From Macrostomum lignano (Eukaryota), in the NCBI GenBank assembly GCA_002269645.1, contig NIVC01001372.1:124001-188000 (forward strand): a stretch of DNA of 64,000 nucleotides, in the 5' to 3' direction. Position numbers and translations under genes: made by a program. The notes beneath the pieces were generated by a model, which saw only the letters and a list, made by a program, of their open reading frames with translations, was not told the DNA's origin and searched no databases. This document shows, piece by piece, positions 1 through 64,000 of the stretch; within the stretch, counting starts at the first letter, position 1; every line of letters starts with the position of its first letter.

Positions 1-210
1 GGAGACATGGGAGACAGTAGAGTGGGAGAGGGAGACATGGGAGATAGTAGAGTGGGAGAGGGAGACATGGGAGACAGAAGAGTGGGAGAGGGAGACAGGG
101 GAGACAGTAGAGTGGGAGAGGGAGACAGGGAAGACAGTAGAGTGGGAGAGGGAGACAGGGGAGACAGTAGAGTGGGAGAGGGAGACATGGGAGATAGTAG
201 AGTGGGAGAG
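1..210. repeat. 30-bp purine-rich tandem repeat (GGAGACATGGGAGACAGTAGAGTGGGAGAG), ~7 copies, truncated by window start
   Basis: Unit directly visible every 30 nt; explains ORF 7..243. Confidence 0.95.
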
Positions 211-268
211 GAATACACCAGACAACTATTAATAAATAACTGAGAACTTGGCACCTTGTCTGATTAAA

Positions 269-274
269 TTTATT
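269..274 (-). terminator. Putative AATAAA polyadenylation signal of the ATG4 gene
   Basis: TTTATT on + strand, ~90 nt downstream of the ATG4 stop codon at 363-365. Confidence 0.45.
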
Positions 275-362
275 ACATTGTACTAAAAATAGTTTTACAA
301 ACAAAACGTTTTTGCTGAATTATTAAAACAAATTCAGTAGTGTCTCCTACTCTAAATCAGTT

Positions 363-2873
363 TTAAATCATAACGAAATCAAATTCTTCAGACAGCTCAG
401 AATCCGCGCAATCGCTTTCCAGCTGGCAATCAGCATCAGGCTCCACTTCATCGTCAATAGGCAGCACCTGCCTCGGCCGTCTGGAGCTGTTGATGCCGCG
501 CCTGCCCGACAGGTGAAAGAACTCGCTAGCCGATGCGCCAACCACAATGCCGCCTTCCGCGTCCTCCGCTCCGTCGCAGTCGTACCCTGGCTGACCTCTG
601 TTGTTATCATTTCCAGCTAGACTGGCTCGGCCAACATCCGCGTAGCAACTGCCCTGGTCTGACATGGCCAGGGAGGTGATGGTGACGCCGGATGGCGGCC
701 AGAGGTCGCGCGAGGTCTGCACCACACAGGCCAGACCGCGGCATTCCGCGTCCAGGCAAGTCAGCAGTCTGGAGTGGGATTTACGATGCACTGTGATAGG
801 GAGAATGAGGATCTAAGAGGGAAAATGAGGACCTAAAGAGGGATAATGAGGATGTAAGAGGGAAAATAAGGATTTGAGAGGGATAATGAGGATGTAAGAG
901 GGAAAATGAGGATGTAAGAGGGAAAATGAGGATGTAAGAGAGATAAGGAGGATGTAAGAGAGATAATGAGGATGTAAGAGGGAAAATGAGGATCTAAGAG
1001 CAATAGCTAACACACTGATCTGATAGAGTGGCTGGTCCAGCAACTGAGGATCTGGGAGGCTGGCCCAGCAACTGGTGATCTGGGAGGCTGGCAAAGCAAC
1101 TGGGGATCTGGGAGGCTGGCCCAGCAACTGGGGATCTGGGAGGCTGGCAAAGCAACTGAGGATCTGGGAGGCTGGCCCAGCAACTGAGGATCTGGGAGGC
1201 TGGCCCAGCAACTGAGGATCTGGGAGGCTGGCCCAGCAACTGAGGATCTGGGAGGCTGGCCCAGCATCAGAGAAGCAACATCTACCTATCCAGCTCAGTC
1301 CTGCTGTCCAGCAGGAAGCCGACAGCGCAGCTGGGGTCCAGGCGGCGATAAGACACGAACCGAGGCCGGCTGTTCCGCAGCTGGGCTCGCCAGTCCCGAA
1401 CGCATCTGTCGTGCGGATCCAAGCCGAGCAGTCGGTCGCCTTGGTAACCACAAAAGTACACGGAGCGTCGAGGCCGGCCGCCGAGTACACCAAGGCAGGA
1501 GGGCTGGCGGAGCAGCGACTGCAGAGCTGCCAGATGGTCAGGGTGGGCGAGCGAGGCGCCGCCCAGACGGAGAGGCAGCAGCAGCAGCAGCAGCGGTGGC
1601 AGCGGCTGGAACAGACGGGGATGCAGAGAAATCCAAACAAACTTCGAGAACTTTAAGTCGACTGCTAAAATATTTATAGGAAATGGTAAAGAAATCAATG
1701 GTAATAGCTCAGATGGAGAAATACTCGTGCGGATGTGGCTCAGGTGGATAAAGACTACATGGGGGAATCACTCCAGGATGAATAAAGACTACATGGGGTA
1801 ATCACTCCAAGATGGACAAAGACTCCATGGGGTAATCACTCAAGATGGATAAAGACTCATGGGGTAATCACTCCAAGATGGACAAAGACTCCATGGGGTA
1901 ATCACTCCAAGATGGACAAAGACTCCATGGAAGAATCGCTCCAAGATAGATCAAGATTTGTATAGGAATCACCTCTCATTCCTGGATACAGACAATACCC
2001 TTTAGATAGGATTCGCTCGACAAAGACCCGACAGACATTAGAAACAGGAGTTATCTTTCATTAAAATAATCTCAATACCATTAATAAACCTACCTGATCT
2101 TGTTGAATTTTAATTCCCGAATCTTCCCTAACCGCAGACTTTTCAGTAGAATCGTCGTGGCAAGCATCATCCTCCGGCATCCAAGCCGACATCAATCGGT
2201 CCCTACAAACGCAGGAATCGTTAGCCACATGGACACGCAGCCTACCCTGGCTAATGATATCATTGGTCAGCCTAACAACACTGGACAGGGCCCTGCAAGC
2301 GGTGGCCGGGCCAGACCAGTCGCCTGGTTGAAGTCCGCAGCCAGTGAGCAGAGCGGCAATGGACAATGGACCATCGTCCGCAAACAGTTCAACATCCAAT
2401 GGCAAGTCGGTCAGGCAAGAGATTCTGCACAGAGCGGTGGCCAGAAGCATCTGGGCGCATCTCAGCATGCAGCCCCAGCCGGCGTCTGTGCGATAGACCC
2501 GGCCAGTGGCGCTGGAGACCAGACCTGGCTGTATGCCGCGCCGGTAAGTTAAATGAATAAATTGTGACGCCAAGTCTTGTTGTAGGCGTTCAGAGTCTGA
2601 CAGATTGACAACGTTATACTCTGTGCCTAGCAACCAAACTGGAAGAGATTTACGCAGGCGAAGAATATAACGTCGATCTGTATTGCTGTTGCTATTGCTA
2701 CTAGAAGTAGTAGCAGAACTGCTGCCTGCTACATAGCTGGCATTGCTGCTTCCAGAGTGCGAACTGCGAAATGACAGTCGATAGCGCAGACTGTTCCAGC
2801 CATCTTTGATGGCATCAGACAGACTCTGCTGCTGCTGCTGGTCTGGCAGTGGTAGTGATGCTTTCTTAGCCAT
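363..2873 (-). CDS. ATG4: Cysteine protease ATG4 (ATG4C/D-like), 3 coding exons: complement(join(363..768,1286..1650,2094..2873)), ~516 aa
   Basis: Catalytic Cys motif TDAGWGCMLRCAQMLL, GDWSGP, LLLPLRLGG, GVLGGRPRRSVYFCGYQ, catalytic LDPH, LDPSCAVGF, and C-terminal acidic LIR-like EEFDFVMI. The N-terminal WNSLRY and C-terminal FVMI fit the C/D subgroup. GT-AG junctions phase 0 (CAG/gtaggt..ttaaag/TTC) and phase 2 (AG/gtagat..ctccag/A) give 1551 nt in frame. The exon 2 acceptor is less certain. Confidence 0.93.
795..1000. repeat. 20-bp minisatellite (GAGGATGTAAGAGGGAAAAT) in ATG4 intron
   Basis: About 10 copies, period 20, directly visible. Confidence 0.9.
1030..1265. repeat. 28-bp minisatellite (TCTGGGAGGCTGGCCCAGCAACTGAGGA) in ATG4 intron
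   Basis: About 8 copies, period 28; explains ORFs 994..1267. Confidence 0.9.
1745..1960. repeat. 34-bp minisatellite (GGACAAAGACTCCATGGGGTAATCACTCCAAGAT) in ATG4 intron
   Basis: About 6 degenerating copies; AAAGACT recurs at 1750, 1784, 1818. Confidence 0.85.
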
Positions 2874-4388
2874 GATGAGAAGATGCTTCAAAATTAATCA
2901 CATTACCTTAGTGAATACAACCAATAGTTCAATGGCTACTTGAGTTCAATTGCATAGAATTTGATAAAAACTGTCATGAAATTGAAAGATTTTTATTAGT
3001 ATATTTATTATCTAAACCAAAAAGCCAATAGTATAAAAATTACTAGATAATAATTTTAATATAAATCAATTATATGCTTTGTTCTCTCACAAGCCACTAA
3101 GTATAATATAAATATATTAGGACTATACACAATATTAGCATGACTTGAGAATAAACATAGTATATAGATGGCTTTTATATTATAAGTAATATAAAGAAAC
3201 TTTGAAATCTTAAAAGATTGCTAATAAAATACAATAATAAAAACACTGAGAAAATTAGATTTATCAATTATAAAACAAATATTTTGTACAAATTTAAATC
3301 TTATACATTTGATAAAAATAATTTAACAAAAAAAGTTATTTAACTTTTAATAAATGAGCTGAATATATGCACAAATATGCATGTATTTTGTTAAAATTAA
3401 ATTTGTATGAAATCTATATTAAATATATTTTTTAATATATATGACTTACAAAAAATATTCACAATAGTTTTAGCAACTTGGCGAGTGACCAATTTGGTAA
3501 TTCAAAAGAGATAGTCTAGGCTAGTATTTATAATAAATGTTAAGAATTGTATTTAAGACTAAAGCTAACTTTTTTCAAGAGTGAAGTATAAAGAAACATA
3601 CTATAAATACAACTTATAAGTAGAATATTAAGGAGATTTAAGTAAAACAAAGTAGATCTTAGAGAATATATTTATAGTATGAAGATATATAGTATGAAGA
3701 AGGCAATGATCTTCTAATCTTAGTAACTCTTGAAGAATAGATAGTTGAATATCTAGATAACTACTGAAGCTAGGTCTATTGTTTTGTGTAATAGAGATGC
3801 CATAGCATCAAACTTTAAAATTGTAACCTATAATTAATTATACCTTAGATATGATCTTGTATCCCAATGGAAAAAAACAAGCTATGTTTTAATGTTTTTT
3901 ACAATAGGGATGCTATTATACAACATTTAGACTTTCTGAAGTGTATATTGCTATTGGACCTTAGATGTAATATAGAGCTAGCAAAAAACCTAGACTAAAA
4001 AATCTAATATTAAAAAGATTTATCCCAAGAAATACCTGTTACATATAATAAACTTAAGGTTAGTATAATAAATCACTCAATACTAGTTAAGAATGCTATT
4101 AATAGACAATAAAAATGCTACTAATAAAAATAGGATATTCCTTCTTAGATATATATTAATTATTTATTGATTTAAACTTAGATCTATATTTATTAGTAAA
4201 AATATTAGACTAATACTTGGACTTATGGCTTATGCTCAAAAGTTAATCCAAAGAATTCAGTTTTTAAAACAAGTAAATACATTATAAACTAATATAACTT
4301 TGCTAGCAATTGAATATTTTAAGACAGAGCAATGACTCTTGAGACAATTATAATAAAATTGAATTAGAAACTTTTATTATTTTATTAT

Positions 4389-4993
4389 CGAGGCCAGTCC
4401 TCGACGACCTGAAGAGACGACGAGGACTGGCCTGGGCTGCATTTTGATCTGTGCACTCCGTGCTCCAATCTGAGGCCCTGGATGACGGGCTCAAGGCTTG
4501 GCTGTTTCAGGCAGTCGTCAAGACTGTCCTGTTGTATAACGCCAAGACTTGGACCCTGACGGATGCCTTGGAGAGGCAGCTGGACGCTACGCATGCGGCA
4601 ATGCTGCGTGCGGCTTTCGGAGTGCGCAGCGGCCCAGGCAGCGAGACCAATGCCGCACTCTATACTAGGGCGCGCCTGACGCGGCCTTCTGACCTGCTGC
4701 ATGGGCGGCGACTTCGACTGGCTGGCCACATCATCCAGTCGGAGGCCCACTGTCCTGAGCCGCTACACGACGTGCTGCTGCTCAAGCTACAGGGACCGCG
4801 GAGGCGAGGCCAAGGGCGAATGGTGCGATACCCTGACTGACTTCTGAGTGACGCTGGCACCCCAGACCAAGCAGGGGGATGCGACTTCCTGAGGGCAATG
4901 GCCCAGAGACGCGCTTTCTGACTGCTCCCCCCTTTCTGGCTACTGCGTGACTGGCGAGAGCAGTACCTTATTGTTGTTATTGTTGTTATTATT
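4389..4993 (+). mobile_element. 5'-truncated RTE-clade non-LTR retrotransposon (3' end of ORF plus microsatellite tail), degenerate
   Basis: Frame from 4391 reads RRGLAWAAF*..LFQAVVKTVLLYNAKTWTL..LDATHAAMLRAAFG..NAALYTR..RRLRLAGHII..RRRGQGRMVRYPD*LLSD, the post-RT region typical of RTE elements. It ends in a (TTA/TTG)n tail at 4968-4993 and is a GC-rich island in AT-rich DNA. In-frame TGA at 4445 and 4838. Confidence 0.85.
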
Positions 4994-6193
4994 GACAATA
5001 ATTCACAAAAAATGTCATTAATTTACAAAATTAGGCCATCTTCCTGACTAAAGCCTGATCTTTCATAAATGTCTATTACAGGGATAGATCTAAGGCAATG
5101 GCCACCTCAAGTATTACCAAAAAAATGGGCCATACTTTTTTATAATAATACAAGTTCTATTTTCCTATATTAGTATACTGTATAGCTTGCCCTATTCTCT
5201 CAAAAAATTTAAAGATTTGCCCTTAACATAATAATAGTATTAATATTTATGAAAATGAAAAACATTAATGCTTATTAATAAATTATTGTTTATTAATAAA
5301 CTTGTGCCCAACAATAGACAATATATAAGCCAAAGTATTACAGAATTCATTTCTTTTAATTATCATATACATTTATTTATTGGTTTGAATACTTTGGAGA
5401 CTTTATTCTTAACTACTGTCTCTATACTGTTTAGTGTTGCTTAATAAATAAGTCTGGATTGTATGTGATTTCATTTTCACATATTCTAATATAATATAGT
5501 ATAAACTTTATAAACTATACAAAAATTTCTTAGCTAATAAATGAAAAGAATTTCGTTTAATTTCAAAAGGTGCATACTTCTCTATCATACTCATACTTCA
5601 TAGTGCAAGCACAAAAAATAATTGATAATGGTTAGCTTTTGTTGCACACAAATTTAAAAGTGTTCCATAAAAGTAAAACACATAAAAGTGTTTCAACTTA
5701 AAAGTATTCCACCATCAAATTTAAAATGTATCTATGTTTTTCGAAAAAGTATCTCTAATAAACCTTCCGTCATAGTCATAGCTCATCACAAATATCAATG
5801 GCCGCATGGCGCAGATGCAGACACTAGTATAGTATGCTGTATAGTACAGTTTGATTTCCACGAAAATTTTATAAATTGAACTTTCGTTGTTTTCATTCAC
5901 GTAAAAGTCATTTGATAAAACAAATGGGACGAAAAACTTTTGTTTCAATAGACAAACTAAAATTACATAAATGTTATTTCGACAATTTTTTCAAAAAAAT
6001 AAAACTTTATGTGAGTAAAGAATCCAGCAAGTTTAGTTTTTTATAATACCAATTTGGACTGTAGGATTCACAGAGCTATTAATACAAAAAATATAAACCT
6101 CTAATATCTTCTCTTAGTAAAACTGCACAGCTCTTCAGTAACAAATTTTCGATTAATAAAGAATATTGACTTTTTTGTATTTACAGCGTTAAC

Positions 6194-6214
6194 ATGCAAC
6201 AAATGGTATTATAA
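6194..6214 (+). promoter_or_regulatory. Short upstream ORF (MQQMVL*) ending 5 nt before the giant gene's start codon
   Basis: ATG CAA CAA ATG GTA TTA TAA lies between the acceptor ttttttgtatttacag (6186) and the ATG at 6220, in a different frame. Confidence 0.5.
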
Positions 6215-6219
6215 AACCA

Positions 6220-9200
6220 ATGCTACATTCGGCTGAAAGCTACAGTGGAACGCCTCAGCGCGGGCGTCCATTGTGGCACAGCGGATCAGCACGAGTTGGA
6301 GCTGCAAGGCATTCTTCTGCGTCTAGCCGGCTGCAATTCCAACAGCTTGACAATCGAAATGATCCAGGCGTGAGGTACGAATTACTAGAATAATATAAAT
6401 AAATGAAGAATGTATATAGCGTACGTCAATATTTGATGCATATTTGTACTTGGTGCTCACTTTTAATTAGCCATGTACATTTCTGACGTGAGGGTGCCTG
6501 GTAGTACAGCACAGCACATGCCATCAAACGGCTTTCTTTCCCAGAAGTTGTCGTTCCGTGACATTTATTCTAATGGTCTTGTCATTATTTTAAACGTTTT
6601 TTTCAATTGTGACAGACCAATTTAACATAAAAAATCGATTAATGCGCCGTTAGAGCAGCATGTGAGGCACAAAATAGTGTGATTAGAACTTTCTCTGACA
6701 CTGTTAAGAGACCCAATCACTGTTTTAGTGTTGAAAATCGTGAAATTTCCTATCTCCGTAGTGTGTATTTTTCCGGTGAAACCTGCTTTTAAAACTATTT
6801 CTGAACGAAAAGCTTTATGAATATCGATAGAGCAATAAGAAAGGCACAACATATGAAAAGATGAACTGGATCTGCCTCCTATCAAAAGCAATAACAATTT
6901 TTGTGCTGAAAAAATTAAAACCTCCTATCTCTGTAGAGTATTTTTCGGCGAAAAGTTGCCTTCAAAACATTTACCATAGATTCGAGTGTTGCGTCCTATC
7001 ATGTTACTTGAGTAGTCCTGGTACCCTGTCAGCTTTCTGTTTTCCATCCTGCATTTTAACAAAATCTGAACCTAAACTCTGAAGCAAGTTGTCAAATTTT
7101 CTGCCAGTTTTTTCCTTAGAATCATTCTGCACTTTAGAAGATCTTGCAGATGCATCAGATGAGCTATATGTCGCTCATGTAGATTGTTTGCTTATAGATG
7201 TATGTATTTCGGGGTAAATTTACTTTTCAGATTTCAATGACTTTTATGAATAACAGAAGTACATGAAGGTAATTACAATTGATTCAGGACAAATGAAAGC
7301 CTCGACCAAATGCAGCATCTTGATCGAGCACAATATAGCGCGATATTCACACTTGATCATGCAAGTTTCTATGGAATTATGTACGGCTTTTCACAATGAT
7401 CTTATTTCATTGCCCCTAATCTAAGTGGAATTAATTCTCCTACGGGAGACAGCCCGGGACTGAGTCATAAAATTTCATATTTTTCGAAACGATGCGTCAA
7501 CCTAAAAACCTTTTTTTAGTTACATGTAGCAACAGAATGTTTGTGCGTCTTCATAAGGCGAAAACTTTGGCAACGCAATATGCCAGTGGTATCTCATATG
7601 AGATTCACGGGCTTGGCTTCACTGTAATCTTTATGACTGCATTGTTTTTGAAAAAGTCAGCACTCAGAAAATATGCGTCCATAGCACCTTATCACTTTTA
7701 GGGCAGAAAGTTATAACCGACCAATTTTGAGCAAGAAAGTCTAAGAAACTCGCAAATTGCGAAGATTTCAGCAACGACACCCATTTTTACCTTGTTGCCT
7801 ACAGACTGATAAGAAGAAAGTCAAAGACAGCTCAAGTATGTTGCTGTTTCTCTTTGAGCTTGACTTTAGCGTGGGCTAGAAAGGCTAAAAGCTACATGTA
7901 AGCTCGTATACCAGCGTAAGGCTCATGCAAGAGCGTGTTTGCTTTAGGAATGTATACGAGTGTTTGGACTAAATCATATACGAGGTATGAGCATTATAGT
8001 TGCTCTGTGCTCTGTGCTTCTCTGGCTGGCATTAAAGAAACAAATGACCGGGTTTGTTATTCGAGCGAAAATTATCCTGAGAATATACTCATTTCTGGAC
8101 ACATCGAAACATATTATAGAGATGTTCGTGGTTAAAGACAATAGACAGGACGGAGGGTTGTATCGAGAAATTGAACGCAAGAAGAAAATAACATCCACAA
8201 TATACTTATTCATATGGTTAACCAAAAGAAAATTCACCTTATAAATAATCGTAAGACGTCCTGTTTAAGACCGAACATGCATGCATTACTTTCTACAACC
8301 GTAAATTACTTCATCCGTTATATAAAAACCTGGATGCTATATGAAATTGTCTTTGGTGTTACACTGCTGCATCGATCATAACACCCCGACCGAAATTTAA
8401 CCGCAAATTTCGCTCATTGATATATTTGTCACTCTCAGCTCGGCTCTAAACTCGGTGCGTCAGACACGCAGTCACCTGGACTCGATGTCTAACGATATCA
8501 ACCGATTCCTAACGGAGCAGCGATTATCGTCGGTAAGCTATTCGCCAGATAGCCTTGCCGATCAGCAACGCTCAGCCTACGCAGCCAGGTCGAGATCAAT
8601 TTCGCCGTCGTACTATGGCGGTGATCATCAGAGCGCTACAAGGCATCGGCTTGGTGCACCTTTGTCAAGCGGTTATGACAATTCTGCTTCAAATGGAGGT
8701 AGAACTCCAACAAGAGTTTATCGATATCCGACTGATGTGAGTTGTTAAACCGTGCTGGAACTGAGTATTGTGGACTAGAATTTGTTTAAATATCCATTTA
8801 AAAGGACTTGGTTGTTAACGATGTCCCATCAAAAGTCTGGATGTGGTAACTATGTCCCTAAAGTACTATAGGTAAGCAGCGGATGTCCCATCGAAGGACT
8901 TGGGTTAATGAAGATGTCCCCCATCAAATAACTGGGGATGGATGTGTCATTAAAGAACTGCTCACAAAACTATAATAGCACGAACGCCGTTGTCAGACAG
9001 ACTTTTTATAACTCACTTATCATTTCTATTGATTCATTTCAAGCCCAACCTTGCCATGTCGAAGCCTCAAAACGACGCGCCTCCGACGCCGCCACCGGCA
9101 GCAACTTTCCAAGAAATCGAATTGATTCAACTAAAACGCGAGAATGCCGAATTGAACAATAAGTAAGCCGTTGATGAAATCAAATGAGTATCTTTTCGAG

Positions 9201-12200
9201 TAAATCTGTTACATTTAAGGCTCTTCCTCGTAGAATATGATTGGCTCTTGCACCTCTTGCATGACCAGGGTACAGTGTTGGCAATTGTGACTCCTACCCC
9301 GTTGTTGTACTTTCTGCACCGTTTTTTGTCTACCCCTTTAGCCAATGAAAAGGCAGTTAAATTAAAATCATGCCCGTACAACACAAGTTAGGTGAGTATC
9401 ACAAAGAAATCGCATGTCTATTTCTTCCGAACCAAACAGAGTGAAATCCCAGGTAGCTCGCCTATCGAGCCTAATGCCTGTTGCTAGGCAGCTGGAAACT
9501 CAATTGGCGCTGCGCGAAGCTCAAGTAACTCAACTCACTGATGCGCTCAGTCGACGGGAACACGAAAACCGGCAACTTCTCAGCGTAAGAGAGTTTTTTT
9601 CGATGCAAAACTATTCTCGCTATTTAGTTGTCTGGCCCTTTATCATAGACAATTTAGAGTGCACCATCTTTTCTATCATCATAGACACCTGAAGCATATG
9701 TGGCTCACCATCATCTTACATGTACACACTTAGGTGTCTGGTCTATTCCACCATCATAGACATTATGGGTGTTTCTCGTCTGGCCCGATCCATCATAGAC
9801 ACTTTAGATGTCCAGCATCAAAGACATTCTGGGTGTGTTTGGTCTGGTCCACCATCATCGACATTCTGAGTGCGTCTGGTCTGGTCCACCGTCATAGACA
9901 TTCTGGGTGTTTCTGGTCTGGTCCACCATCACAGACATTCTGGGTGTTTCTGGTCTGGTCCACCATCACAGACATTCTGGGTGTTTCTGGTCTGGTCCAC
10001 CATCATAGACATTCTGGGTGTGTCTGGTCTGGCCCGATCCATCATAGACACTTTAGATGTGTTTGGTCTGGTCCACCATCATAGACATTCTGGGTGTGTT
10101 TGGTCTGGTTATCACTGATTTGTATGCAAGTCATCCAAATGTACACGATAGACAGTCAGACGAATAAGTTTTTAAGTTATGTTCTGTCTCTTTTCGCTCA
10201 AAAATTAACTGTATAACATTGTATTGCAGCATCACAAATTGCTCTCGAATGCGTGACTTTGCGTCGATATTGCTAGCTCTATACCAAAACAGCGCATATT
10301 CCACACTTTTCACAATCTATTTAAGGCGAATGCTCAACTCAACAAGGCTCTGAAGTCTGTAGAGGTGAGTCAAACCTGAGTCCTGTAACTAAAGAAAGTT
10401 ACACAATTGCAACTTACTTAATGGATAAAATCAATCAGCATGACCAAATACGAGTAGAAGCAGTTTGTAATTGCTGCGGCTCTACGCTGCAATTAAGCCT
10501 CCACTTTTCTGTACTGTTTTCGTTGCAGAGGGTGCAAGATGATCATACAATAAGTTCACAAACGGAGCAAACCGCATCTCCAAGCGATGAGTAAGTCAAC
10601 TGCTTTAAATGAAATATTCTGTTCAAACAAACTTTTGTTGTCGACTCAATATCGGCATTACATGGCTCGTATTTGGTTGCTAAAAAGACTTTTTACTTTT
10701 AGGAAATAACTTTCCACAAAAACTTTCCGAAAAACTGAACTCATCTTTGATTTCTTAAAAAATAAATATTCTACCTTTCCTAAATCCATTTCAGACATAG
10801 AGTCGAGAAAGATCAAAAAGCGATGACAGACAACGAGAATCAACTGGAGCATAACGAAACAACTCACTCATCAAATACAGATTTAGGTTTGTTTGTTGCC
10901 TCATATAATTTTGCCCGACCAAAACCGAAATCCTTAAACCTTGACGAAATTTACCAAGGACTGCTACAATCTCTTTTTCAGTGAAACGCCTGATCCCGAT
11001 GGCGCCCTCAACAGTTCGCAGTTTTGACTACGTTAAACAGCAACTGGACGAGTCGCAAGCGATTCTTAAACGTCAACAGGAGCTTCTGGACGAGATGGAC
11101 GAGGACCGAAAAGCGTCTGCCCCGGGAGCCAGACAGCGTCATTTGCCAGAAAGTGCCGCACGTCGGCGAGGTGTTGCGGCTTTCCGTTCTCGGTCGTTGA
11201 CGCCCGATTCTGGCCAGCGAGGCGCCGCGCTCTCTTCAGCTGGTGGTAGCGAAATTGGAGATTCAATGCAACAGCTAATTGCTGATGGGTTAGCTCTTTT
11301 CTCCTGATTTTTTGGGCTGGAGGGAGTTTAGCGATGGGTACAGTGGGAAGTCGCTTGCATTTTTCAGCTAACCCTTAAAGCGTTAGATGCATCGTTTTGG
11401 ACTGAGAGTTAATACCGGCCAGGGAGGTCCCCCGCGGTGTCGCCAGCGGCTATGTTGCTCCCTCATCTTAGGGGGTATCCGGGAGATAGCTGATTAAAGT
11501 TTTAACATTTACAAGCTTACGTTATTGATTTTTAGTATGAATGTAGTCCCTAATATATGTGTAAGTGAGTCGTCTAGTCCGCGCCCGGTCCTGGCGAAGT
11601 GTCCTGCGGGTCAAAGTCTTGATTTACGTAAATTTTATCATTGTTGAAGGGTTTTGACGTGTTAAATAATTAGATGATTGAGTCGAGGGCTTAAGCAGAG
11701 CTGAAACTGCAGCTACTTAAAATACAGTTCTTTATCAGGGCTTTATAGTGTAGGCAGCGCAGTTTTTAGAAATTCAGTACGAAGTGCAAGTATTGCTTTA
11801 GCAATTTGGTTTTTAAGCAACGATTTCCTCTCATTTTAGTCGTCAGAAGGACGCCACGATTCGCTCGCTGAGTGGCCAGGTTGGAAGTCTTTTGGCTGAA
11901 CGCGACGAGCGCTCGGCTAATCAGGCCCACGTCCGAGATGGCCTACTCGACCTGGAGGCCGATCTGGACCGATTGGCTGACCTACCGGAGGCTGCTAATT
12001 TACAACACGAACTGCAGCCTCTGATGGAGAAGGTACGCAGACTCACTCGACGAGCAGCCATAGGTGAACGCACGGATGTACATTCTCGACAAAGGTTGGG
12101 TGACACTACAGCCAGCTTTTCAGACGATGGATTGCACGAAATCCCAATAAGAACAGCTGATCAATGGCAGCCACAGCAACAGCCGCAGGGTATGCCGATG

Positions 12201-15200
12201 GGAGCGCCTGTTGAACAGCAGCCCCAACAACAGCCGCAGGGTATGCCGATGGGAGCGCCTGTTGAACAGCAGCCCCAACAACAGCCGCAGGGTATGCCGA
12301 TGGGAGCGCCTGTTGAACAGCAGCCCCAACAACAGCCGCAGGGTATGCCGATGGGAGCGCCTGTTGAACAGCAGCCCCAACAACAGCCGCAGGGTATGCC
12401 GATGGGAGCGCCTGTTGAACAGCAGCCCCAACAACAGCCGCAGGGTATGCCGATGGGAGCGCCTGTTGAACAGCAGCCCCAACAACAGCCGCAAAGTATG
12501 CCGATGGGAGCGCCTGTTGAACAGCAGCCCCAACAACAGCCGCAGGGTATGCCGATGGGAGCGCCCGTTGAACAGCAGCCCCAACAACAGCCGCAGGGTA
12601 TGCCGATGGGAGCGCCTGTTGAACAGCAGCCCCAGCAGCAGCCGCAGGGTATGCCGATGGGAGCACCTGCTGAACAGCAGCCACAGCAGCAGCGAAATCA
12701 GTCACATATGCCAATGAGTTTCTCAATGGACGACTCATCATCAAACGATGCAGCGGAATCTACAGAGTATTTAAAAGACTCTGACGTGTACTATGACGCT
12801 GTCGACGGGAAAACTGTTGAAGGCACAAACCAAAAGAAGCCCAGCAAGAAAATGAGACGCTCCAAACCTTCAGCTAAAAGCAGTATGCTCGACAAGAAGC
12901 GAGATGGCCAACTTTCCGATGAACAATCCAGTCATCCAATTTTTGATGCGCCTGCTCGTAATGATACTCACTCTGAGCACACCTTAACAAGGCCTATTGT
13001 CAGCAATTCACTAAACGATGAACTTTCGACTGATTCCACAGCGTCTTGGACGTCACTCGATAAGTCAAAACTTGAAAAATCAGCTGCGTCGGTTACTGAA
13101 GACGACGCTCAAGAGAAAATCAAGCCAACTAAAGAGAACCTGGGTTCTCGAGTTAATCAGGAGAAATCCGATTTAATTGACAATCGAACTGTCGCTCAAC
13201 CCAGCTCTGCTCCAAAGCCTGACCGAGACAGTTTCGACGGCCTGCCAAATGCAACTAGTCTGCAGTCAGGTGAAGAGCCACATCAGGATAGGGACGGACC
13301 TGAAGAACAGCATCAGCTCCCTATGAGAATGAGGATTCCCATGTCCTTGTCAAATACTGCTGACGGAACCTATCCAGATTTTGCAGACAACTCTGGTAAA
13401 GATCTAGAGTCTGTAATGACGAAAAAAGAATCCTCTTTAATGAGTGCTGCTCCAGAGACCTACGAAGGTAAATACAGGTTAGAACCAACAGATGGCATCG
13501 ATTCTCGGACAGGTACGGCGCTTGATAAAGACGTAAGATCTAAAGAACATGTTGGTGAAGAACAAAAACCTCGTAGTCAACGGCTTCGAAAGCCAGAAAG
13601 CCCTCTTCAAATTTCAGGAGTTACTGATCAGATTCGTCTCGATAGCTTAAGTGGGTCAGAGAAACAGTCAACTTCCGAGTCGATTAAAACTGAGAGTAGT
13701 AAAAAGCCACGGAAAAAAAGCGGAAGAAGAAGAAAAAAGAACAAAAAGTCTAAGTCAACTCGCCAGTCGACATCCGATGGAAGTCAAGATTGGCATTCTG
13801 GAAGTACTGATGATGACAGTGGATCCAAAGATGTAAAATATGGTAAAGAAAGAAAAGAAGCATCGTTTGAGCAATCAAGTCAAGCAAAATCCAGTGGCTC
13901 CGACAAAAGCGACGAGGCCTCTGTGAAGAAGCCATCTGCAAAGCGATCAACAAAAAGGGACAATAGACAGAAAGCTTCTGCTAAAGCTAGTAAATCTAGT
14001 TCTGATGAAGTCCACAGTGACTTGGATTCGGAAAAAGCAAAAATAAAGTCAGGCTATGATGGTAAATTTTCAAAAGCGCCACATGCCGAAGCAAAGGCAG
14101 ATGCAATCGAAGCAACTCAAGCCCCGAGCCATGGTTCGGTTGATTTTGATTCTCAACATGGTATTCAAAGTTTAGAACCGGCCCAGACTCAATCGGATTC
14201 TCGCAAATACACCATGAGAGAATTGCCCGTTCAGAGTGATAACGATGACAAAGATCCAAAAAAATTACCAGGTGTAAGCGGCAGCTCTATGGCAAATCAG
14301 TTTACTGATGAAAGTCAATCCAAAGATACGATGTCAAGTCCAAACAGCAGTGAAGGTCATATCGACTCGGACTCACCCAAAAAGTTAAGAAAAATCGTCT
14401 CTGACAAGTCGATTTCCCATTCTTCTGCCGTCGATATCGTCGAAGCTAAGGATCCTGCCGAGGAACCTAGAAGCCAACTGTTCAATAATAGTCAACCTGA
14501 TTTACCCAGGCTGTCTGTTGAGCGTCCAGTCGATCCTGCGAAACATGAACAGCCCTTTGATCTTCGCGACACCAACTCTAAGGAAGATCCGTCTGGAGAA
14601 AGGTTTTTTGAAGAACATCAACAACAGGCTGATAGTAGTGAGCCAAAAAGCCACCCTCCTATGAGTGGGCAGCTAGATCAGAACGAATGCGATAAATCGG
14701 CTTCATCAAAGCAAGGAGCTGGCCCTTCCGACTTCGACTCTGGCGGACCAAACAAGCAAGATCCGCAAAGTCGATTGGCAGAAAACAACCCTAGAGCAGC
14801 AAATGAGAATAGACGTTATCCCTCTGTGGACAAGTCCGAAAGTCTATCGAGTTCTTCGGAAGGGAATTCTGAGACATCGCAGCCAGATGAGCTACGTGAT
14901 AATTTCGGAACCCAACAATCTGACAGACGCCAGTCTCAAACATCGGAAAACGAGCCTGGTGACAACTCTTATGACAATCAGCAACCTCATTCAACGAAAG
15001 GCACGTTAAAAGACCCGCATCCAAACAGTCCATCGTACACAAAACCAGACGGCAATTCAGTAGATCAAATTGGCGAAAGGTCTGCAATGAGATCGTCCGA
15101 AAACCATCCAGTGGATCCTTTAGACGAAAAGTCTGGAAAAGGACTGTCAGACAGCCATTCAGTCCATTCAAAATACGAGAACGCTGGAATGAAACCATCT

Positions 15201-18200
15201 GACAGCCAAGAAGAGGACTCAACTGACGGAATTTCAAATGCAAGATCCATTAAGACCCATCATCCAGTGGTTCCAACAGATAATAGGTCTGAAATTAGGC
15301 CTCCCGACCGGGACATAGCGGATTCAACAGAAGGGAAATCAGATATGGGACCGTCCGACAAACGTCTAACAGATTTAACTGACAAAAAGTCAGATATGAG
15401 ATTGTCCGACAGAGATCCAGAAGAATCGACGGACGAAAGGTCCGGACCGAGACCCTCGATCGGTCATTTAGCGAAGCAAACAGAGAAACCGTCTGGAATT
15501 CAAAAGTCAGACAATCACCCAGGGGATTTAACGGACGAAAAGTTAGACATAAGACCGTCCGACAGACATCCAGCAGATTCAGCAGGCGAGGAGTCTCGAG
15601 AGGGACCCTCCGACGGAAATCTAGCTAATCAAGCTGACAAAAAATCTGATCGCCATCCAGTAGATCCAACAGACAAAAGGTCAGATGTACGACAGTCTGA
15701 CACCTATCCAGTAGGTTCAATCGACGAAAGGGCTCGATTGGAACCATCCGGCAGCCTTCTGACTGATCCAACTTACGAGAGGTCTAAAATGGGGCTCACA
15801 GACACTCATCCAATGGAGTTAACTATCGAGAAGTCAGATATGAGACCATCTGACAGCCAATCAGTATATCAAAGAAACGAAAGGTCTCGAATCGGACTGA
15901 CCGACACCGACCCAGTGGATTCAACTGACGAAAACTCAGACATGGGACTTTCCGACAGACAGCCAACGGTTCCAATAGAGTCAAGAGTGCAACAGCCAGA
16001 CCGCAACTCACACGACTCATCAGTCGAAAGGTCAGATATGAAACAGTTTGACAGCCATCCAATCGATTCAACCGCTGAAAGATTTGGATTGAGACTCTCT
16101 GACAATCGTCCAGAGGATGCAACGGACAAGAAATCTGAAATGAAACAATTCGACAGACGTTCAGCAGATTTAACCGAAGAAAAGTCTGAACTGAGACCCT
16201 CTTTAACGCATCCAGTGGATCAGATAGACGAAAAGTATGGGATCACACCGTCCGATAATCAATTAGCGAATCAAACTGACGGGAAGTCTGGAATGCAACA
16301 GTCAGACCGACATTCAAAGGATTCAGTGGACGAAACGTCGGATATGAGACGATTCGACAGCCATGTAGCGCATCCTTCATACATAAGATCAGATACGCGA
16401 CCGTCTGACACCCATCCAGCGGATTCAACAGGCGAAAGGTCAGATCTGAGTCCGTCTGAGAGCCATTCAGGGAATCCCCCAGACAACGGCTTTGGAATGG
16501 GACCATCAAAAAGCCATCCAGCGGATTTAACAGACGAACAGGCAGACATAAAACCATCTGTCAGACATCCAGTAGATCGAACAGACGTAGGCTCAGATTT
16601 AAAACCGCTTGACAGTCGTTTAGTAGGTGCAAAAAATGATGCGTCCGATAATTCCAACAAATATTCAGCGAATTCCACAGACGGAAAGTCAGACATGGAG
16701 CCGTCCGACAGGTTTGCAGCGGGTTTAGCAGACGAAAAGTCTCAAATGAGCCCATCCTCCTACAGCCATCTAGTGGATCAACACAAAACAAATTTAGAAA
16801 CGCTTCCTTCACATGATCGTCAATTTGATGCAATAGAGAGCATGTCAGAAAGGCTTCCTTCGGATAATCTTCAGCCTGAAACTACTGAGGACAATCCAGT
16901 AATATTGCCTTCAGACATTTCTCAAACTGATCCGAGAATATCAACAATTCCGCCTCCAGAGAGCCGTCAGGCTAACGCAGCTCAGAAAAGATTGCAAACG
17001 CCTCCTCTAGACCGTTCTCATACTGATGTATCTGAATGCAGTTCTGGAATTTTGCCTTCAGACGGTTACAAGCCTGACGGAACGAACAGCATGTCGAGAA
17101 GAGCTCATTTGGATGGTCATCAATTTGACGCAATTGACGGCACCTCAGAAGTGCCTCCTTCATACGTTCAGCAGTCTGATGCAGCTGAGAGCACATTAGG
17201 TATACCTCCTTTAGACGGTCATCATCCTGCTACAACGAGGGAAAACTCAGAAATGCTTTATTTAGGCGGTAGTGAACTTGCTGCCACTGAGAGTGCGCCT
17301 TCCAACCATGCAATTTCTGACGATGAAGATCATCCTACTGCAACTGGTATTAAGTCGAGAACAAGTCCTTCGGGTGGCCGTGAACATGATGCAGCTGAGG
17401 AAAGCTCTGGAAAATTTTCTTCAGACGGCCATTCACCTAATTTAATTGAGACTAGGTCGGTGATGCCTTTAACTGACGGTCCTCAGCCTGAATCGAATGA
17501 AAACAGCTCAAAGATGCTGCTTTCAGACGGTTGCCAGAGAGAAGCAGCAGAGAGCATGTCAGGAACCCCTCTTTCAGATGGTCATCAGTCTGCTACAGTT
17601 GATAGCACCTCAGAAGTGTCTCCTGTACATGGTCGTCAACCAGATACAACAGGGAACACCTCTGAATTTCGCAAACCTCATAAAACTGAGAGCACATCAA
17701 GAATGCTACCTTTCGCAGGTTATCGGCCTGATGAAAGAAACAGCATTTCAAAAAAACCACCTTCAGATGATCTTCAGCCTGAAACGGCCAAGGACAGGTC
17801 TAAAAAAGAGCTTTCAGATAGTCATCAATCTGACCTAACAGAGGGCGACTCAAGAATTCTGCCTTCAGACGGTCGTCAACTTGATGCAACCGAAATTGGC
17901 TCAAGAACGCTGTGTTCAGGCCAGCCTGATACGGCAGAGAGAACCTTGGAAACGCTGTCTACAGACGACAATCGGCAGGATGCAACTGAGAGCAGGTCGC
18001 AAATGTCTTCTTCAGCCGGTCGTCTGCCGGAAGCTAGCAAATTCAACTCAGAAATGCCGCGCTCCGACGGTAATAAGCATCGTGCAGTAGAGAGCAAGTC
18101 AGAAATGCCGTGTTCAGGTGTTGGTCAGCCTATTAAAATTGACAGCACTTCAGAAGTGCCTCCTTTAGACGGTCATCAACCGGATGCAACTGAGAGCATG

Positions 18201-21200
18201 TCGGGAAAAACCCCTTTAGATGGTCATAATCCTGATACAACTGAGGACAACTCTGGAAAGTTTCCTTTAGGTATTCGACCTGATGCAACTGCAAGCCAGT
18301 TGGTAGTTCCTGAAATTACTGAAAGCATTTTTAAAGTAGTGCCTTCAGAAAATTCTCAACGAGATATCAACGTAATAGAAAGCGGCTCAGGACTGCTGCC
18401 TTTAGACGGTAATCAAACTCAGGCAACCGAGAGCAGCTTAGGAATGCCATCTTCAGATGGCAGACAGCCTGATGAATCTGAGAAAGGTTCAGTAATGCTT
18501 CCTTCAGACAATCGCCAGTCTGAAACTACCGAAAGGGCATCAAGAATGCTGCCTTCAGACGGTCGTCAGCCTAATTATGCAACCGAGAGTAGCTTAGGAA
18601 TGTCGTCTTCAGAAGGCAACCAGCCTGATGCAACCGACAGAACATCGCTGATGCCTCTTGTAGAAAATTATCAGCCTGAAGCTACCGAAAGAATCTCAAG
18701 AATGCTGCCTTCAGACGGTGGTAAACCGGATGTAACTGATGACGGAGCGGAATGGGTGCCTATAGACAATCGTAAATTATGTGACGCAACTGAGAGCAGA
18801 TCGGGAATGCTGCCTTCAGAAAGAAGTAAGCTTGATGCAACTGATAGCCTGTCTGGAGTGCCCCTAGCCGAACAAACTAACAAAAATCCGAAGCTTCAGT
18901 CATCTGACAGTGATCTGAACAGTCGAGAAGACGAGAGTTCTAAAAAGCGATCTTCCGAAAGTCATTCACGCGATCGAGTAGACAGCAAGGCTAGAGAGCT
19001 ACAGTCAAAAAGCCAATCACAGATTCTTGACCAAAATGAAAGCAGGCCCTCGGAAAGTGATTCGCGTGATTCTACGGACACAGATGCTCAAATGGATGCA
19101 CCAGATAGCTCTAAGCCAAGACCAACAAAAGTATTGCATAACAGACAAATCTCTGACAACCATCAACTAGGTTCAGCCGCAAGAGGGCCAAGGCTTTTGC
19201 CTTCACAGAGCCATCAGCCTGATGTATCAGAAATTCGTGATCATCAGTTTAATCCAACTGAAAGTACATCTTTGTCAAGAACCATTCCTTCTCAAAGTCC
19301 ATGTGATTCTAACGATGAGAAATATGGCAGCAATGCTTCAGAAAATTATCATCTTGAGTCAACCGAAGCCAAACCGAAAAGTCAAAACCTTGACAGTCAT
19401 TCAAGTGATTCTTCTGAGATGTCTGAAAGTGATATCTCCCACGGTCCTAAAGCTACTTCAGCAAAAGATATGCGTGGATCCCGTGTCTCTGGTGACTGTA
19501 AACCAGATCCAAAAAAAGATAAATCTGGAATGCTGTCTTCAGACGGACCTCAATCAGATCCAACAAAGTCGGGAAGCCCTGACCTTGACAATCGAAAATT
19601 TAAACCAGCTGAAGAACACACGGAAATTTCTTCTTCAAAGACTCCGAAGGATTTTAAAGATAAGAGCGCAAATAGCGATGCATCCGATGATCGAAATAGT
19701 GACTTAGTAGCATTGAAGTCAAGAAGGAGGTCTTTAGATAGTCAACCAAGTGATGTCACAAACAAGGAGCCTGAAAAAGTCGATGTATCAGACCATCGGA
19801 GACTTACTCCAAGTGAGGATCTATCTGACAGCCAGCCAGGAATGCTGCCATTAGACAAACATTCGAATGATTCTACAAATGACGGCCCTGATTTGCGTGA
19901 TTCTAGCAGTTATCAACAAGAACAGGCAATTGACGAACGCCGAAAGCGACCTTTGAAGTTCCGAGATTCACAAAATTCTGCGACTGAGGAGTCTGAAAGC
20001 GATGCCGCAGACGCTTATAAACTTGGCCCGACAGTAAGCAAGTCTAGAAACCAAAATTTAGGCAGTTACTCATCGGATTCTGATTCTTCGAAAAGGGTGC
20101 CTGGAAGCGATGCCTCAGACAGCAATGAAGTTATTTCGGCAAATGACAGGCCAAAAAGTCCAAAATCTGATAATAGTCAACTAAGAATTAAATTAGATAG
20201 ATCAGGGAGGCCACCCTCAGACCATTATTCGTACGAATCTTTGGATGAAAAGTCTAGGAGTGATGCCTCCGATAGTCGTCAACGGGGTCTAACAAAAGAC
20301 GATCCAGGAAGTAAGCCGTTGGAAGGTCACCGAAGTCTTGTAGTGAAAAGTCGTCAGCTAGATTCTTCTCCAGACAAACCCTCAGATACCGGTAATTCTA
20401 AAAAACTAAGCGCTGGCAGCCATGCGTCAGACAATGATCAAATAGGACTTAGGTCCGAAACGCACCCTTCAAGCCGTCACAAGCAGAGCAGCGAGTCCGA
20501 AATTCGACTATCTGAGAATCCAGAAACAGAAAGTAAGCACAGCGATAGGGAACACGGCAGTCACTTGACGGATAACGGAGAAGGCTCTGAAAGTCTACAA
20601 TCAGACAAGCAGCGCTTCAGCTCTTCAAAAGCTGAAGATCTCTTAAGGCTTACTCCAGAAAAAAAATCTATTCTAGACCAAGAGGGTTCTAGTTTGAAAG
20701 ACCAAACGACTGCGAAGAAAGAAAAACACCATAGTACAAGTCGAAGCGATGCGGTACGCGTCAGCTCAGTGAAAGGTGAACTAGCCAGTCTACAAGGCGA
20801 GAAAAGCAAAGATGCCACAGAGACATCAGACAAGGACACTGACTCTAATAAATCTGAAGCTCATGAAGGATCATCTGATTCGTCAGCTCGAAAAACCAAA
20901 AGAAAGCTGAAATCGGATCGAAATACTTCGAAAAAGAAACACGATGTAGAAAGGCCTGAACAAACAGGCCAAGGTTCAATAGATTCTGCAGAAAATTTGG
21001 ATCTGGTCAAGAAGCAAAGTGAGGACCAGAATATTGCCTATGATTCCTCAAGCGATGATATCAGTCAAAAGTCGACAACAGAAGCAGAACGTGACAACAA
21101 AGATGGTCGAGCTTCACGAAACAAGTCGAGAAGGAAACAAACCGACTCGCGGGCGGCACCACTAAAGCAGTTCGAAACGCAAGGCCATGAGAATACATCT

Positions 21201-24200
21201 CGAGATGTTTCAGAAATTGGTACGGATGAATCCGTTTCAGAAGGTTTAGTTCCTAAATCTGGAGAGGTAAGGCTGCCAAGTGCACTAGAAAGCAGTCCCG
21301 CGGCTGACGGTGCAATAAACAATCGACAAGTCAAAGGTGAATACTACGAAGATACAACGAAACCACAGGATGATAGTAAAGGCAACTCTTGCGAATCTAG
21401 TTATAAGTGGAATGAAGAGGCCACGAGATCAGGTTCTAAAGGAAGCAAAGCTTCTAGCTCGAAACGGAAAGAAGCTTCGTCACATAATCTATCTCTTGCT
21501 GAAGCGAGTAAAGACTCAAAAACCAGCAATCAACCCATACATGATACGGATAAATCAAAGCATCGGGAGCCCCATGATAATGACATAGTGCAGAAAGAAG
21601 GAGCCATCGTGTACGATGAGCAACCAATCAGCACTCAGTCAGTAAGCGGCAGTCACGCTGATCATTCAAACCATACCACCTCTGCCTCATTGGATGTTGA
21701 AAAGCGTAAAGCTGCAACCAGTGAGCGACGAGATGATACGCCCTGGCGCAGTGACGAAGGCGTTCCGCCAGGTGACAAGGATGTAGAGAAAAGTAGTGAC
21801 AAAAAGTATCAACAACGGGCAAGAGTCAATGGAGGAAGTAACGAAAGTACAGATGACGCGATTAAGGATTTTGATACAAACCATTCAGTTGAAACCCAAG
21901 ATGGTAAAACTCATTCGTCAGATGCTAATAGAGAAGACGTCAGCTCTGACAGAGGCCTTAAGTCGTCAGAAGACTTGCCAGAGAATAAAACTGATCCAAT
22001 GGACCACCAGTTTACGCAACAGTCTTTACGCAGTCATCCGGTTGATTCAACAGACGAAGATAAAAAACAGACTTCTGAAAACTCTAGAAGAATGGATCCA
22101 AAAGGCAAAGATACTAATATGTTACCTATCGACGCAAGCCGACATCCATTTGATCGAGCAGACAGTAACTCCAAACAGCAGCCTACCGATAGCGATTCAC
22201 CAGATTCAACCGACAACAGGCAAGGAAGCCAGGTCTCAGACATTAGTGAGCAGAGTCAGACAAGAGACAAAGATGACAGAGCAGAGATGAAAAGCCACTC
22301 CTCTGTCCTAGATGATTCTACAGAGGTATCGCCCAATCGTCGAAAAGATAGCTGTGATTTTACTGTTTTAGACGATTGCAACAAGCTTCTTACTGACAGG
22401 GATAAAAGATCAAACGTCGTTAAAAGCGATTATTCCTTATCAGACGAGTCTAAAGTTGATGAAGAATCTACAGAGAGTCGATCGAGTTACTCAAACTTGC
22501 AACCTAATGAAACAGCCGAAACCAAAGGAAATTCTAAAGAGCCGCTATCCAAAGCGAAATCAAAGCCTGGGACTGCAAATATAAGCGAAAGTGAAATAAG
22601 TGTTAATTCCTCGGCTTTAGAAGACCCAGAGAGTGACACTGAAATGCTGAGTCGACCACTAAATAAGCAGCAACCAAAAAAAGAACGGAAAGGACAGACA
22701 GGTGTGACAGAGAATGTGAATAAAATTTCACAGGATGGCCAACTGAAGTCTGTTGGCAGGGAAAACGCAAAGCCAGGTGGAGAGAATAGACCCGACGAAG
22801 TTGATGCCCAATCTTCGGCGGAGAAAGGCTCAATTGAAAAACAAGTACCTGATACTTCAATGAGGTCAGCAAAGGATGACCAAAATTCCCGAGCGCTTAT
22901 TCCACGACTAAACGACAGCAGTTGTTCCAGCATTGCTGAAGAAATTGAAGAGGAACAAAGAGATTCAACAAGCGAACATGTTGAATTATCACAAAGACGC
23001 GGCGAAGAATCGCAAAACAAAGAAACGAAGGAATCGGACTCTGGTGAAGAATCAAGCGGCAAGAAAGCTTCCTTGGATTATCATAATGAAAACTTGAAAC
23101 CTTTAAGAAATAAAGCTGCATTAGCTTCATCTAAGAATGGCCAGAGGGGCAGTCAAGGAAAACAGTCAATTGAGAGAACTAAAGTTCTTACTGAACGCCG
23201 CTCAGAAGGGTCTCCTAATTCGATTGCCGAAAATTTGGAACAACAAAAAAGTGAAACTGAAGACCCGTTTTTAGCCTCGAAATCACCAAAAAAGTTAAGA
23301 CCACGTGAAAATAAAGATTCGTACACCGATCAGATGCCTGCAGCTAATGAGCAAGCCGGTGAAAACGAAGACGCAGAATCAGACACGAAAAATCAGTTAA
23401 ACAGTGACGCTGATGACTCAGAGTCAGATAAGTCACCATCATCAGAGCCACTGACGAGAGACACTAAAAATTCGGCTTCAGAAAAGAGGTCACTTACACA
23501 ACATCCGGTACCTGACAATGATGACTCATCTTCTGAGCAGTTACCAGAAAACAAGCAGCAAATATGTGACTTTAAAAAAGCGTCTTTAGACAAGAAGCTA
23601 CCTGCTGAACAAACTAACGCTGATAAGTCCGTCTCACCGAATGACACCACAGACCAAGCTAAAGCAATGCTTCCTAGTCAGCTTGAGAGTGAATCGAGTA
23701 CCACCAGAGAAGAACGAAAAAATGCTCATCGCCAAGAGATTACAGATAATTCTGAATCGAACAGTGACTCCGAAGGTCGTGTCAGCCAGCCGGCAGATGA
23801 GTCCGTCTCGCCGAGTGACACCGCAGATCAAGCTGAAGCAATGCTTCCTCGTCAGCTTGAGGGTGAATCGAGTGCCACCAAAGATGAGCAGAAAGATGCT
23901 CGTCCTCCACAAAGTTCGGATAGTTCTGAATCTCCCAGTGACACCGAAGGTCGTGCCAGCAAGCCGGCAGATGAGTCCGTCTCACCAAGTGACAGCACAG
24001 ATCAAGCTGAAGCAATGCTTCCTCGTGAGCTTGAGGCTAAATCGATTGCCATCAGAGATGAACGAAAAGATGCATATCCCCGAAACCATTCGGATGATTC
24101 TGAATCTCCCAGTGACTCTAAACGTCGTGCCAGCAAACCGGCAGATGAGTCCGTCTCACAAAGTGACGCCAAAGACCAAGCTAAAGCCATGCTTCCTCGT

Positions 24201-27200
24201 CAGCTTGAGGATAAGTCCGTCTCGCCGAGTGACACCACAGATCAAGCTGAAGCAATGCTTCCTCGCCAGCTTGGGCGTGAATCGAGTGCCACCAGAGATG
24301 AGCAGAAAGATGCTCGTCCTCGACAAAGCTCGGATGATTCTAAATCTCCCAGTGACTCCGAAGGTCGTGCCAGCAAGCCGGCAGATGAGTCCGTCTCACC
24401 GAGTGACGCCAAAGACCAAGCTAAGACCATGCTTCCTCATCAGCTTGAGGACGAGTCCGTCTCGCCGAGTGAAACCACAGATCAAGCTGAAGCAATGCTT
24501 CCTCGCCAGCTTGAGGTTAAATCGAGTGCCACCAGATATGAACAGATAGATGCTCGTCCTCGACAAAGTTCGGATGATTCTGAATCTCCCAGTGATCCCG
24601 AAGGTCGTTACAGCAAGCCTGCAGATTTGACAATCTCACCGAGTGCCAGCACAGATCAAGCTGAAGCAATGCTTCCTCGTCAGCTTGAGGATGAGTCCGT
24701 CTCGCCGAGTGACACCACAGATCAAGCTGAAGCAATGCTTCCTCGCCAGTTTGGGCGTGAATCGAGTGCCACCAGATATGAACAGAAAGATGCTCGTCCT
24801 CGACAAAGTTCGGATGATTCTAAATCTCCCAGGGATCCCGAAGGTCGTATCAGCAAGCCTGCAGATGAGTCCGTCTCACCAAGTGACACCACAGATCAAT
24901 CTAAAGCCATGCTTCCTCGTCAGCTTGAGGATGAGTCCGTCTCGCCGAGTGACACCACAGATCAAGCTAAGGCCATGCTTCCTCGTCAGCTTGAATATGA
25001 ATCGAGTGCCACCCGAGATGAACAGAAAGATGCTTGTCCTCGACAAAGTTCGAATGATTCTGAATCTCCCAGTGACTCCGAAGGTCGTGCCAGCAAGTCG
25101 GCATATGAGTCCGTCTCATCGAGTGACGCCAAAGACCATGCTAAGGCCATGCTTCCTCGTCAGCTTAAGGATGAGTCCGTCTCGCCGAGTAACACCACAG
25201 ATCAAGCTGAAGCCATGATTCCTCATCAGCTTCAGGATGAGTCCTTCTCGCCGAGTGACACCACAGATCAAGCTGAAGCAATGCTTCCTCGTCAGCTTGA
25301 GGATAAGTCCGTCTCGCCGAGTGACACCACAGATCAAGCTGAAGCAATGCTTTCTCATGAGCTTAAGGGTGATTCGAGTGCCACCAGAGAAGAACGAAAA
25401 GATGCTCATCGCCGGGATATTTCGGATGATTCTAAATCTCCCAGTGATCCCGAAGGTCGTAACAGCAAGCCTGCAGATGAGTCCGTCTCACCAAGTGACA
25501 CCACAGATCAAGCTAAAGCCATGCTTCCTCGTCAGCTTGAGGATGAGTCCGTCTCGCCGAGTGACACCACAGATCAAGCTGAAGCCATGCTTCCTCGTCA
25601 GCTTGAGGGTGAATCGAGTGCCACCAGATATGAACAGAATGATGCTCGTCCTCGACAAAGTTCGGATGATTCTGAATCTCCCAGTGATCCCGAAGGTCGT
25701 TACAGCAAGCCTGCAGATTTGACAATCTCACCGAGTGCCAGCACAGATCAAGCTGAAGCCATGCTTCCTCGTCAGCTTGAGGATGAGTCCGTCTCGTCGA
25801 GTGACACCACAGATCAAGCTGAAGCCATGCTTCCTCGTCAGCTTGAGGATGAGTCCGTCTCGCCGAGTGACACCACAGATCAAGCTGAAGCAATGCTTTC
25901 TCGTCAGCTTGAGGATGAGTCCGTCTCGTCGAGTGACACCACAGATCAAGCTGAAGCCATGCTTCCTCGCCAGCTTGAGGGTGAATCGAGTGCCACCAGA
26001 TATGAACAGAAAGATGCTCGTCCTCGACAAAGTTCGGATGATTCTGAATCTCCCAGTGATCCCGAAGGCCGTTACAGCAAGCCTGCAGATTTGACAATCT
26101 CACCGAGGGCCAGCACAGATCAAGCTGAAGCAATGCTTCCTCGTCACTTTGAGGATGAGTCCGTCTCGTCGAGTGACACGACAGATCAAGCTGAGGCCAT
26201 GCTTCCTCATCAGCTTGAGGATAAGTCCGTCTCGCCGAGTGACACCACAGATCAAGCTGAAGCAATGCTTCCTCGTCAGCTTGAGGGTGAATCGAGTACC
26301 ACCAGATATGAACAGATAGATGTTCGTCCTCGACAAAGTTCGGATGATTCTGAATCTGCCAGTGATCCCGAAGGTCGTAACAGCAAGCCTGCAGATTTGA
26401 CAATCTCACCGAGGGCCAGCACAGATCAAGCTGAAGCAATGCTTCCTCGTCAGCTTGAGGATGAGTCCGTCTCGTCGAGTGACACGACAGATCAAGCTGA
26501 GGCCATGCTTCCTCATCAGCTTGAGGATAAGTCCGTCTCGCCGAGTGACACCACAGATCAAGCTGCAGCAATGCTTCCTCGTCAGCTTGATAGTGAATCG
26601 AGTGGCACCAGAGATGAACGAAAATATGCTCATCCTCGACAAAGTTCAGATGATTCTGAATCTCCCAGTGACTCTAAACGTCGTGCCAGAAAGCCGGCAG
26701 ATGAGTCCGTCTCACCGAGTGACACCACAGATCAAGCTGAAGCCATGCTTCCTCGCCAGCTTAGGCGTGAATCGAGTGCCACCAGATATGAACAGAAACA
26801 TGCTCGTCCTCGACAAAGTTCGGATGATTCTGAATCTCCCAGTGACTCCGAAGGTCGTGCCAGCAAGCCGGCAGATGAGTCCGTCTCACCAAGTGACGCC
26901 AAAGACCAAGCTAAAGCCATGCTTCCTCGTCAGCTTGAGGATAAGTCCGTCTCGCCGAGTGACACCACAGATCAAGCTGAAGCAATGCTTCCTCGTAAGC
27001 TTGAGGATGAGTCCGTCTCGCCGAGTGACACCACAGATCAAGCTGAAGCCATGCTTCCTCGTCAACTTGAAGGTGAATCCAGTGCCACCAGAGAGGAACA
27101 GAATGATGCTCATCGCCGGGACATTTTGGATGGTTCTAAATCTCCCAGTGATCCCGAAGGTCATATCAGCAAGCCTGCAGATGAGTCCGTCTCACCAAGT

Positions 27201-30200
27201 GACACCACAGAACAAGCTGAAGCCAGGCTTCCTCGTCAGCTTGAGGATCAGTCCGTCTCGCCGAGTGACACAACAGATCAAGCTGAAGCAATACTTCCTC
27301 GCCAGCTTGAGGTTGAATCGAGTGCCACCAGATATGAGCAGAAAGATGCTCGTCCTCGACAAAGTTCGGATGTTTCTGATTCTCAAGGTCGTATCAACAA
27401 GCCTTCAGATGAGTCCGTCTCACCAAGTGACACCACAGATCAAGCTGAAGCCATGCTTCCTCGTCAGCTTGAGGATAAGTCCGTCTCGCCGAGTGACACC
27501 ACAGATCAAGCTGAAGCAATGCTTTCTCATGAGCTTAAGGGTGATTCGAGTGCCACCAGAGAAGAACGAAAAGATGCTCATCGCCGGGACATTTCGGATG
27601 ATTCTAAATCCCCCAGTGATCTCGAAGGTCGTAACAGCAAGCCTGCAGATGAGTCCGTCTCACCAAGTGACACCACAGATCGAGCTGAAGCCATGCTTCC
27701 TCGTCAGCTTGAGGATAAGTCCGTCTCGCCGAGTGACACCACAGATCAAGCTGAAGCAATGCTTCCTCGTCAGCTTGAGGATGAGTCCGTCTCGCCGAGT
27801 GACACCACAGATCAAGATGAAGCCATGCTTCCTCGTAAGCTTGAGGATGAGTCCGTCTCGCCGAGTGACACCACAGATCAAGCTGAAGCCATGCTTCCTC
27901 GTCAACTTGAAGGTGAATCCAGTGCCACCAGAGAGGAACAGAATGATGCTCATCGCCGGGACATTTCGGATGATTCTGAATCTCCCAGTGACTCCGAAGG
28001 TCGTGCCAGCAAGCCGGCAGATGAGTCCGTCTCACCAAGTGACGCCAAAGACCAAGCTAAAGCCATGCTTCCTCGTCAGCTTGAGGATAAGTCCGTCTCG
28101 CCGAGTGACACCACAGATCAAGCTGAAGCAATGCTTCCTCGTCAGCTTGAGGATGAGTCCGTCTCGCCGAGTGACACCACAGATCAAGCTGAAGCCATGC
28201 TTCCTCGTCAGCTTGAGGATGAGTCCCTCTCGCCGAGTGACACCACAGATCAAGCTGAAGCAATGCTTCCTCGCCAGCTTGAGGTTGAATCGAGTGCCAC
28301 CAGATATGAGCAGAAAGATGCTCGTCCTCGACAAAGTTCGGATGTTTCTGATTCTCAAGGTCGTATCAACAAGCCTTCAGATGAGTCCGTCTCACCAAGT
28401 GACACCACAGATCAAGCTGAAGCAATGCTTCCTCGCCAGCTTAGGCGTGAATCGAGTGCCACCAGATATGAGCAGAAACATGCTCGTCCTCGACAAAGTT
28501 CGGATGATTCTGAATCTCCCAGTGACTCCGAAGGTCGTGCCAGCAAGCCGGCAGATGAGTCCGTCTCACCAAGTGACGCCAAAGACCAAGCTAAAGCCAT
28601 GCTTCCTCGTCAGCTTGAGGATAAGTCCGTCTCGCCGAGTGACACCACAGATCAATCTAAAGCCATGCTTCCTCGTCAGCTTGAGGATGAGTCCCTCTCG
28701 CCGAGTGACACCACAGATCAAGCTGAAGCAATGCTTCCTCGCCAGCTTGAGGGTGAATCGAGTGCCACCAGATATGAGCAGAAAGATGCTCGTCCTCGAC
28801 AAAGTTCGGATGTTTCTGATTCTCAAGGTCGTATCAACAAGCCTTCAGATGAGTCCGTCTCACCAAGTGACACCAAAGATCAAGCTGAAGCCATGCTTCC
28901 TCATCAGCTTGAGGATGAGTCCGTCTCGCCGAGTGACACCACAGATCAAGCTGAAGCAATGCTTTTTCATGAGCTTAAGGGTGATTCGAGTGCCACCAGA
29001 GAAGAACGAAAAGATGCTTATCGCCGGGACATTTCGGATGATTCTAAATCTCCCAGTGATCTTGAAGGTCGTAACAGCAAGCCTGCAGATGAGTCCGTTT
29101 CACCGAGTGACGCCAAAGACCAAGCTAAGGCCATGCTTCCTCATCAGCTTGAGGATGAGTCCGTCTCGCCGAGTGACACCACAGATCGAGCTGAAGCCAT
29201 GCTTCCTCGTCAGCTTGAGGATAAGTCCGTCTCGCCGGGTGACACAACAAATCAAGCTGAAGCAATGCTTCCTCGCCAGCTTGAGGTTGAATCGAGTGCC
29301 ACCAGATATGAGCAGAAAGATGCTCGTCCTCGACAAAGTTCGGATGTTTCTGATTCTCAAGGTCGTATCAACAAGCCTTCAGATGAGTCCGTCTCACCAA
29401 GTGACACCACAGATCAAGCTGAAGCCATGCTTCCTCGTCAGCTTGAGGATAAGTCCGTCTCGCCGAGTGACACCACAGATCAAGCTGAAGCAATGCTTTC
29501 TCATGAGCTTAAGGGTGATTCGAGTGCCACCAGAGAAGAACGAAAAGATGCTCATCGCCGGGACATTTCGGATGATTCTAAATCCCCCAGTGATCTCGAA
29601 GGTCGTAACAGCAAGCCTGCAGATGAGTCCGTCTCACCAAGTGACACCACAGATCGAGCTGAAGCCATGCTTCCTCGTCAGCTTGAGGATAAGTCCGTCT
29701 CGCCGAGTGACACCACAGATCAAGCTGAAGCAATGCTTCCTCGTCAGCTTGAGGGTGAATCGAGTAGCACTGTGTCAAGTAATTCGAGCTCTAACAAAGA
29801 CGGGGAATCGATTAAGAAACAGAATCGGCATCATACTGAGCTACATGTAGCAGAAGATCCTCCGAAAAGTGAATCTGGCAGTGAGAAATTCCATAAAATA
29901 AATGAAGAAACTGGAGACCATTGTCGGAAAAGTATTGACGAGTCATCCTCGAGCTCTTTGTCGGTCTCTGATAAGGACGAGAATTCAGAATCAGAATCAG
30001 AAAAACCTATTTTGCCAAAAGAAAGTCAACAAGAAAGGGAACGAAAAAGAAAACTAGCCAGGCAAGAGGCGGCTTTTTCAGACCATCCAGCAGAACACAA
30101 AGGATCCTTTAGCGATGAAGAGGGAAGCTCAGAGCAGAAAATTTCACCGACTGAGAAGATACCCATCGATCAGAAGGTGAAGTCCATGCCCGTTGATCTT

Positions 30201-33200
30201 CCAGGGCCTCAGCCATTGGATGACGACACAGAACTGACTATTAACTCGTCACAGATTTCAGAGAACCCGGATGTACAAATTCTGCCGCCAGAAAAGATAT
30301 CATTTCGAAATTTCGATTTCGATGATTATGATCATGAGGATTATATTCATTCAAGCCAGCCTCACCTGCTTGATGATATTTCGGAGAGAACTGAGCCCGA
30401 GGATGACTATTACTCACAGAGCGAATATAGCGGCTTTGCTACGCCTTCAGATGTTCCAGACAGCATGGTCGAGAGCACAGATGGCTCTCATGGTGTAGCA
30501 GCACGCTCGCCAAGAAGACAATGGAGTCTAAGCAATGGAGAATTTCAGAATTATGACCAGACCAGCTCTGGTATGTTGCCGCAGTCAGCGATAGAGACAC
30601 GCAAAGAACAAGTTGAAATCAGTGACAGCGACACGGACACTGGAACAGTTTCAAACAAGAAATCAACGGAAGAGTCTGATGCTGAAACTGAACCCGGTCC
30701 TACTGGTAGCTCGTCAAGTACCAAAGACGCTCTAACTGGTGAATCAAAACCTGAACCAACAACTCAGAAACCCAAGACATCACCTGTTGAAATTACGAGA
30801 GTAACTAATCCCAACCAACAACTAATCGATGAGCAAGCAACTCGTGACTCAATAGACTCTGTTAAGACTGTTATCGAGAACTCTCCGACAAATTTTGGTG
30901 CGTCTATTTTAGCTCAGCAATTGCAAAATCAGGAATCATTGAGCGATTCTGCCAGTAACAGCGACACGGATGCTCATTTATCTTCGAAAAGTATGGACAG
31001 TCCTGCTCCTGAAATTGCAGAAACTTGTGCAAAAGCTACACCAAAGAGGTCAGAGGAGAACACCTCTCTCAGTAAAGATAAAACTTTCTCACAAAATCAA
31101 GATGTCGCGAGCGAGAAAGATCGGAACACAGATGAAAAAGAAGCTAGGCAGTTTGGGCGCTTAGACTCTGAAGAAATTGAAGAAGTTATTGCTTCTGAAG
31201 AGGCAGCGATCGCAGCGAAAGCTCCAAATGTTTCAGAGGGGCAGAAAAATCTTCTTACTCAGGAAGAGCCTCGAAATCTTTACAGCGAGCAATCCGACAC
31301 CGATTATTCATGCGCCAAAGCCACAAGGGAGATGATGGCAGAAGTTGACAGTAGCCACACTGATACCGACATGCTTGTGGAACAGCTACTAGCTGGGACA
31401 GCGACTGACAATGATATCGATGAGGATTTCGATGAAATAGCATCTGTTGAAAATCTAAAGGGTGGGGTTAAAAGATCCAATAAAGAGCCTACAGAAGCTT
31501 CTAAATTGGAACAAGATGATAGCGCCGCTAAGCAGAAAAGGACGAGAACTCCTAAGCGCCCGTCATCAGAAGAGGCCACTTCGTCTTCTGAAGAAGAAAA
31601 AGCTAGAGGCAAACAATTCAAGAAAGTTCGCAAAACTGGAGAGACACGTTCGCACAGTGGCTTATCGGATTCGTCTGAAGAAACTTGGGATGTAAAGCCA
31701 AGAGAACGTCAAGAACCTCACGATGTCAAGTCATCGGACAGCAATGCAAGTAAAGTCATGCCAAGAAGACCAAATGCATCCGGTATTGTCCCTGATGCGG
31801 ATTCTAAGAAAGCTTCCAGTACGCAGGAAATAGATTCGTCAGGTTCATCTGAAAATTTTGAAAGCGTAATCCCAACACATGAAGAGAAGAAACAGACGCA
31901 AAATGCTTCGATTTCCCGTTCGACTAAAAAATTGGAAGACGGCGAGCCAGTGCATAAAAAGAAGCATCATAGCAGTTCAGAATTTGAGTCACCAGGTGGA
32001 AGTGATAGCGACACTGGACTAACAAGATCAAAGGGACTTGCTGGAGAGGTTGCTGATGAGGCTGCAAAACAAGAAGTCTCTATACAAGAAAGCAATGACT
32101 CTGGGTCAGAAAGTTCATCTGAGGAAGCTGCCGACCAGAAATTAAAACGAAATAGACCACAGCCAAAATCTCAAATTTCAAAGGATAGAAAAACGGCAGA
32201 GGATAATGAAGTGAAGCAATCACACCAAGAGGAATCTGCACCAAAAGAATCAACTGGATCCACGGATGCCAATAAGATGGAGAGGACGCCTAGAAAATTT
32301 CCAGTAAGCTCTGATGCATCAGATGAGGTCAGCAATGAGAAGTCAAAGAAGAGATACATGGATTCTCAATCAGATTCGTCAGAAACATCTGAACAAACAA
32401 ATCAGTCTGAACAATCAGAAAGGTCTCTATTTTCTCAGGCACCCGATGAAACAACGAACAGTGAACTGAAGCCCGCACAACGCAATGTCACTCAAAAAAA
32501 TTCATCTGAAGATGAGGCTGAAGTGGTGCCAACCAAAGAATCCTTACGACCTGGTGCATTAGCAAAAGTCAACAATAACAAACCAGAAACGAAGCAAAGA
32601 CGTTCTCTAGAATCACCAGAACAAGTTGAAGCACCCGAGCCAACAGACGAATATATGAAACCGGAAACAGACGAGATGATTCAGGAATCGACACCAAAAC
32701 AATCACCTGACTCATCTGATAGCAATGAGGTAGAAACGACTCTGAACAAAGATCCGGAAAATTCCGATACATCGGATCAAGTCCATGATCGGAAGACAAG
32801 AGGAAAGCAAATGCATCCTCTTTTAGATTCACCAACAGAATCCATTCAAATCAAAGATATTGAGACAATGTCTTCATCCGAAGCAACTAAGGACCCTGAA
32901 AAACAGCCAGGACAGCAAGAGATGACTCAAGACTCAAAAACTCTGGAATCATCGGACTCAACTGATGATTATAAGGTGAAAAGGACACCTAACAAAGTTC
33001 CAGTAATAAGATCCGACGCATCTGGAAAAGTCGCTAACACAAAGTCTAGAAGGGAACCCAAACATTCGCTGTCTGGCTCAACAGAAGCATCCGATCAAGC
33101 CGAAGACACCAGAGATTCAAATTCTTCATTGTCTAATGCATCTGCCGAAACCGAAAATGATATCCAGCCAGCAAAACGCAAAGTGGGTCAAGATTCCACT

Positions 33201-36200
33201 GTAAAAGAACCATCGTCTGATAGTGGCAAGACGAAAAAGGCTCCGGAAAAAGCGTCAGTAAGACCTAATACATCAGAAGAGGTTGGAGGCAACAAGCTAC
33301 GAAAAAGCTCGAGCAACTCGGTGTCAGATTCATCAGAAGCAACAGAACAAGTGAACGAAGCTAAACTGACAGAACGATCGCCGCTTTCAGAGCCATCTAA
33401 GGCTAAATCTGATGATGAGGTGAAAGAAACGATTAGCAAAGTACTAGCAAGATCCGATGCATCTGGAGAAGTCAGTAACACAAAGTCTAGTAGGAAGCCC
33501 ATACGTTCTCTGTCTAGCTCATCTAATTCGTCTGATAGTGATAAGATGAAAACGACTTCGGACAAAGTGTCAAATGCATCAGAAGAAGGCGAAATTCCCA
33601 GAATCTTGGTGTCAGATTCACCAGAAGCTTCAGAATACGCAAATGAACAGTCGGAACGATTGCCGCTTTCAGAACAATATAAGGCTAAAGACGAGAGTGG
33701 TGTGAAGCCAGCACAGAGAAACGTGATTTACGAAGCAACACCACATGAATCTGTTAACTCATCTGATGACGATGGGAGAAAAACTGCGCCGGAAAAAGTA
33801 CCACAAAAGGTCGCTGGAAAAAGTACAAGAAGGAAGCAAAATAAGTCTCAATCTGAGCTAGTCGAAGACACTCAACAGTCAGGAAGATCTTCCATTTCTG
33901 AAACTTCCGAAGCAGCAGAAGACAACAGTGTGAGTTCAGAACAAAGCAAGGCAATTCGGGAAGCCACAACCAAGTCAAATGAATTATCAGATTCATCTGA
34001 GGTGGAAACGGCACGGAGAAACGTTTCAACAAAGCCCAGTTCTGCCGGAAAATATACTGATAAAAAATCAACTACAGGTGAAACACGCTCTCTATCCGGC
34101 TCCTCAGAAGCCTCCGAGCAAGTAAATGAAGACAGAAAAGCATCTAAAACAATTGAGGACCCTAAAGTAAAACTCAGAAAGCAAGGAGCCGCTTTGGGAC
34201 CGAATGAAAGCACTCGGGAAAGATCTCACTCTGATTCTTCAACTGTATCAGAGGAAACTGTCGAAAAAGTAGAAAGCCAACTGAAAGAATCAAGAAAGCA
34301 AGTGTTCAAACCGTCTAAAACAGGAAAGGACAGACAAATCGCCGAGTCTTCAGATGATGAGGAAGTTCTAAGGTTGAACCAAAACCTTCAAAAGGTCAAT
34401 TCTCGGTCAAGTTCATCAGATTCAAATGAAAAAATCAAGGAAGAACGACCGAGTAGGTTTCAAAAACAATTTAGAACCTCATCCATGTCTGAAACGTCGG
34501 AGGCCACTGAGAGCAGTGAGATGAAGCCCAGACAGCGTGAAATGTCAAATTCACCTACTGAATCATCCGAATTAGCTTTGAAGGAAGAAACTCGAGGGAA
34601 GACTAAAAAACTTGACGAGCGTAACGAATCATCAGCCAATGAACTGTCGGACACTTCCATTAACAAATATGCGAAACCAAAACGTCTTGAGGCACAACAG
34701 AGCTCACCAGATCGTTCGTCAATCACAGGAGGTGAAACGCCAGAGGAAGTTCAAGCAGCAGCAAGCCTATTGGAAAATTATCGACAAGAAGAGCGGTCTA
34801 GTTCGGAGTCATCTGAGTCATTAGAGCAGAGACGCGACGGAAATATGTGGGAACAAGAAGCAACGGAGATGTTAAAACAGGAAACTGATCGCAAAACAAG
34901 GTCTACTAGCAATTCTAAGATAACACCTCTGAAAGATCTCACTGATAGGCGTGGAAAAGAATATCAAAGTGACGACTCAAAAGATTCCTTATCACAATCG
35001 TCAGAAAACCTTGAAATTGTGTCGACGAAACGAAGATCAGAAGACCCGAAGAAGCGTCGCAGCGTCTCAAACGAGTCCCAGGCAAATGATCGGTTAAACA
35101 AAAAATCTTTCGCCAATGACTCTGATCAAGAAAGTGACTCAACTATAACGGCAGCTGAAAACATAGAAACAAAAGCAACCAAGAGCAGTGGACATGGCAA
35201 TGAGGTTGATGAATACAGTAATGAGGATTCGATAATGTCAAGTGTTCAGACAAGTCCTAGAAGTGGGGTCAGGGGCGCGCGTTCTGTGCCCGATCTGAGA
35301 CTTCTAAAGTCTGACGAGTCAAGCCTCAGTTCAGATGTCGACCGACAGCTCCAAGAATTCAATAGCCTTGTATCGAAGAGTGCATCTCAGAAGTTTGACT
35401 CCTTGGACCATCAAACACTGCTTGGTGACAGTTTGGCTCTGAAGCATCGCAGCAGCTCAGAATCAGAGGTTATCTCCGAACGAATGCTAGCCAAGGCTCA
35501 GGATCCCGAGGAGGAGAAAGAGTTAACCATTGTGGTCTCTGAAAGGCGCAAACGTGAAATAGCTAAGAGCCTGCCATCCATTGCCCTGCTCAGTAGCAGA
35601 AGAGCCAGCAATCAATCTCACACAACAATCGACTCAATGGTTCTGCAGCAATCCAGTCTGCACGAAGCTGATTTCGACAGACAGCGAAACAACTCCGCTA
35701 GCGATTCAACTAGCACCACTTCGACTTCTGAACGATCCACAGTTAAAATTTCAATCAAAGACTGGCGCAACAGATTGGCATCATCCAAAAGTTTGCCCTC
35801 GGTTTTGGCAATGTCAAATGACGGGGCCGAGCCAAACGTCCGGCGAACGGTCCGACAGTCTCACAAAAAACAGGTACCGAGAGATAGCACGGTGGCTAAA
35901 AATCAAAATGAGTCAGTTCAAGGTGGCAGTTCATCTATCGCCCCGACACAGACTCCAGTTCGGGCAAGCGCACAAGGCGGAGCGGTTTCTGGTTCAAGCA
36001 AGCAACCTAAGGAATTTTCTTCCGGCTCAGACAACGAAGATGTGTACGGAACTCCCTCACGGCGCCAGCTGATTCTTGCACTGCGTTCCTCAAAAGAGAA
36101 GGGTCTAGCTGAGCACATCCAGGATCTTCTGACTCGGAAGGTCAGGAAAAGACAACTGCTACTTCTAGAAGACGGGACCCAACTGCGGAATCTCCACGTC

Positions 36201-36287
36201 GACCACCTCTTCCGGTTATGCGACCTGCCCGGGATGTCAGCGTCAAAAAACAACCAAACCAGCCGATTCGCTCAGTCTCACCTGTGA
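6220..36287 (+). CDS. Giant intracellular coiled-coil plus Ser/Asp/Glu-rich repetitive protein: join(6220..6374,8439..8736,9044..9162,9440..9584,10326..10364,10529..10590,10795..10886,10982..11288,11840..36287), ~8,554 aa
   Basis: Eight GT-AG introns whose phases (2,0,2,0,0,2,1,2) all match and keep one frame into the 8,131-aa ORF. Heptad-like segments ELIQLKRENAELNNKVKSQVARL..QLETQLALREAQVTQLTDAL..LNKALKSVE and QQLDESQAILKRQQELLDEM. No signal peptide, TM segment or recognisable globular domain. Confidence 0.85.
9700..10110. repeat. 37-bp minisatellite (CTGGTCTGGTCCACCATCATAGACATTCTGGGTGTGT) in intron 4 of the giant gene
   Basis: About 10 degenerate copies; TTCTGGGTG recurs at 9901 and 9938. 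Confidence 0.85.
12168..12692 (+). repeat. Coding 51-bp tandem repeat, 10 near-identical copies of QQPQQQPQGMPMGAPVE (17 aa)
   Basis: Directly visible in DNA and protein. Confidence 0.97.
15050..18850 (+). repeat. Coding degenerate 17-aa repeats: PSDRHPxDSTDEKSDMR type (~15.05-16.8 kb), then LPSDGRQPDATESSSGM type (~16.8-18.85 kb)
   Basis: Recurrent PSD/LSD..HP/QP..D..E motifs spaced 17 residues apart in the long ORF. Confidence 0.75.
23620..29765 (+). repeat. Coding composite array of 22-aa unit A (ESVSPSDTTDQAEAMLPRQLED) and 36/32-aa unit B (ESSATRYEQKDARPRQSSDDSESPSDPEGRYSKPAD), arranged as A(1-4)B
   Basis: 66-bp and 108/96-bp units are visible, with long internal block duplications (e.g. 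~27.3-27.8 kb repeated at ~29.3-29.8 kb). Confidence 0.95.
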
Positions 36288-37231
36288 AAAAGCGTCGGCG
36301 AACGTCGAGCCAGAATGCGGGCAAGCCCCCAAAACGCGGAGACAGCGATGATAGCGAAGATGTTCAGCGCAGAAGAGCAGAAGACGCTAAAATACATCAC
36401 GCCTTGATAGACGAGGCCCGTCGACAAGCGCGTAAAAAAGCATTGAATGAGAATGAAGGAGACAGCTTAGCTGAATCAACCAGCATCGAGTCGGATAGCG
36501 AGTTCAGCGAAGTCCGCCCGGTTCAACATCAAACTGACGCTGCAGCACCAGTTGCGACTTCCCGTGGCAGAGCAAATCCTACTGCGCTTGCTGAGAGACC
36601 TGGCATCAAGAAGGACGCCATCGAGCGAGAAGAACAGAAGCCGAATCGCCTCGAGAAGAAATCGATTTCTACTACACCTACAAATTCTACGCCACCAACT
36701 ATCGTCGTCCGAAGACCGAGATCCGAATCGCTTAGCATGGAAGCGGAACCTGAACTGCGCTTCACATCTAGCAGCTTGGGACGATCAAAATCGATCAAGT
36801 TGAGATTAGACTCGTCCTACGAGACACTCTACGATGGCAATCCAATCGAAATAGAAGCCGGTAACAACCAGAATGACGGCCAAGAGAGCGAAGAGGCCGA
36901 TTCTTCGTCGCTGTATGAGCCGCCACCGAGGATGCTCGGATTGGAAATGGGCGATTTCGAGTATCCTGCCGAAGATCAGTCCGGATCATCAACTCCAACT
37001 AACTCTTTCCAAGACTTTCTGTAAGTTGCGAAAAAAATGACTTGTGTTCAGTGTCTATCTGCCACTGATGTTATATTGTGAACTGCAATCCTAACTTCCT
37101 TCAGGCCACCCGAACAACTAGTGGCTATTCAGCAGGAGGGCGCAGCAGACCTTCCACCAGATCTGACAACCTCGGAGCAAGTATTCGGCCGGAGTGTACA
37201 TGATCCCGACGAAGAAGCAGATGCGCTTTAA
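36113..37231 (+). CDS. C-terminal continuation of the giant gene in the -1 frame: 36113..37020 spliced to 37105..37231
   Basis: The -1 frame is open from 36113 with the same S/E/R/P-rich composition. It ends at donor CT/gtaagt (37021), followed by an 84-nt intron with ctaac branch point, acceptor ttccttcag, and a phase-matched last exon LPPEQL..DEEADAL*. Joining it to the main ORF needs one extra base or a -1 frameshift (total ~8,841 aa). Confidence 0.75.
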
Positions 37232-37235
37232 TAAA
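37230..37235 (+). terminator. AATAAA polyadenylation signal overlapping the giant gene's terminal TAA
   Basis: Sequence CTT TAA TAAAAA at 37226-37237. Confidence 0.45.
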
Positions 37236-38105
37236 AAATTATAAAAAAGACTATTGAAAATCGCTTTTTAAAATCTATTCGGGTGCAAAAATTGCGTTTC
37301 TCATTTGATAGTATTTTGTCAGAACAATGTATGTTGTTTTACTACCTAAGACCTAACATTTACCCTATTTATCCTAATTGTCGTACATACAACTTAAAAT
37401 TGATTCGCACTATTAAAAGTAAAAGCTCATTGGAAAAAACTTTCGAATCCAAGAAACATGACATCGAGTCCTACTGAGACGTTCGAATCGATTAAAACTA
37501 AAGATTTTTTGTCGAAATTCGGTACCTCCCTCTGGTCAATTAAAATCGATGTCCAAAGTAGAATATTAAAAGAAGCTATCTCTGAAAACAGGTCAAGTTA
37601 AGGTGCTGAACAAGTTCTTATATTGTAGCTATATACTGTGCTGTTGCTTATAACTGCATGCGATTCACAACTTTCGTAAGCATTCCATTGTACATGTATC
37701 TTTCTGCAGGTATGTACATTGTATTTTTCTATCGTCATCAATTTTTATACAAATGCAATTTTCGCCGTTTTAACTGCAGGTGTACATGCTATACGTCTTG
37801 AGCACTGTGTGGTGCAACCTGCTTGTATTTGTTATTCCTCCTATGCATATCTATACATGTACATGTGTAAAATGTTGATGCACTCGAGTTTTGTATTTTA
37901 GCGACTTGTATAAGATGGAAAGTTATTGAAAGAGGTTTCAGCTCGACTTTTTATACGTGTCTTTTCTCTAAAAAATGAAACTTGATGTCACACCGCGCCA
38001 GCGTTTCCCTCGTCTCACTGTGGGTGAAGCAATTTTTTGTTGGATTAAATTAGCTGCATGCTACTCTCCGGTTTTAATCCTCATGAATTCGTAATGGTCT
38101 GACAA

Positions 38106-38382
38106 ATGACAAAAACGGAGCGATAGCGTGCTATGTTGGCATGCTTGAAGCCGGGATGGCGATTTGAGCAGTTGCTCGAATTAATTCAAGAATTAATTAA
38201 TTACTTCTTAGTATTATCATTGACAATACACTAATATCAGTTTCTTTTTCTTCATATTAGCCTGATTGCGTAATCAGTCCATACAAGCCAGCAGACATGG
38301 TGTGAATTGCGTTACTTGGGGCTGAGATCTGAGGAAAGTTGACCACTGGTTTTGGGGTGAAAACTTAACATGTTGCTGAGTG
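38106..38382 (+). mobile_element. Degenerate Tc1-like transposon remnant (N-terminal HTH fragment plus possible right end)
   Basis: With one frameshift it reads MTKTER*RA(I)GMLEAGMAI*AVARI, resembling Tc1 N-termini (ERxRAIGMLxAGM..VAR). GTTGCTGAGTG|TA at 38372-38384 resembles the right end of the element at 48171. No left TIR found. Confidence 0.5.
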
Positions 38383-38820
38383 TATATTTTTTATTATCGG
38401 AAAAGTAACTAATTTACTTCATTTACACGTAAATTGAATCTTATTATAAACGCCGTTTATTGTAGCGTAAAAATGCAAAAGAAATAAACTGCCAACTAGC
38501 TACGATATTACTTGGAATTACGTCATATGTACTGTACAAGTGTACCCTGTGCATAATGCACGCTTATTTAATAGAACATGCGGATGCTTATTATTTTATA
38601 AATATTCATTAAATATTCAAATAAAGGTCTCATGTTTCCTACTATACACGTAGCTATACTTTTGACTATACACATTTACATGTGCATTTGCAGTATTTTT
38701 GACATGTTGCGTATCAATTCGCGATAAAAAGTTTGGGAGTATGCTGATCTGGGGCTGGGTCGACTGATGATAAAAAAATTCTTGATCTGCCTGTATTAAT
38801 TGAAAAATTCAATACACATT

Positions 38821-38901
38821 CCCGTACGGAAATTCGACGTCGGTCAGCGATCGGCAACTGACGTCGGTCAGACGTCCGCCGACGTCGAATTTCCGTACGG
38901 G
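38821..38901. mobile_element. 81-bp palindromic MITE-like element with perfect 23-bp TIRs
   Basis: CCCGTACGGAAATTCGACGTCGG (38821-43) and CCGACGTCGAATTTCCGTACGGG (38879-901) are exact reverse complements. Flanked by an ATT direct repeat; four GACGTC motifs. Confidence 0.75.
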
Positions 38902-39787
38902 ATTAGCTGTACGTACTGCATATGGTAATACAGCATGTACATGTTTTGCAAACTGGCGTACATTAGAGCAGGTGCAGCACACTCAACACATAGACTGCAG
39001 GTTCACTTTCCATGAGATATCAGCTAACAGATGAGATCTTGGAGAGGCGAATGCGAATGCAACGATCGAAGGACTACATGTACTTTAAAGTATATTAATT
39101 AATTACTGACCATGTCGTCCTTGATGCAACCCTTGCATAGATCGATAAAGATTTTCTCCGTTATGATACTGAAAATAAATAAAACCCCTAAGAACTAAAA
39201 TAATGTTTTGGTTGTCGTTACATCTTTGTTTTATGTAAACTTTACTTAATTTCTTGTCTTAGGGACTTGCAAAAATTGCAGTATATGCAAAAATCACACC
39301 GACAAATTTTAAAATAATCTTAAAGCATTTTTACTTTGTTGGTTTTTAGAAGTTTCTGCAAAAAATTTAGTGCTCCTACTGTCCATTATATAGCTGCGTA
39401 TTCTACTTTGACATGAAGTGACAAATTGGTGTTCCGAAAATAGTAAAAAGCACATGATATAAAAATATGACACAAAAGCTTCAGATACAAATTTTAAAAA
39501 ATGTAACTGATAGTTCATTTTTTTCCTTCATAAACCTTTTTAAAACTATCTCTTTTTCTTTCTCGTACTGTCTGTCTGCTGATTTTGTTTTTCCAAGCAA
39601 TGCGTCAAATGATACCGTACCTTTTTAACTTTTATTTACGACTGATTTTCATACTTACTCAACTCAGATTACTGATCGATTACATACCTTAGAAATTCAG
39701 AGTTAGAGAGTCGAGCCGTCGTGGGTGCAGTGCAGATTTACTTGTGCACGACAAGTTATTGTTTCCGATTTCTAGAAGTTTACTAGA

Positions 39788-41130
39788 ATGCATAAAGGTA
39801 CGCTGCTTTGTTGTTGTAATATTACATTTTAAACAGTTTTGCCTATATCGGTAATAGGGCCAGGGGCCTATTGCAAAACGCGAAGCTTCGTAAATATGGC
39901 TCAGATCGTATAATATTCAATTCAATTCAAATTCAATTGTAAAAATCACATGTGCTGCGCTTAGATGTTTTTCCTTAAAACAGTCGAATGGGTTTTAAAA
40001 AGACAAGAAAAACAGTATAGTATATAGTAGTACATAGTATTATAGTATTGAAAACTATTGATATTAATAAAATGAATCTCCTTTTCTGTTCTTTTTAAAG
40101 ATAGGATCGAAAAGGTTGTTTTATTTTCTTTATAGTCACAGTATAGTCATCTTACCCCTTTTATCCATATTAGTATTATATCTATGTAAAAAATATTTAT
40201 TTTTCTATATTTTATTCAAAGAAAATATATCATTTTTAATGAAATTTCGAAATAAAGTGGCAAAATTTCGAGTTCAGCTTCATAGATCATTGAACTAAAT
40301 TAGTTCCACTAGTAAGCCTATTGTTTATTTGTTTAAATGTTTATATTTTTGTTGTTTTCAAATAAAAGTCTAATATAAGCAACTTCAAAGGCAATTCCAG
40401 AAAATATTGGAGGAAGGGGCAAGCTATACTAAGCACTACAACCCAATATTGGAAACTATGCCTTGCATAGTTATAGACCAAAAAGTATGGCCTATGGCGC
40501 AATTTTTTTGGTCATGGCTAAGGCCAAGGGTGGGAGGCAAGAAAGGGCCCCCTGATTGACTTTGTTTCTAGTACTAGGTGACAAATAAATAATGCTAAAA
40601 ATAGTGTAATAAGTATATGCATAGTATTAAAATTTGAGTAAGATATGCATACTTATTGTTAAAATAAACTAACCCTCTCATCAATTTATCAAATCCAATC
40701 TGCAGACAAATCATCTGGAGCTAGTGCACCGCCCTACCAGCAGCAGCAGCAGTACCCGCCGCAGTACCCGCCACAATACCCGCCGCAGTACCCGCCACAA
40801 TACCCGCCACAGTACCCTCCTATGCAGCAGTCTGGTCCGCCTCCACCATACTACTACCAGCAGCAGCCGCAGCAGCCATACTATCCAGCAGGTCCGGCCC
40901 AGCCACCTCAGTACTCCATGCCATCAACCAGCACCACAGTGGTAGTTCAGGGCGCTTTCGACCCCGGCGCCAGATTTGGCGGCGTCTCCCAGGCCAGCAT
41001 CCCGCCGCCGCCGCCGGGCTGCGCGCCGAACGCCGCCCAGATGGCCGCCATGCAGGGCCACACGGTGGTCGGCACTCAGCGTCGAGACAATTTCTTCTGG
41101 GGCGAGACTGGCGGCGGCTGGACCTGGTAG
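39788..41130 (+). CDS. DAZAP2: DAZ-associated protein 2 homolog, join(39788..39797,40706..41130), 144 aa
   Basis: C-terminus VVVQGAFDPGARFG..IPPPPPGCAPNAAQMAAMQGHTVVGTQRRDNFFWGETGGGWTW matches the DAZAP2 signature (GGYDAGARFG..IPPPPPGCPPNAAQLAVMQG..TQRKGNFF.G..GGYT.W). P/Q/Y-rich N-terminus with PPxY motifs. Phase-1 intron AAAG/gtacgc..ctgcag/AC gives MHKDKSS. Confidence 0.92.
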
Positions 41131-42499
41131 CTGGCGGGGCGATTTTTTAAATAACAATTATTAACTCAACTCAAAAATGAGCTATAGAAAAAAGTATAGA
41201 ATGAGGGCTTTGTATAAACAGGTATTAAGCAAGACATGATTAAATGGTCGGCAATATATAGTTGTGTCTTTTTAAACAGATTTCGCTAAGATTTTCTTCT
41301 AGCTTTAGCGCTGGGTTTACCCATAGACAAAATCGGTAGTTAGAAATGTACTAAAAGAGATTGGAACAACTGAAATTTCTTGACCTTTGATCGGCTCGAG
41401 CACCACTTGAGGGTCAATTAAGGATCAGGTCAAGGTCAGCTTATTCACAGGAAAACAAAGCAAAGCTCTAATGTTGTTATGGCGATAATTTTTGTTGCTC
41501 TAAACAAAAGTACACATTCTGAACTATTCCAGAAACAGAAATGATAAATGGCTTTGTTCGATTTGTAATTTTTTATGCAACTCAAAAAAAGTGAAAAAAA
41601 AGTTTGTTTATAGAATATCCCAGGTCGTAAATATTTATAAACTGCAAACGTTCGCACATGCTAAATCTCATTGGCTTGTAAGCTTCCCAAAAAGTAGATG
41701 GTAAAAAATGCAACTTCTGCGCCATGAACTTTTCTGTCTATCAAAGTGTTTCAATTTTGTTTATCCCACAATAGCCAATAAAGATTACACAAGCTGCATG
41801 CTGCTCTGGGCTTTGTTCCTTCAGGCTTTTTAATTCCCTAATTAGACAAAAATTTTAATTATTGTATTGGCCGATTTTTTTTATTTTTTATTCGAAAAAA
41901 ACCATAACTACGTTTTCTTAGAAACATTCGCAAATACAAACAAATATATGACTATTTTTGTTGCATAAGTTTTAAAAATAATGCGCAATCATTACGGTAA
42001 AATGGAATTCCCGCTTTGTTAAACTTGAAAATGCTCTGTTGCTATATTATTTAGAAGTTCGATAAGATTGGAGACGACTCCAGCTGAAGTAAATCAGTCA
42101 TCTTTAATAATTTGTTATTAGTGTCTCTAGGTATAAATGTTGTACCAATGGAAGCTTTAAATTAATTTTAATTTCTTCGTCAGATCTTAATCCTTCAGGA
42201 ATGCTTATGCACCATTTTCGCTGATCGCTGTAATAAATTTTCTGATCATGATAATTAATTTTTTAATAATTCCGAAAAACTAAACAAAAATTATAAAGTT
42301 GCTCGTATTTCGTACAGCACCCAATCGCATGTTTATTCGGGTTAGAAAGCAGTAAAACAAAGTGCTATTTACGCTCATACTAAAGCATTATTGAAATATT
42401 TGTGGTTTATTATTTTCTCTCTATCACAGACAAAATTTGATCACATTATTGAAAAGAGTCACGAATCGAAGTTTTAAATGGAGTTGGCCGCAACCCTAA

Positions 42500-43030
42500 G
42501 GGACGTCTTGGTGGGCGCCCCTGTCTCTTGGTGGGTGCTTCTGTCTCTTGGTGGGCGCCCCTGTCTCTTGGTGGGTGCTTCTGTCTCTTCGTGGGCGCCC
42601 CTGTCTCTTGGTGGGCGCCCCTGTCTCTTGGTGGGCGCCCCTGTCTCTTGGTGGGTGCTTCTGTCTCTTGGTGGGCGCCCCTGTCTCTTGGTGGGTGCTT
42701 CTGTCTCTTGGTGGGCGCCCCTGTCTCTTGGTGGGTGCTTCTGTCTCTTGGTGGGCGCCCCTGTCTCTTGGTGGGTGCTCCTGTCTCTTGGTGGGTGCTT
42801 CTGTCTCTTGGTGGGCGCCCCTGTCTCTTGGTGGGCGCCCCTGTCTCTTGGTGGGCGCCCTGTCTCTTGGTGGGTGCTTCTGTCTCTTGGTGGGCGCCCC
42901 TGTCTCTTGGTGGGTGCTTCTGTCTCTTGGTGGGCGCCCCTGTCTCTTGGTGGGTGCTCCTGTCTCTTGGTGGGCGCCCCTGTCTCTTTGTGGGCGCCCC
43001 TGTCTCTTGGTGAGCGCCCCTGTCTCTTGG
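42500..43030. repeat. 20-bp minisatellite with two interleaved variants (CGCCCCTGTCTCTTGGTGGG / TGCTTCTGTCTCTTGGTGGG), ~26 copies
   Basis: Period 20 visible; explains ORFs 42446..43134. Confidence 0.95.
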
Positions 43031-43900
43031 CACTCTTACCTCTATCTCCCAGGGCCAGGTGGATATCAACGTCCAAGAGGCGACAAAAGTTGATTTCCTA
43101 TCATCTGTCGAGCTTGATTAACTCTTTTACTTAGTGAACCACAGTCTACAGTAAAAAGTTGCCAGAACTTTGAAATATCGTAGATGAGACCGATTTTGTT
43201 AAAATGATTAAAATGAAATGAAACAAGCAGAAATAACGGCAGGAGCTTAATGTCAAAGCTGTTAAAAGGCTGAGGTTCATGAAAATGAAAAAAGAAAGGT
43301 TAATAAAGTCCCTTTAAACATCCTTATAAGGAAAGAAGCCCAGAAAAAAGGTAGACGATAGAAGAGAAGAAGGTCTGATCGCGCACAGACACAGAAAACA
43401 CGAACGGCTTTACCAAGAGAGAAAGTGTGGCGTGATTAATAGAAAACGACCCTAGGTTTTTGAAAACAATAGAATGCGCATCAGAATGGTTCCTATTGTT
43501 AATCAAATCTTTAAATTAGTTTTTTATCTTTTAATATTAGTTTAAGAACACATGTACAAAATAGATTCAGAAATACAAAATATCATTATAAATGTCAATA
43601 ATAATCTGGGTATTAAACACGCCAATTTATTTAAACAAAATTTTTTAGGCGAAATTTAGTTTCGTTTATAAATCCCGATGAAAAGCGAAGGATATTTTAT
43701 ATATATATTGAGTGGTAAATTTATTTTTTATCATTGTTGACGTGATTCTGCACAATAGAGTACATTGAAAACTATAAAAGTACATATCGAGCTAGAAATA
43801 CATACTTGGAAATCATGTACAATTTCTCTAAAAATTTATATTTTTCTAGCACTAATTTAACGATAGATATACGAGCGGTCACAGATACCTAGATAATAAC

Positions 43901-44314
43901 TAGATGGGCCACTCAGCAAATTTGCGTGTAAACTACTTTCAGTTCAGTAGCAAGTTAAACAGAAGAATTTTAATGTATTTTTAAAGCCAAGGCATTCATT
44001 GGCTCTTCACCCCCGGCTTAAACCCGCCAACCGCGCCTTTCCACACTACCCCCCCCCCGCCCCGCCCCAGTTTTTATTCCTTTTCTCGGAATTCCAGCCT
44101 AAAGCTGCCATGTACATTTCAGTGGACTGGCCAATGTACATTATTGCTGAGCCAATTAGCAAGTTGTTTACGCCTGCAAGCTTGGGCTTCTAAACTTATC
44201 AAGGTCATTTCAGCTGCCTTAATTTTTATAAAACAGCTTATGTATTCTTCTGTGCTACTGAACTGAAAGTAGAAAGCTGTTTTGCTAAGTATATATGCCT
44301 GAGTGGCCCATCTA
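43901..44314. mobile_element. 414-bp non-autonomous TIR element (superfamily undetermined)
   Basis: TAGATGGGCCACTCAG (43901-16) and CTGAGTGGCCCATCTA (44299-314) form a perfect 16-bp inverted repeat (or 14-bp TIR plus TA TSD). No ORF inside; G/C-run core. Confidence 0.7.
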
Positions 44315-44446
44315 TTAATTTTAGTATCTGTGCGAGCGCTTAGTGCTAGGAAAAAAAATTCAATGCAATTTCGTGCGAAAACTTGCCTCGAGTGAAAATC
44401 CAATACTATTCAAAAGTGTGATCCAATATGACAAAAAACCGCGGTC

Positions 44447-46780
44447 TCAGTAGTAAAACGACGGCGATAGTTGCTGCTGCTGCATTCGCCTCTCGTGCTC
44501 CATCCGGGCGTCGATGCTGCTGTAGCCGCCGTTCTGCAGCAAGCTGACGGAACCGTTGTACCGGACTCGATTGGACCGGCTGCTGCAGCTGTTGCAGCCA
44601 AAATGCCCGGCTGACTGATAGCTGCTGACAAACTTTACTGACTCCTGATAGCGTCTCAGCCTGCGTGTCAGACTGGCAAATGACCAAAGCATCAAGCACA
44701 GTAAGAGACAGCTGAGTATGCTGGCACCGATGGACAGAGGCAGAACTGGACTGTTCAGTAATTTATTGACTTCGGATGAGTCTGCGGAGTGATTGATACT
44801 AAAATTGACAGGTTTTGAACTCGCGGATTTCATTTCTAATCGAAGGTCCTATTAAGCATGCACCACTTCACAAAACAACTGACTTACATGTGAAAAAGTA
44901 TCGAAAGGACTTAAAATGTCAAAGTGATACGCAAGTTGTGCTTTTACGATCGCACATGCATATGGTCAACACGTGATTTCGATTCAAAATACTTTTGCAA
45001 AATCTGAGTTTCTACCACGTCGTTTGGGCTTCTGCAGAAGAACATATGACATATACCTGTACCTGTACACAGGGGCGTCGCCACCGGGGGGGGGGACATG
45101 TCCCCCCCAGTAAAAGCCACCCACACCTTGTGACCCGGTGTGGAAATCAATAATTTTGTTTTAGGGCACCAAAATAAGTGCCTGTGGCGCCAAAATGAGT
45201 GCCTGTGGCGCCAAAATGAGTGCCTGTGGCGCCAAAATGAGTGCCTGTGGCGACAAAATGAGTGCCTGTGGCGCCAAAATAAGTGCCTATGGCGCCAAAA
45301 TGAGTGCCTGTGGCGCCAAAATGAGTGCCTGTGGCGCCGAAATGAGTGCCTGTGGCGCCAAAAAGAGTGCCTGTGGCGCCAAAAAGAGTGCCTGTCGACT
45401 GTGGCGCCAAAATGAATGCCTGTCGACTGTGGCGCCAAAATGAGTGCATGTGGCGCCAAAATGAGTGCATGTGGCGCCCAAATAAGTGCCTGTGGCACCA
45501 AAATGAATGCCTGTCGACTGTGGCGCCAAAATGAGCGCCTGTCGACTGTGGCGCCAAAATGAGTGCATGTGGTGCCAAAATGAGTGCATGTGGTGCCAAA
45601 ATGAGTGCATGTGGTGCCAAAATGAGTGCATGTGGCGCCAAAAAGAGTGCCTGTTGACTGTGGCGCCAAAAAGAGTGCCTGTTGACTGTGGCGCCAAAAT
45701 GAGCGCTGAAAATACCGATTTGCAAAAAAATGAACTTGTAGGAATTTAGTCATGCATACATGTAAAATTCTTGGCTTTGTCCCCCACCATAAAATCCTTG
45801 GCAACGCTCCTACCTGTACATGTAGCGTTTAAAACGCTTTAAAAACATTTTGTTATGTTCAAAGTCTGCTATAAAAGCTTTTGGTCATGAAAATATAGCA
45901 GAAATTGTAAAATTAGCTCAGCTCCAGTTTAACACGCGACAGCATGAATAACTAAATAAAAAGAACTACATGAAGTACTTTTTAAAGACTTTGTAGTACT
46001 GCTTGAAGTTTTTCATTTCTAGGCGTAGAATTCTCCTCCGTTTTGAACTGCGGGCTTACAGAAATCCTTAGTTTTTTATCTCTCAGAGCTACACACAAGG
46101 ACCACTAGCTTTGAGAGATGAAAAAAACTTGGCTACACACTTCGAAGTTAAAGCAATAATTTGACCTGCATATGTGACTACGAGTATAACAAATATCAGA
46201 TCTCCGCACCTTCCGGAGGCAGTCTCAGCCGCGACAGCAGCTTCACGCACAGGTGCACCATGTAGAACGGCTTCTCAGGCGATCGCATCGCATCGGCGTT
46301 CGTCATCTGATCGAAGTTGATATCCATCTTGTCTGGCCGAAAATCGGCCATCCATACCGATGTTTGACCGCCCTCGCCTCGTCTTTTATCGTCGGCAAAG
46401 AACAGGTACCGAGCCGATGATCGAGCTGAATTCGAATAGTTCGTAGACGAAGGCTGGTCTAGACGGAAACTGGCGAGTATGAGATGAAGCACCGCTGGAC
46501 TCAACAGCAGGTCTCTGTAGGGCAGGTTGGCTCCACGACCGCTGCACGACTGCGACTGACCCTGGTAAGCCGATTTCAGAGTTGAATCCTCTTCGGGATC
46601 GCCCGCTGTGGTCTGGTTGGCTGGGAGTACTCGAAATATGATCTGGGACTCGGTGAAGTGCTCATAGTCTATGGCTAATTCGTGGCTAACCTGCCACTCG
46701 TGCCTGTTGGACGAGACAAGCACATTTATGTTGAGCAGTGCAATGAGAACCAAACATATCTGTTGTGATTTTTGAGCCAT
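44447..46780 (-). CDS. Orphan type I single-pass membrane protein, complement(join(44447..44835,46210..46780)), ~319 aa
   Basis: Signal peptide MAQKSQQICLVLIALLNINVLVSS, N-glycosylation sequons (NQT, NYS, NFS, NHS), TM VLPLSIGASILSCLLLCLMLWSF followed by RRLRR, and a tail ending SPSFYY. The phase-1 junction G/gtgcgg..gattag/AA keeps the frame but the splice sites are weak. Confidence 0.6.
45070..45812. mobile_element. hAT-superfamily non-autonomous element (743 bp) in an intron, carrying a minisatellite
   Basis: Exact 8-bp TSD CCTGTACA at 45062-69 and 45813-20. Imperfect 14-bp TIRs CAGGGGCGTCGCCA / TGGCAACGCTCCTA (11/14 match). Confidence 0.9.
45165..45705. repeat. 21-bp minisatellite (GAGTGCCTGTGGCGCCAAAAT) with longer TCGACTG/TTGACTG-insertion variants, inside the hAT element
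   Basis: 7-residue periodicity in several ORFs (MSACGAK, CLWRQNE). Confidence 0.92.
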
Positions 46781-47454
46781 TTGTTTGGATTAAATGGAAA
46801 CTTCTAACCCAAGAAAGATGAAAATCGGCGTCTAAAAATGAAAGTTATAAACAAGTCATTCATTTTTGTGTGCAGTTTTACTGTTTTGTCCGGAATAGTG
46901 TGGTCAACACAAGTTTTATCCACCAGTAAATTCATTACCTTTGAACGTACAGTTTTGGCCGGAATGTACAGTTGAATTAAAATATAGTCATTATTCGATC
47001 AATCAACGTCAAAAAGTATGCCAATTTTCGCAGGATCACGTGGCTCTTACATGTACATCGCTTTGTACGCTAGTCGTGTGATTTGATGGCGGTGTTAACT
47101 AGCATTTAGCTGATGAGTCAGTTAATTATAAAGTACACCATGCATACTCTCAGCAACGGCAATACCCCTTAACAGTTCACGCTGCCTCGCGTCACGTAAG
47201 TCAAGCAATGTCATTGGCAAATTTAACAGCTCCAAGAGTTCGTATTGGGATCAATCAAGGATGCTATACGATGAGAAACAAAACTTTTGCATGCTCACAG
47301 TTTGTTAACACGTTGCTTAGTCACTAATGACATTGCTGAATTTCTGATGGCTGTTGAGTAGAGTCGAGCACTACAATCTACGCCCCCAGTTAAGGAGCAA
47401 ACGAAGAATGTAATATTTTTTTAAAATAAACTACACGTAGCTTCTGACCTAGTC

Positions 47455-47680
47455 TCAGCCTTGATATCTTATCAATTCCCCCCAAGCCTTGCCATCTCAG
47501 CAATTCCCCCCCAAGTCTTGACATCTCAGCAATTCCCCCCGTAAGCCTTGACATCTCAGCAATTCCCCCCGTAAGCCTTGACATCTCAGAAATTTCCCCC
47601 AAGCCTTGACATCTTAGCAATTCCCCCCGTAAGCCTTGACATCTTAGCAATTCCCCAAGCATTGCCTTCTCAGCGATTCC
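47455..47680. repeat. ~30-bp minisatellite (CCTTGACATCTCAGCAATTCCCCCCGTAAG), ~7 copies
   Basis: Directly visible; explains ORF 47390..47683. Confidence 0.85.
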
Positions 47681-47753
47681 CATTATCAGTATGCTGAGAA
47701 TACGCTTAATATTCTAGTAAACGCTTAAGATTCCAGTGACATGCTGTCTAATA

Positions 47754-48171
47754 CACTCAGAAACAGTCAACTTCTCTCTTACCTCAACCGCAAGTGCAAG
47801 CTGCAGCTGCGTACTCTGCAATGGCCTTCTCGGTGAACGGCCGAACATGAACCCGATCGAACATGTCTGGGATTTCTTAAAGCGTCTGGATTTAAGAAAG
47901 CTTCGGGATGGCCAGGATTTTCTGCCGCGCCGCGTTCTGGGGTTGCCTCGCGGAGTTGCTGCCCTGCTGCAGATCTGGGAGGTGTAACACTCGGATTTGA
48001 GTCCCTGACAGTCCAAACTTTTAAGCAAATCAGCACCGCTCAAATGTTTTGCATAAAATGAAATTGATCTCCTGCATTCACTTCCCCTCAGCTTAATTAG
48101 CCACGCCGCTGAGCAAGTTACGGTACTTGCGGTTGAGGTAAGAGAGTGGCGGTTTTGACTGTTATTGAGTG
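47754..48171 (+). mobile_element. Internally deleted Tc1/mariner element (418 bp) retaining a DDE-domain fragment
   Basis: TA|CACTCAG...TTGAGTG|TA ends. Imperfect TIRs of ~42-47 bp (47754-95 vs 48125-71) share CTCTCTTACCTCAACCGCAAGT. Internal frameshifted LQWPSR / PNMNPIEHVWDFLKR corresponds to the Tc1 WPxxSPDLNPIE motif. Confidence 0.88.
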
Positions 48172-49206
48172 TAGTTGTTCAACTCAGATCTTTTGGGTAC
48201 ATAGTCATGCTACAGGATGCTTTACGCAAATCCTAAAATTTACTCACCTGTGTTCAACAGATGCCCTAAAGTAAAGGAGATAGAGAGCTTAACGTCTCCC
48301 TTTGCGCTAATTGTCCCATAGGGAATACAATCCCTGGATCCCGTCTCGCTTTGCAATTCAATCATTCATTGTCAGTATTATTCATCAGTCTCTGCAGCTG
48401 AAATACTTGTCAGGTGAAAAAAACAGGGGGACCTCGCTATCGGACGACACCAAAGCTACCAATTTTCCATCTAGGACGGGTACCCCTCCTATCGTCTTAT
48501 CTTTTTCTACCCTCGTATCAGTACCATAATGTGTAAGCTATCATTCCCCAAGTTACATCACAATCAAGTGTGATTTTCCTGAGCTTACCAACAAAAATTG
48601 CTTGAAACCTTTTCAATCCCGGGATTGGCAAAACTCGGGATTTTTAATTCCTATTGTCCTATGAACCTCCATCAAGAGATTTAATTGTATGCTACTCTGA
48701 AAAGTTCCACAACAGAATCAACAAATTTCATCGGTGTAACTCCCGTGCCAATTGTCCTTAACTGTTAAAAATAAGCAATAAAAATAGCCAATCGATTCAA
48801 CCTGTTTGATTTTGACAGAGTTAATCAACTTTGATGTATGGATATAGACCAAATAATGACAGATTATACTTTAAATGCAACAACGTAGCTAAAGCCTGAG
48901 TTGTTGGTAAAGTCAAGTCACATTATTAACAAACAAGATGACTTAATCAGGTGACTTCAACTGAGATTGAGCGCTACGTACAATGTACACTAAACAGACA
49001 TTTTATTTCTCTAGCCAATAGGAGCGAGGGGTCAGAAAAACATCACAAAATAAATTATCGATCGATTAGATTACCATTCAACCCAAACAAGTGCCTTTCA
49101 TTTTGAAACTGATAAAAGCTTCCATTCAGATTTCTAACAGGGGCCAATCTATCTCGCACCGGAAGATTTAGAAGCTAAATATCAGCACACCAAAGGACTA
49201 TAGCAT

Positions 49207-50481
49207 ATGCCAACAATGAACATTTTGCTTCTATTATTCGTAGCCAATGTACCACAGCTGACCAACCAGCTGCCGACTGCAGTTGATGCATCGCAGCGAC
49301 AATCGCAGGATTTTCAATCCAGCTGCACTAATCCGTTGCACTTTATCGCTCCTGGCACTCGATGCGCTGGCCCTAACGACAGATTGACCGCCTACTTCAT
49401 GTCGGTTACATCCGAGGACAGCAGCAACTGTCCAGCTCAAAGTGTCTGCTTGACAGAAGCTGAAACAGCCGCTTGTCCGTTAAGCCTGTTGAGTTTCGTC
49501 ACCGGCGAGAATAACTGTCCAACCTGGGCGCCTCTCAGACTGTTCGAGTACTACAACCAGCCTTCTCTGGACACCGTGGTTGAGGTGCAGTTCTCAGCCA
49601 GCATTTGCCCGCTGCGACCTCGCTGCGTACCGTTGCGCTGCTTTGACAATTTCTGCCAGTCGAAGCCTCAGACAGAGCCGGACATCAAGTCTGGAGATGA
49701 AGGAAAAAAAGTCGACAACGAATCTGGTGCTGCAGCTCCCACGAGCTGGAACCGACCAGCTCTGATGCGAAACAAAACTGCCTACTGCGAATTCCTTCAG
49801 TGCGGCTGTCCGGTGACCGAGGCGGACCTGCTGGCCGAGGGCTGTGCAACTCCTGACCAACTGCTGATCATTCGAGCAGATCCGATCAACGGATGTCCAG
49901 CTAAACTGTGCGTCAACAAGCTGCCAGAGTCCCTGGAGCCGCTGTCTCCGCCTAGGAAAGACGTCTCGAACGTCGAAAACAAGCGTCAGGTACCAAGGAA
50001 GGCCCAAGATTGCTCAAGCCGGTCTGTAACCTGTCCGCCTGGCACTAGAGAACTGACTGTGCCTAATCCAGTGCCAGGCAAGTGTCCGGTGCGAATCTGC
50101 CTGGTACCGGAGCTGCTTGAGAACGGCTTCGATACGACAAAAACAGCCGCCACTGATGCTACAGCCGAGGCTGATACTACATTAGAAGAACACGACGTGA
50201 CTCCTGAATCTACTCGTACCGAAACTACGGAGGAGAACGTATCTACTGCGGCTTCTACGGCCGGTGAAACTACCGAGAGTCCCGTTGAAACTACTGTCAT
50301 TCCAACTGCTTCTACTATGAGTAGCGACAGTGTCACGACATCGACCGCTTCTCCAGACGGATCGACGAGTTCATCGACCGCTGCACCGCCTGTAACTACA
50401 GCGGAAGATGTCTTTAAGCGGTCAACTACTGATAGTGACCAGGCTGAATCGAAAATTTTTAATACGACCAGCATTAACTAA
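49207..50481 (+). CDS. Orphan secreted Cys-rich protein with Thr/Ser-rich mucin-like C-terminus, 424 aa, apparently single exon
   Basis: Hydrophobic N-terminus (MPTMNILLLLFVANV), 20 Cys with recurring CP-x3/4-C (CPAQSVC, CPLRPRC, CPAKLC, CPVRIC), ~110-aa T/S/E/A-rich tail, no TM. GC-rich ORF in AT-rich flanks. Confidence 0.8.
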   Translation: MPTMNILLLLFVANVPQLTNQLPTAVDASQRQSQDFQSSCTNPLHFIAPGTRCAGPNDRLTAYFMSVTSEDSSNCPAQSVCLTEAETAACPLSLLSFVTGENNCPTWAPLRLFEYYNQPSLDTVVEVQFSASICPLRPRCVPLRCFDNFCQSKPQTEPDIKSGDEGKKVDNESGAAAPTSWNRPALMRNKTAYCEFLQCGCPVTEADLLAEGCATPDQLLIIRADPINGCPAKLCVNKLPESLEPLSPPRKDVSNVENKRQVPRKAQDCSSRSVTCPPGTRELTVPNPVPGKCPVRICLVPELLENGFDTTKTAATDATAEADTTLEEHDVTPESTRTETTEENVSTAASTAGETTESPVETTVIPTASTMSSDSVTTSTASPDGSTSSSTAAPPVTTAEDVFKRSTTDSDQAESKIFNTTSIN

Positions 50482-51274
50482 AGAAATGATTTTTGTTTTA
50501 CTGAACCCTGTAATTTCAGTTTATAACTGGATCAATACAAAATTTAAACCAATGCTGTAGTTATCTATTGACAAGTTAAAACAAATATAATTTTTTTTGA
50601 ATCGCATAATTTCGATTACCAAATATACAAGCTGTTTTAACCGGTGCGACAGCAAGCATGTTTTAAATGCTTAATAACTTAAGATATGTCAGCTTTCCTA
50701 ATTATTTTCGCTTTCAATCAGACACAATTTTTGAATATTTAAATAGTTACTTTAATGTTTTAATGCCATACATAAGCTTTTCTCGCAATCCGAGTTTTGC
50801 AAAGGCATGAATCGAATTTGTCAGGAAAAAAAAGCAAGAACATCAATCAATAAATCAGTAGCATTTTTCGAGGTTTCGTTGACAGAAGATTGTTTTAATG
50901 TACACTATAACTACTACGTACAATATAGAAACAGAATGAACTTAAAAACAGCAAGCATGCATTAAAACAAAGAAGCGTTTAAGCAGACTTAAGCAACTTT
51001 GAAAGACTATTGAACTTTAGAGACTGTGAACATAAAAAGACGGAAAACATTTTTCTTTTCGATACTACTAATGAGTAAGAACTGACAGAAAGCATAAAAT
51101 CCAGTTACTAGTATGAGAAGAGAAACTTTACAATATTGCATCGCGTGTTCAAAAAATTCCGGAAAGCAGTACTGATTTTGTTATTCTAAAGTAAATTAAA
51201 AAGCTTTTTTAGCTCTGACTTTGTTTTAATCTCGCTCGCATCCTATGAAACGTATATATTGTGAATTTAAATAA

Positions 51275-54200
51275 TTAAACAACTACTTCGTAAACAATTT
51301 TCTTCTGGCGCATCGAGTAGCCACCTTCCAATGAGTAGGGGTCTGTGTCTGGAATTCGAGTGATAGAAGTGCGTTTTTGGGTATTGGAGTTTGATAGCAA
51401 ATTGATGAAGAGCCCAAGGAAACATCACCTATCTCAAGTGGACACCCCTATCGTAAATTGGACACACTCTATCGTAGAGTGGACACCTCTATCTATCGTA
51501 GAGTGGACACCTTTATCGTAGAGCGGACACTTCTATCTCGAAGTGGACACCTCCGTCATTATATGTGAACACCTCTATCGTAAAGTGGATACATCTATCG
51601 TAGAGTGGACACCCCTATCTCGAAGTGGACACCTCTATCGTAGAGTGGACACCCCTATCTCGAAGTAGACATCTCTATCGTAGAGTGGACACCTCAATCT
51701 CGAAGTGGATACCTCCATCATGGAGTGGGCACACCTATCTCGAAGTGGAGACCTCGATCGTAAAGTGGACACCTTTAGCTATCTCGAAGTGGACTCTTCC
51801 ATAATAAAGTGGACGCGTCTATCGCAGAGTGGACACCTCATCATAGAATGGACATCCCTACCTTATGAATATATAGTTGTGGACATGGCCAATATTGAAA
51901 CGGCTGATTATTATTAATTCAAGCAAAAGTAAATAAAAAGCGCGCATGTCTACTCACTTCGATTATCATCTGTAAAGTCCGCCAGCTGCTGCTGCTGCTG
52001 CATAGCTGGATAAGAGAACAAGGCTGGGTTGGAGACGGACGCTGAAAAATAAAAAAAACAGGACTGCTTGGTTCTCGGGCATTATTTCTTGCTTTTCAAA
52101 GCAACCCTTCACCTGTTAGACACACAGGTTTGCACATGTTAGACACACAGGTTTGCACATGTTAGACACACAGATTTGCACATGTTAGACACACAGATTT
52201 GCACATGTTAGACACACAGGTTTGCACATGTTAGACACACAGGTTTGCACATGTTAGACACACAGGTTTGCACATGTTAGACACACAGGTTTGCACAGGT
52301 CAGACACACAGATTTGCACAGGTCAGACACACAGATTTGCACATGTTAGACACACAGGTTTGCACATGTTAGACACACAGGTTTGCACATGTTAGACACA
52401 CAGGTTTGCACATGTTAGACACACAGGTTTGCACAGGTCAGACACACAGATTTGCACAGGTCAGACACACAGGTTTGCACATGTTAGACACACAGGTTTG
52501 CACAGGTCAGACACACAGATTTGCACAGGTCAGACACACAGATTTGCACATGTTAGACACACAGATTTGCACATGTTAGACACACAGATTTGCACATGTT
52601 AGACACACAGATTTGCACAGGTCAGACACACAGATTTGCACATGTTAGACACACAGATTTGCACATGTTAGACACACAGATTTGCTCATGTTAGACACAC
52701 AGATTTGCATATGTTAGACACACAGATTTGCACATGTTAGACACACAGATTTGCACATGTTAGACACACAGATTTGCACATGTTAGACACACAGATTTGC
52801 ACATGTTAGACACACAGATTTGCACATGTTGGACACATTAGATGGATTATTTTCCAGGTACATCAAAGTGCAGAGCCAGCCAAACACCCCCGAAGTTCCC
52901 CAGAGCAACTCACAGTCCAGTGGGCTGTCCCCGCTGCCTCGGGTCGCGAACACCACCTGGCCGCCGCTCCGACGCCTGTCGCCAAACGAAGACGTCAGCG
53001 GCAATGGATGCTCCTGCTGCCGCAGCTGCAAATCCATTTGTGCGCTGCTTGGCTCGAACGATTTCGATGGCGGTAGAAAAGTCGAACCTCGTCTCGAGTC
53101 GGCGCCGTATCTTGGCTGAGCAATTAGCGGCTTGTTGGCTCCGCTGCTCGACTGACTACTCGAGGAGTTCGCAGCGCCAACGGCGGCGGCGGTGGCGGCG
53201 GCGGCCGCTACGGAGGCGAGGTCGTCGGCGGAGAAGGACTGGTGCGGCGGCACCAGCACGTAAGGCTTGCCGTCTGACACTTGGCCGTAGTGGCACTGGG
53301 AGGAGGTCGGGCTCGCCTGGCGAACGCTGAGGGAGTGAAAACAGCTGCTTAATGAGTTTGATGTTTATTGCTGCGCTTGGCACTTAATGATTGCTGAGTT
53401 TGGCGCTTAATGATTGCTGAGTTTGGCGCTTAATGATTGCTGAGTTTGGCGCTTAATGATTGCTGAGTTTGGCGCTTAATGATTGCTGGGTTTGGCGCTT
53501 AATGATTGCTGAGTTTGGCGCTTAATGATTGCTGAGTTTGGCGCTTAATGATTGCTGAGTTTGGCGCTTAATGGTTGCTGAATCTGGCGCTTAATGATTG
53601 CTAAGCTTAGCGCCGAACTGATACGAGTTTTGAGAAATCAGTTTATTCCATTAGTTTCTCCACAAATTTGCACAGCCACAGAGTGAGTTGAACATGTCTG
53701 AGAAATTCTAACCCCATTACAGTCTGGAGATATTGAATTCTCCAGAGCACTAACGACATGGCCGTAACGCCACTCGGATCCAGATAAATAAGCAATCAGT
53801 TTCGAACTCATCTCGAAGAGGCCTCACTGAGTCCAGCATATAGATTTACTCGTACTGAATTATTGAGACCAAATGGGCCTGCGAGTCTGTCACTCAAGCT
53901 TATGGATATCTTCAATACAGGCTTGTCCTTAAAATATCCTTTCTCCCCCTGTAAGAGGCTATGCCTCCACTTATCGATCTGTCAACTGCTGGTAGGCTGT
54001 GTTACGTAATAGTTCCAGAGCCAACTAAGCGATGAAGTTGTCTTAAACTAGATTCCGTGTACCCGTCCATTAGAGTGGTATTAGAGCTAGTGGATGAAGA
54101 TTGGATAGTGAAATGGGCAAATGGCCCAGAATCCCCTAATCTAAAATTCGAGCTTGTCAGCCGAATACTCACTTGCTGGTTGTGCCAAGCTGGTCCATCT

Positions 54201-57200
54201 CCTTGTAGGTCTTTGGTCTTTTGCAGCAGAAATAAGTGAGCACGGATACTAACACTATGATCACTACGGAGCAGCTCGCGCCCACCGCAATGATGGTGCT
54301 GGTCTGGACCTGCGGCAGTGTGATCACTGAAATGTTTGAAGTTTGGGAGGAGAAATAAGTTTGTTATACTTAGTCTTAGTTGCGTGTTGCGCGATTGGAT
54401 GTCAATATAAGTTTATAGATCGAATGGATTAGCAATCCATTATTCGTGATAGGCTAGATTAGCAATCCATTCTGTTCCTTCAACTGTGATTGGCTAGATT
54501 AGCAATCCATTCTGTTCCTTCAACTGTGATTGGCTAGATTAGCAATCCATTCTGTTCCTTCAACTGTGATTGGCTAGATTAGCAATCCATTCTGTTCCTT
54601 CAACTGTGATTGGCTAGATTAGCAATCCATTCTGTTCCTTCAACTGTGATTGGCTAGATTAGCAATCCATTGTATTACTTCAACTGTGATTGGCTAGATT
54701 AGCAATCCATTGTATTACTTCAACTGTGATTGGCTAGATTAGCAATCCATTGTATTCCTTCAACTGTGATTGACTAGATTAGCAATCCATTGTATTACTT
54801 CAACTGTGATTGGCTAGATTAGCAATCCATTGTATTCCTTCAACTGTGATTGGCTAGATTAGCAATCCATTGTATTACTTCAACTGTGATTGGCTAGATT
54901 AGCAATCCATTCTGTTCCTTCAACTGTGATTGGCTAGATTAGCAATCGATTGTATTCCTTCAACTGTGATTGACTAGATTAGCTATCCATTGTATTCCTT
55001 CAACTGTGATTGACTAGATTAGCAATCCATTGTATTCCTTCAACTGTGATTGGCTAGATTAGCAATCCATTGTATTCCTTCAACTGTGATTGACTAGATT
55101 AGCTATCCATTGTATTCCTTCAACTGTGATTGGCTAGATTAGCAATCCATTGTATTACTTCAACTGTGATTGGCTAGATTAGCAATCCATTGTATTACTT
55201 CAACTGTGATTGGCTAGATAAGCAATCCATTGTATTACTTCAACTGTGATTGACTAGATTAGCAATCCATTGTATTACTTCAACTGTGATTTGCTAGATT
55301 AGCAATCCATTGTATTCCTTCAACTGTGATTGGCTAGATAAGCAATTCATTGTATTACTTCAACTGTGATTGGCTAGATTAGCAATCCATTGTATTACTT
55401 CAACTGTGATTAACTAGATTAGCTATCCATTGTATTCCTTCAACTGTGATTGGCTAGATTAGCAATCCATTGTATTACTTCAACTGTGATTGGCTAGATT
55501 AGCAATCCATTCTGTTCCTTCAGCTATAATTGGCTAGATTAGCAATCCATTGTATTCCTTCAACTGTGATTGGCTAGATTAGCAATCCACTCTGTTCCTT
55601 CAACTGTGATTGGCTAGATTAGCAATCCATTGTATTCCTTCAACTGTGATTGGCTAGATTAGCAATCCATTGTATTACTTCAACTGTGATTGGCTAGATT
55701 AGCAATCCATTGTATTACTTCAACTGTGATTGGCTAGATTAGCAATCCATTGTATTACTTCAACTGTGATTGGCTAGATTAGCAATCCATTCTGTTCCTT
55801 CAGCTATAATTGGCTAGATTAGCAATCCATTGTATTCCTTCAACTGTGATTGGCTAGATTAGCAATCCATTGTTCTTCAACTGTGTTGGCTAGATTAGCA
55901 ATCCATTGTATTCCTTCAACTGTGATTGGCTAGATTAGCAATCCATTGTATTACTTCAACTGTGATTGGCTAGATTAGCAATCCATTGTATTACTTCAAC
56001 TGTGATTGGCTAGATTAGCAATCCATTGTATTACTTCAACTGTGATTGGCTAGATTAGCAATCCATTGTATTCCTTCAACTGTGATTGGCTAGATTAGCA
56101 ATCCATTGTTCTTCAACTGTGATTGGCTAGATTAGCAATCCATTGTATTACTTCAACTGTGATTAACTAGATTAGCTATCCATTGTATTTCTTCAACTGT
56201 GATTGGCTAGATTAGCAATCCATTGTATTACTTCAACTGTGATTGGCTAGATTAGCAATCCATTCTGTTCCTTCAGCTATAATTGGCTAGATTAGCAATC
56301 CATTGTATTCCTTCAACTGTGATTGGCTAGATTAGCAATCCATTGTATTACTTCAACTGTGATTGACTAGATTAGCAATCCATTGTATTACTTCAACTGT
56401 GATTGGCTAGATTAGCAATCCATTGTATTACTTCAACTGTAATTGACTAGATTAGCAATCCATTGTATTACTTCAACTGTGATTGACTAGATTAGCAATC
56501 CATTGTATTACTTCAACTGTAATTGACTAGATTAGCAATCCATTTATTACTTCAACTGTAATTGACTAGATTAGCAATCCATTGTATTACTTCAACTGTG
56601 ATTGACTAGATTAGCAATCCATTGTATTACTTCAACTGTAATTGACTAGATTAGCAATCCATTGTATTACTTCAACTGTAATTGACTAGATTAGCAATCC
56701 ATTGTATTACTTCAACTGTAATTGACTAGATTAGCAATCCATTGTATTACTTCAACTGTAATTGACTAGATTAGCAATCCATTGTATTACTTCAACTGTA
56801 ATTGACTAGATTAGCAATCCATTGTATTACTTCAACTGTAATTGACTAGATTAGCAATCCATTGTATTACTTCAACTGTAATTGACTAGATTAGCAATCC
56901 ATTGTATTACTTCAACTGTAATTGACTAGATTAGCAATCCATTGTATTACTTCAACTGTAATTGACTAGATTAGCAATCCATTGTATTACTTCAACTGTA
57001 ATTGACTAGATTAGCAATCCATTGTATTACTTCAACTGTAATTGACTAGATTAGCAATCCATTGTATTACTTCAACTGTAATTGACTAGATTAGCAATCC
57101 ATTGTATTACTTCAACTGTAATTGACTAGATTAGCAATCCATTGTATTACTTCAACTGTAATTGACTAGATTAGCAATCCATTGTATTACTTCAACTGTA

Positions 57201-60200
57201 ATTGACTAGATTAGCAATCCATTGTATTACTTCAACTGTAATTGACTAGATTAGCAATCCATTGTATTACTTCAACTGTAATTGACTAGATTAGCAATCC
57301 ATTGTATTACTTCAACTGTAATTGACTAGATTAGCAATCCATTGTATTACTTCAACTGTAATTGACTAGATTAGCAATCCATTGTATTACTTCAACTGTA
57401 ATTGACTAGATTAGCAATCCATTGTATTACTTCAACTGTAATTGACTAGATTAGCAATCCATTGTATTACTTCAACTGTGATTGACTAGATTAGCAATCC
57501 ATTGTATTACTTCAACTGTGATTGGCTAGATTAGCAATCCATTGTATTACTTCAACTGTAATTGACTAGATTAGCAATCCATTGTATTACTTCAACTGTA
57601 ATTGACTAGATTAGCAATCCATTGTATTACTTCAACTGTAATTGACTAGATTAGCAATCCATTGTATTACTTCAACTGTAATTGACTAGATTAGCAATCC
57701 ATTGTATTACTTCAACTGTGATTGGCTAGATTAGCAATCCATTGTATTACTTCAACTGTAATTGACTAGATTAGCAATCCATTGTATTACTTCAACTGTA
57801 ATTGACTAGATTAGCAATCCATTGTATTACTTCAACTGTAATTGACTAGATTAGCAATCCATTGTATTACTTCAACTGTGATTGGCTAGATTAGCAATCC
57901 ATTGTATTACTTCAACTGTAATTGACTAGATTAGCAATCCATTGTATTACTTCAACTGTAATTGACTAGATTAGCAATCCATTGTATTACTTCAACTGTA
58001 ATTGACTAGATTAGCAATCCATTGTATTACTTCAACTGTAATTGACTAGATTAGCAATCCATTGTATTACTTCAACTGTAATTGACTAGATTAGCAATCC
58101 ATTGTATTACTTCAACTGTAATTGACTAGATTAGCAATCCATTGTATTACTTCAACTGTAATTGACTAGATTAGCAATCCATTGTATTACTTCAACTGTA
58201 ATTGACTAGATTAGCAATCCATTGTATTACTTCAACTGTGATTGACTAGATTAGCAATCCATTGTATTACTTCAACTGTAATTGACTAGATTAGCAATCC
58301 ATTGTATTACTTCAACTGTAATTGACTAGATTAGCAATCCATTGTATTACTTCAACTGTAATTGACTAGATTAGCAATCCATTGTATTACTTCAACTGTG
58401 ATTGACTAGATTAGCAATCCATTGTATTACTTCAACTGTAATTGACTAGATTAGCAATCCATTGTATTACTTCAACTGTAATTGACTAGATTAGCAATCC
58501 ATTGTATTACTTCAACTGTAATTGACTAGATTAGCAATCCATTGTATTACTTCAACTGTAATTGACTAGATTAGCAATCCATTGTATTACTTCAACTGTA
58601 ATTGACTAGATTAGCAATCCATTGTATTACTTCAACTGTAATTGACTAGATTAGCAATCCATTGTATTACTTCAACTGTAATTGACTAGATTAGCAATCC
58701 ATTGTATTACTTCAACTGTGATTGGCTAGATTAGCAATCCATTGTATTACTTCAACTGTAATTGACTAGATTAGCAATCCATTGTATTACTTCAACTGTA
58801 ATTGACTAGATTAGCAATCCATTGTATTACTTCAACTGTAATTGACTAGATTAGCAATCCATTGTATTACTTCAACTGTAATTGACTAGATTAGCAATCC
58901 ATTGTATTACTTCAACTGTAATTGACTAGATTAGCAATCCATTGTATTACTTCAACTGTAATTGACTAGATTAGCAATCCATTGTATTACTTCAACTGTA
59001 ATTGACTAGATTAGCAATCCATTGTATTACTTCAACTGTAATTGACTAGATTAGCAATCCATTGTATTACTTCAACTGTAATTGACTAGATTAGCAATCC
59101 ATTGTATTACTTCAACTGTAATTGACTAGATTAGCAATCCATTGTATTACTTCAACTGTAATTGACTAGATTAGCAATCCATTGTATTGCTTCAACTGTA
59201 ATTGACTAGATTAGCAATCCATTGTATTACTTCAACTGTAATTGACTAGATTAGCAATCCATTGTATTACTTCAACTGTAATTGACTAGATTAGCAATCC
59301 ATTGTATTACTTCAACTGTAATTGACTAGATTAGCAATCCATTGTATTACTTCAACTGTAATTGACTAGATTAGCAATCCATTGTATTACTTCAACTGTA
59401 ATTGACTAGATTAGCAATCCATTGTATTACTTCAACTGTAATTGACTAGATTAGCAATCCATTGTATTACTTCAACTGTGATTGACTAGATTAGCAATCC
59501 ATTGTATTACTTCAACTGTGATTGACTAGATTAGCAATCCATTGTATTACTTCAACTGTAATTGACTAGATTAGCAATCCATTGTATTACTTCAACTGTA
59601 ATTGACTAGATTAGCAATCCATTGTATTACTTCAACTGTAATTGACTAGATTAGCAATCCATTGTATTACTTCAACTGTAATTGACTAGATTAGCAATCC
59701 ATTGTATTACTTCAACTGTAATTGACTAGATTAGCAATCCATTGTATTACTTCAACTGTAATTGACTAGATTAGCAATCCATTGTATTACTTCAACTGTA
59801 ATTGACTAGATTAGCAATCCATTGTATTACTTCAACTGTGATTGACTAGATTAGCAATCCATTGTATTACTTCAACTGTAATTGACTAGATTAGCAATCC
59901 ATTGTATTACTTCAACTGTAATTGACTAGATTAGCAATCCATTGTATTACTTCAACTGTAATTGACTAGATTAGCAATCCATTGTATTACTTCAACTGTA
60001 ATTGACTAGATTAGCAATCCATTGTATTACTTCAACTGTAATTGACTAGATTAGCAATCCATTGTATTACTTCAACTGTAATTGACTAGATTAGCAATCC
60101 ATTGTATTACTTCAACTGTAATTGACTAGATTAGCAATCCATTGTATTACTTCAACTGTAATTGACTAGATTAGCAATCCATTGTATTACTTCAACTGTG

Positions 60201-61298
60201 ATTGGCTAGATTAGCAATCCATTGTATTACTTCAACTGTAATTGACTAGATTAGCAATCCATTGTATTACTTCAACTGTAATTGACTAGATTAGCAATCC
60301 ATTGTATTACTTCAACTGTAATTGACTAGATTAGCAATCCATTGTATTACTTCAACTGTAATTGACTAGATTAGCAATCCATTGTATTACTTCAACTGTA
60401 ATTGACTAGATTAGCAATCCATTGTATTACTTCAACTGTAATTGACTAGATTAGCAATCCATTGTATTACTTCAACTGTAATTGACTAGATTAGCAATCC
60501 ATTGTATTACTTCAACTGTAATTGACTAGATTAGCAATCCATTGTATTACTTCAACTGTAATTGACTAGATTAGCAATCCATTGTATTACTTCAACTGTA
60601 ATTGACTAGATTAGCAATCCATTGTATTACTTCAACTGTAATTGACTAGATTAGCAATCCATTGTATTACTTCAACTGTGATTGACTAGATTAGCAATCC
60701 ATTGTATTACTTCAACTGTAATTGACTAGATTAGCAATCCATTGTATTACTTCAACTGTAATTGACTAGATTAGCAATCCATTGTATTACTTCAACTGTA
60801 ATTGACTAGATTAGCAATCCATTGTATTACTTCAACTGTAATTGACTAGATTAGCAATCCATTGTATTACTTCAACTGTAATTGACTAGATTAGCAATCC
60901 ATTGTATTACTTCAACTGTAATTGACTAGATTAGCAATCCATTGTATTACTTCAACTGTAATTGACTAGATTAGCAATCCATTGTATTACTTCAACTGTA
61001 ATTGACTAGATTAGCAATCCATTTTATTACTTCAACTGTGATTGGCTAGATTAGCAATCCATTTTATTACTTCAACTGTGATTGGCTAGATTAATTGACA
61101 TCTTTAATTTAGGAAGCTCCTGCTTTTATGGAGACTTTAGTCCCAAAACTGCCTTAGTGACTAAATGAAGAAAGTTAAGAATTTAAGAATTTTTTTTAGA
61201 TATCCGAGCTACTAACAAGGCAGTTGACTCAAGCAACCTCCTTAACCTTTATTGCGTAACGCCAATTAAAAATTACCTTTGCCCCTATGCAGCATCAT
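51275..61298 (-). CDS. Orphan type III single-pass transmembrane adaptor-like protein, complement(join(51275..51348,51958..52041,52914..53326,54173..54326,61277..61298)), 248 aa
   Basis: Four GT-AG introns (donors gtaatt, gtgagt x3; pyrimidine-rich acceptors) with phases 1,2,1,1 all matching, 747 nt total, and an in-frame stop upstream of the ATG. Protein MMLHRGKVITLPQVQTSTIIAVGASCSVVIIVLVSVLTYFCCKRPKTYKEM...RQKKIVYEVVV*. Confidence 0.82.
51420..51860. repeat. 20-bp minisatellite (GTGGACACCTCTATCGTAGA / GTGGACACCCCTATCTCGAA) in the last intron of the adaptor gene
   Basis: About 20 degenerate copies with alternating variants. Confidence 0.88.
52114..52835. repeat. 23-bp minisatellite (GTTAGACACACAGGTTTGCACAT), ~31 copies, intronic
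   Basis: Period 23 visible (AGACAC at 52141, 52164). Confidence 0.95.
53378..53610. repeat. 23-bp minisatellite (TGGCGCTTAATGATTGCTGAGTT), ~10 copies, intronic
   Basis: Period 23 visible (53401, 53424). Confidence 0.93.
54423..61093. repeat. 40-bp satellite (CAACTGTRATTGRCTAGATTAGCAATCCATTGTATTACTT), ~165 copies, 6.6 kb, intronic
   Basis: Period 40 throughout; heterogeneous 5' part, homogenised core. Confidence 0.98.
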
Positions 61299-61429
61299 TT
61301 GAGTCGAAGAGGTGAAGTGTTCTCTTGAATGAAATTTCTAAATCGCCTCAAGGTTGATTAGCCAGGGAATTGATTCTGACTAATTGCTTGACTACTGTGA
61401 GCGTTTGATGTTAGTTGCTAGAGGGCTAG

Positions 61430-62058
61430 AGGAGAGAGACTGGGTGACGGAGAGAGGGAGAGAGGGAGGGAGAGAGGGAGAGAGGGAGGGAGAGAGGGAG
61501 AGAGGGAGAGAGGGAGAGAGTGAGAGAGGGAGAGAGGGAGAGAGGGAGAGAGGGAGAGAGTGAGAGAGTGAGAGAGGGAGAGAGGGAGAGAGGGAGAAAG
61601 GGAGAGAGGGAGAGAGGGAGAGAGGGAGAGAGAGGGATAGAGAGGGAGAGAATGAAAGGGAGAGGAAGAGAGGGAGAGAGGGAGAGAGTGAGAGAGTGAG
61701 AGAGGGAGAGAGGGAGAGAGAGGGAGAGAGAGGGAGAGAATGAAAGGGAGAGGAAGAGAGGGAGAGACGGAGAGAGTGAGAGAGTGAGAGAGGGAGAGAG
61801 TGAGAGAGGGAGAGAGGGAGAGAGGGAGAGAGGGAGAGAGTGAGAGAGTGAGAGAGGGAGAGAGGGAGAGAGAGGGATAGAGAGGGAGAGAATGAAAGGG
61901 AGAGGAAGAGAGGGAGAGACGGAGAGAGTGAGAGAGGGAGAGAGGGAGAGAGGGAGAGAGGGAGAGAGGGAGAGAGGGAGAGAGGGAGAGAGGGAGAGAG
62001 GGAGAGAGGGAGAGAGGGAGAGAGGGAGAGAGGGAGAGAGGGAGGGAGAGAGGGAGAG
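61430..62058. repeat. Polypurine (GAGAGAGG)n microsatellite with higher-order blocks
   Basis: 8-bp unit; the interruption GAATGAAAGGGAGAGGAA recurs three times (~61650, ~61739, ~61890). Confidence 0.95.
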
Positions 62059-62636
62059 ATGCCGAGCGAGATGGGAAGAGGGACACCCAGAGCGGGGGCG
62101 GTCACGCAGAGTCAACAAGGCCAGCAGCCCAGCCTGGACAAACAGGCCCTCAAACTGATGCAGGGGATTCTGAAGTGGTTTGGAAGGAGAAAATCTGTTC
62201 GAGTCTCCAGCGCAAGTCAAACAGGACGAAGTGGTCAGCGCAAGGTCTTTGGTTGCTTAAGTAAAAGATGGCGGAACGCTTTGGGGTGCCGACAAGCAAA
62301 CAGTGGAATGAAGCGAAAAGCTGGCTAAAAATTGACTTCGAGCCACTCTCACGGTCTTTCTCCAGGCTTTCCGGGCTTTAGGATTTTTTCTTAGAAAGGC
62401 GACAAAGTAAGTCTCTCCACGGCTGGGAATTATGTAACTCCAGATAGTTACGTAATCGCCTCCGCGACAGATCATTTTCGTGAAAATAAAAAACGGAATT
62501 TTTAACGAAACGAACGATTCCTCGGCAGTCTTTTTATTTTACGGAGCTTTTTCTTCTGTCTGGGAGACCAGCTGCTATCGCGAGGGGCTGCTTCTATCCT
62601 GTCTATTACTCGCCTCGAAGATGGTGACATAGATAG

Positions 62637-62705
62637 GGAGCCTTGGCCCAGTGGCCTGGCGCGAAACTCTGATGTGCCAGCGGCCCAGGTTCGATTCCAA
62701 ATGCA
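62637..62705 (+). mobile_element. tRNA-derived SINE-like head / tRNA pseudogene
   Basis: Pol III A-box TGGCCCAGTGG (62644-54) and B-box GGTTCGATTCC (62688-98) start 44 nt apart as in tRNA, but the T-arm and acceptor stems do not pair. Confidence 0.6.
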
Positions 62706-62774
62706 GTCATATTGATTTGGAGCTAAATGGGAATCTTGGCTTGGCTCTGCTCGTGCAATTAACGCCCTTGAATG

Positions 62775-63932
62775 TGAAAGAGTGACAGGAGGAAAGAGTG
62801 ACACGATGAAAGAGTGACACGATGAAAGAGTGACACGATGAAAGAGTGACACGATGAAAGAGTGACACGATGAAAGAGTGACACGATATGAAAGAGTGAC
62901 ACGATGAAAGAGTGACACGATGAAAGAATGACACGATGAAAGAGTGACACGATGAAAGAGTGACACGATGAAAGAGTGACACGATAGAGTGACACGATGA
63001 AAGAGTGACACGATATGAAAGAGTGACACGATGAAAGAGTGACACGATGAAAAAGTGACACGATGAAAGAGTGACACGATGAAAGAATGACACGATGAAA
63101 GAATGACACGATGAAAGAGTGAACGATGAAAGAGTGACACGATGAAAGAGTGACACGATGAAAGAGTGACACGATGAAAGAGTGACACGATGAAAGAGTG
63201 ACACGATGAAAGAGTGACACGATGAAAGAGTGACACGATGAAAGAGTGACACGATGAAAGAGTGACACGATGAAAGAGTGACACGATGAAAGAGTGACAC
63301 GATGAAAGAGTGACACGATGAAAGAGTGACACGATGAAAGAGTGACACGATGAAAAAGTGACACGATGAAAGAGTGACACGATGAAAGAGTGACACGATG
63401 AAAGAGTGACACGATGAAAGAGTGACACGATGAAAGAGTGACACGATGAAAGAGTGACACGATGAAAGAGTGACACGATGAAAGAGTGACACGATGAAAG
63501 AGTGACACGATGAAAGAGTGACACGATGAAAGAGTGACACGATGAAAGAGTGACACGATGAAAGAGTGACACGATGAAAGAGTGACACGATGAAAGAGTG
63601 ACACGATGAAAGAGTGACACGATGAAAGAGTGACACGATGAAAGAGTGACACGATGAAAGAGTGACACGATGAAAGAGTGACACGATGAAAGAGTGACAC
63701 GATGAAAGAGTGACACGATGAAAGAGTGACACGATGAAAGAGTGACACGATGAAAGAGTGACACGATGAAAGAGTGACACGATGAAAGAGTGACACGATG
63801 AAAGAGTGACACGATGAAAGAGTGACACGATGAAAGAGTGACACGATGAAAGAGTGACACGATGAAAGAGTGACACGATGAAAGAGTGACACGATGAAAG
63901 AGTGACACGATGAAAGAGTGACACGATGAAAG
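62775..63932. repeat. 16-bp satellite (GATGAAAGAGTGACAC), ~72 copies
   Basis: Period 16 visible; explains three overlapping minus-strand ORFs. Confidence 0.97.
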
Positions 63933-64000
63933 TGCTAGTGGATACACTAGTGGGACAGACATGGGTACAGGCCAAGGTACACCAATTTACTAACAAAAGT

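What the first reader, a model, noticed from the sequence alone, without database searches (positions are those of the whole stretch)
11840..37020. A single ~25.2 kb coding exon encoding a giant acidic disordered protein
Seen: from the acceptor at 11839 one frame stays open for 24.4 kb, and the next convincing donor is at 37021. The preceding eight exons are only 39-307 nt. The product is S/D/E-rich, almost devoid of hydrophobic segments, lacks a signal peptide, and has short N-terminal coiled coils. Established: the largest known coding exons (titin, MUC16, giant ankyrins, Futsch/MAP1B) also encode repetitive disordered spacers. This exon is of that order or larger but has no ankyrin, Ig or mucin domain. 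Inference: a lineage-specific giant cytoskeletal, ciliary or elastic spacer anchored by its N-terminal coiled coil.
Basis: partly seen in the sequence, partly recalled or inferred. Interest (0 to 1): 0.85.

Follow-up and report, generated by a model that had tools for sequence, protein, structure and literature searches.

The report
Giant 25-kb exon, flatworm orphan protein
A real gene of the flatworm Macrostomum lignano carries one 25-kb coding exon (30 kb in its second genomic copy) that encodes a roughly 1-megadalton acidic, serine-rich, unstructured protein with no relatives outside this species, and public annotation holds it only as two truncated "hypothetical proteins".

Summary
The window is Macrostomum lignano Mlig_3_7 contig NIVC01001372.1. 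Eight short exons (155, 298, 119, 145, 39, 62, 92, 307 nt) splice in one frame into an exon at 11840-37020 (25,181 nt). A 127-nt terminal exon follows, with a stop codon and AATAAA.

The frame is open for 24.4 kb but stops at 36285-36287. The cause is a 1-nt deletion at 36115 relative to the second genomic copy.

The second copy (NIVC01000010.1) has the same ten exons. Its giant exon is 30,219 nt and uninterrupted, giving 10,521 aa.

Between the copies, all other exon indels keep the frame. No nonsense change occurs where about 10 are expected. Missense change is near neutral.

The product is 8,841 aa after repair, about 970 kDa, pI 4.8. It has N-terminal long helices, no Pfam domain, no signal peptide and no transmembrane segment. 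Searches with three parts of the protein (N-terminus, mid-region, C-terminus) found no homologue outside M. lignano.

GenBank models PAA68769.1 and PAA94490.1 are truncated by repeat-collapse artefacts.

Function is inferred: a coiled-coil-anchored polyanionic disordered spacer or scaffold. It is a new member of a known kind, of moderate interest.

The parts
6220..6374 (+). Exon 1, coding part (ATG at 6220; donor GAG|GTACGA). An AG at 6184-6185 just upstream could be a spliced-leader acceptor; this was not tested.
   Evidence: Maps exactly to aa 1-51 of GenBank PAA68769.1. The sequence was read. The gene start in the record (130220) equals window 6220.
8439..8736 (+). Exon 2 (298 nt)
   Evidence: AG/GT boundaries and frame continuity. 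Used by PAA68769.1.
9044..9162 (+). Exon 3 (119 nt); the long helix starts here
9440..9584 (+). Exon 4 (145 nt), coiled-coil helix
10326..10364 (+). Exon 5 (39 nt)
10529..10590 (+). Exon 6 (62 nt)
10795..10886 (+). Exon 7 (92 nt)
10982..11288 (+). Exon 8 (307 nt)
11840..37020 (+). Exon 9, the giant coding exon (25,181 nt). The homologous exon in the second copy is 30,219 nt.
   Evidence: Open frame 11817-36287. Acceptor and donor. Collinear with L002 16522-46740, which is uninterrupted.
12167..12693 (+). 51-nt x 10.3 tandem array encoding QQPQQQPQGMPMGAPVE. It is 102 nt (two units) shorter in the second copy.
15100..19300 (+). About 1,400 aa of old, degenerate 17-residue periodicity (motifs like SDMRPSDxHPxDSTDEK and SGMLPSDGRQPDATES). 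The boundaries are approximate.
   Evidence: Autocorrelation peaks at lags 17, 34 and 51, at 0.23-0.26 against a 0.08 baseline.
23622..29765 (+). Young composite tandem array. A 66-nt unit (DESVSPSDTTDQAEAMLPRQLE) is interleaved with a 174-nt unit, giving higher-order periods of 240, 306 and 372 nt. All 56 of the 66-nt copies are in one phase. The array is about 11 kb in the second copy.
   Evidence: The +1 frame of the array is also open (ORF 26455-29850), as a by-product.
36115..36115 (+). Site of the 1-nt deletion relative to the second copy (GAGC-ACATCC against GAGCAACATCC). It causes the frame break.
36285..36287 (+). TGA that ends the frame as assembled. The 57 codons before it (36116-36284) are read out of frame.
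36116..37020 (+). True C-terminal coding part of exon 9 (phase -1 in this assembly). It contains one confident helix (residues 79-118 of this stretch) and basic clusters, one of them KKRRR.
   Evidence: 303-codon open frame. dN/dS 0.33 against the second copy. AlphaFold2. Fragment P0006 matches it.
37021..37104 (+). Intron 9 (84 nt, GTAAGT...cttcag)
   Evidence: The splice is confirmed by the independent model P0006, which reads ...FQDFL|PPEQLV....
37105..37231 (+). Exon 10, terminal (127 nt coding). TAA at 37229-37231 and AATAAA at 37230-37235.
   Evidence: Conserved in L002 at 46822-46948.

Best explanation
SHOWN.
- This is a real, transcribed, ten-exon, protein-coding gene of Macrostomum lignano. 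Its locus tag is BOX15_Mlig022597g1, on contig NIVC01001372.1, where record position = window position + 124000.
- Exon 9 (window 11840-37020, 25,181 nt) encodes about 95% of the protein.
- With the missing base at 36115 restored, the CDS is 26,526 nt. That gives 8,841 aa, about 970 kDa, pI 4.8 and net charge about -519.
- As assembled, the protein would stop at codon 8,555.
- The second genomic copy encodes an uninterrupted 10,521-aa (1.16 MDa) version from a 30,219-nt exon.
- The exon grew by in-frame tandem duplication of short modules: 51 nt; a 17-aa unit that is now degenerate; and 66 nt plus 174 nt.
- Selection keeps the frame open and in phase, but hardly constrains individual residues in the bulk of the exon. 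The last ~300 aa are constrained.

INFERRED.
- The N-terminal long helices (aa ~170-480) dimerise or anchor the molecule.
- About 8,300 residues of strongly charged, net-acidic, serine-rich, probably heavily phosphorylated chain then act through bulk properties: length, charge and disorder. The likely roles are entropic spacer or brush, or multivalent scaffold. Folded domains play no part.
- Basic clusters at aa ~1,030-1,045 and ~8,300-8,700, and the conserved C-terminal helix, are the likeliest partner-binding or targeting sites.
- The cell type and compartment are unknown.
For: Identity of the locus.

Gene structure:
- All nine introns are GT-AG with pyrimidine-rich acceptors.
- The structure is the same in the second copy.
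- It matches GenBank PAA68769.1 for exons 1-9 and P0006 for the exon 9-10 junction.
- The GenBank annotation derives from genome-guided RNA-seq assembly plus TransDecoder (PMC5730564). This indicates transcription and splicing of at least exons 1-9, up to window position 22290.

Coding constraint:
- The frame is open for 8,156 codons against about 427 expected stops.
- Between the two copies there are 277 substitutions in 6,573 aligned codons. About 10.2 nonsense changes are expected and none is seen, P about 4e-5.
- Exon indels are 102, 3, 3, 6, 9, (2+1), 6 and 9 nt, plus the single 1-nt deletion. In the 3' flank 13 of 16 indels are not multiples of 3 (Fisher p = 0.014).
- Indel density is 0.5 per kb in the exon, against 21 per kb in the 3' flank and 9.6 per kb in introns.
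- Among the 56 copies of the 66-nt unit, pN/pS is 0.48 in frame, against 0.79 and 1.05 out of frame.
- dN/dS between copies is 0.98 for 11841-24450, 0.76 for 29766-36110 and 0.33 for 36116-37020.

Protein properties:
- No Pfam domain and no PDB sequence match.
- AlphaFold2 gives long helices only: N-terminal 173-260 with pLDDT above 90, 313-348, 393-480, and one C-terminal helix.

Orphan status.
Against: - No expression, localisation or phenotype data were found, so the functional part is inference from composition and architecture.
- dN/dS near 1 over most of the exon is also what a decaying sequence would show. Only the absence of stops and frameshifts argues for function.
- Synonymous divergence in the exon (about 1.3-1.5%) is well below intron divergence (4.7%). 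This suggests gene conversion between the copies, which could itself have helped keep both frames open.
- RNA evidence beyond window 22290 is indirect: only the C-terminal fragment model P0006.
- The AlphaFold2 runs were single-sequence and of low overall confidence (mean pLDDT 59 and 53).
Confidence: 0.55

Rival explanations
1. The 1-nt deletion at 36115 is real, and the window copy is a damaged duplicate. It would make a protein that ends at codon 8,555 with 57 out-of-frame residues. Its stop would lie 734 nt upstream of the last intron, making it a possible nonsense-mediated-decay target. The copy on NIVC01000010.1 would be the intact gene. This is compatible with the main explanation for the gene family.
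For: - The deletion is in the assembled sequence and lies in a mere AA dinucleotide, not a long homopolymer.
- M. lignano is a neopolyploid with about 180 Mb of duplicated blocks, so redundancy would tolerate such a loss (PMC5730564; PMC10733133).
Against: - It is the only uncompensated frame-breaking indel in about 19.9 kb of aligned exon.
- The 300 codons downstream still show dN/dS 0.33, with 18 synonymous against 20 non-synonymous changes. They also keep the splice donor, the terminal exon, the stop and AATAAA. The lesion is therefore either very recent or an assembly or polishing error in a long-read assembly of near-identical duplicates.
Confidence: 0.3
2. The protein is nuclear. It would be a huge acidic serine-rich phosphoprotein with classical basic import signals that scaffolds a nuclear body or coats chromatin or chromosomes. 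It would work like Nopp140/Treacle, SRRM2 or Ki-67, rather than as a cytoskeletal or ciliary spacer.
For: - Basic clusters resemble monopartite or bipartite nuclear localisation signals. Examples are KKPRKKSGRRRKKNKKSK near aa 1,030 and PVKKRRRTSSQNAGKPPKR near aa 8,555.
- Acidic Ser/Asp/Glu tracts alternate with Lys/Arg patches, and 30-40% of residues are charged throughout.
- There are 384 S/T-x-x-D/E sites.
Against: - The signals are judged by eye only and no predictor was run.
- There are no RS dipeptide repeats, no FHA, LisH or SRP40 domain, and no Pfam hit.
- Import of a ~1-MDa chain would be unusual.
- There are no localisation data.
Confidence: 0.2
3. Exon 9 is not used as one exon. 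Real internal introns or alternative splicing would remove large in-frame parts, as the gaps in the GenBank models might suggest.
For: PAA68769.1 skips 12363-12668 and 21804-21813. PAA94490.1 skips 51, 153 and 10,141 nt inside the homologous exon.
Against: - None of these gaps has GT...AG ends.
- Three of the five lie between identical repeat flanks. The 10-nt one (AA..AC ends) is too short to be an intron and coincides with a 9-nt difference between the copies. These are the marks of repeat-collapsed or cross-copy transcript alignment.
- The 10-nt gap and the 10,141-nt gap shift the frame and create the premature ends of the models.
- The frame is kept open across the whole exon in both copies, which would be unnecessary for intronic sequence.
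Confidence: 0.1
4. The long frame is not a functional coding sequence. It would be a purine-rich, repeat-derived stretch that happens to lack stops, or a recently dead gene.
For: dN/dS is about 1 over 12.6 kb. There is no homologue outside the species. The +1 frame is also open for 1,131 codons inside the repeat array.
Against: - log10 P(no stop) is about -190, and the other frames carry 240-953 stops.
- About 5,800 of the 8,156 codons are non-repetitive.
- No nonsense change occurs where 10.2 are expected, and indels preserve the frame across two copies.
- The exon is spliced to eight upstream exons in an RNA-based annotation.
- The terminal exon carries a stop and a poly(A) signal.
Confidence: 0.05
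5. The protein is a secreted acidic matrix, gland or biomineral protein, comparable to phosphophoryn/DSPP or to an adhesive-release factor.
For: The extreme Ser/Asp/Glu content resembles secreted acidic phosphoproteins (the comparison rests on my own knowledge).
Against: - The N-terminus MLHSAESYSGTPQRGRPLWHSGSARVG... has no hydrophobic signal core.
- No segment reaches transmembrane hydropathy.
- Cys is 0.2%.
- The N-terminal coiled coils and NLS-like clusters suggest an intracellular protein.
Confidence: 0.03

Closest known systems
AHNAK/desmoyokin, a giant single-exon intracellular protein (comparison from my own knowledge)
   Same: Almost the whole protein comes from one very large exon built by tandem duplication of a short module. 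It has no signal peptide and is a largely non-globular intracellular scaffold.
   Different: AHNAK has an N-terminal PDZ domain and about 128-aa repeats with a proposed beta-strand structure, and it is conserved in vertebrates. The present protein has no sequence similarity to it, is more acidic and more serine-rich, and is about 1.5-2 times longer.
Giant-exon neuronal scaffolds: 440/480-kDa ankyrin-B/G, MAP1B/Futsch, Big tau exon 4a
   Same: A lineage-restricted giant exon is inserted into a gene and encodes an extended, disordered, charged, phosphorylated spacer attached to an anchoring module.
   Different: Those exons are 2-16 kb (figures from my own knowledge) and sit in genes with defining folded domains: ANK repeats, ZU5-UPA and a death domain; MAP1 heavy- and light-chain domains; tubulin-binding repeats. 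None of these is present here. Here the anchor is only a coiled coil.
Titin PEVK / E-rich segments
   Same: Short (17-28 aa) proline- and acid-rich modules are repeated many times and evolve fast under a constraint on bulk properties. They serve as a model for an entropic spring.
   Different: Titin's PEVK is encoded by many small exons and is flanked by Ig and FN3 domains. Neither domain is found here. There is no evidence of muscle expression.
MUC16 exon 3 and other mucin giant exons
   Same: They are the size class of the largest internal coding exons (>21 kb; PMC3467050), are Ser-rich, and expand by tandem repeats.
   Different: Mucins are secreted or membrane glycoproteins with a signal peptide, Pro/Thr/Ser-rich repeats and SEA, VWD or Cys domains. 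This protein has none of these, is D/E-rich with only 5.9% Thr, and is predicted to be intracellular.
Acidic serine-rich nuclear phosphoproteins (Nopp140/NOLC1, Treacle, SRRM2)
   Same: Acidic Ser/Asp/Glu tracts alternate with basic patches. There are many CK2-type sites. Function comes through disorder and multivalency.
   Different: There is no LisH or SRP40 domain and no RS repeats. This protein is 6-10 times larger. Its localisation is unknown.
Piccolo/Bassoon (UniRef's automatic name for fragment A0A1I8GX79 is 'Protein piccolo')
   Same: It is a very large protein with coiled coils, a Q/P-rich short tandem repeat near the N-terminus and large exons.
   Different: It has no Piccolo/Bassoon zinc fingers, PDZ domain or C2 domains. 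The name appears to rest on low-complexity similarity.

Membership tests
Piccolo/Bassoon (automatic UniRef name of P0003) | Double zinc fingers of the Piccolo/Bassoon type; PDZ and C2 domains (Piccolo); conserved coiled-coil regions CC1-3 | tested here: not met
   hmmscan of the whole 8,156-codon frame and of the spliced N-terminus against Pfam-A gave no Zn-finger, PDZ or C2 hit. Full HMMER search of 1.84e9 representatives with the N-terminus returned only M. lignano proteins.
t-SNARE (automatic UniRef name of P0002/P0005) | A ~60-residue SNARE motif recognised by the Pfam SNARE/syntaxin models, usually with a C-terminal membrane anchor | tested here: not met
   No SNARE or syntaxin family hit at E<=1 on the 463-aa N-terminus. 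No transmembrane segment anywhere.
MAST kinases (automatic UniRef name 'MAST3' of P0006) | Ser/Thr kinase domain, DUF1908, PDZ domain | tested here: not met
   No Pfam hit on the C-terminal 303 aa or on the rest of the frame.
ATG16 coiled-coil family | Score at or above the Pfam PF08614 gathering threshold (33.7 bits) | tested here: not met
   17.7 bits, E = 0.0042 over aa 103-198 of the query. This is below the cut-off and is typical coiled-coil cross-talk.
Giant ankyrins | ANK-repeat membrane-binding domain, ZU5-UPA supermodule, death domain flanking the giant exon | tested here: not met
   No Pfam hits. The upstream exons encode only disordered and helical sequence.
MAP1B/Futsch | Conserved MAP1 N-terminal domain, MAP1B repeat, C-terminal light-chain domain | tested here: not met
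   No Pfam hits. No homologue found with the N-terminus or the C-terminus.
Titin/obscurin-type muscle giants | Arrays of Ig and FN3 domains | tested here: not met
   No Pfam hits over the whole frame.
Mucins | Signal peptide; Pro/Thr/Ser-rich O-glycosylated tandem repeats; SEA, VWD, CysD or transmembrane modules | tested here: not met
   No hydrophobic N-terminal core or transmembrane segment. Thr 5.9% and Pro 6.9% against D+E 19.6%. No Pfam hit.
Giant single-exon intrinsically disordered scaffold (a descriptive class, not a homology family) | More than 10 kb of uninterrupted internal coding exon | tested here: met
   25,181 nt in the window (with one 1-nt lesion) and 30,219 nt, fully open, in the second copy.
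Giant single-exon intrinsically disordered scaffold (a descriptive class, not a homology family) | Product lacks folded domains and is compositionally biased and disordered | tested here: met
   No Pfam or PDB sequence match. AlphaFold2 shows only isolated long helices at both ends. 30-40% of residues are charged, with low hydropathy throughout. The central ~7,900 aa were not modelled.
Giant single-exon intrinsically disordered scaffold (a descriptive class, not a homology family) | The exon is transcribed and translated as one piece | not testable with these tools
   There is only indirect support: RNA-based GenBank models cover 11840-22290 contiguously apart from artefact gaps, and a separate fragment covers the 3' end. 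No read-level data are available here.

The most novel reading that the evidence does not exclude
The M. lignano pair (25.2 kb and 30.2 kb) is among the largest uninterrupted internal coding exons documented in any animal. The exons encode a species- or genus-restricted megadalton polyanion. Natural selection demonstrably preserves its reading frame while its amino-acid sequence drifts almost neutrally. This would be a clean natural example of a protein selected for length, charge and disorder rather than for sequence. It is also experimentally tractable, because M. lignano has RNAi and transgenesis.
Probability: 0.3. Interest if true: 0.6.

Novelty: new member of a known kind. Interest (0 to 1): 0.42.

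Why it matters
- Annotation: both GenBank models of this gene (3,783 and 4,503 aa) miss more than half of the protein because repeat-collapsed transcripts were forced onto the genome. The true products are about 8.8k and 10.5k aa. Any expression, orthology or proteomic analysis that uses those models is affected.
- Exon biology: a 25-30 kb internal exon flanked by 551-nt and 84-nt introns exceeds the largest human internal exons. It is a useful test case for how splicing copes with extreme exon length in an organism with short introns.
- Protein evolution: frame preservation combined with near-neutral missense change gives direct evidence for selection on the bulk properties of a disordered chain. 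The nested generations of tandem modules show how such exons grow.
- Tractability: M. lignano is transparent, and RNAi and transgenesis are established in it, so localisation and loss of function can be tested directly.

Tried and rejected
- Small intron to bridge the two frames at 36113-36287. I enumerated 103 GT...AG pairs of the right length class. None has a consensus donor or a pyrimidine tract like the nine real introns, so I rejected this in favour of the 1-nt deletion, which the second copy then confirmed.
- Apparent folded end in the original frame. I first read the last ~57 residues of the open frame (…IQDLLTRKVRKRQLLLLEDG…SHL*) as a possible structured C-terminus. They are out-of-frame sequence downstream of the deletion. 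The first homology search included this junk tail and found nothing.
- Alternative first-exon reading. The frame seen in old-assembly fragments P0002/P0005 (…TVERLSAGVHCGTADQHELELQG…) has no ATG and no usable acceptor downstream of the in-frame stop at 6212-6214. I preferred the ATG at 6220 with the donor at 6375, which matches GenBank.
- Region 2100-2900 as a 5' exon of this gene. It is the 5' end of the divergent ATG4 (Peptidase_C54) gene on the minus strand.
- Homology searches. Pfam on all parts, a PDB sequence search, and three big-database searches plus one exhaustive HMMER search found nothing outside M. lignano.
- Literature and supplement look-ups for Mlig022597 and Mlig001306, in full text and in the supplements of four M. 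lignano expression papers. No occurrences.
- Rfam and tRNA scans of the window found nothing.
- dN/dS on the repeat units selected by a protein regular expression was biased. I redid it with DNA-defined units.
- The N-terminal-exon dN/dS (0.93; 6 synonymous against 18 non-synonymous changes) has low power. One exon alignment was trimmed by a base, so I do not rely on it.

Full report
**1. What the window is**

A 424-aa ORF at 49207-50481 is encoded, identically, on contig NIVC01001372.1 of assembly GCA_002269645.1. Papers that cite this accession show it to be the Macrostomum lignano Mlig_3_7 genome. Record position equals window position plus 124000.

Neighbouring genes:
- An ATG4-type cysteine protease (Peptidase_C54) lies on the minus strand at about 363-2873.
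- A DAZAP2 homologue lies on the plus strand at 40663-41127 (PF11029, E = 1.5e-29).

The giant gene therefore has to fit between about 2.9 kb and 40.6 kb.

**2. Checking the observation**

One plus-strand frame is open from 11817 to the TGA at 36285-36287, a run of 8,156 codons.
- From base composition about 427 stops would be expected, so log10 P is about -190.
- The other five frames carry 240-953 stops.
- Composition is Ser 16.8%, Asp 10.2%, Glu 9.4%, Cys 0.2% and Trp 0.1%.

Upstream there are eight exons of 155, 298, 119, 145, 39, 62, 92 and 307 nt. They join in one frame through canonical GT-AG introns to the acceptor at 11839|11840. They are exactly the exons of GenBank protein PAA68769.1 (BOX15_Mlig022597g1, "hypothetical protein"), whose ATG is at window 6220.

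**3. The flaw: a frame break before the donor**

The frame ends 734 nt before the donor. From 36113 to 37021 a different phase (-1) is open for 303 codons with the same style of sequence.

No GT...AG pair of suitable length looks like an intron.

The second genomic copy (section 4) settles the matter. The window lacks one A at 36115: GAGC-ACATCC against GAGCAACATCC. The 57 residues before the assembled stop are therefore out-of-frame.

Downstream of the donor lies an 84-nt intron (37021-37104). It leads to a 127-nt terminal exon (37105-37231) that ends in TAA, overlapped by AATAAA. An independent fragment model from the older assembly (P0006) reads straight across this junction...NSFQDFL|PPEQLVAIQQ...EEADAL.

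With one base restored, the CDS is 26,526 nt and the protein 8,841 aa. As assembled, it stops at codon 8,555.

**4. The second copy**

PAA94490.1 (BOX15_Mlig001306g1) lies on NIVC01000010.1 with the same upstream neighbours.
- Its locus (L002) is collinear with the window.
- It has the same ten exons.
- It carries a single uninterrupted ORF of 10,056 codons through the giant exon.
- That exon is 30,219 nt. The full CDS is 31,566 nt, giving 10,521 aa, 1.155 MDa and pI 4.77.
- The size difference comes mainly from the central tandem array, about 11 kb against about 6 kb.

**5. Why the public models are short**

Both GenBank CDSs contain gaps inside the giant exon.
- In the window model the gaps are 306 nt in the Q-repeat and 10 nt at 21804-21813.
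- In the second-copy model the gaps are 51, 153 and 10,141 nt.
- None has GT...AG ends. Three of the five lie between identical repeat flanks.
- The 10-nt gap coincides with a 9-nt difference between the copies.

These are artefacts of placing repeat-collapsed or cross-copy transcripts on the genome. The annotation pipeline used StringTie/TACO plus BLAT-mapped de novo transcripts, followed by TransDecoder (PMC5730564). The 10-nt gap and the 10,141-nt gap shift the frame and create premature stops at 3,783 and 4,503 aa.

The models nonetheless show RNA-based support for exons 1-8 spliced to at least 10-12 kb of exon 9.

**6. Is it under selection?**

I compared the two copies over 6,573 unambiguously aligned codons outside the young repeat array.

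- Nonsense changes: there are 277 substitutions. About 10.2 of them should have created stops if unconstrained, and none did (P about 4e-5).
- Exon indels: these are 102, 3, 3, 6, 9, (2+1 within 9 nt), 6 and 9 nt, plus the single 1-nt lesion.
- Flank indels: in the 3' flank 13 of 16 indels are not multiples of three (Fisher p = 0.014).
- Indel density: 0.5 per kb in the exon, against 21 per kb in the 3' flank and 9.6 per kb in introns.

Missense change, in contrast, is almost neutral over most of the exon:

| Region | dN/dS | Source |
|---|---|---|
| 11841-24450 | 0.98 | |
| 29766-36110 | 0.76 | |
| 36116-37020 (last ~300 codons) | 0.33 (18 synonymous, 20 non-synonymous) | |

Within the young array all 56 copies of the 66-nt unit are in one phase. 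Their pN/pS is 0.48 in frame, against 0.79 and 1.05 in the other two phases.

One caveat applies. Synonymous divergence in the exon (1.3-1.5%) is well below intron divergence (4.7%) and is patchy, at 0.2-4.6% per 600 nt. This points to gene conversion between the copies. Conversion weakens dN/dS inference, but it does not explain the lack of stops and frameshifts.

**7. Anatomy of the protein (repaired window copy)**

- Size and charge: 970 kDa, pI 4.84, 1,696 acidic and 1,177 basic residues.
- Charge pattern: 30-40% of residues are charged in nearly every 100-residue window. Net-positive islands lie at aa 1001-1200 and 8301-8700, followed by an acidic tail.
- Hydropathy: there is no hydrophobic signal core and no transmembrane-grade segment.
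- N-terminus: AlphaFold2 (single sequence) on aa 1-515 gives long isolated helices at 173-260 (pLDDT above 90), 276-348 and 393-480, with disorder elsewhere.
- C-terminus: the C-terminal 301 aa contain one confident 40-residue helix and nothing globular.
- Domains: Pfam finds nothing apart from a sub-threshold ATG16 coiled-coil match. The PDB sequence search finds nothing.

Repeat generations:
- A 17-aa Q/P-rich unit, 10 copies, at 12167-12693.
- About 1,400 aa with degenerate 17-aa periodicity.
- A young composite array of a 22-aa unit and a 58-aa unit, about 2,100 aa, at 23622-29765.
- About 5,800 codons that are non-repetitive at the hexapeptide level.

**8. Relatives**

- An exhaustive phmmer scan of 1.84 billion cluster representatives with the 463-aa spliced N-terminus found three proteins, all from M. 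lignano.
- The true C-terminus found only an M. lignano fragment.
- A 700-aa mid-exon segment and the first C-terminal query found nothing.
- The automatic UniRef names of the fragments ("Protein piccolo", "t-SNARE coiled-coil homology domain-containing protein", "MAST3") are not borne out by any defining domain.

On this evidence the gene is an orphan at the level of available proteomes. Sister Macrostomum genomes could not be searched here.

**9. How it most likely works**

Shown:
- A transcribed ten-exon gene.
- A giant internal exon.
- A frame preserved by selection.
- Growth by in-frame tandem duplication.
- No folded domains; helical ends.
- A constrained C-terminal ~300 aa.

Inferred:
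- The N-terminal helices form a coiled coil that oligomerises or anchors the molecule.
- The ~8,300-residue, strongly charged, net-acidic, Ser-rich chain has 384 S/T-x-x-D/E sites. It works through length, charge and disorder, as an entropic spacer or brush or as a multivalent scaffold.
- The basic islands and the C-terminal helix are the probable interaction or targeting sites.

I put about 0.55 on this overall reading. The gene structure itself is above 0.9, and the physical mode of action is about 0.4-0.5. The compartment (cytoskeletal, ciliary or nuclear) is open. The NLS-like clusters make a nuclear role a serious rival, at about 0.2.

**10. Comparison with known systems**

The protein works like the giant-exon disordered scaffolds: AHNAK, giant ankyrins, MAP1B/Futsch, titin PEVK, and Ki-67- or Nopp140-type polyelectrolytes. 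It is a member of none of these, because every defining domain tested was absent (see the membership table).

In exon size it exceeds the largest human internal exons, MUC16 exon 3 at >21 kb and TTN at >17 kb (PMC3467050). M. lignano transcripts of up to 47.8 kb have been reported (PMC5730564), so a ~27-32 kb mRNA is within the known range for this species.

**11. Verdict**

- One important correction applies: a 1-nt frame break at 36115, either an assembly error or a recent lesion.
- The gene is already in GenBank, but only as truncated hypothetical proteins.
- Function is unknown and is inferred from architecture.
- It is a new member of a known kind, and interest is moderate (0.42).

Noticed in passing
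window 11840-37020 against L002 16522-46740; introns and flanks for comparison: The giant exon is about 3.4 times less diverged between the two genomic copies than the introns (about 1.4% against 4.7% mismatches), even at synonymous sites (dS 0.013-0.015). Divergence is patchy, at 0.2-4.6% per 600 nt. It rises to dS 0.089 in the last 0.9 kb. This pattern suggests mosaic gene conversion between the duplicated loci.
   Followed up: partly
window 363-2873 (minus strand): A divergently oriented ATG4-type autophagy cysteine protease gene (Peptidase_C54, 501 aa in GenBank). Read on the minus strand, it contains the motif DAGWGCMLRCAQM. Several minisatellites (1-211, 798-1000, 1030-1266, 1745-1956) lie within or beside its span.
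   Followed up: partly
window 40663-41127 (+): A DAZAP2 homologue (PF11029, E = 1.5e-29) lies 3.4 kb downstream of the giant gene. It has a QYPP-type 12-nt repeat at 40750-40817.
   Followed up: partly
window 54454-61093: A 6.6-kb satellite of a 40-nt unit (166 copies, 97% matches). It is followed by a GA-rich array (61449-62083) and a 16-nt satellite (62775-63932, 72 copies). These create long spurious ORFs on the minus strand (62502-63996).
   Followed up: no
window 49207-50481 (+): A single-exon 424-aa ORF with an N-terminal hydrophobic leader, a Cys-rich middle and a Thr/Ser-rich mucin-like tail. It has no Pfam hit. It is present as a called gene in the public collection and was used to identify the contig.
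   Followed up: partly
window 26455-29850 (+, +1 phase of the repeat array): The 66-nt-based array is also open in a second phase for 1,131 codons (MSPSRRVTPQIKLKQCFLVSLR...). Old gene models (P0003) wander into this phase. It looks like a by-product of the repeat and not an overlapping gene.
   Followed up: partly
window 4448-4837 (+), inside the intergenic/5' region: A GC-rich (about 60%) 130-codon open stretch resembles the C-terminal part of a retroelement reverse-transcriptase ORF. The only Pfam match is a weak DUF6451 hit. It is probably a transposon fragment.
   Followed up: no
window 6170-6220: A pyrimidine-rich ...tttttgtatttacag|CG acceptor-like site lies 35 nt upstream of the start codon, and a short out-of-frame upstream ORF starts at 6194 (ATGCAACAAATGGTATTATAA). 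Because many M. lignano mRNAs are SL trans-spliced (PMC5730564), this may be the trans-splice acceptor.
   Followed up: no
window 9810-10109 (intron 4); L002 13363-14973: A 37-nt minisatellite (8 copies) lies in intron 4. The homologous intron is 870 nt longer in the second copy (1,611 against 741 nt), so intronic repeat length differs between the copies.
   Followed up: no
window 42506-43030, 45165-45682, 47457-47681, 51436-51854, 52110-52837, 53367-53613: A dense series of 20-30-nt minisatellites lies downstream of DAZAP2. This fits the reported 15% share of simple and tandem repeats in this genome. Each produces spurious multi-frame ORFs.
   Followed up: no
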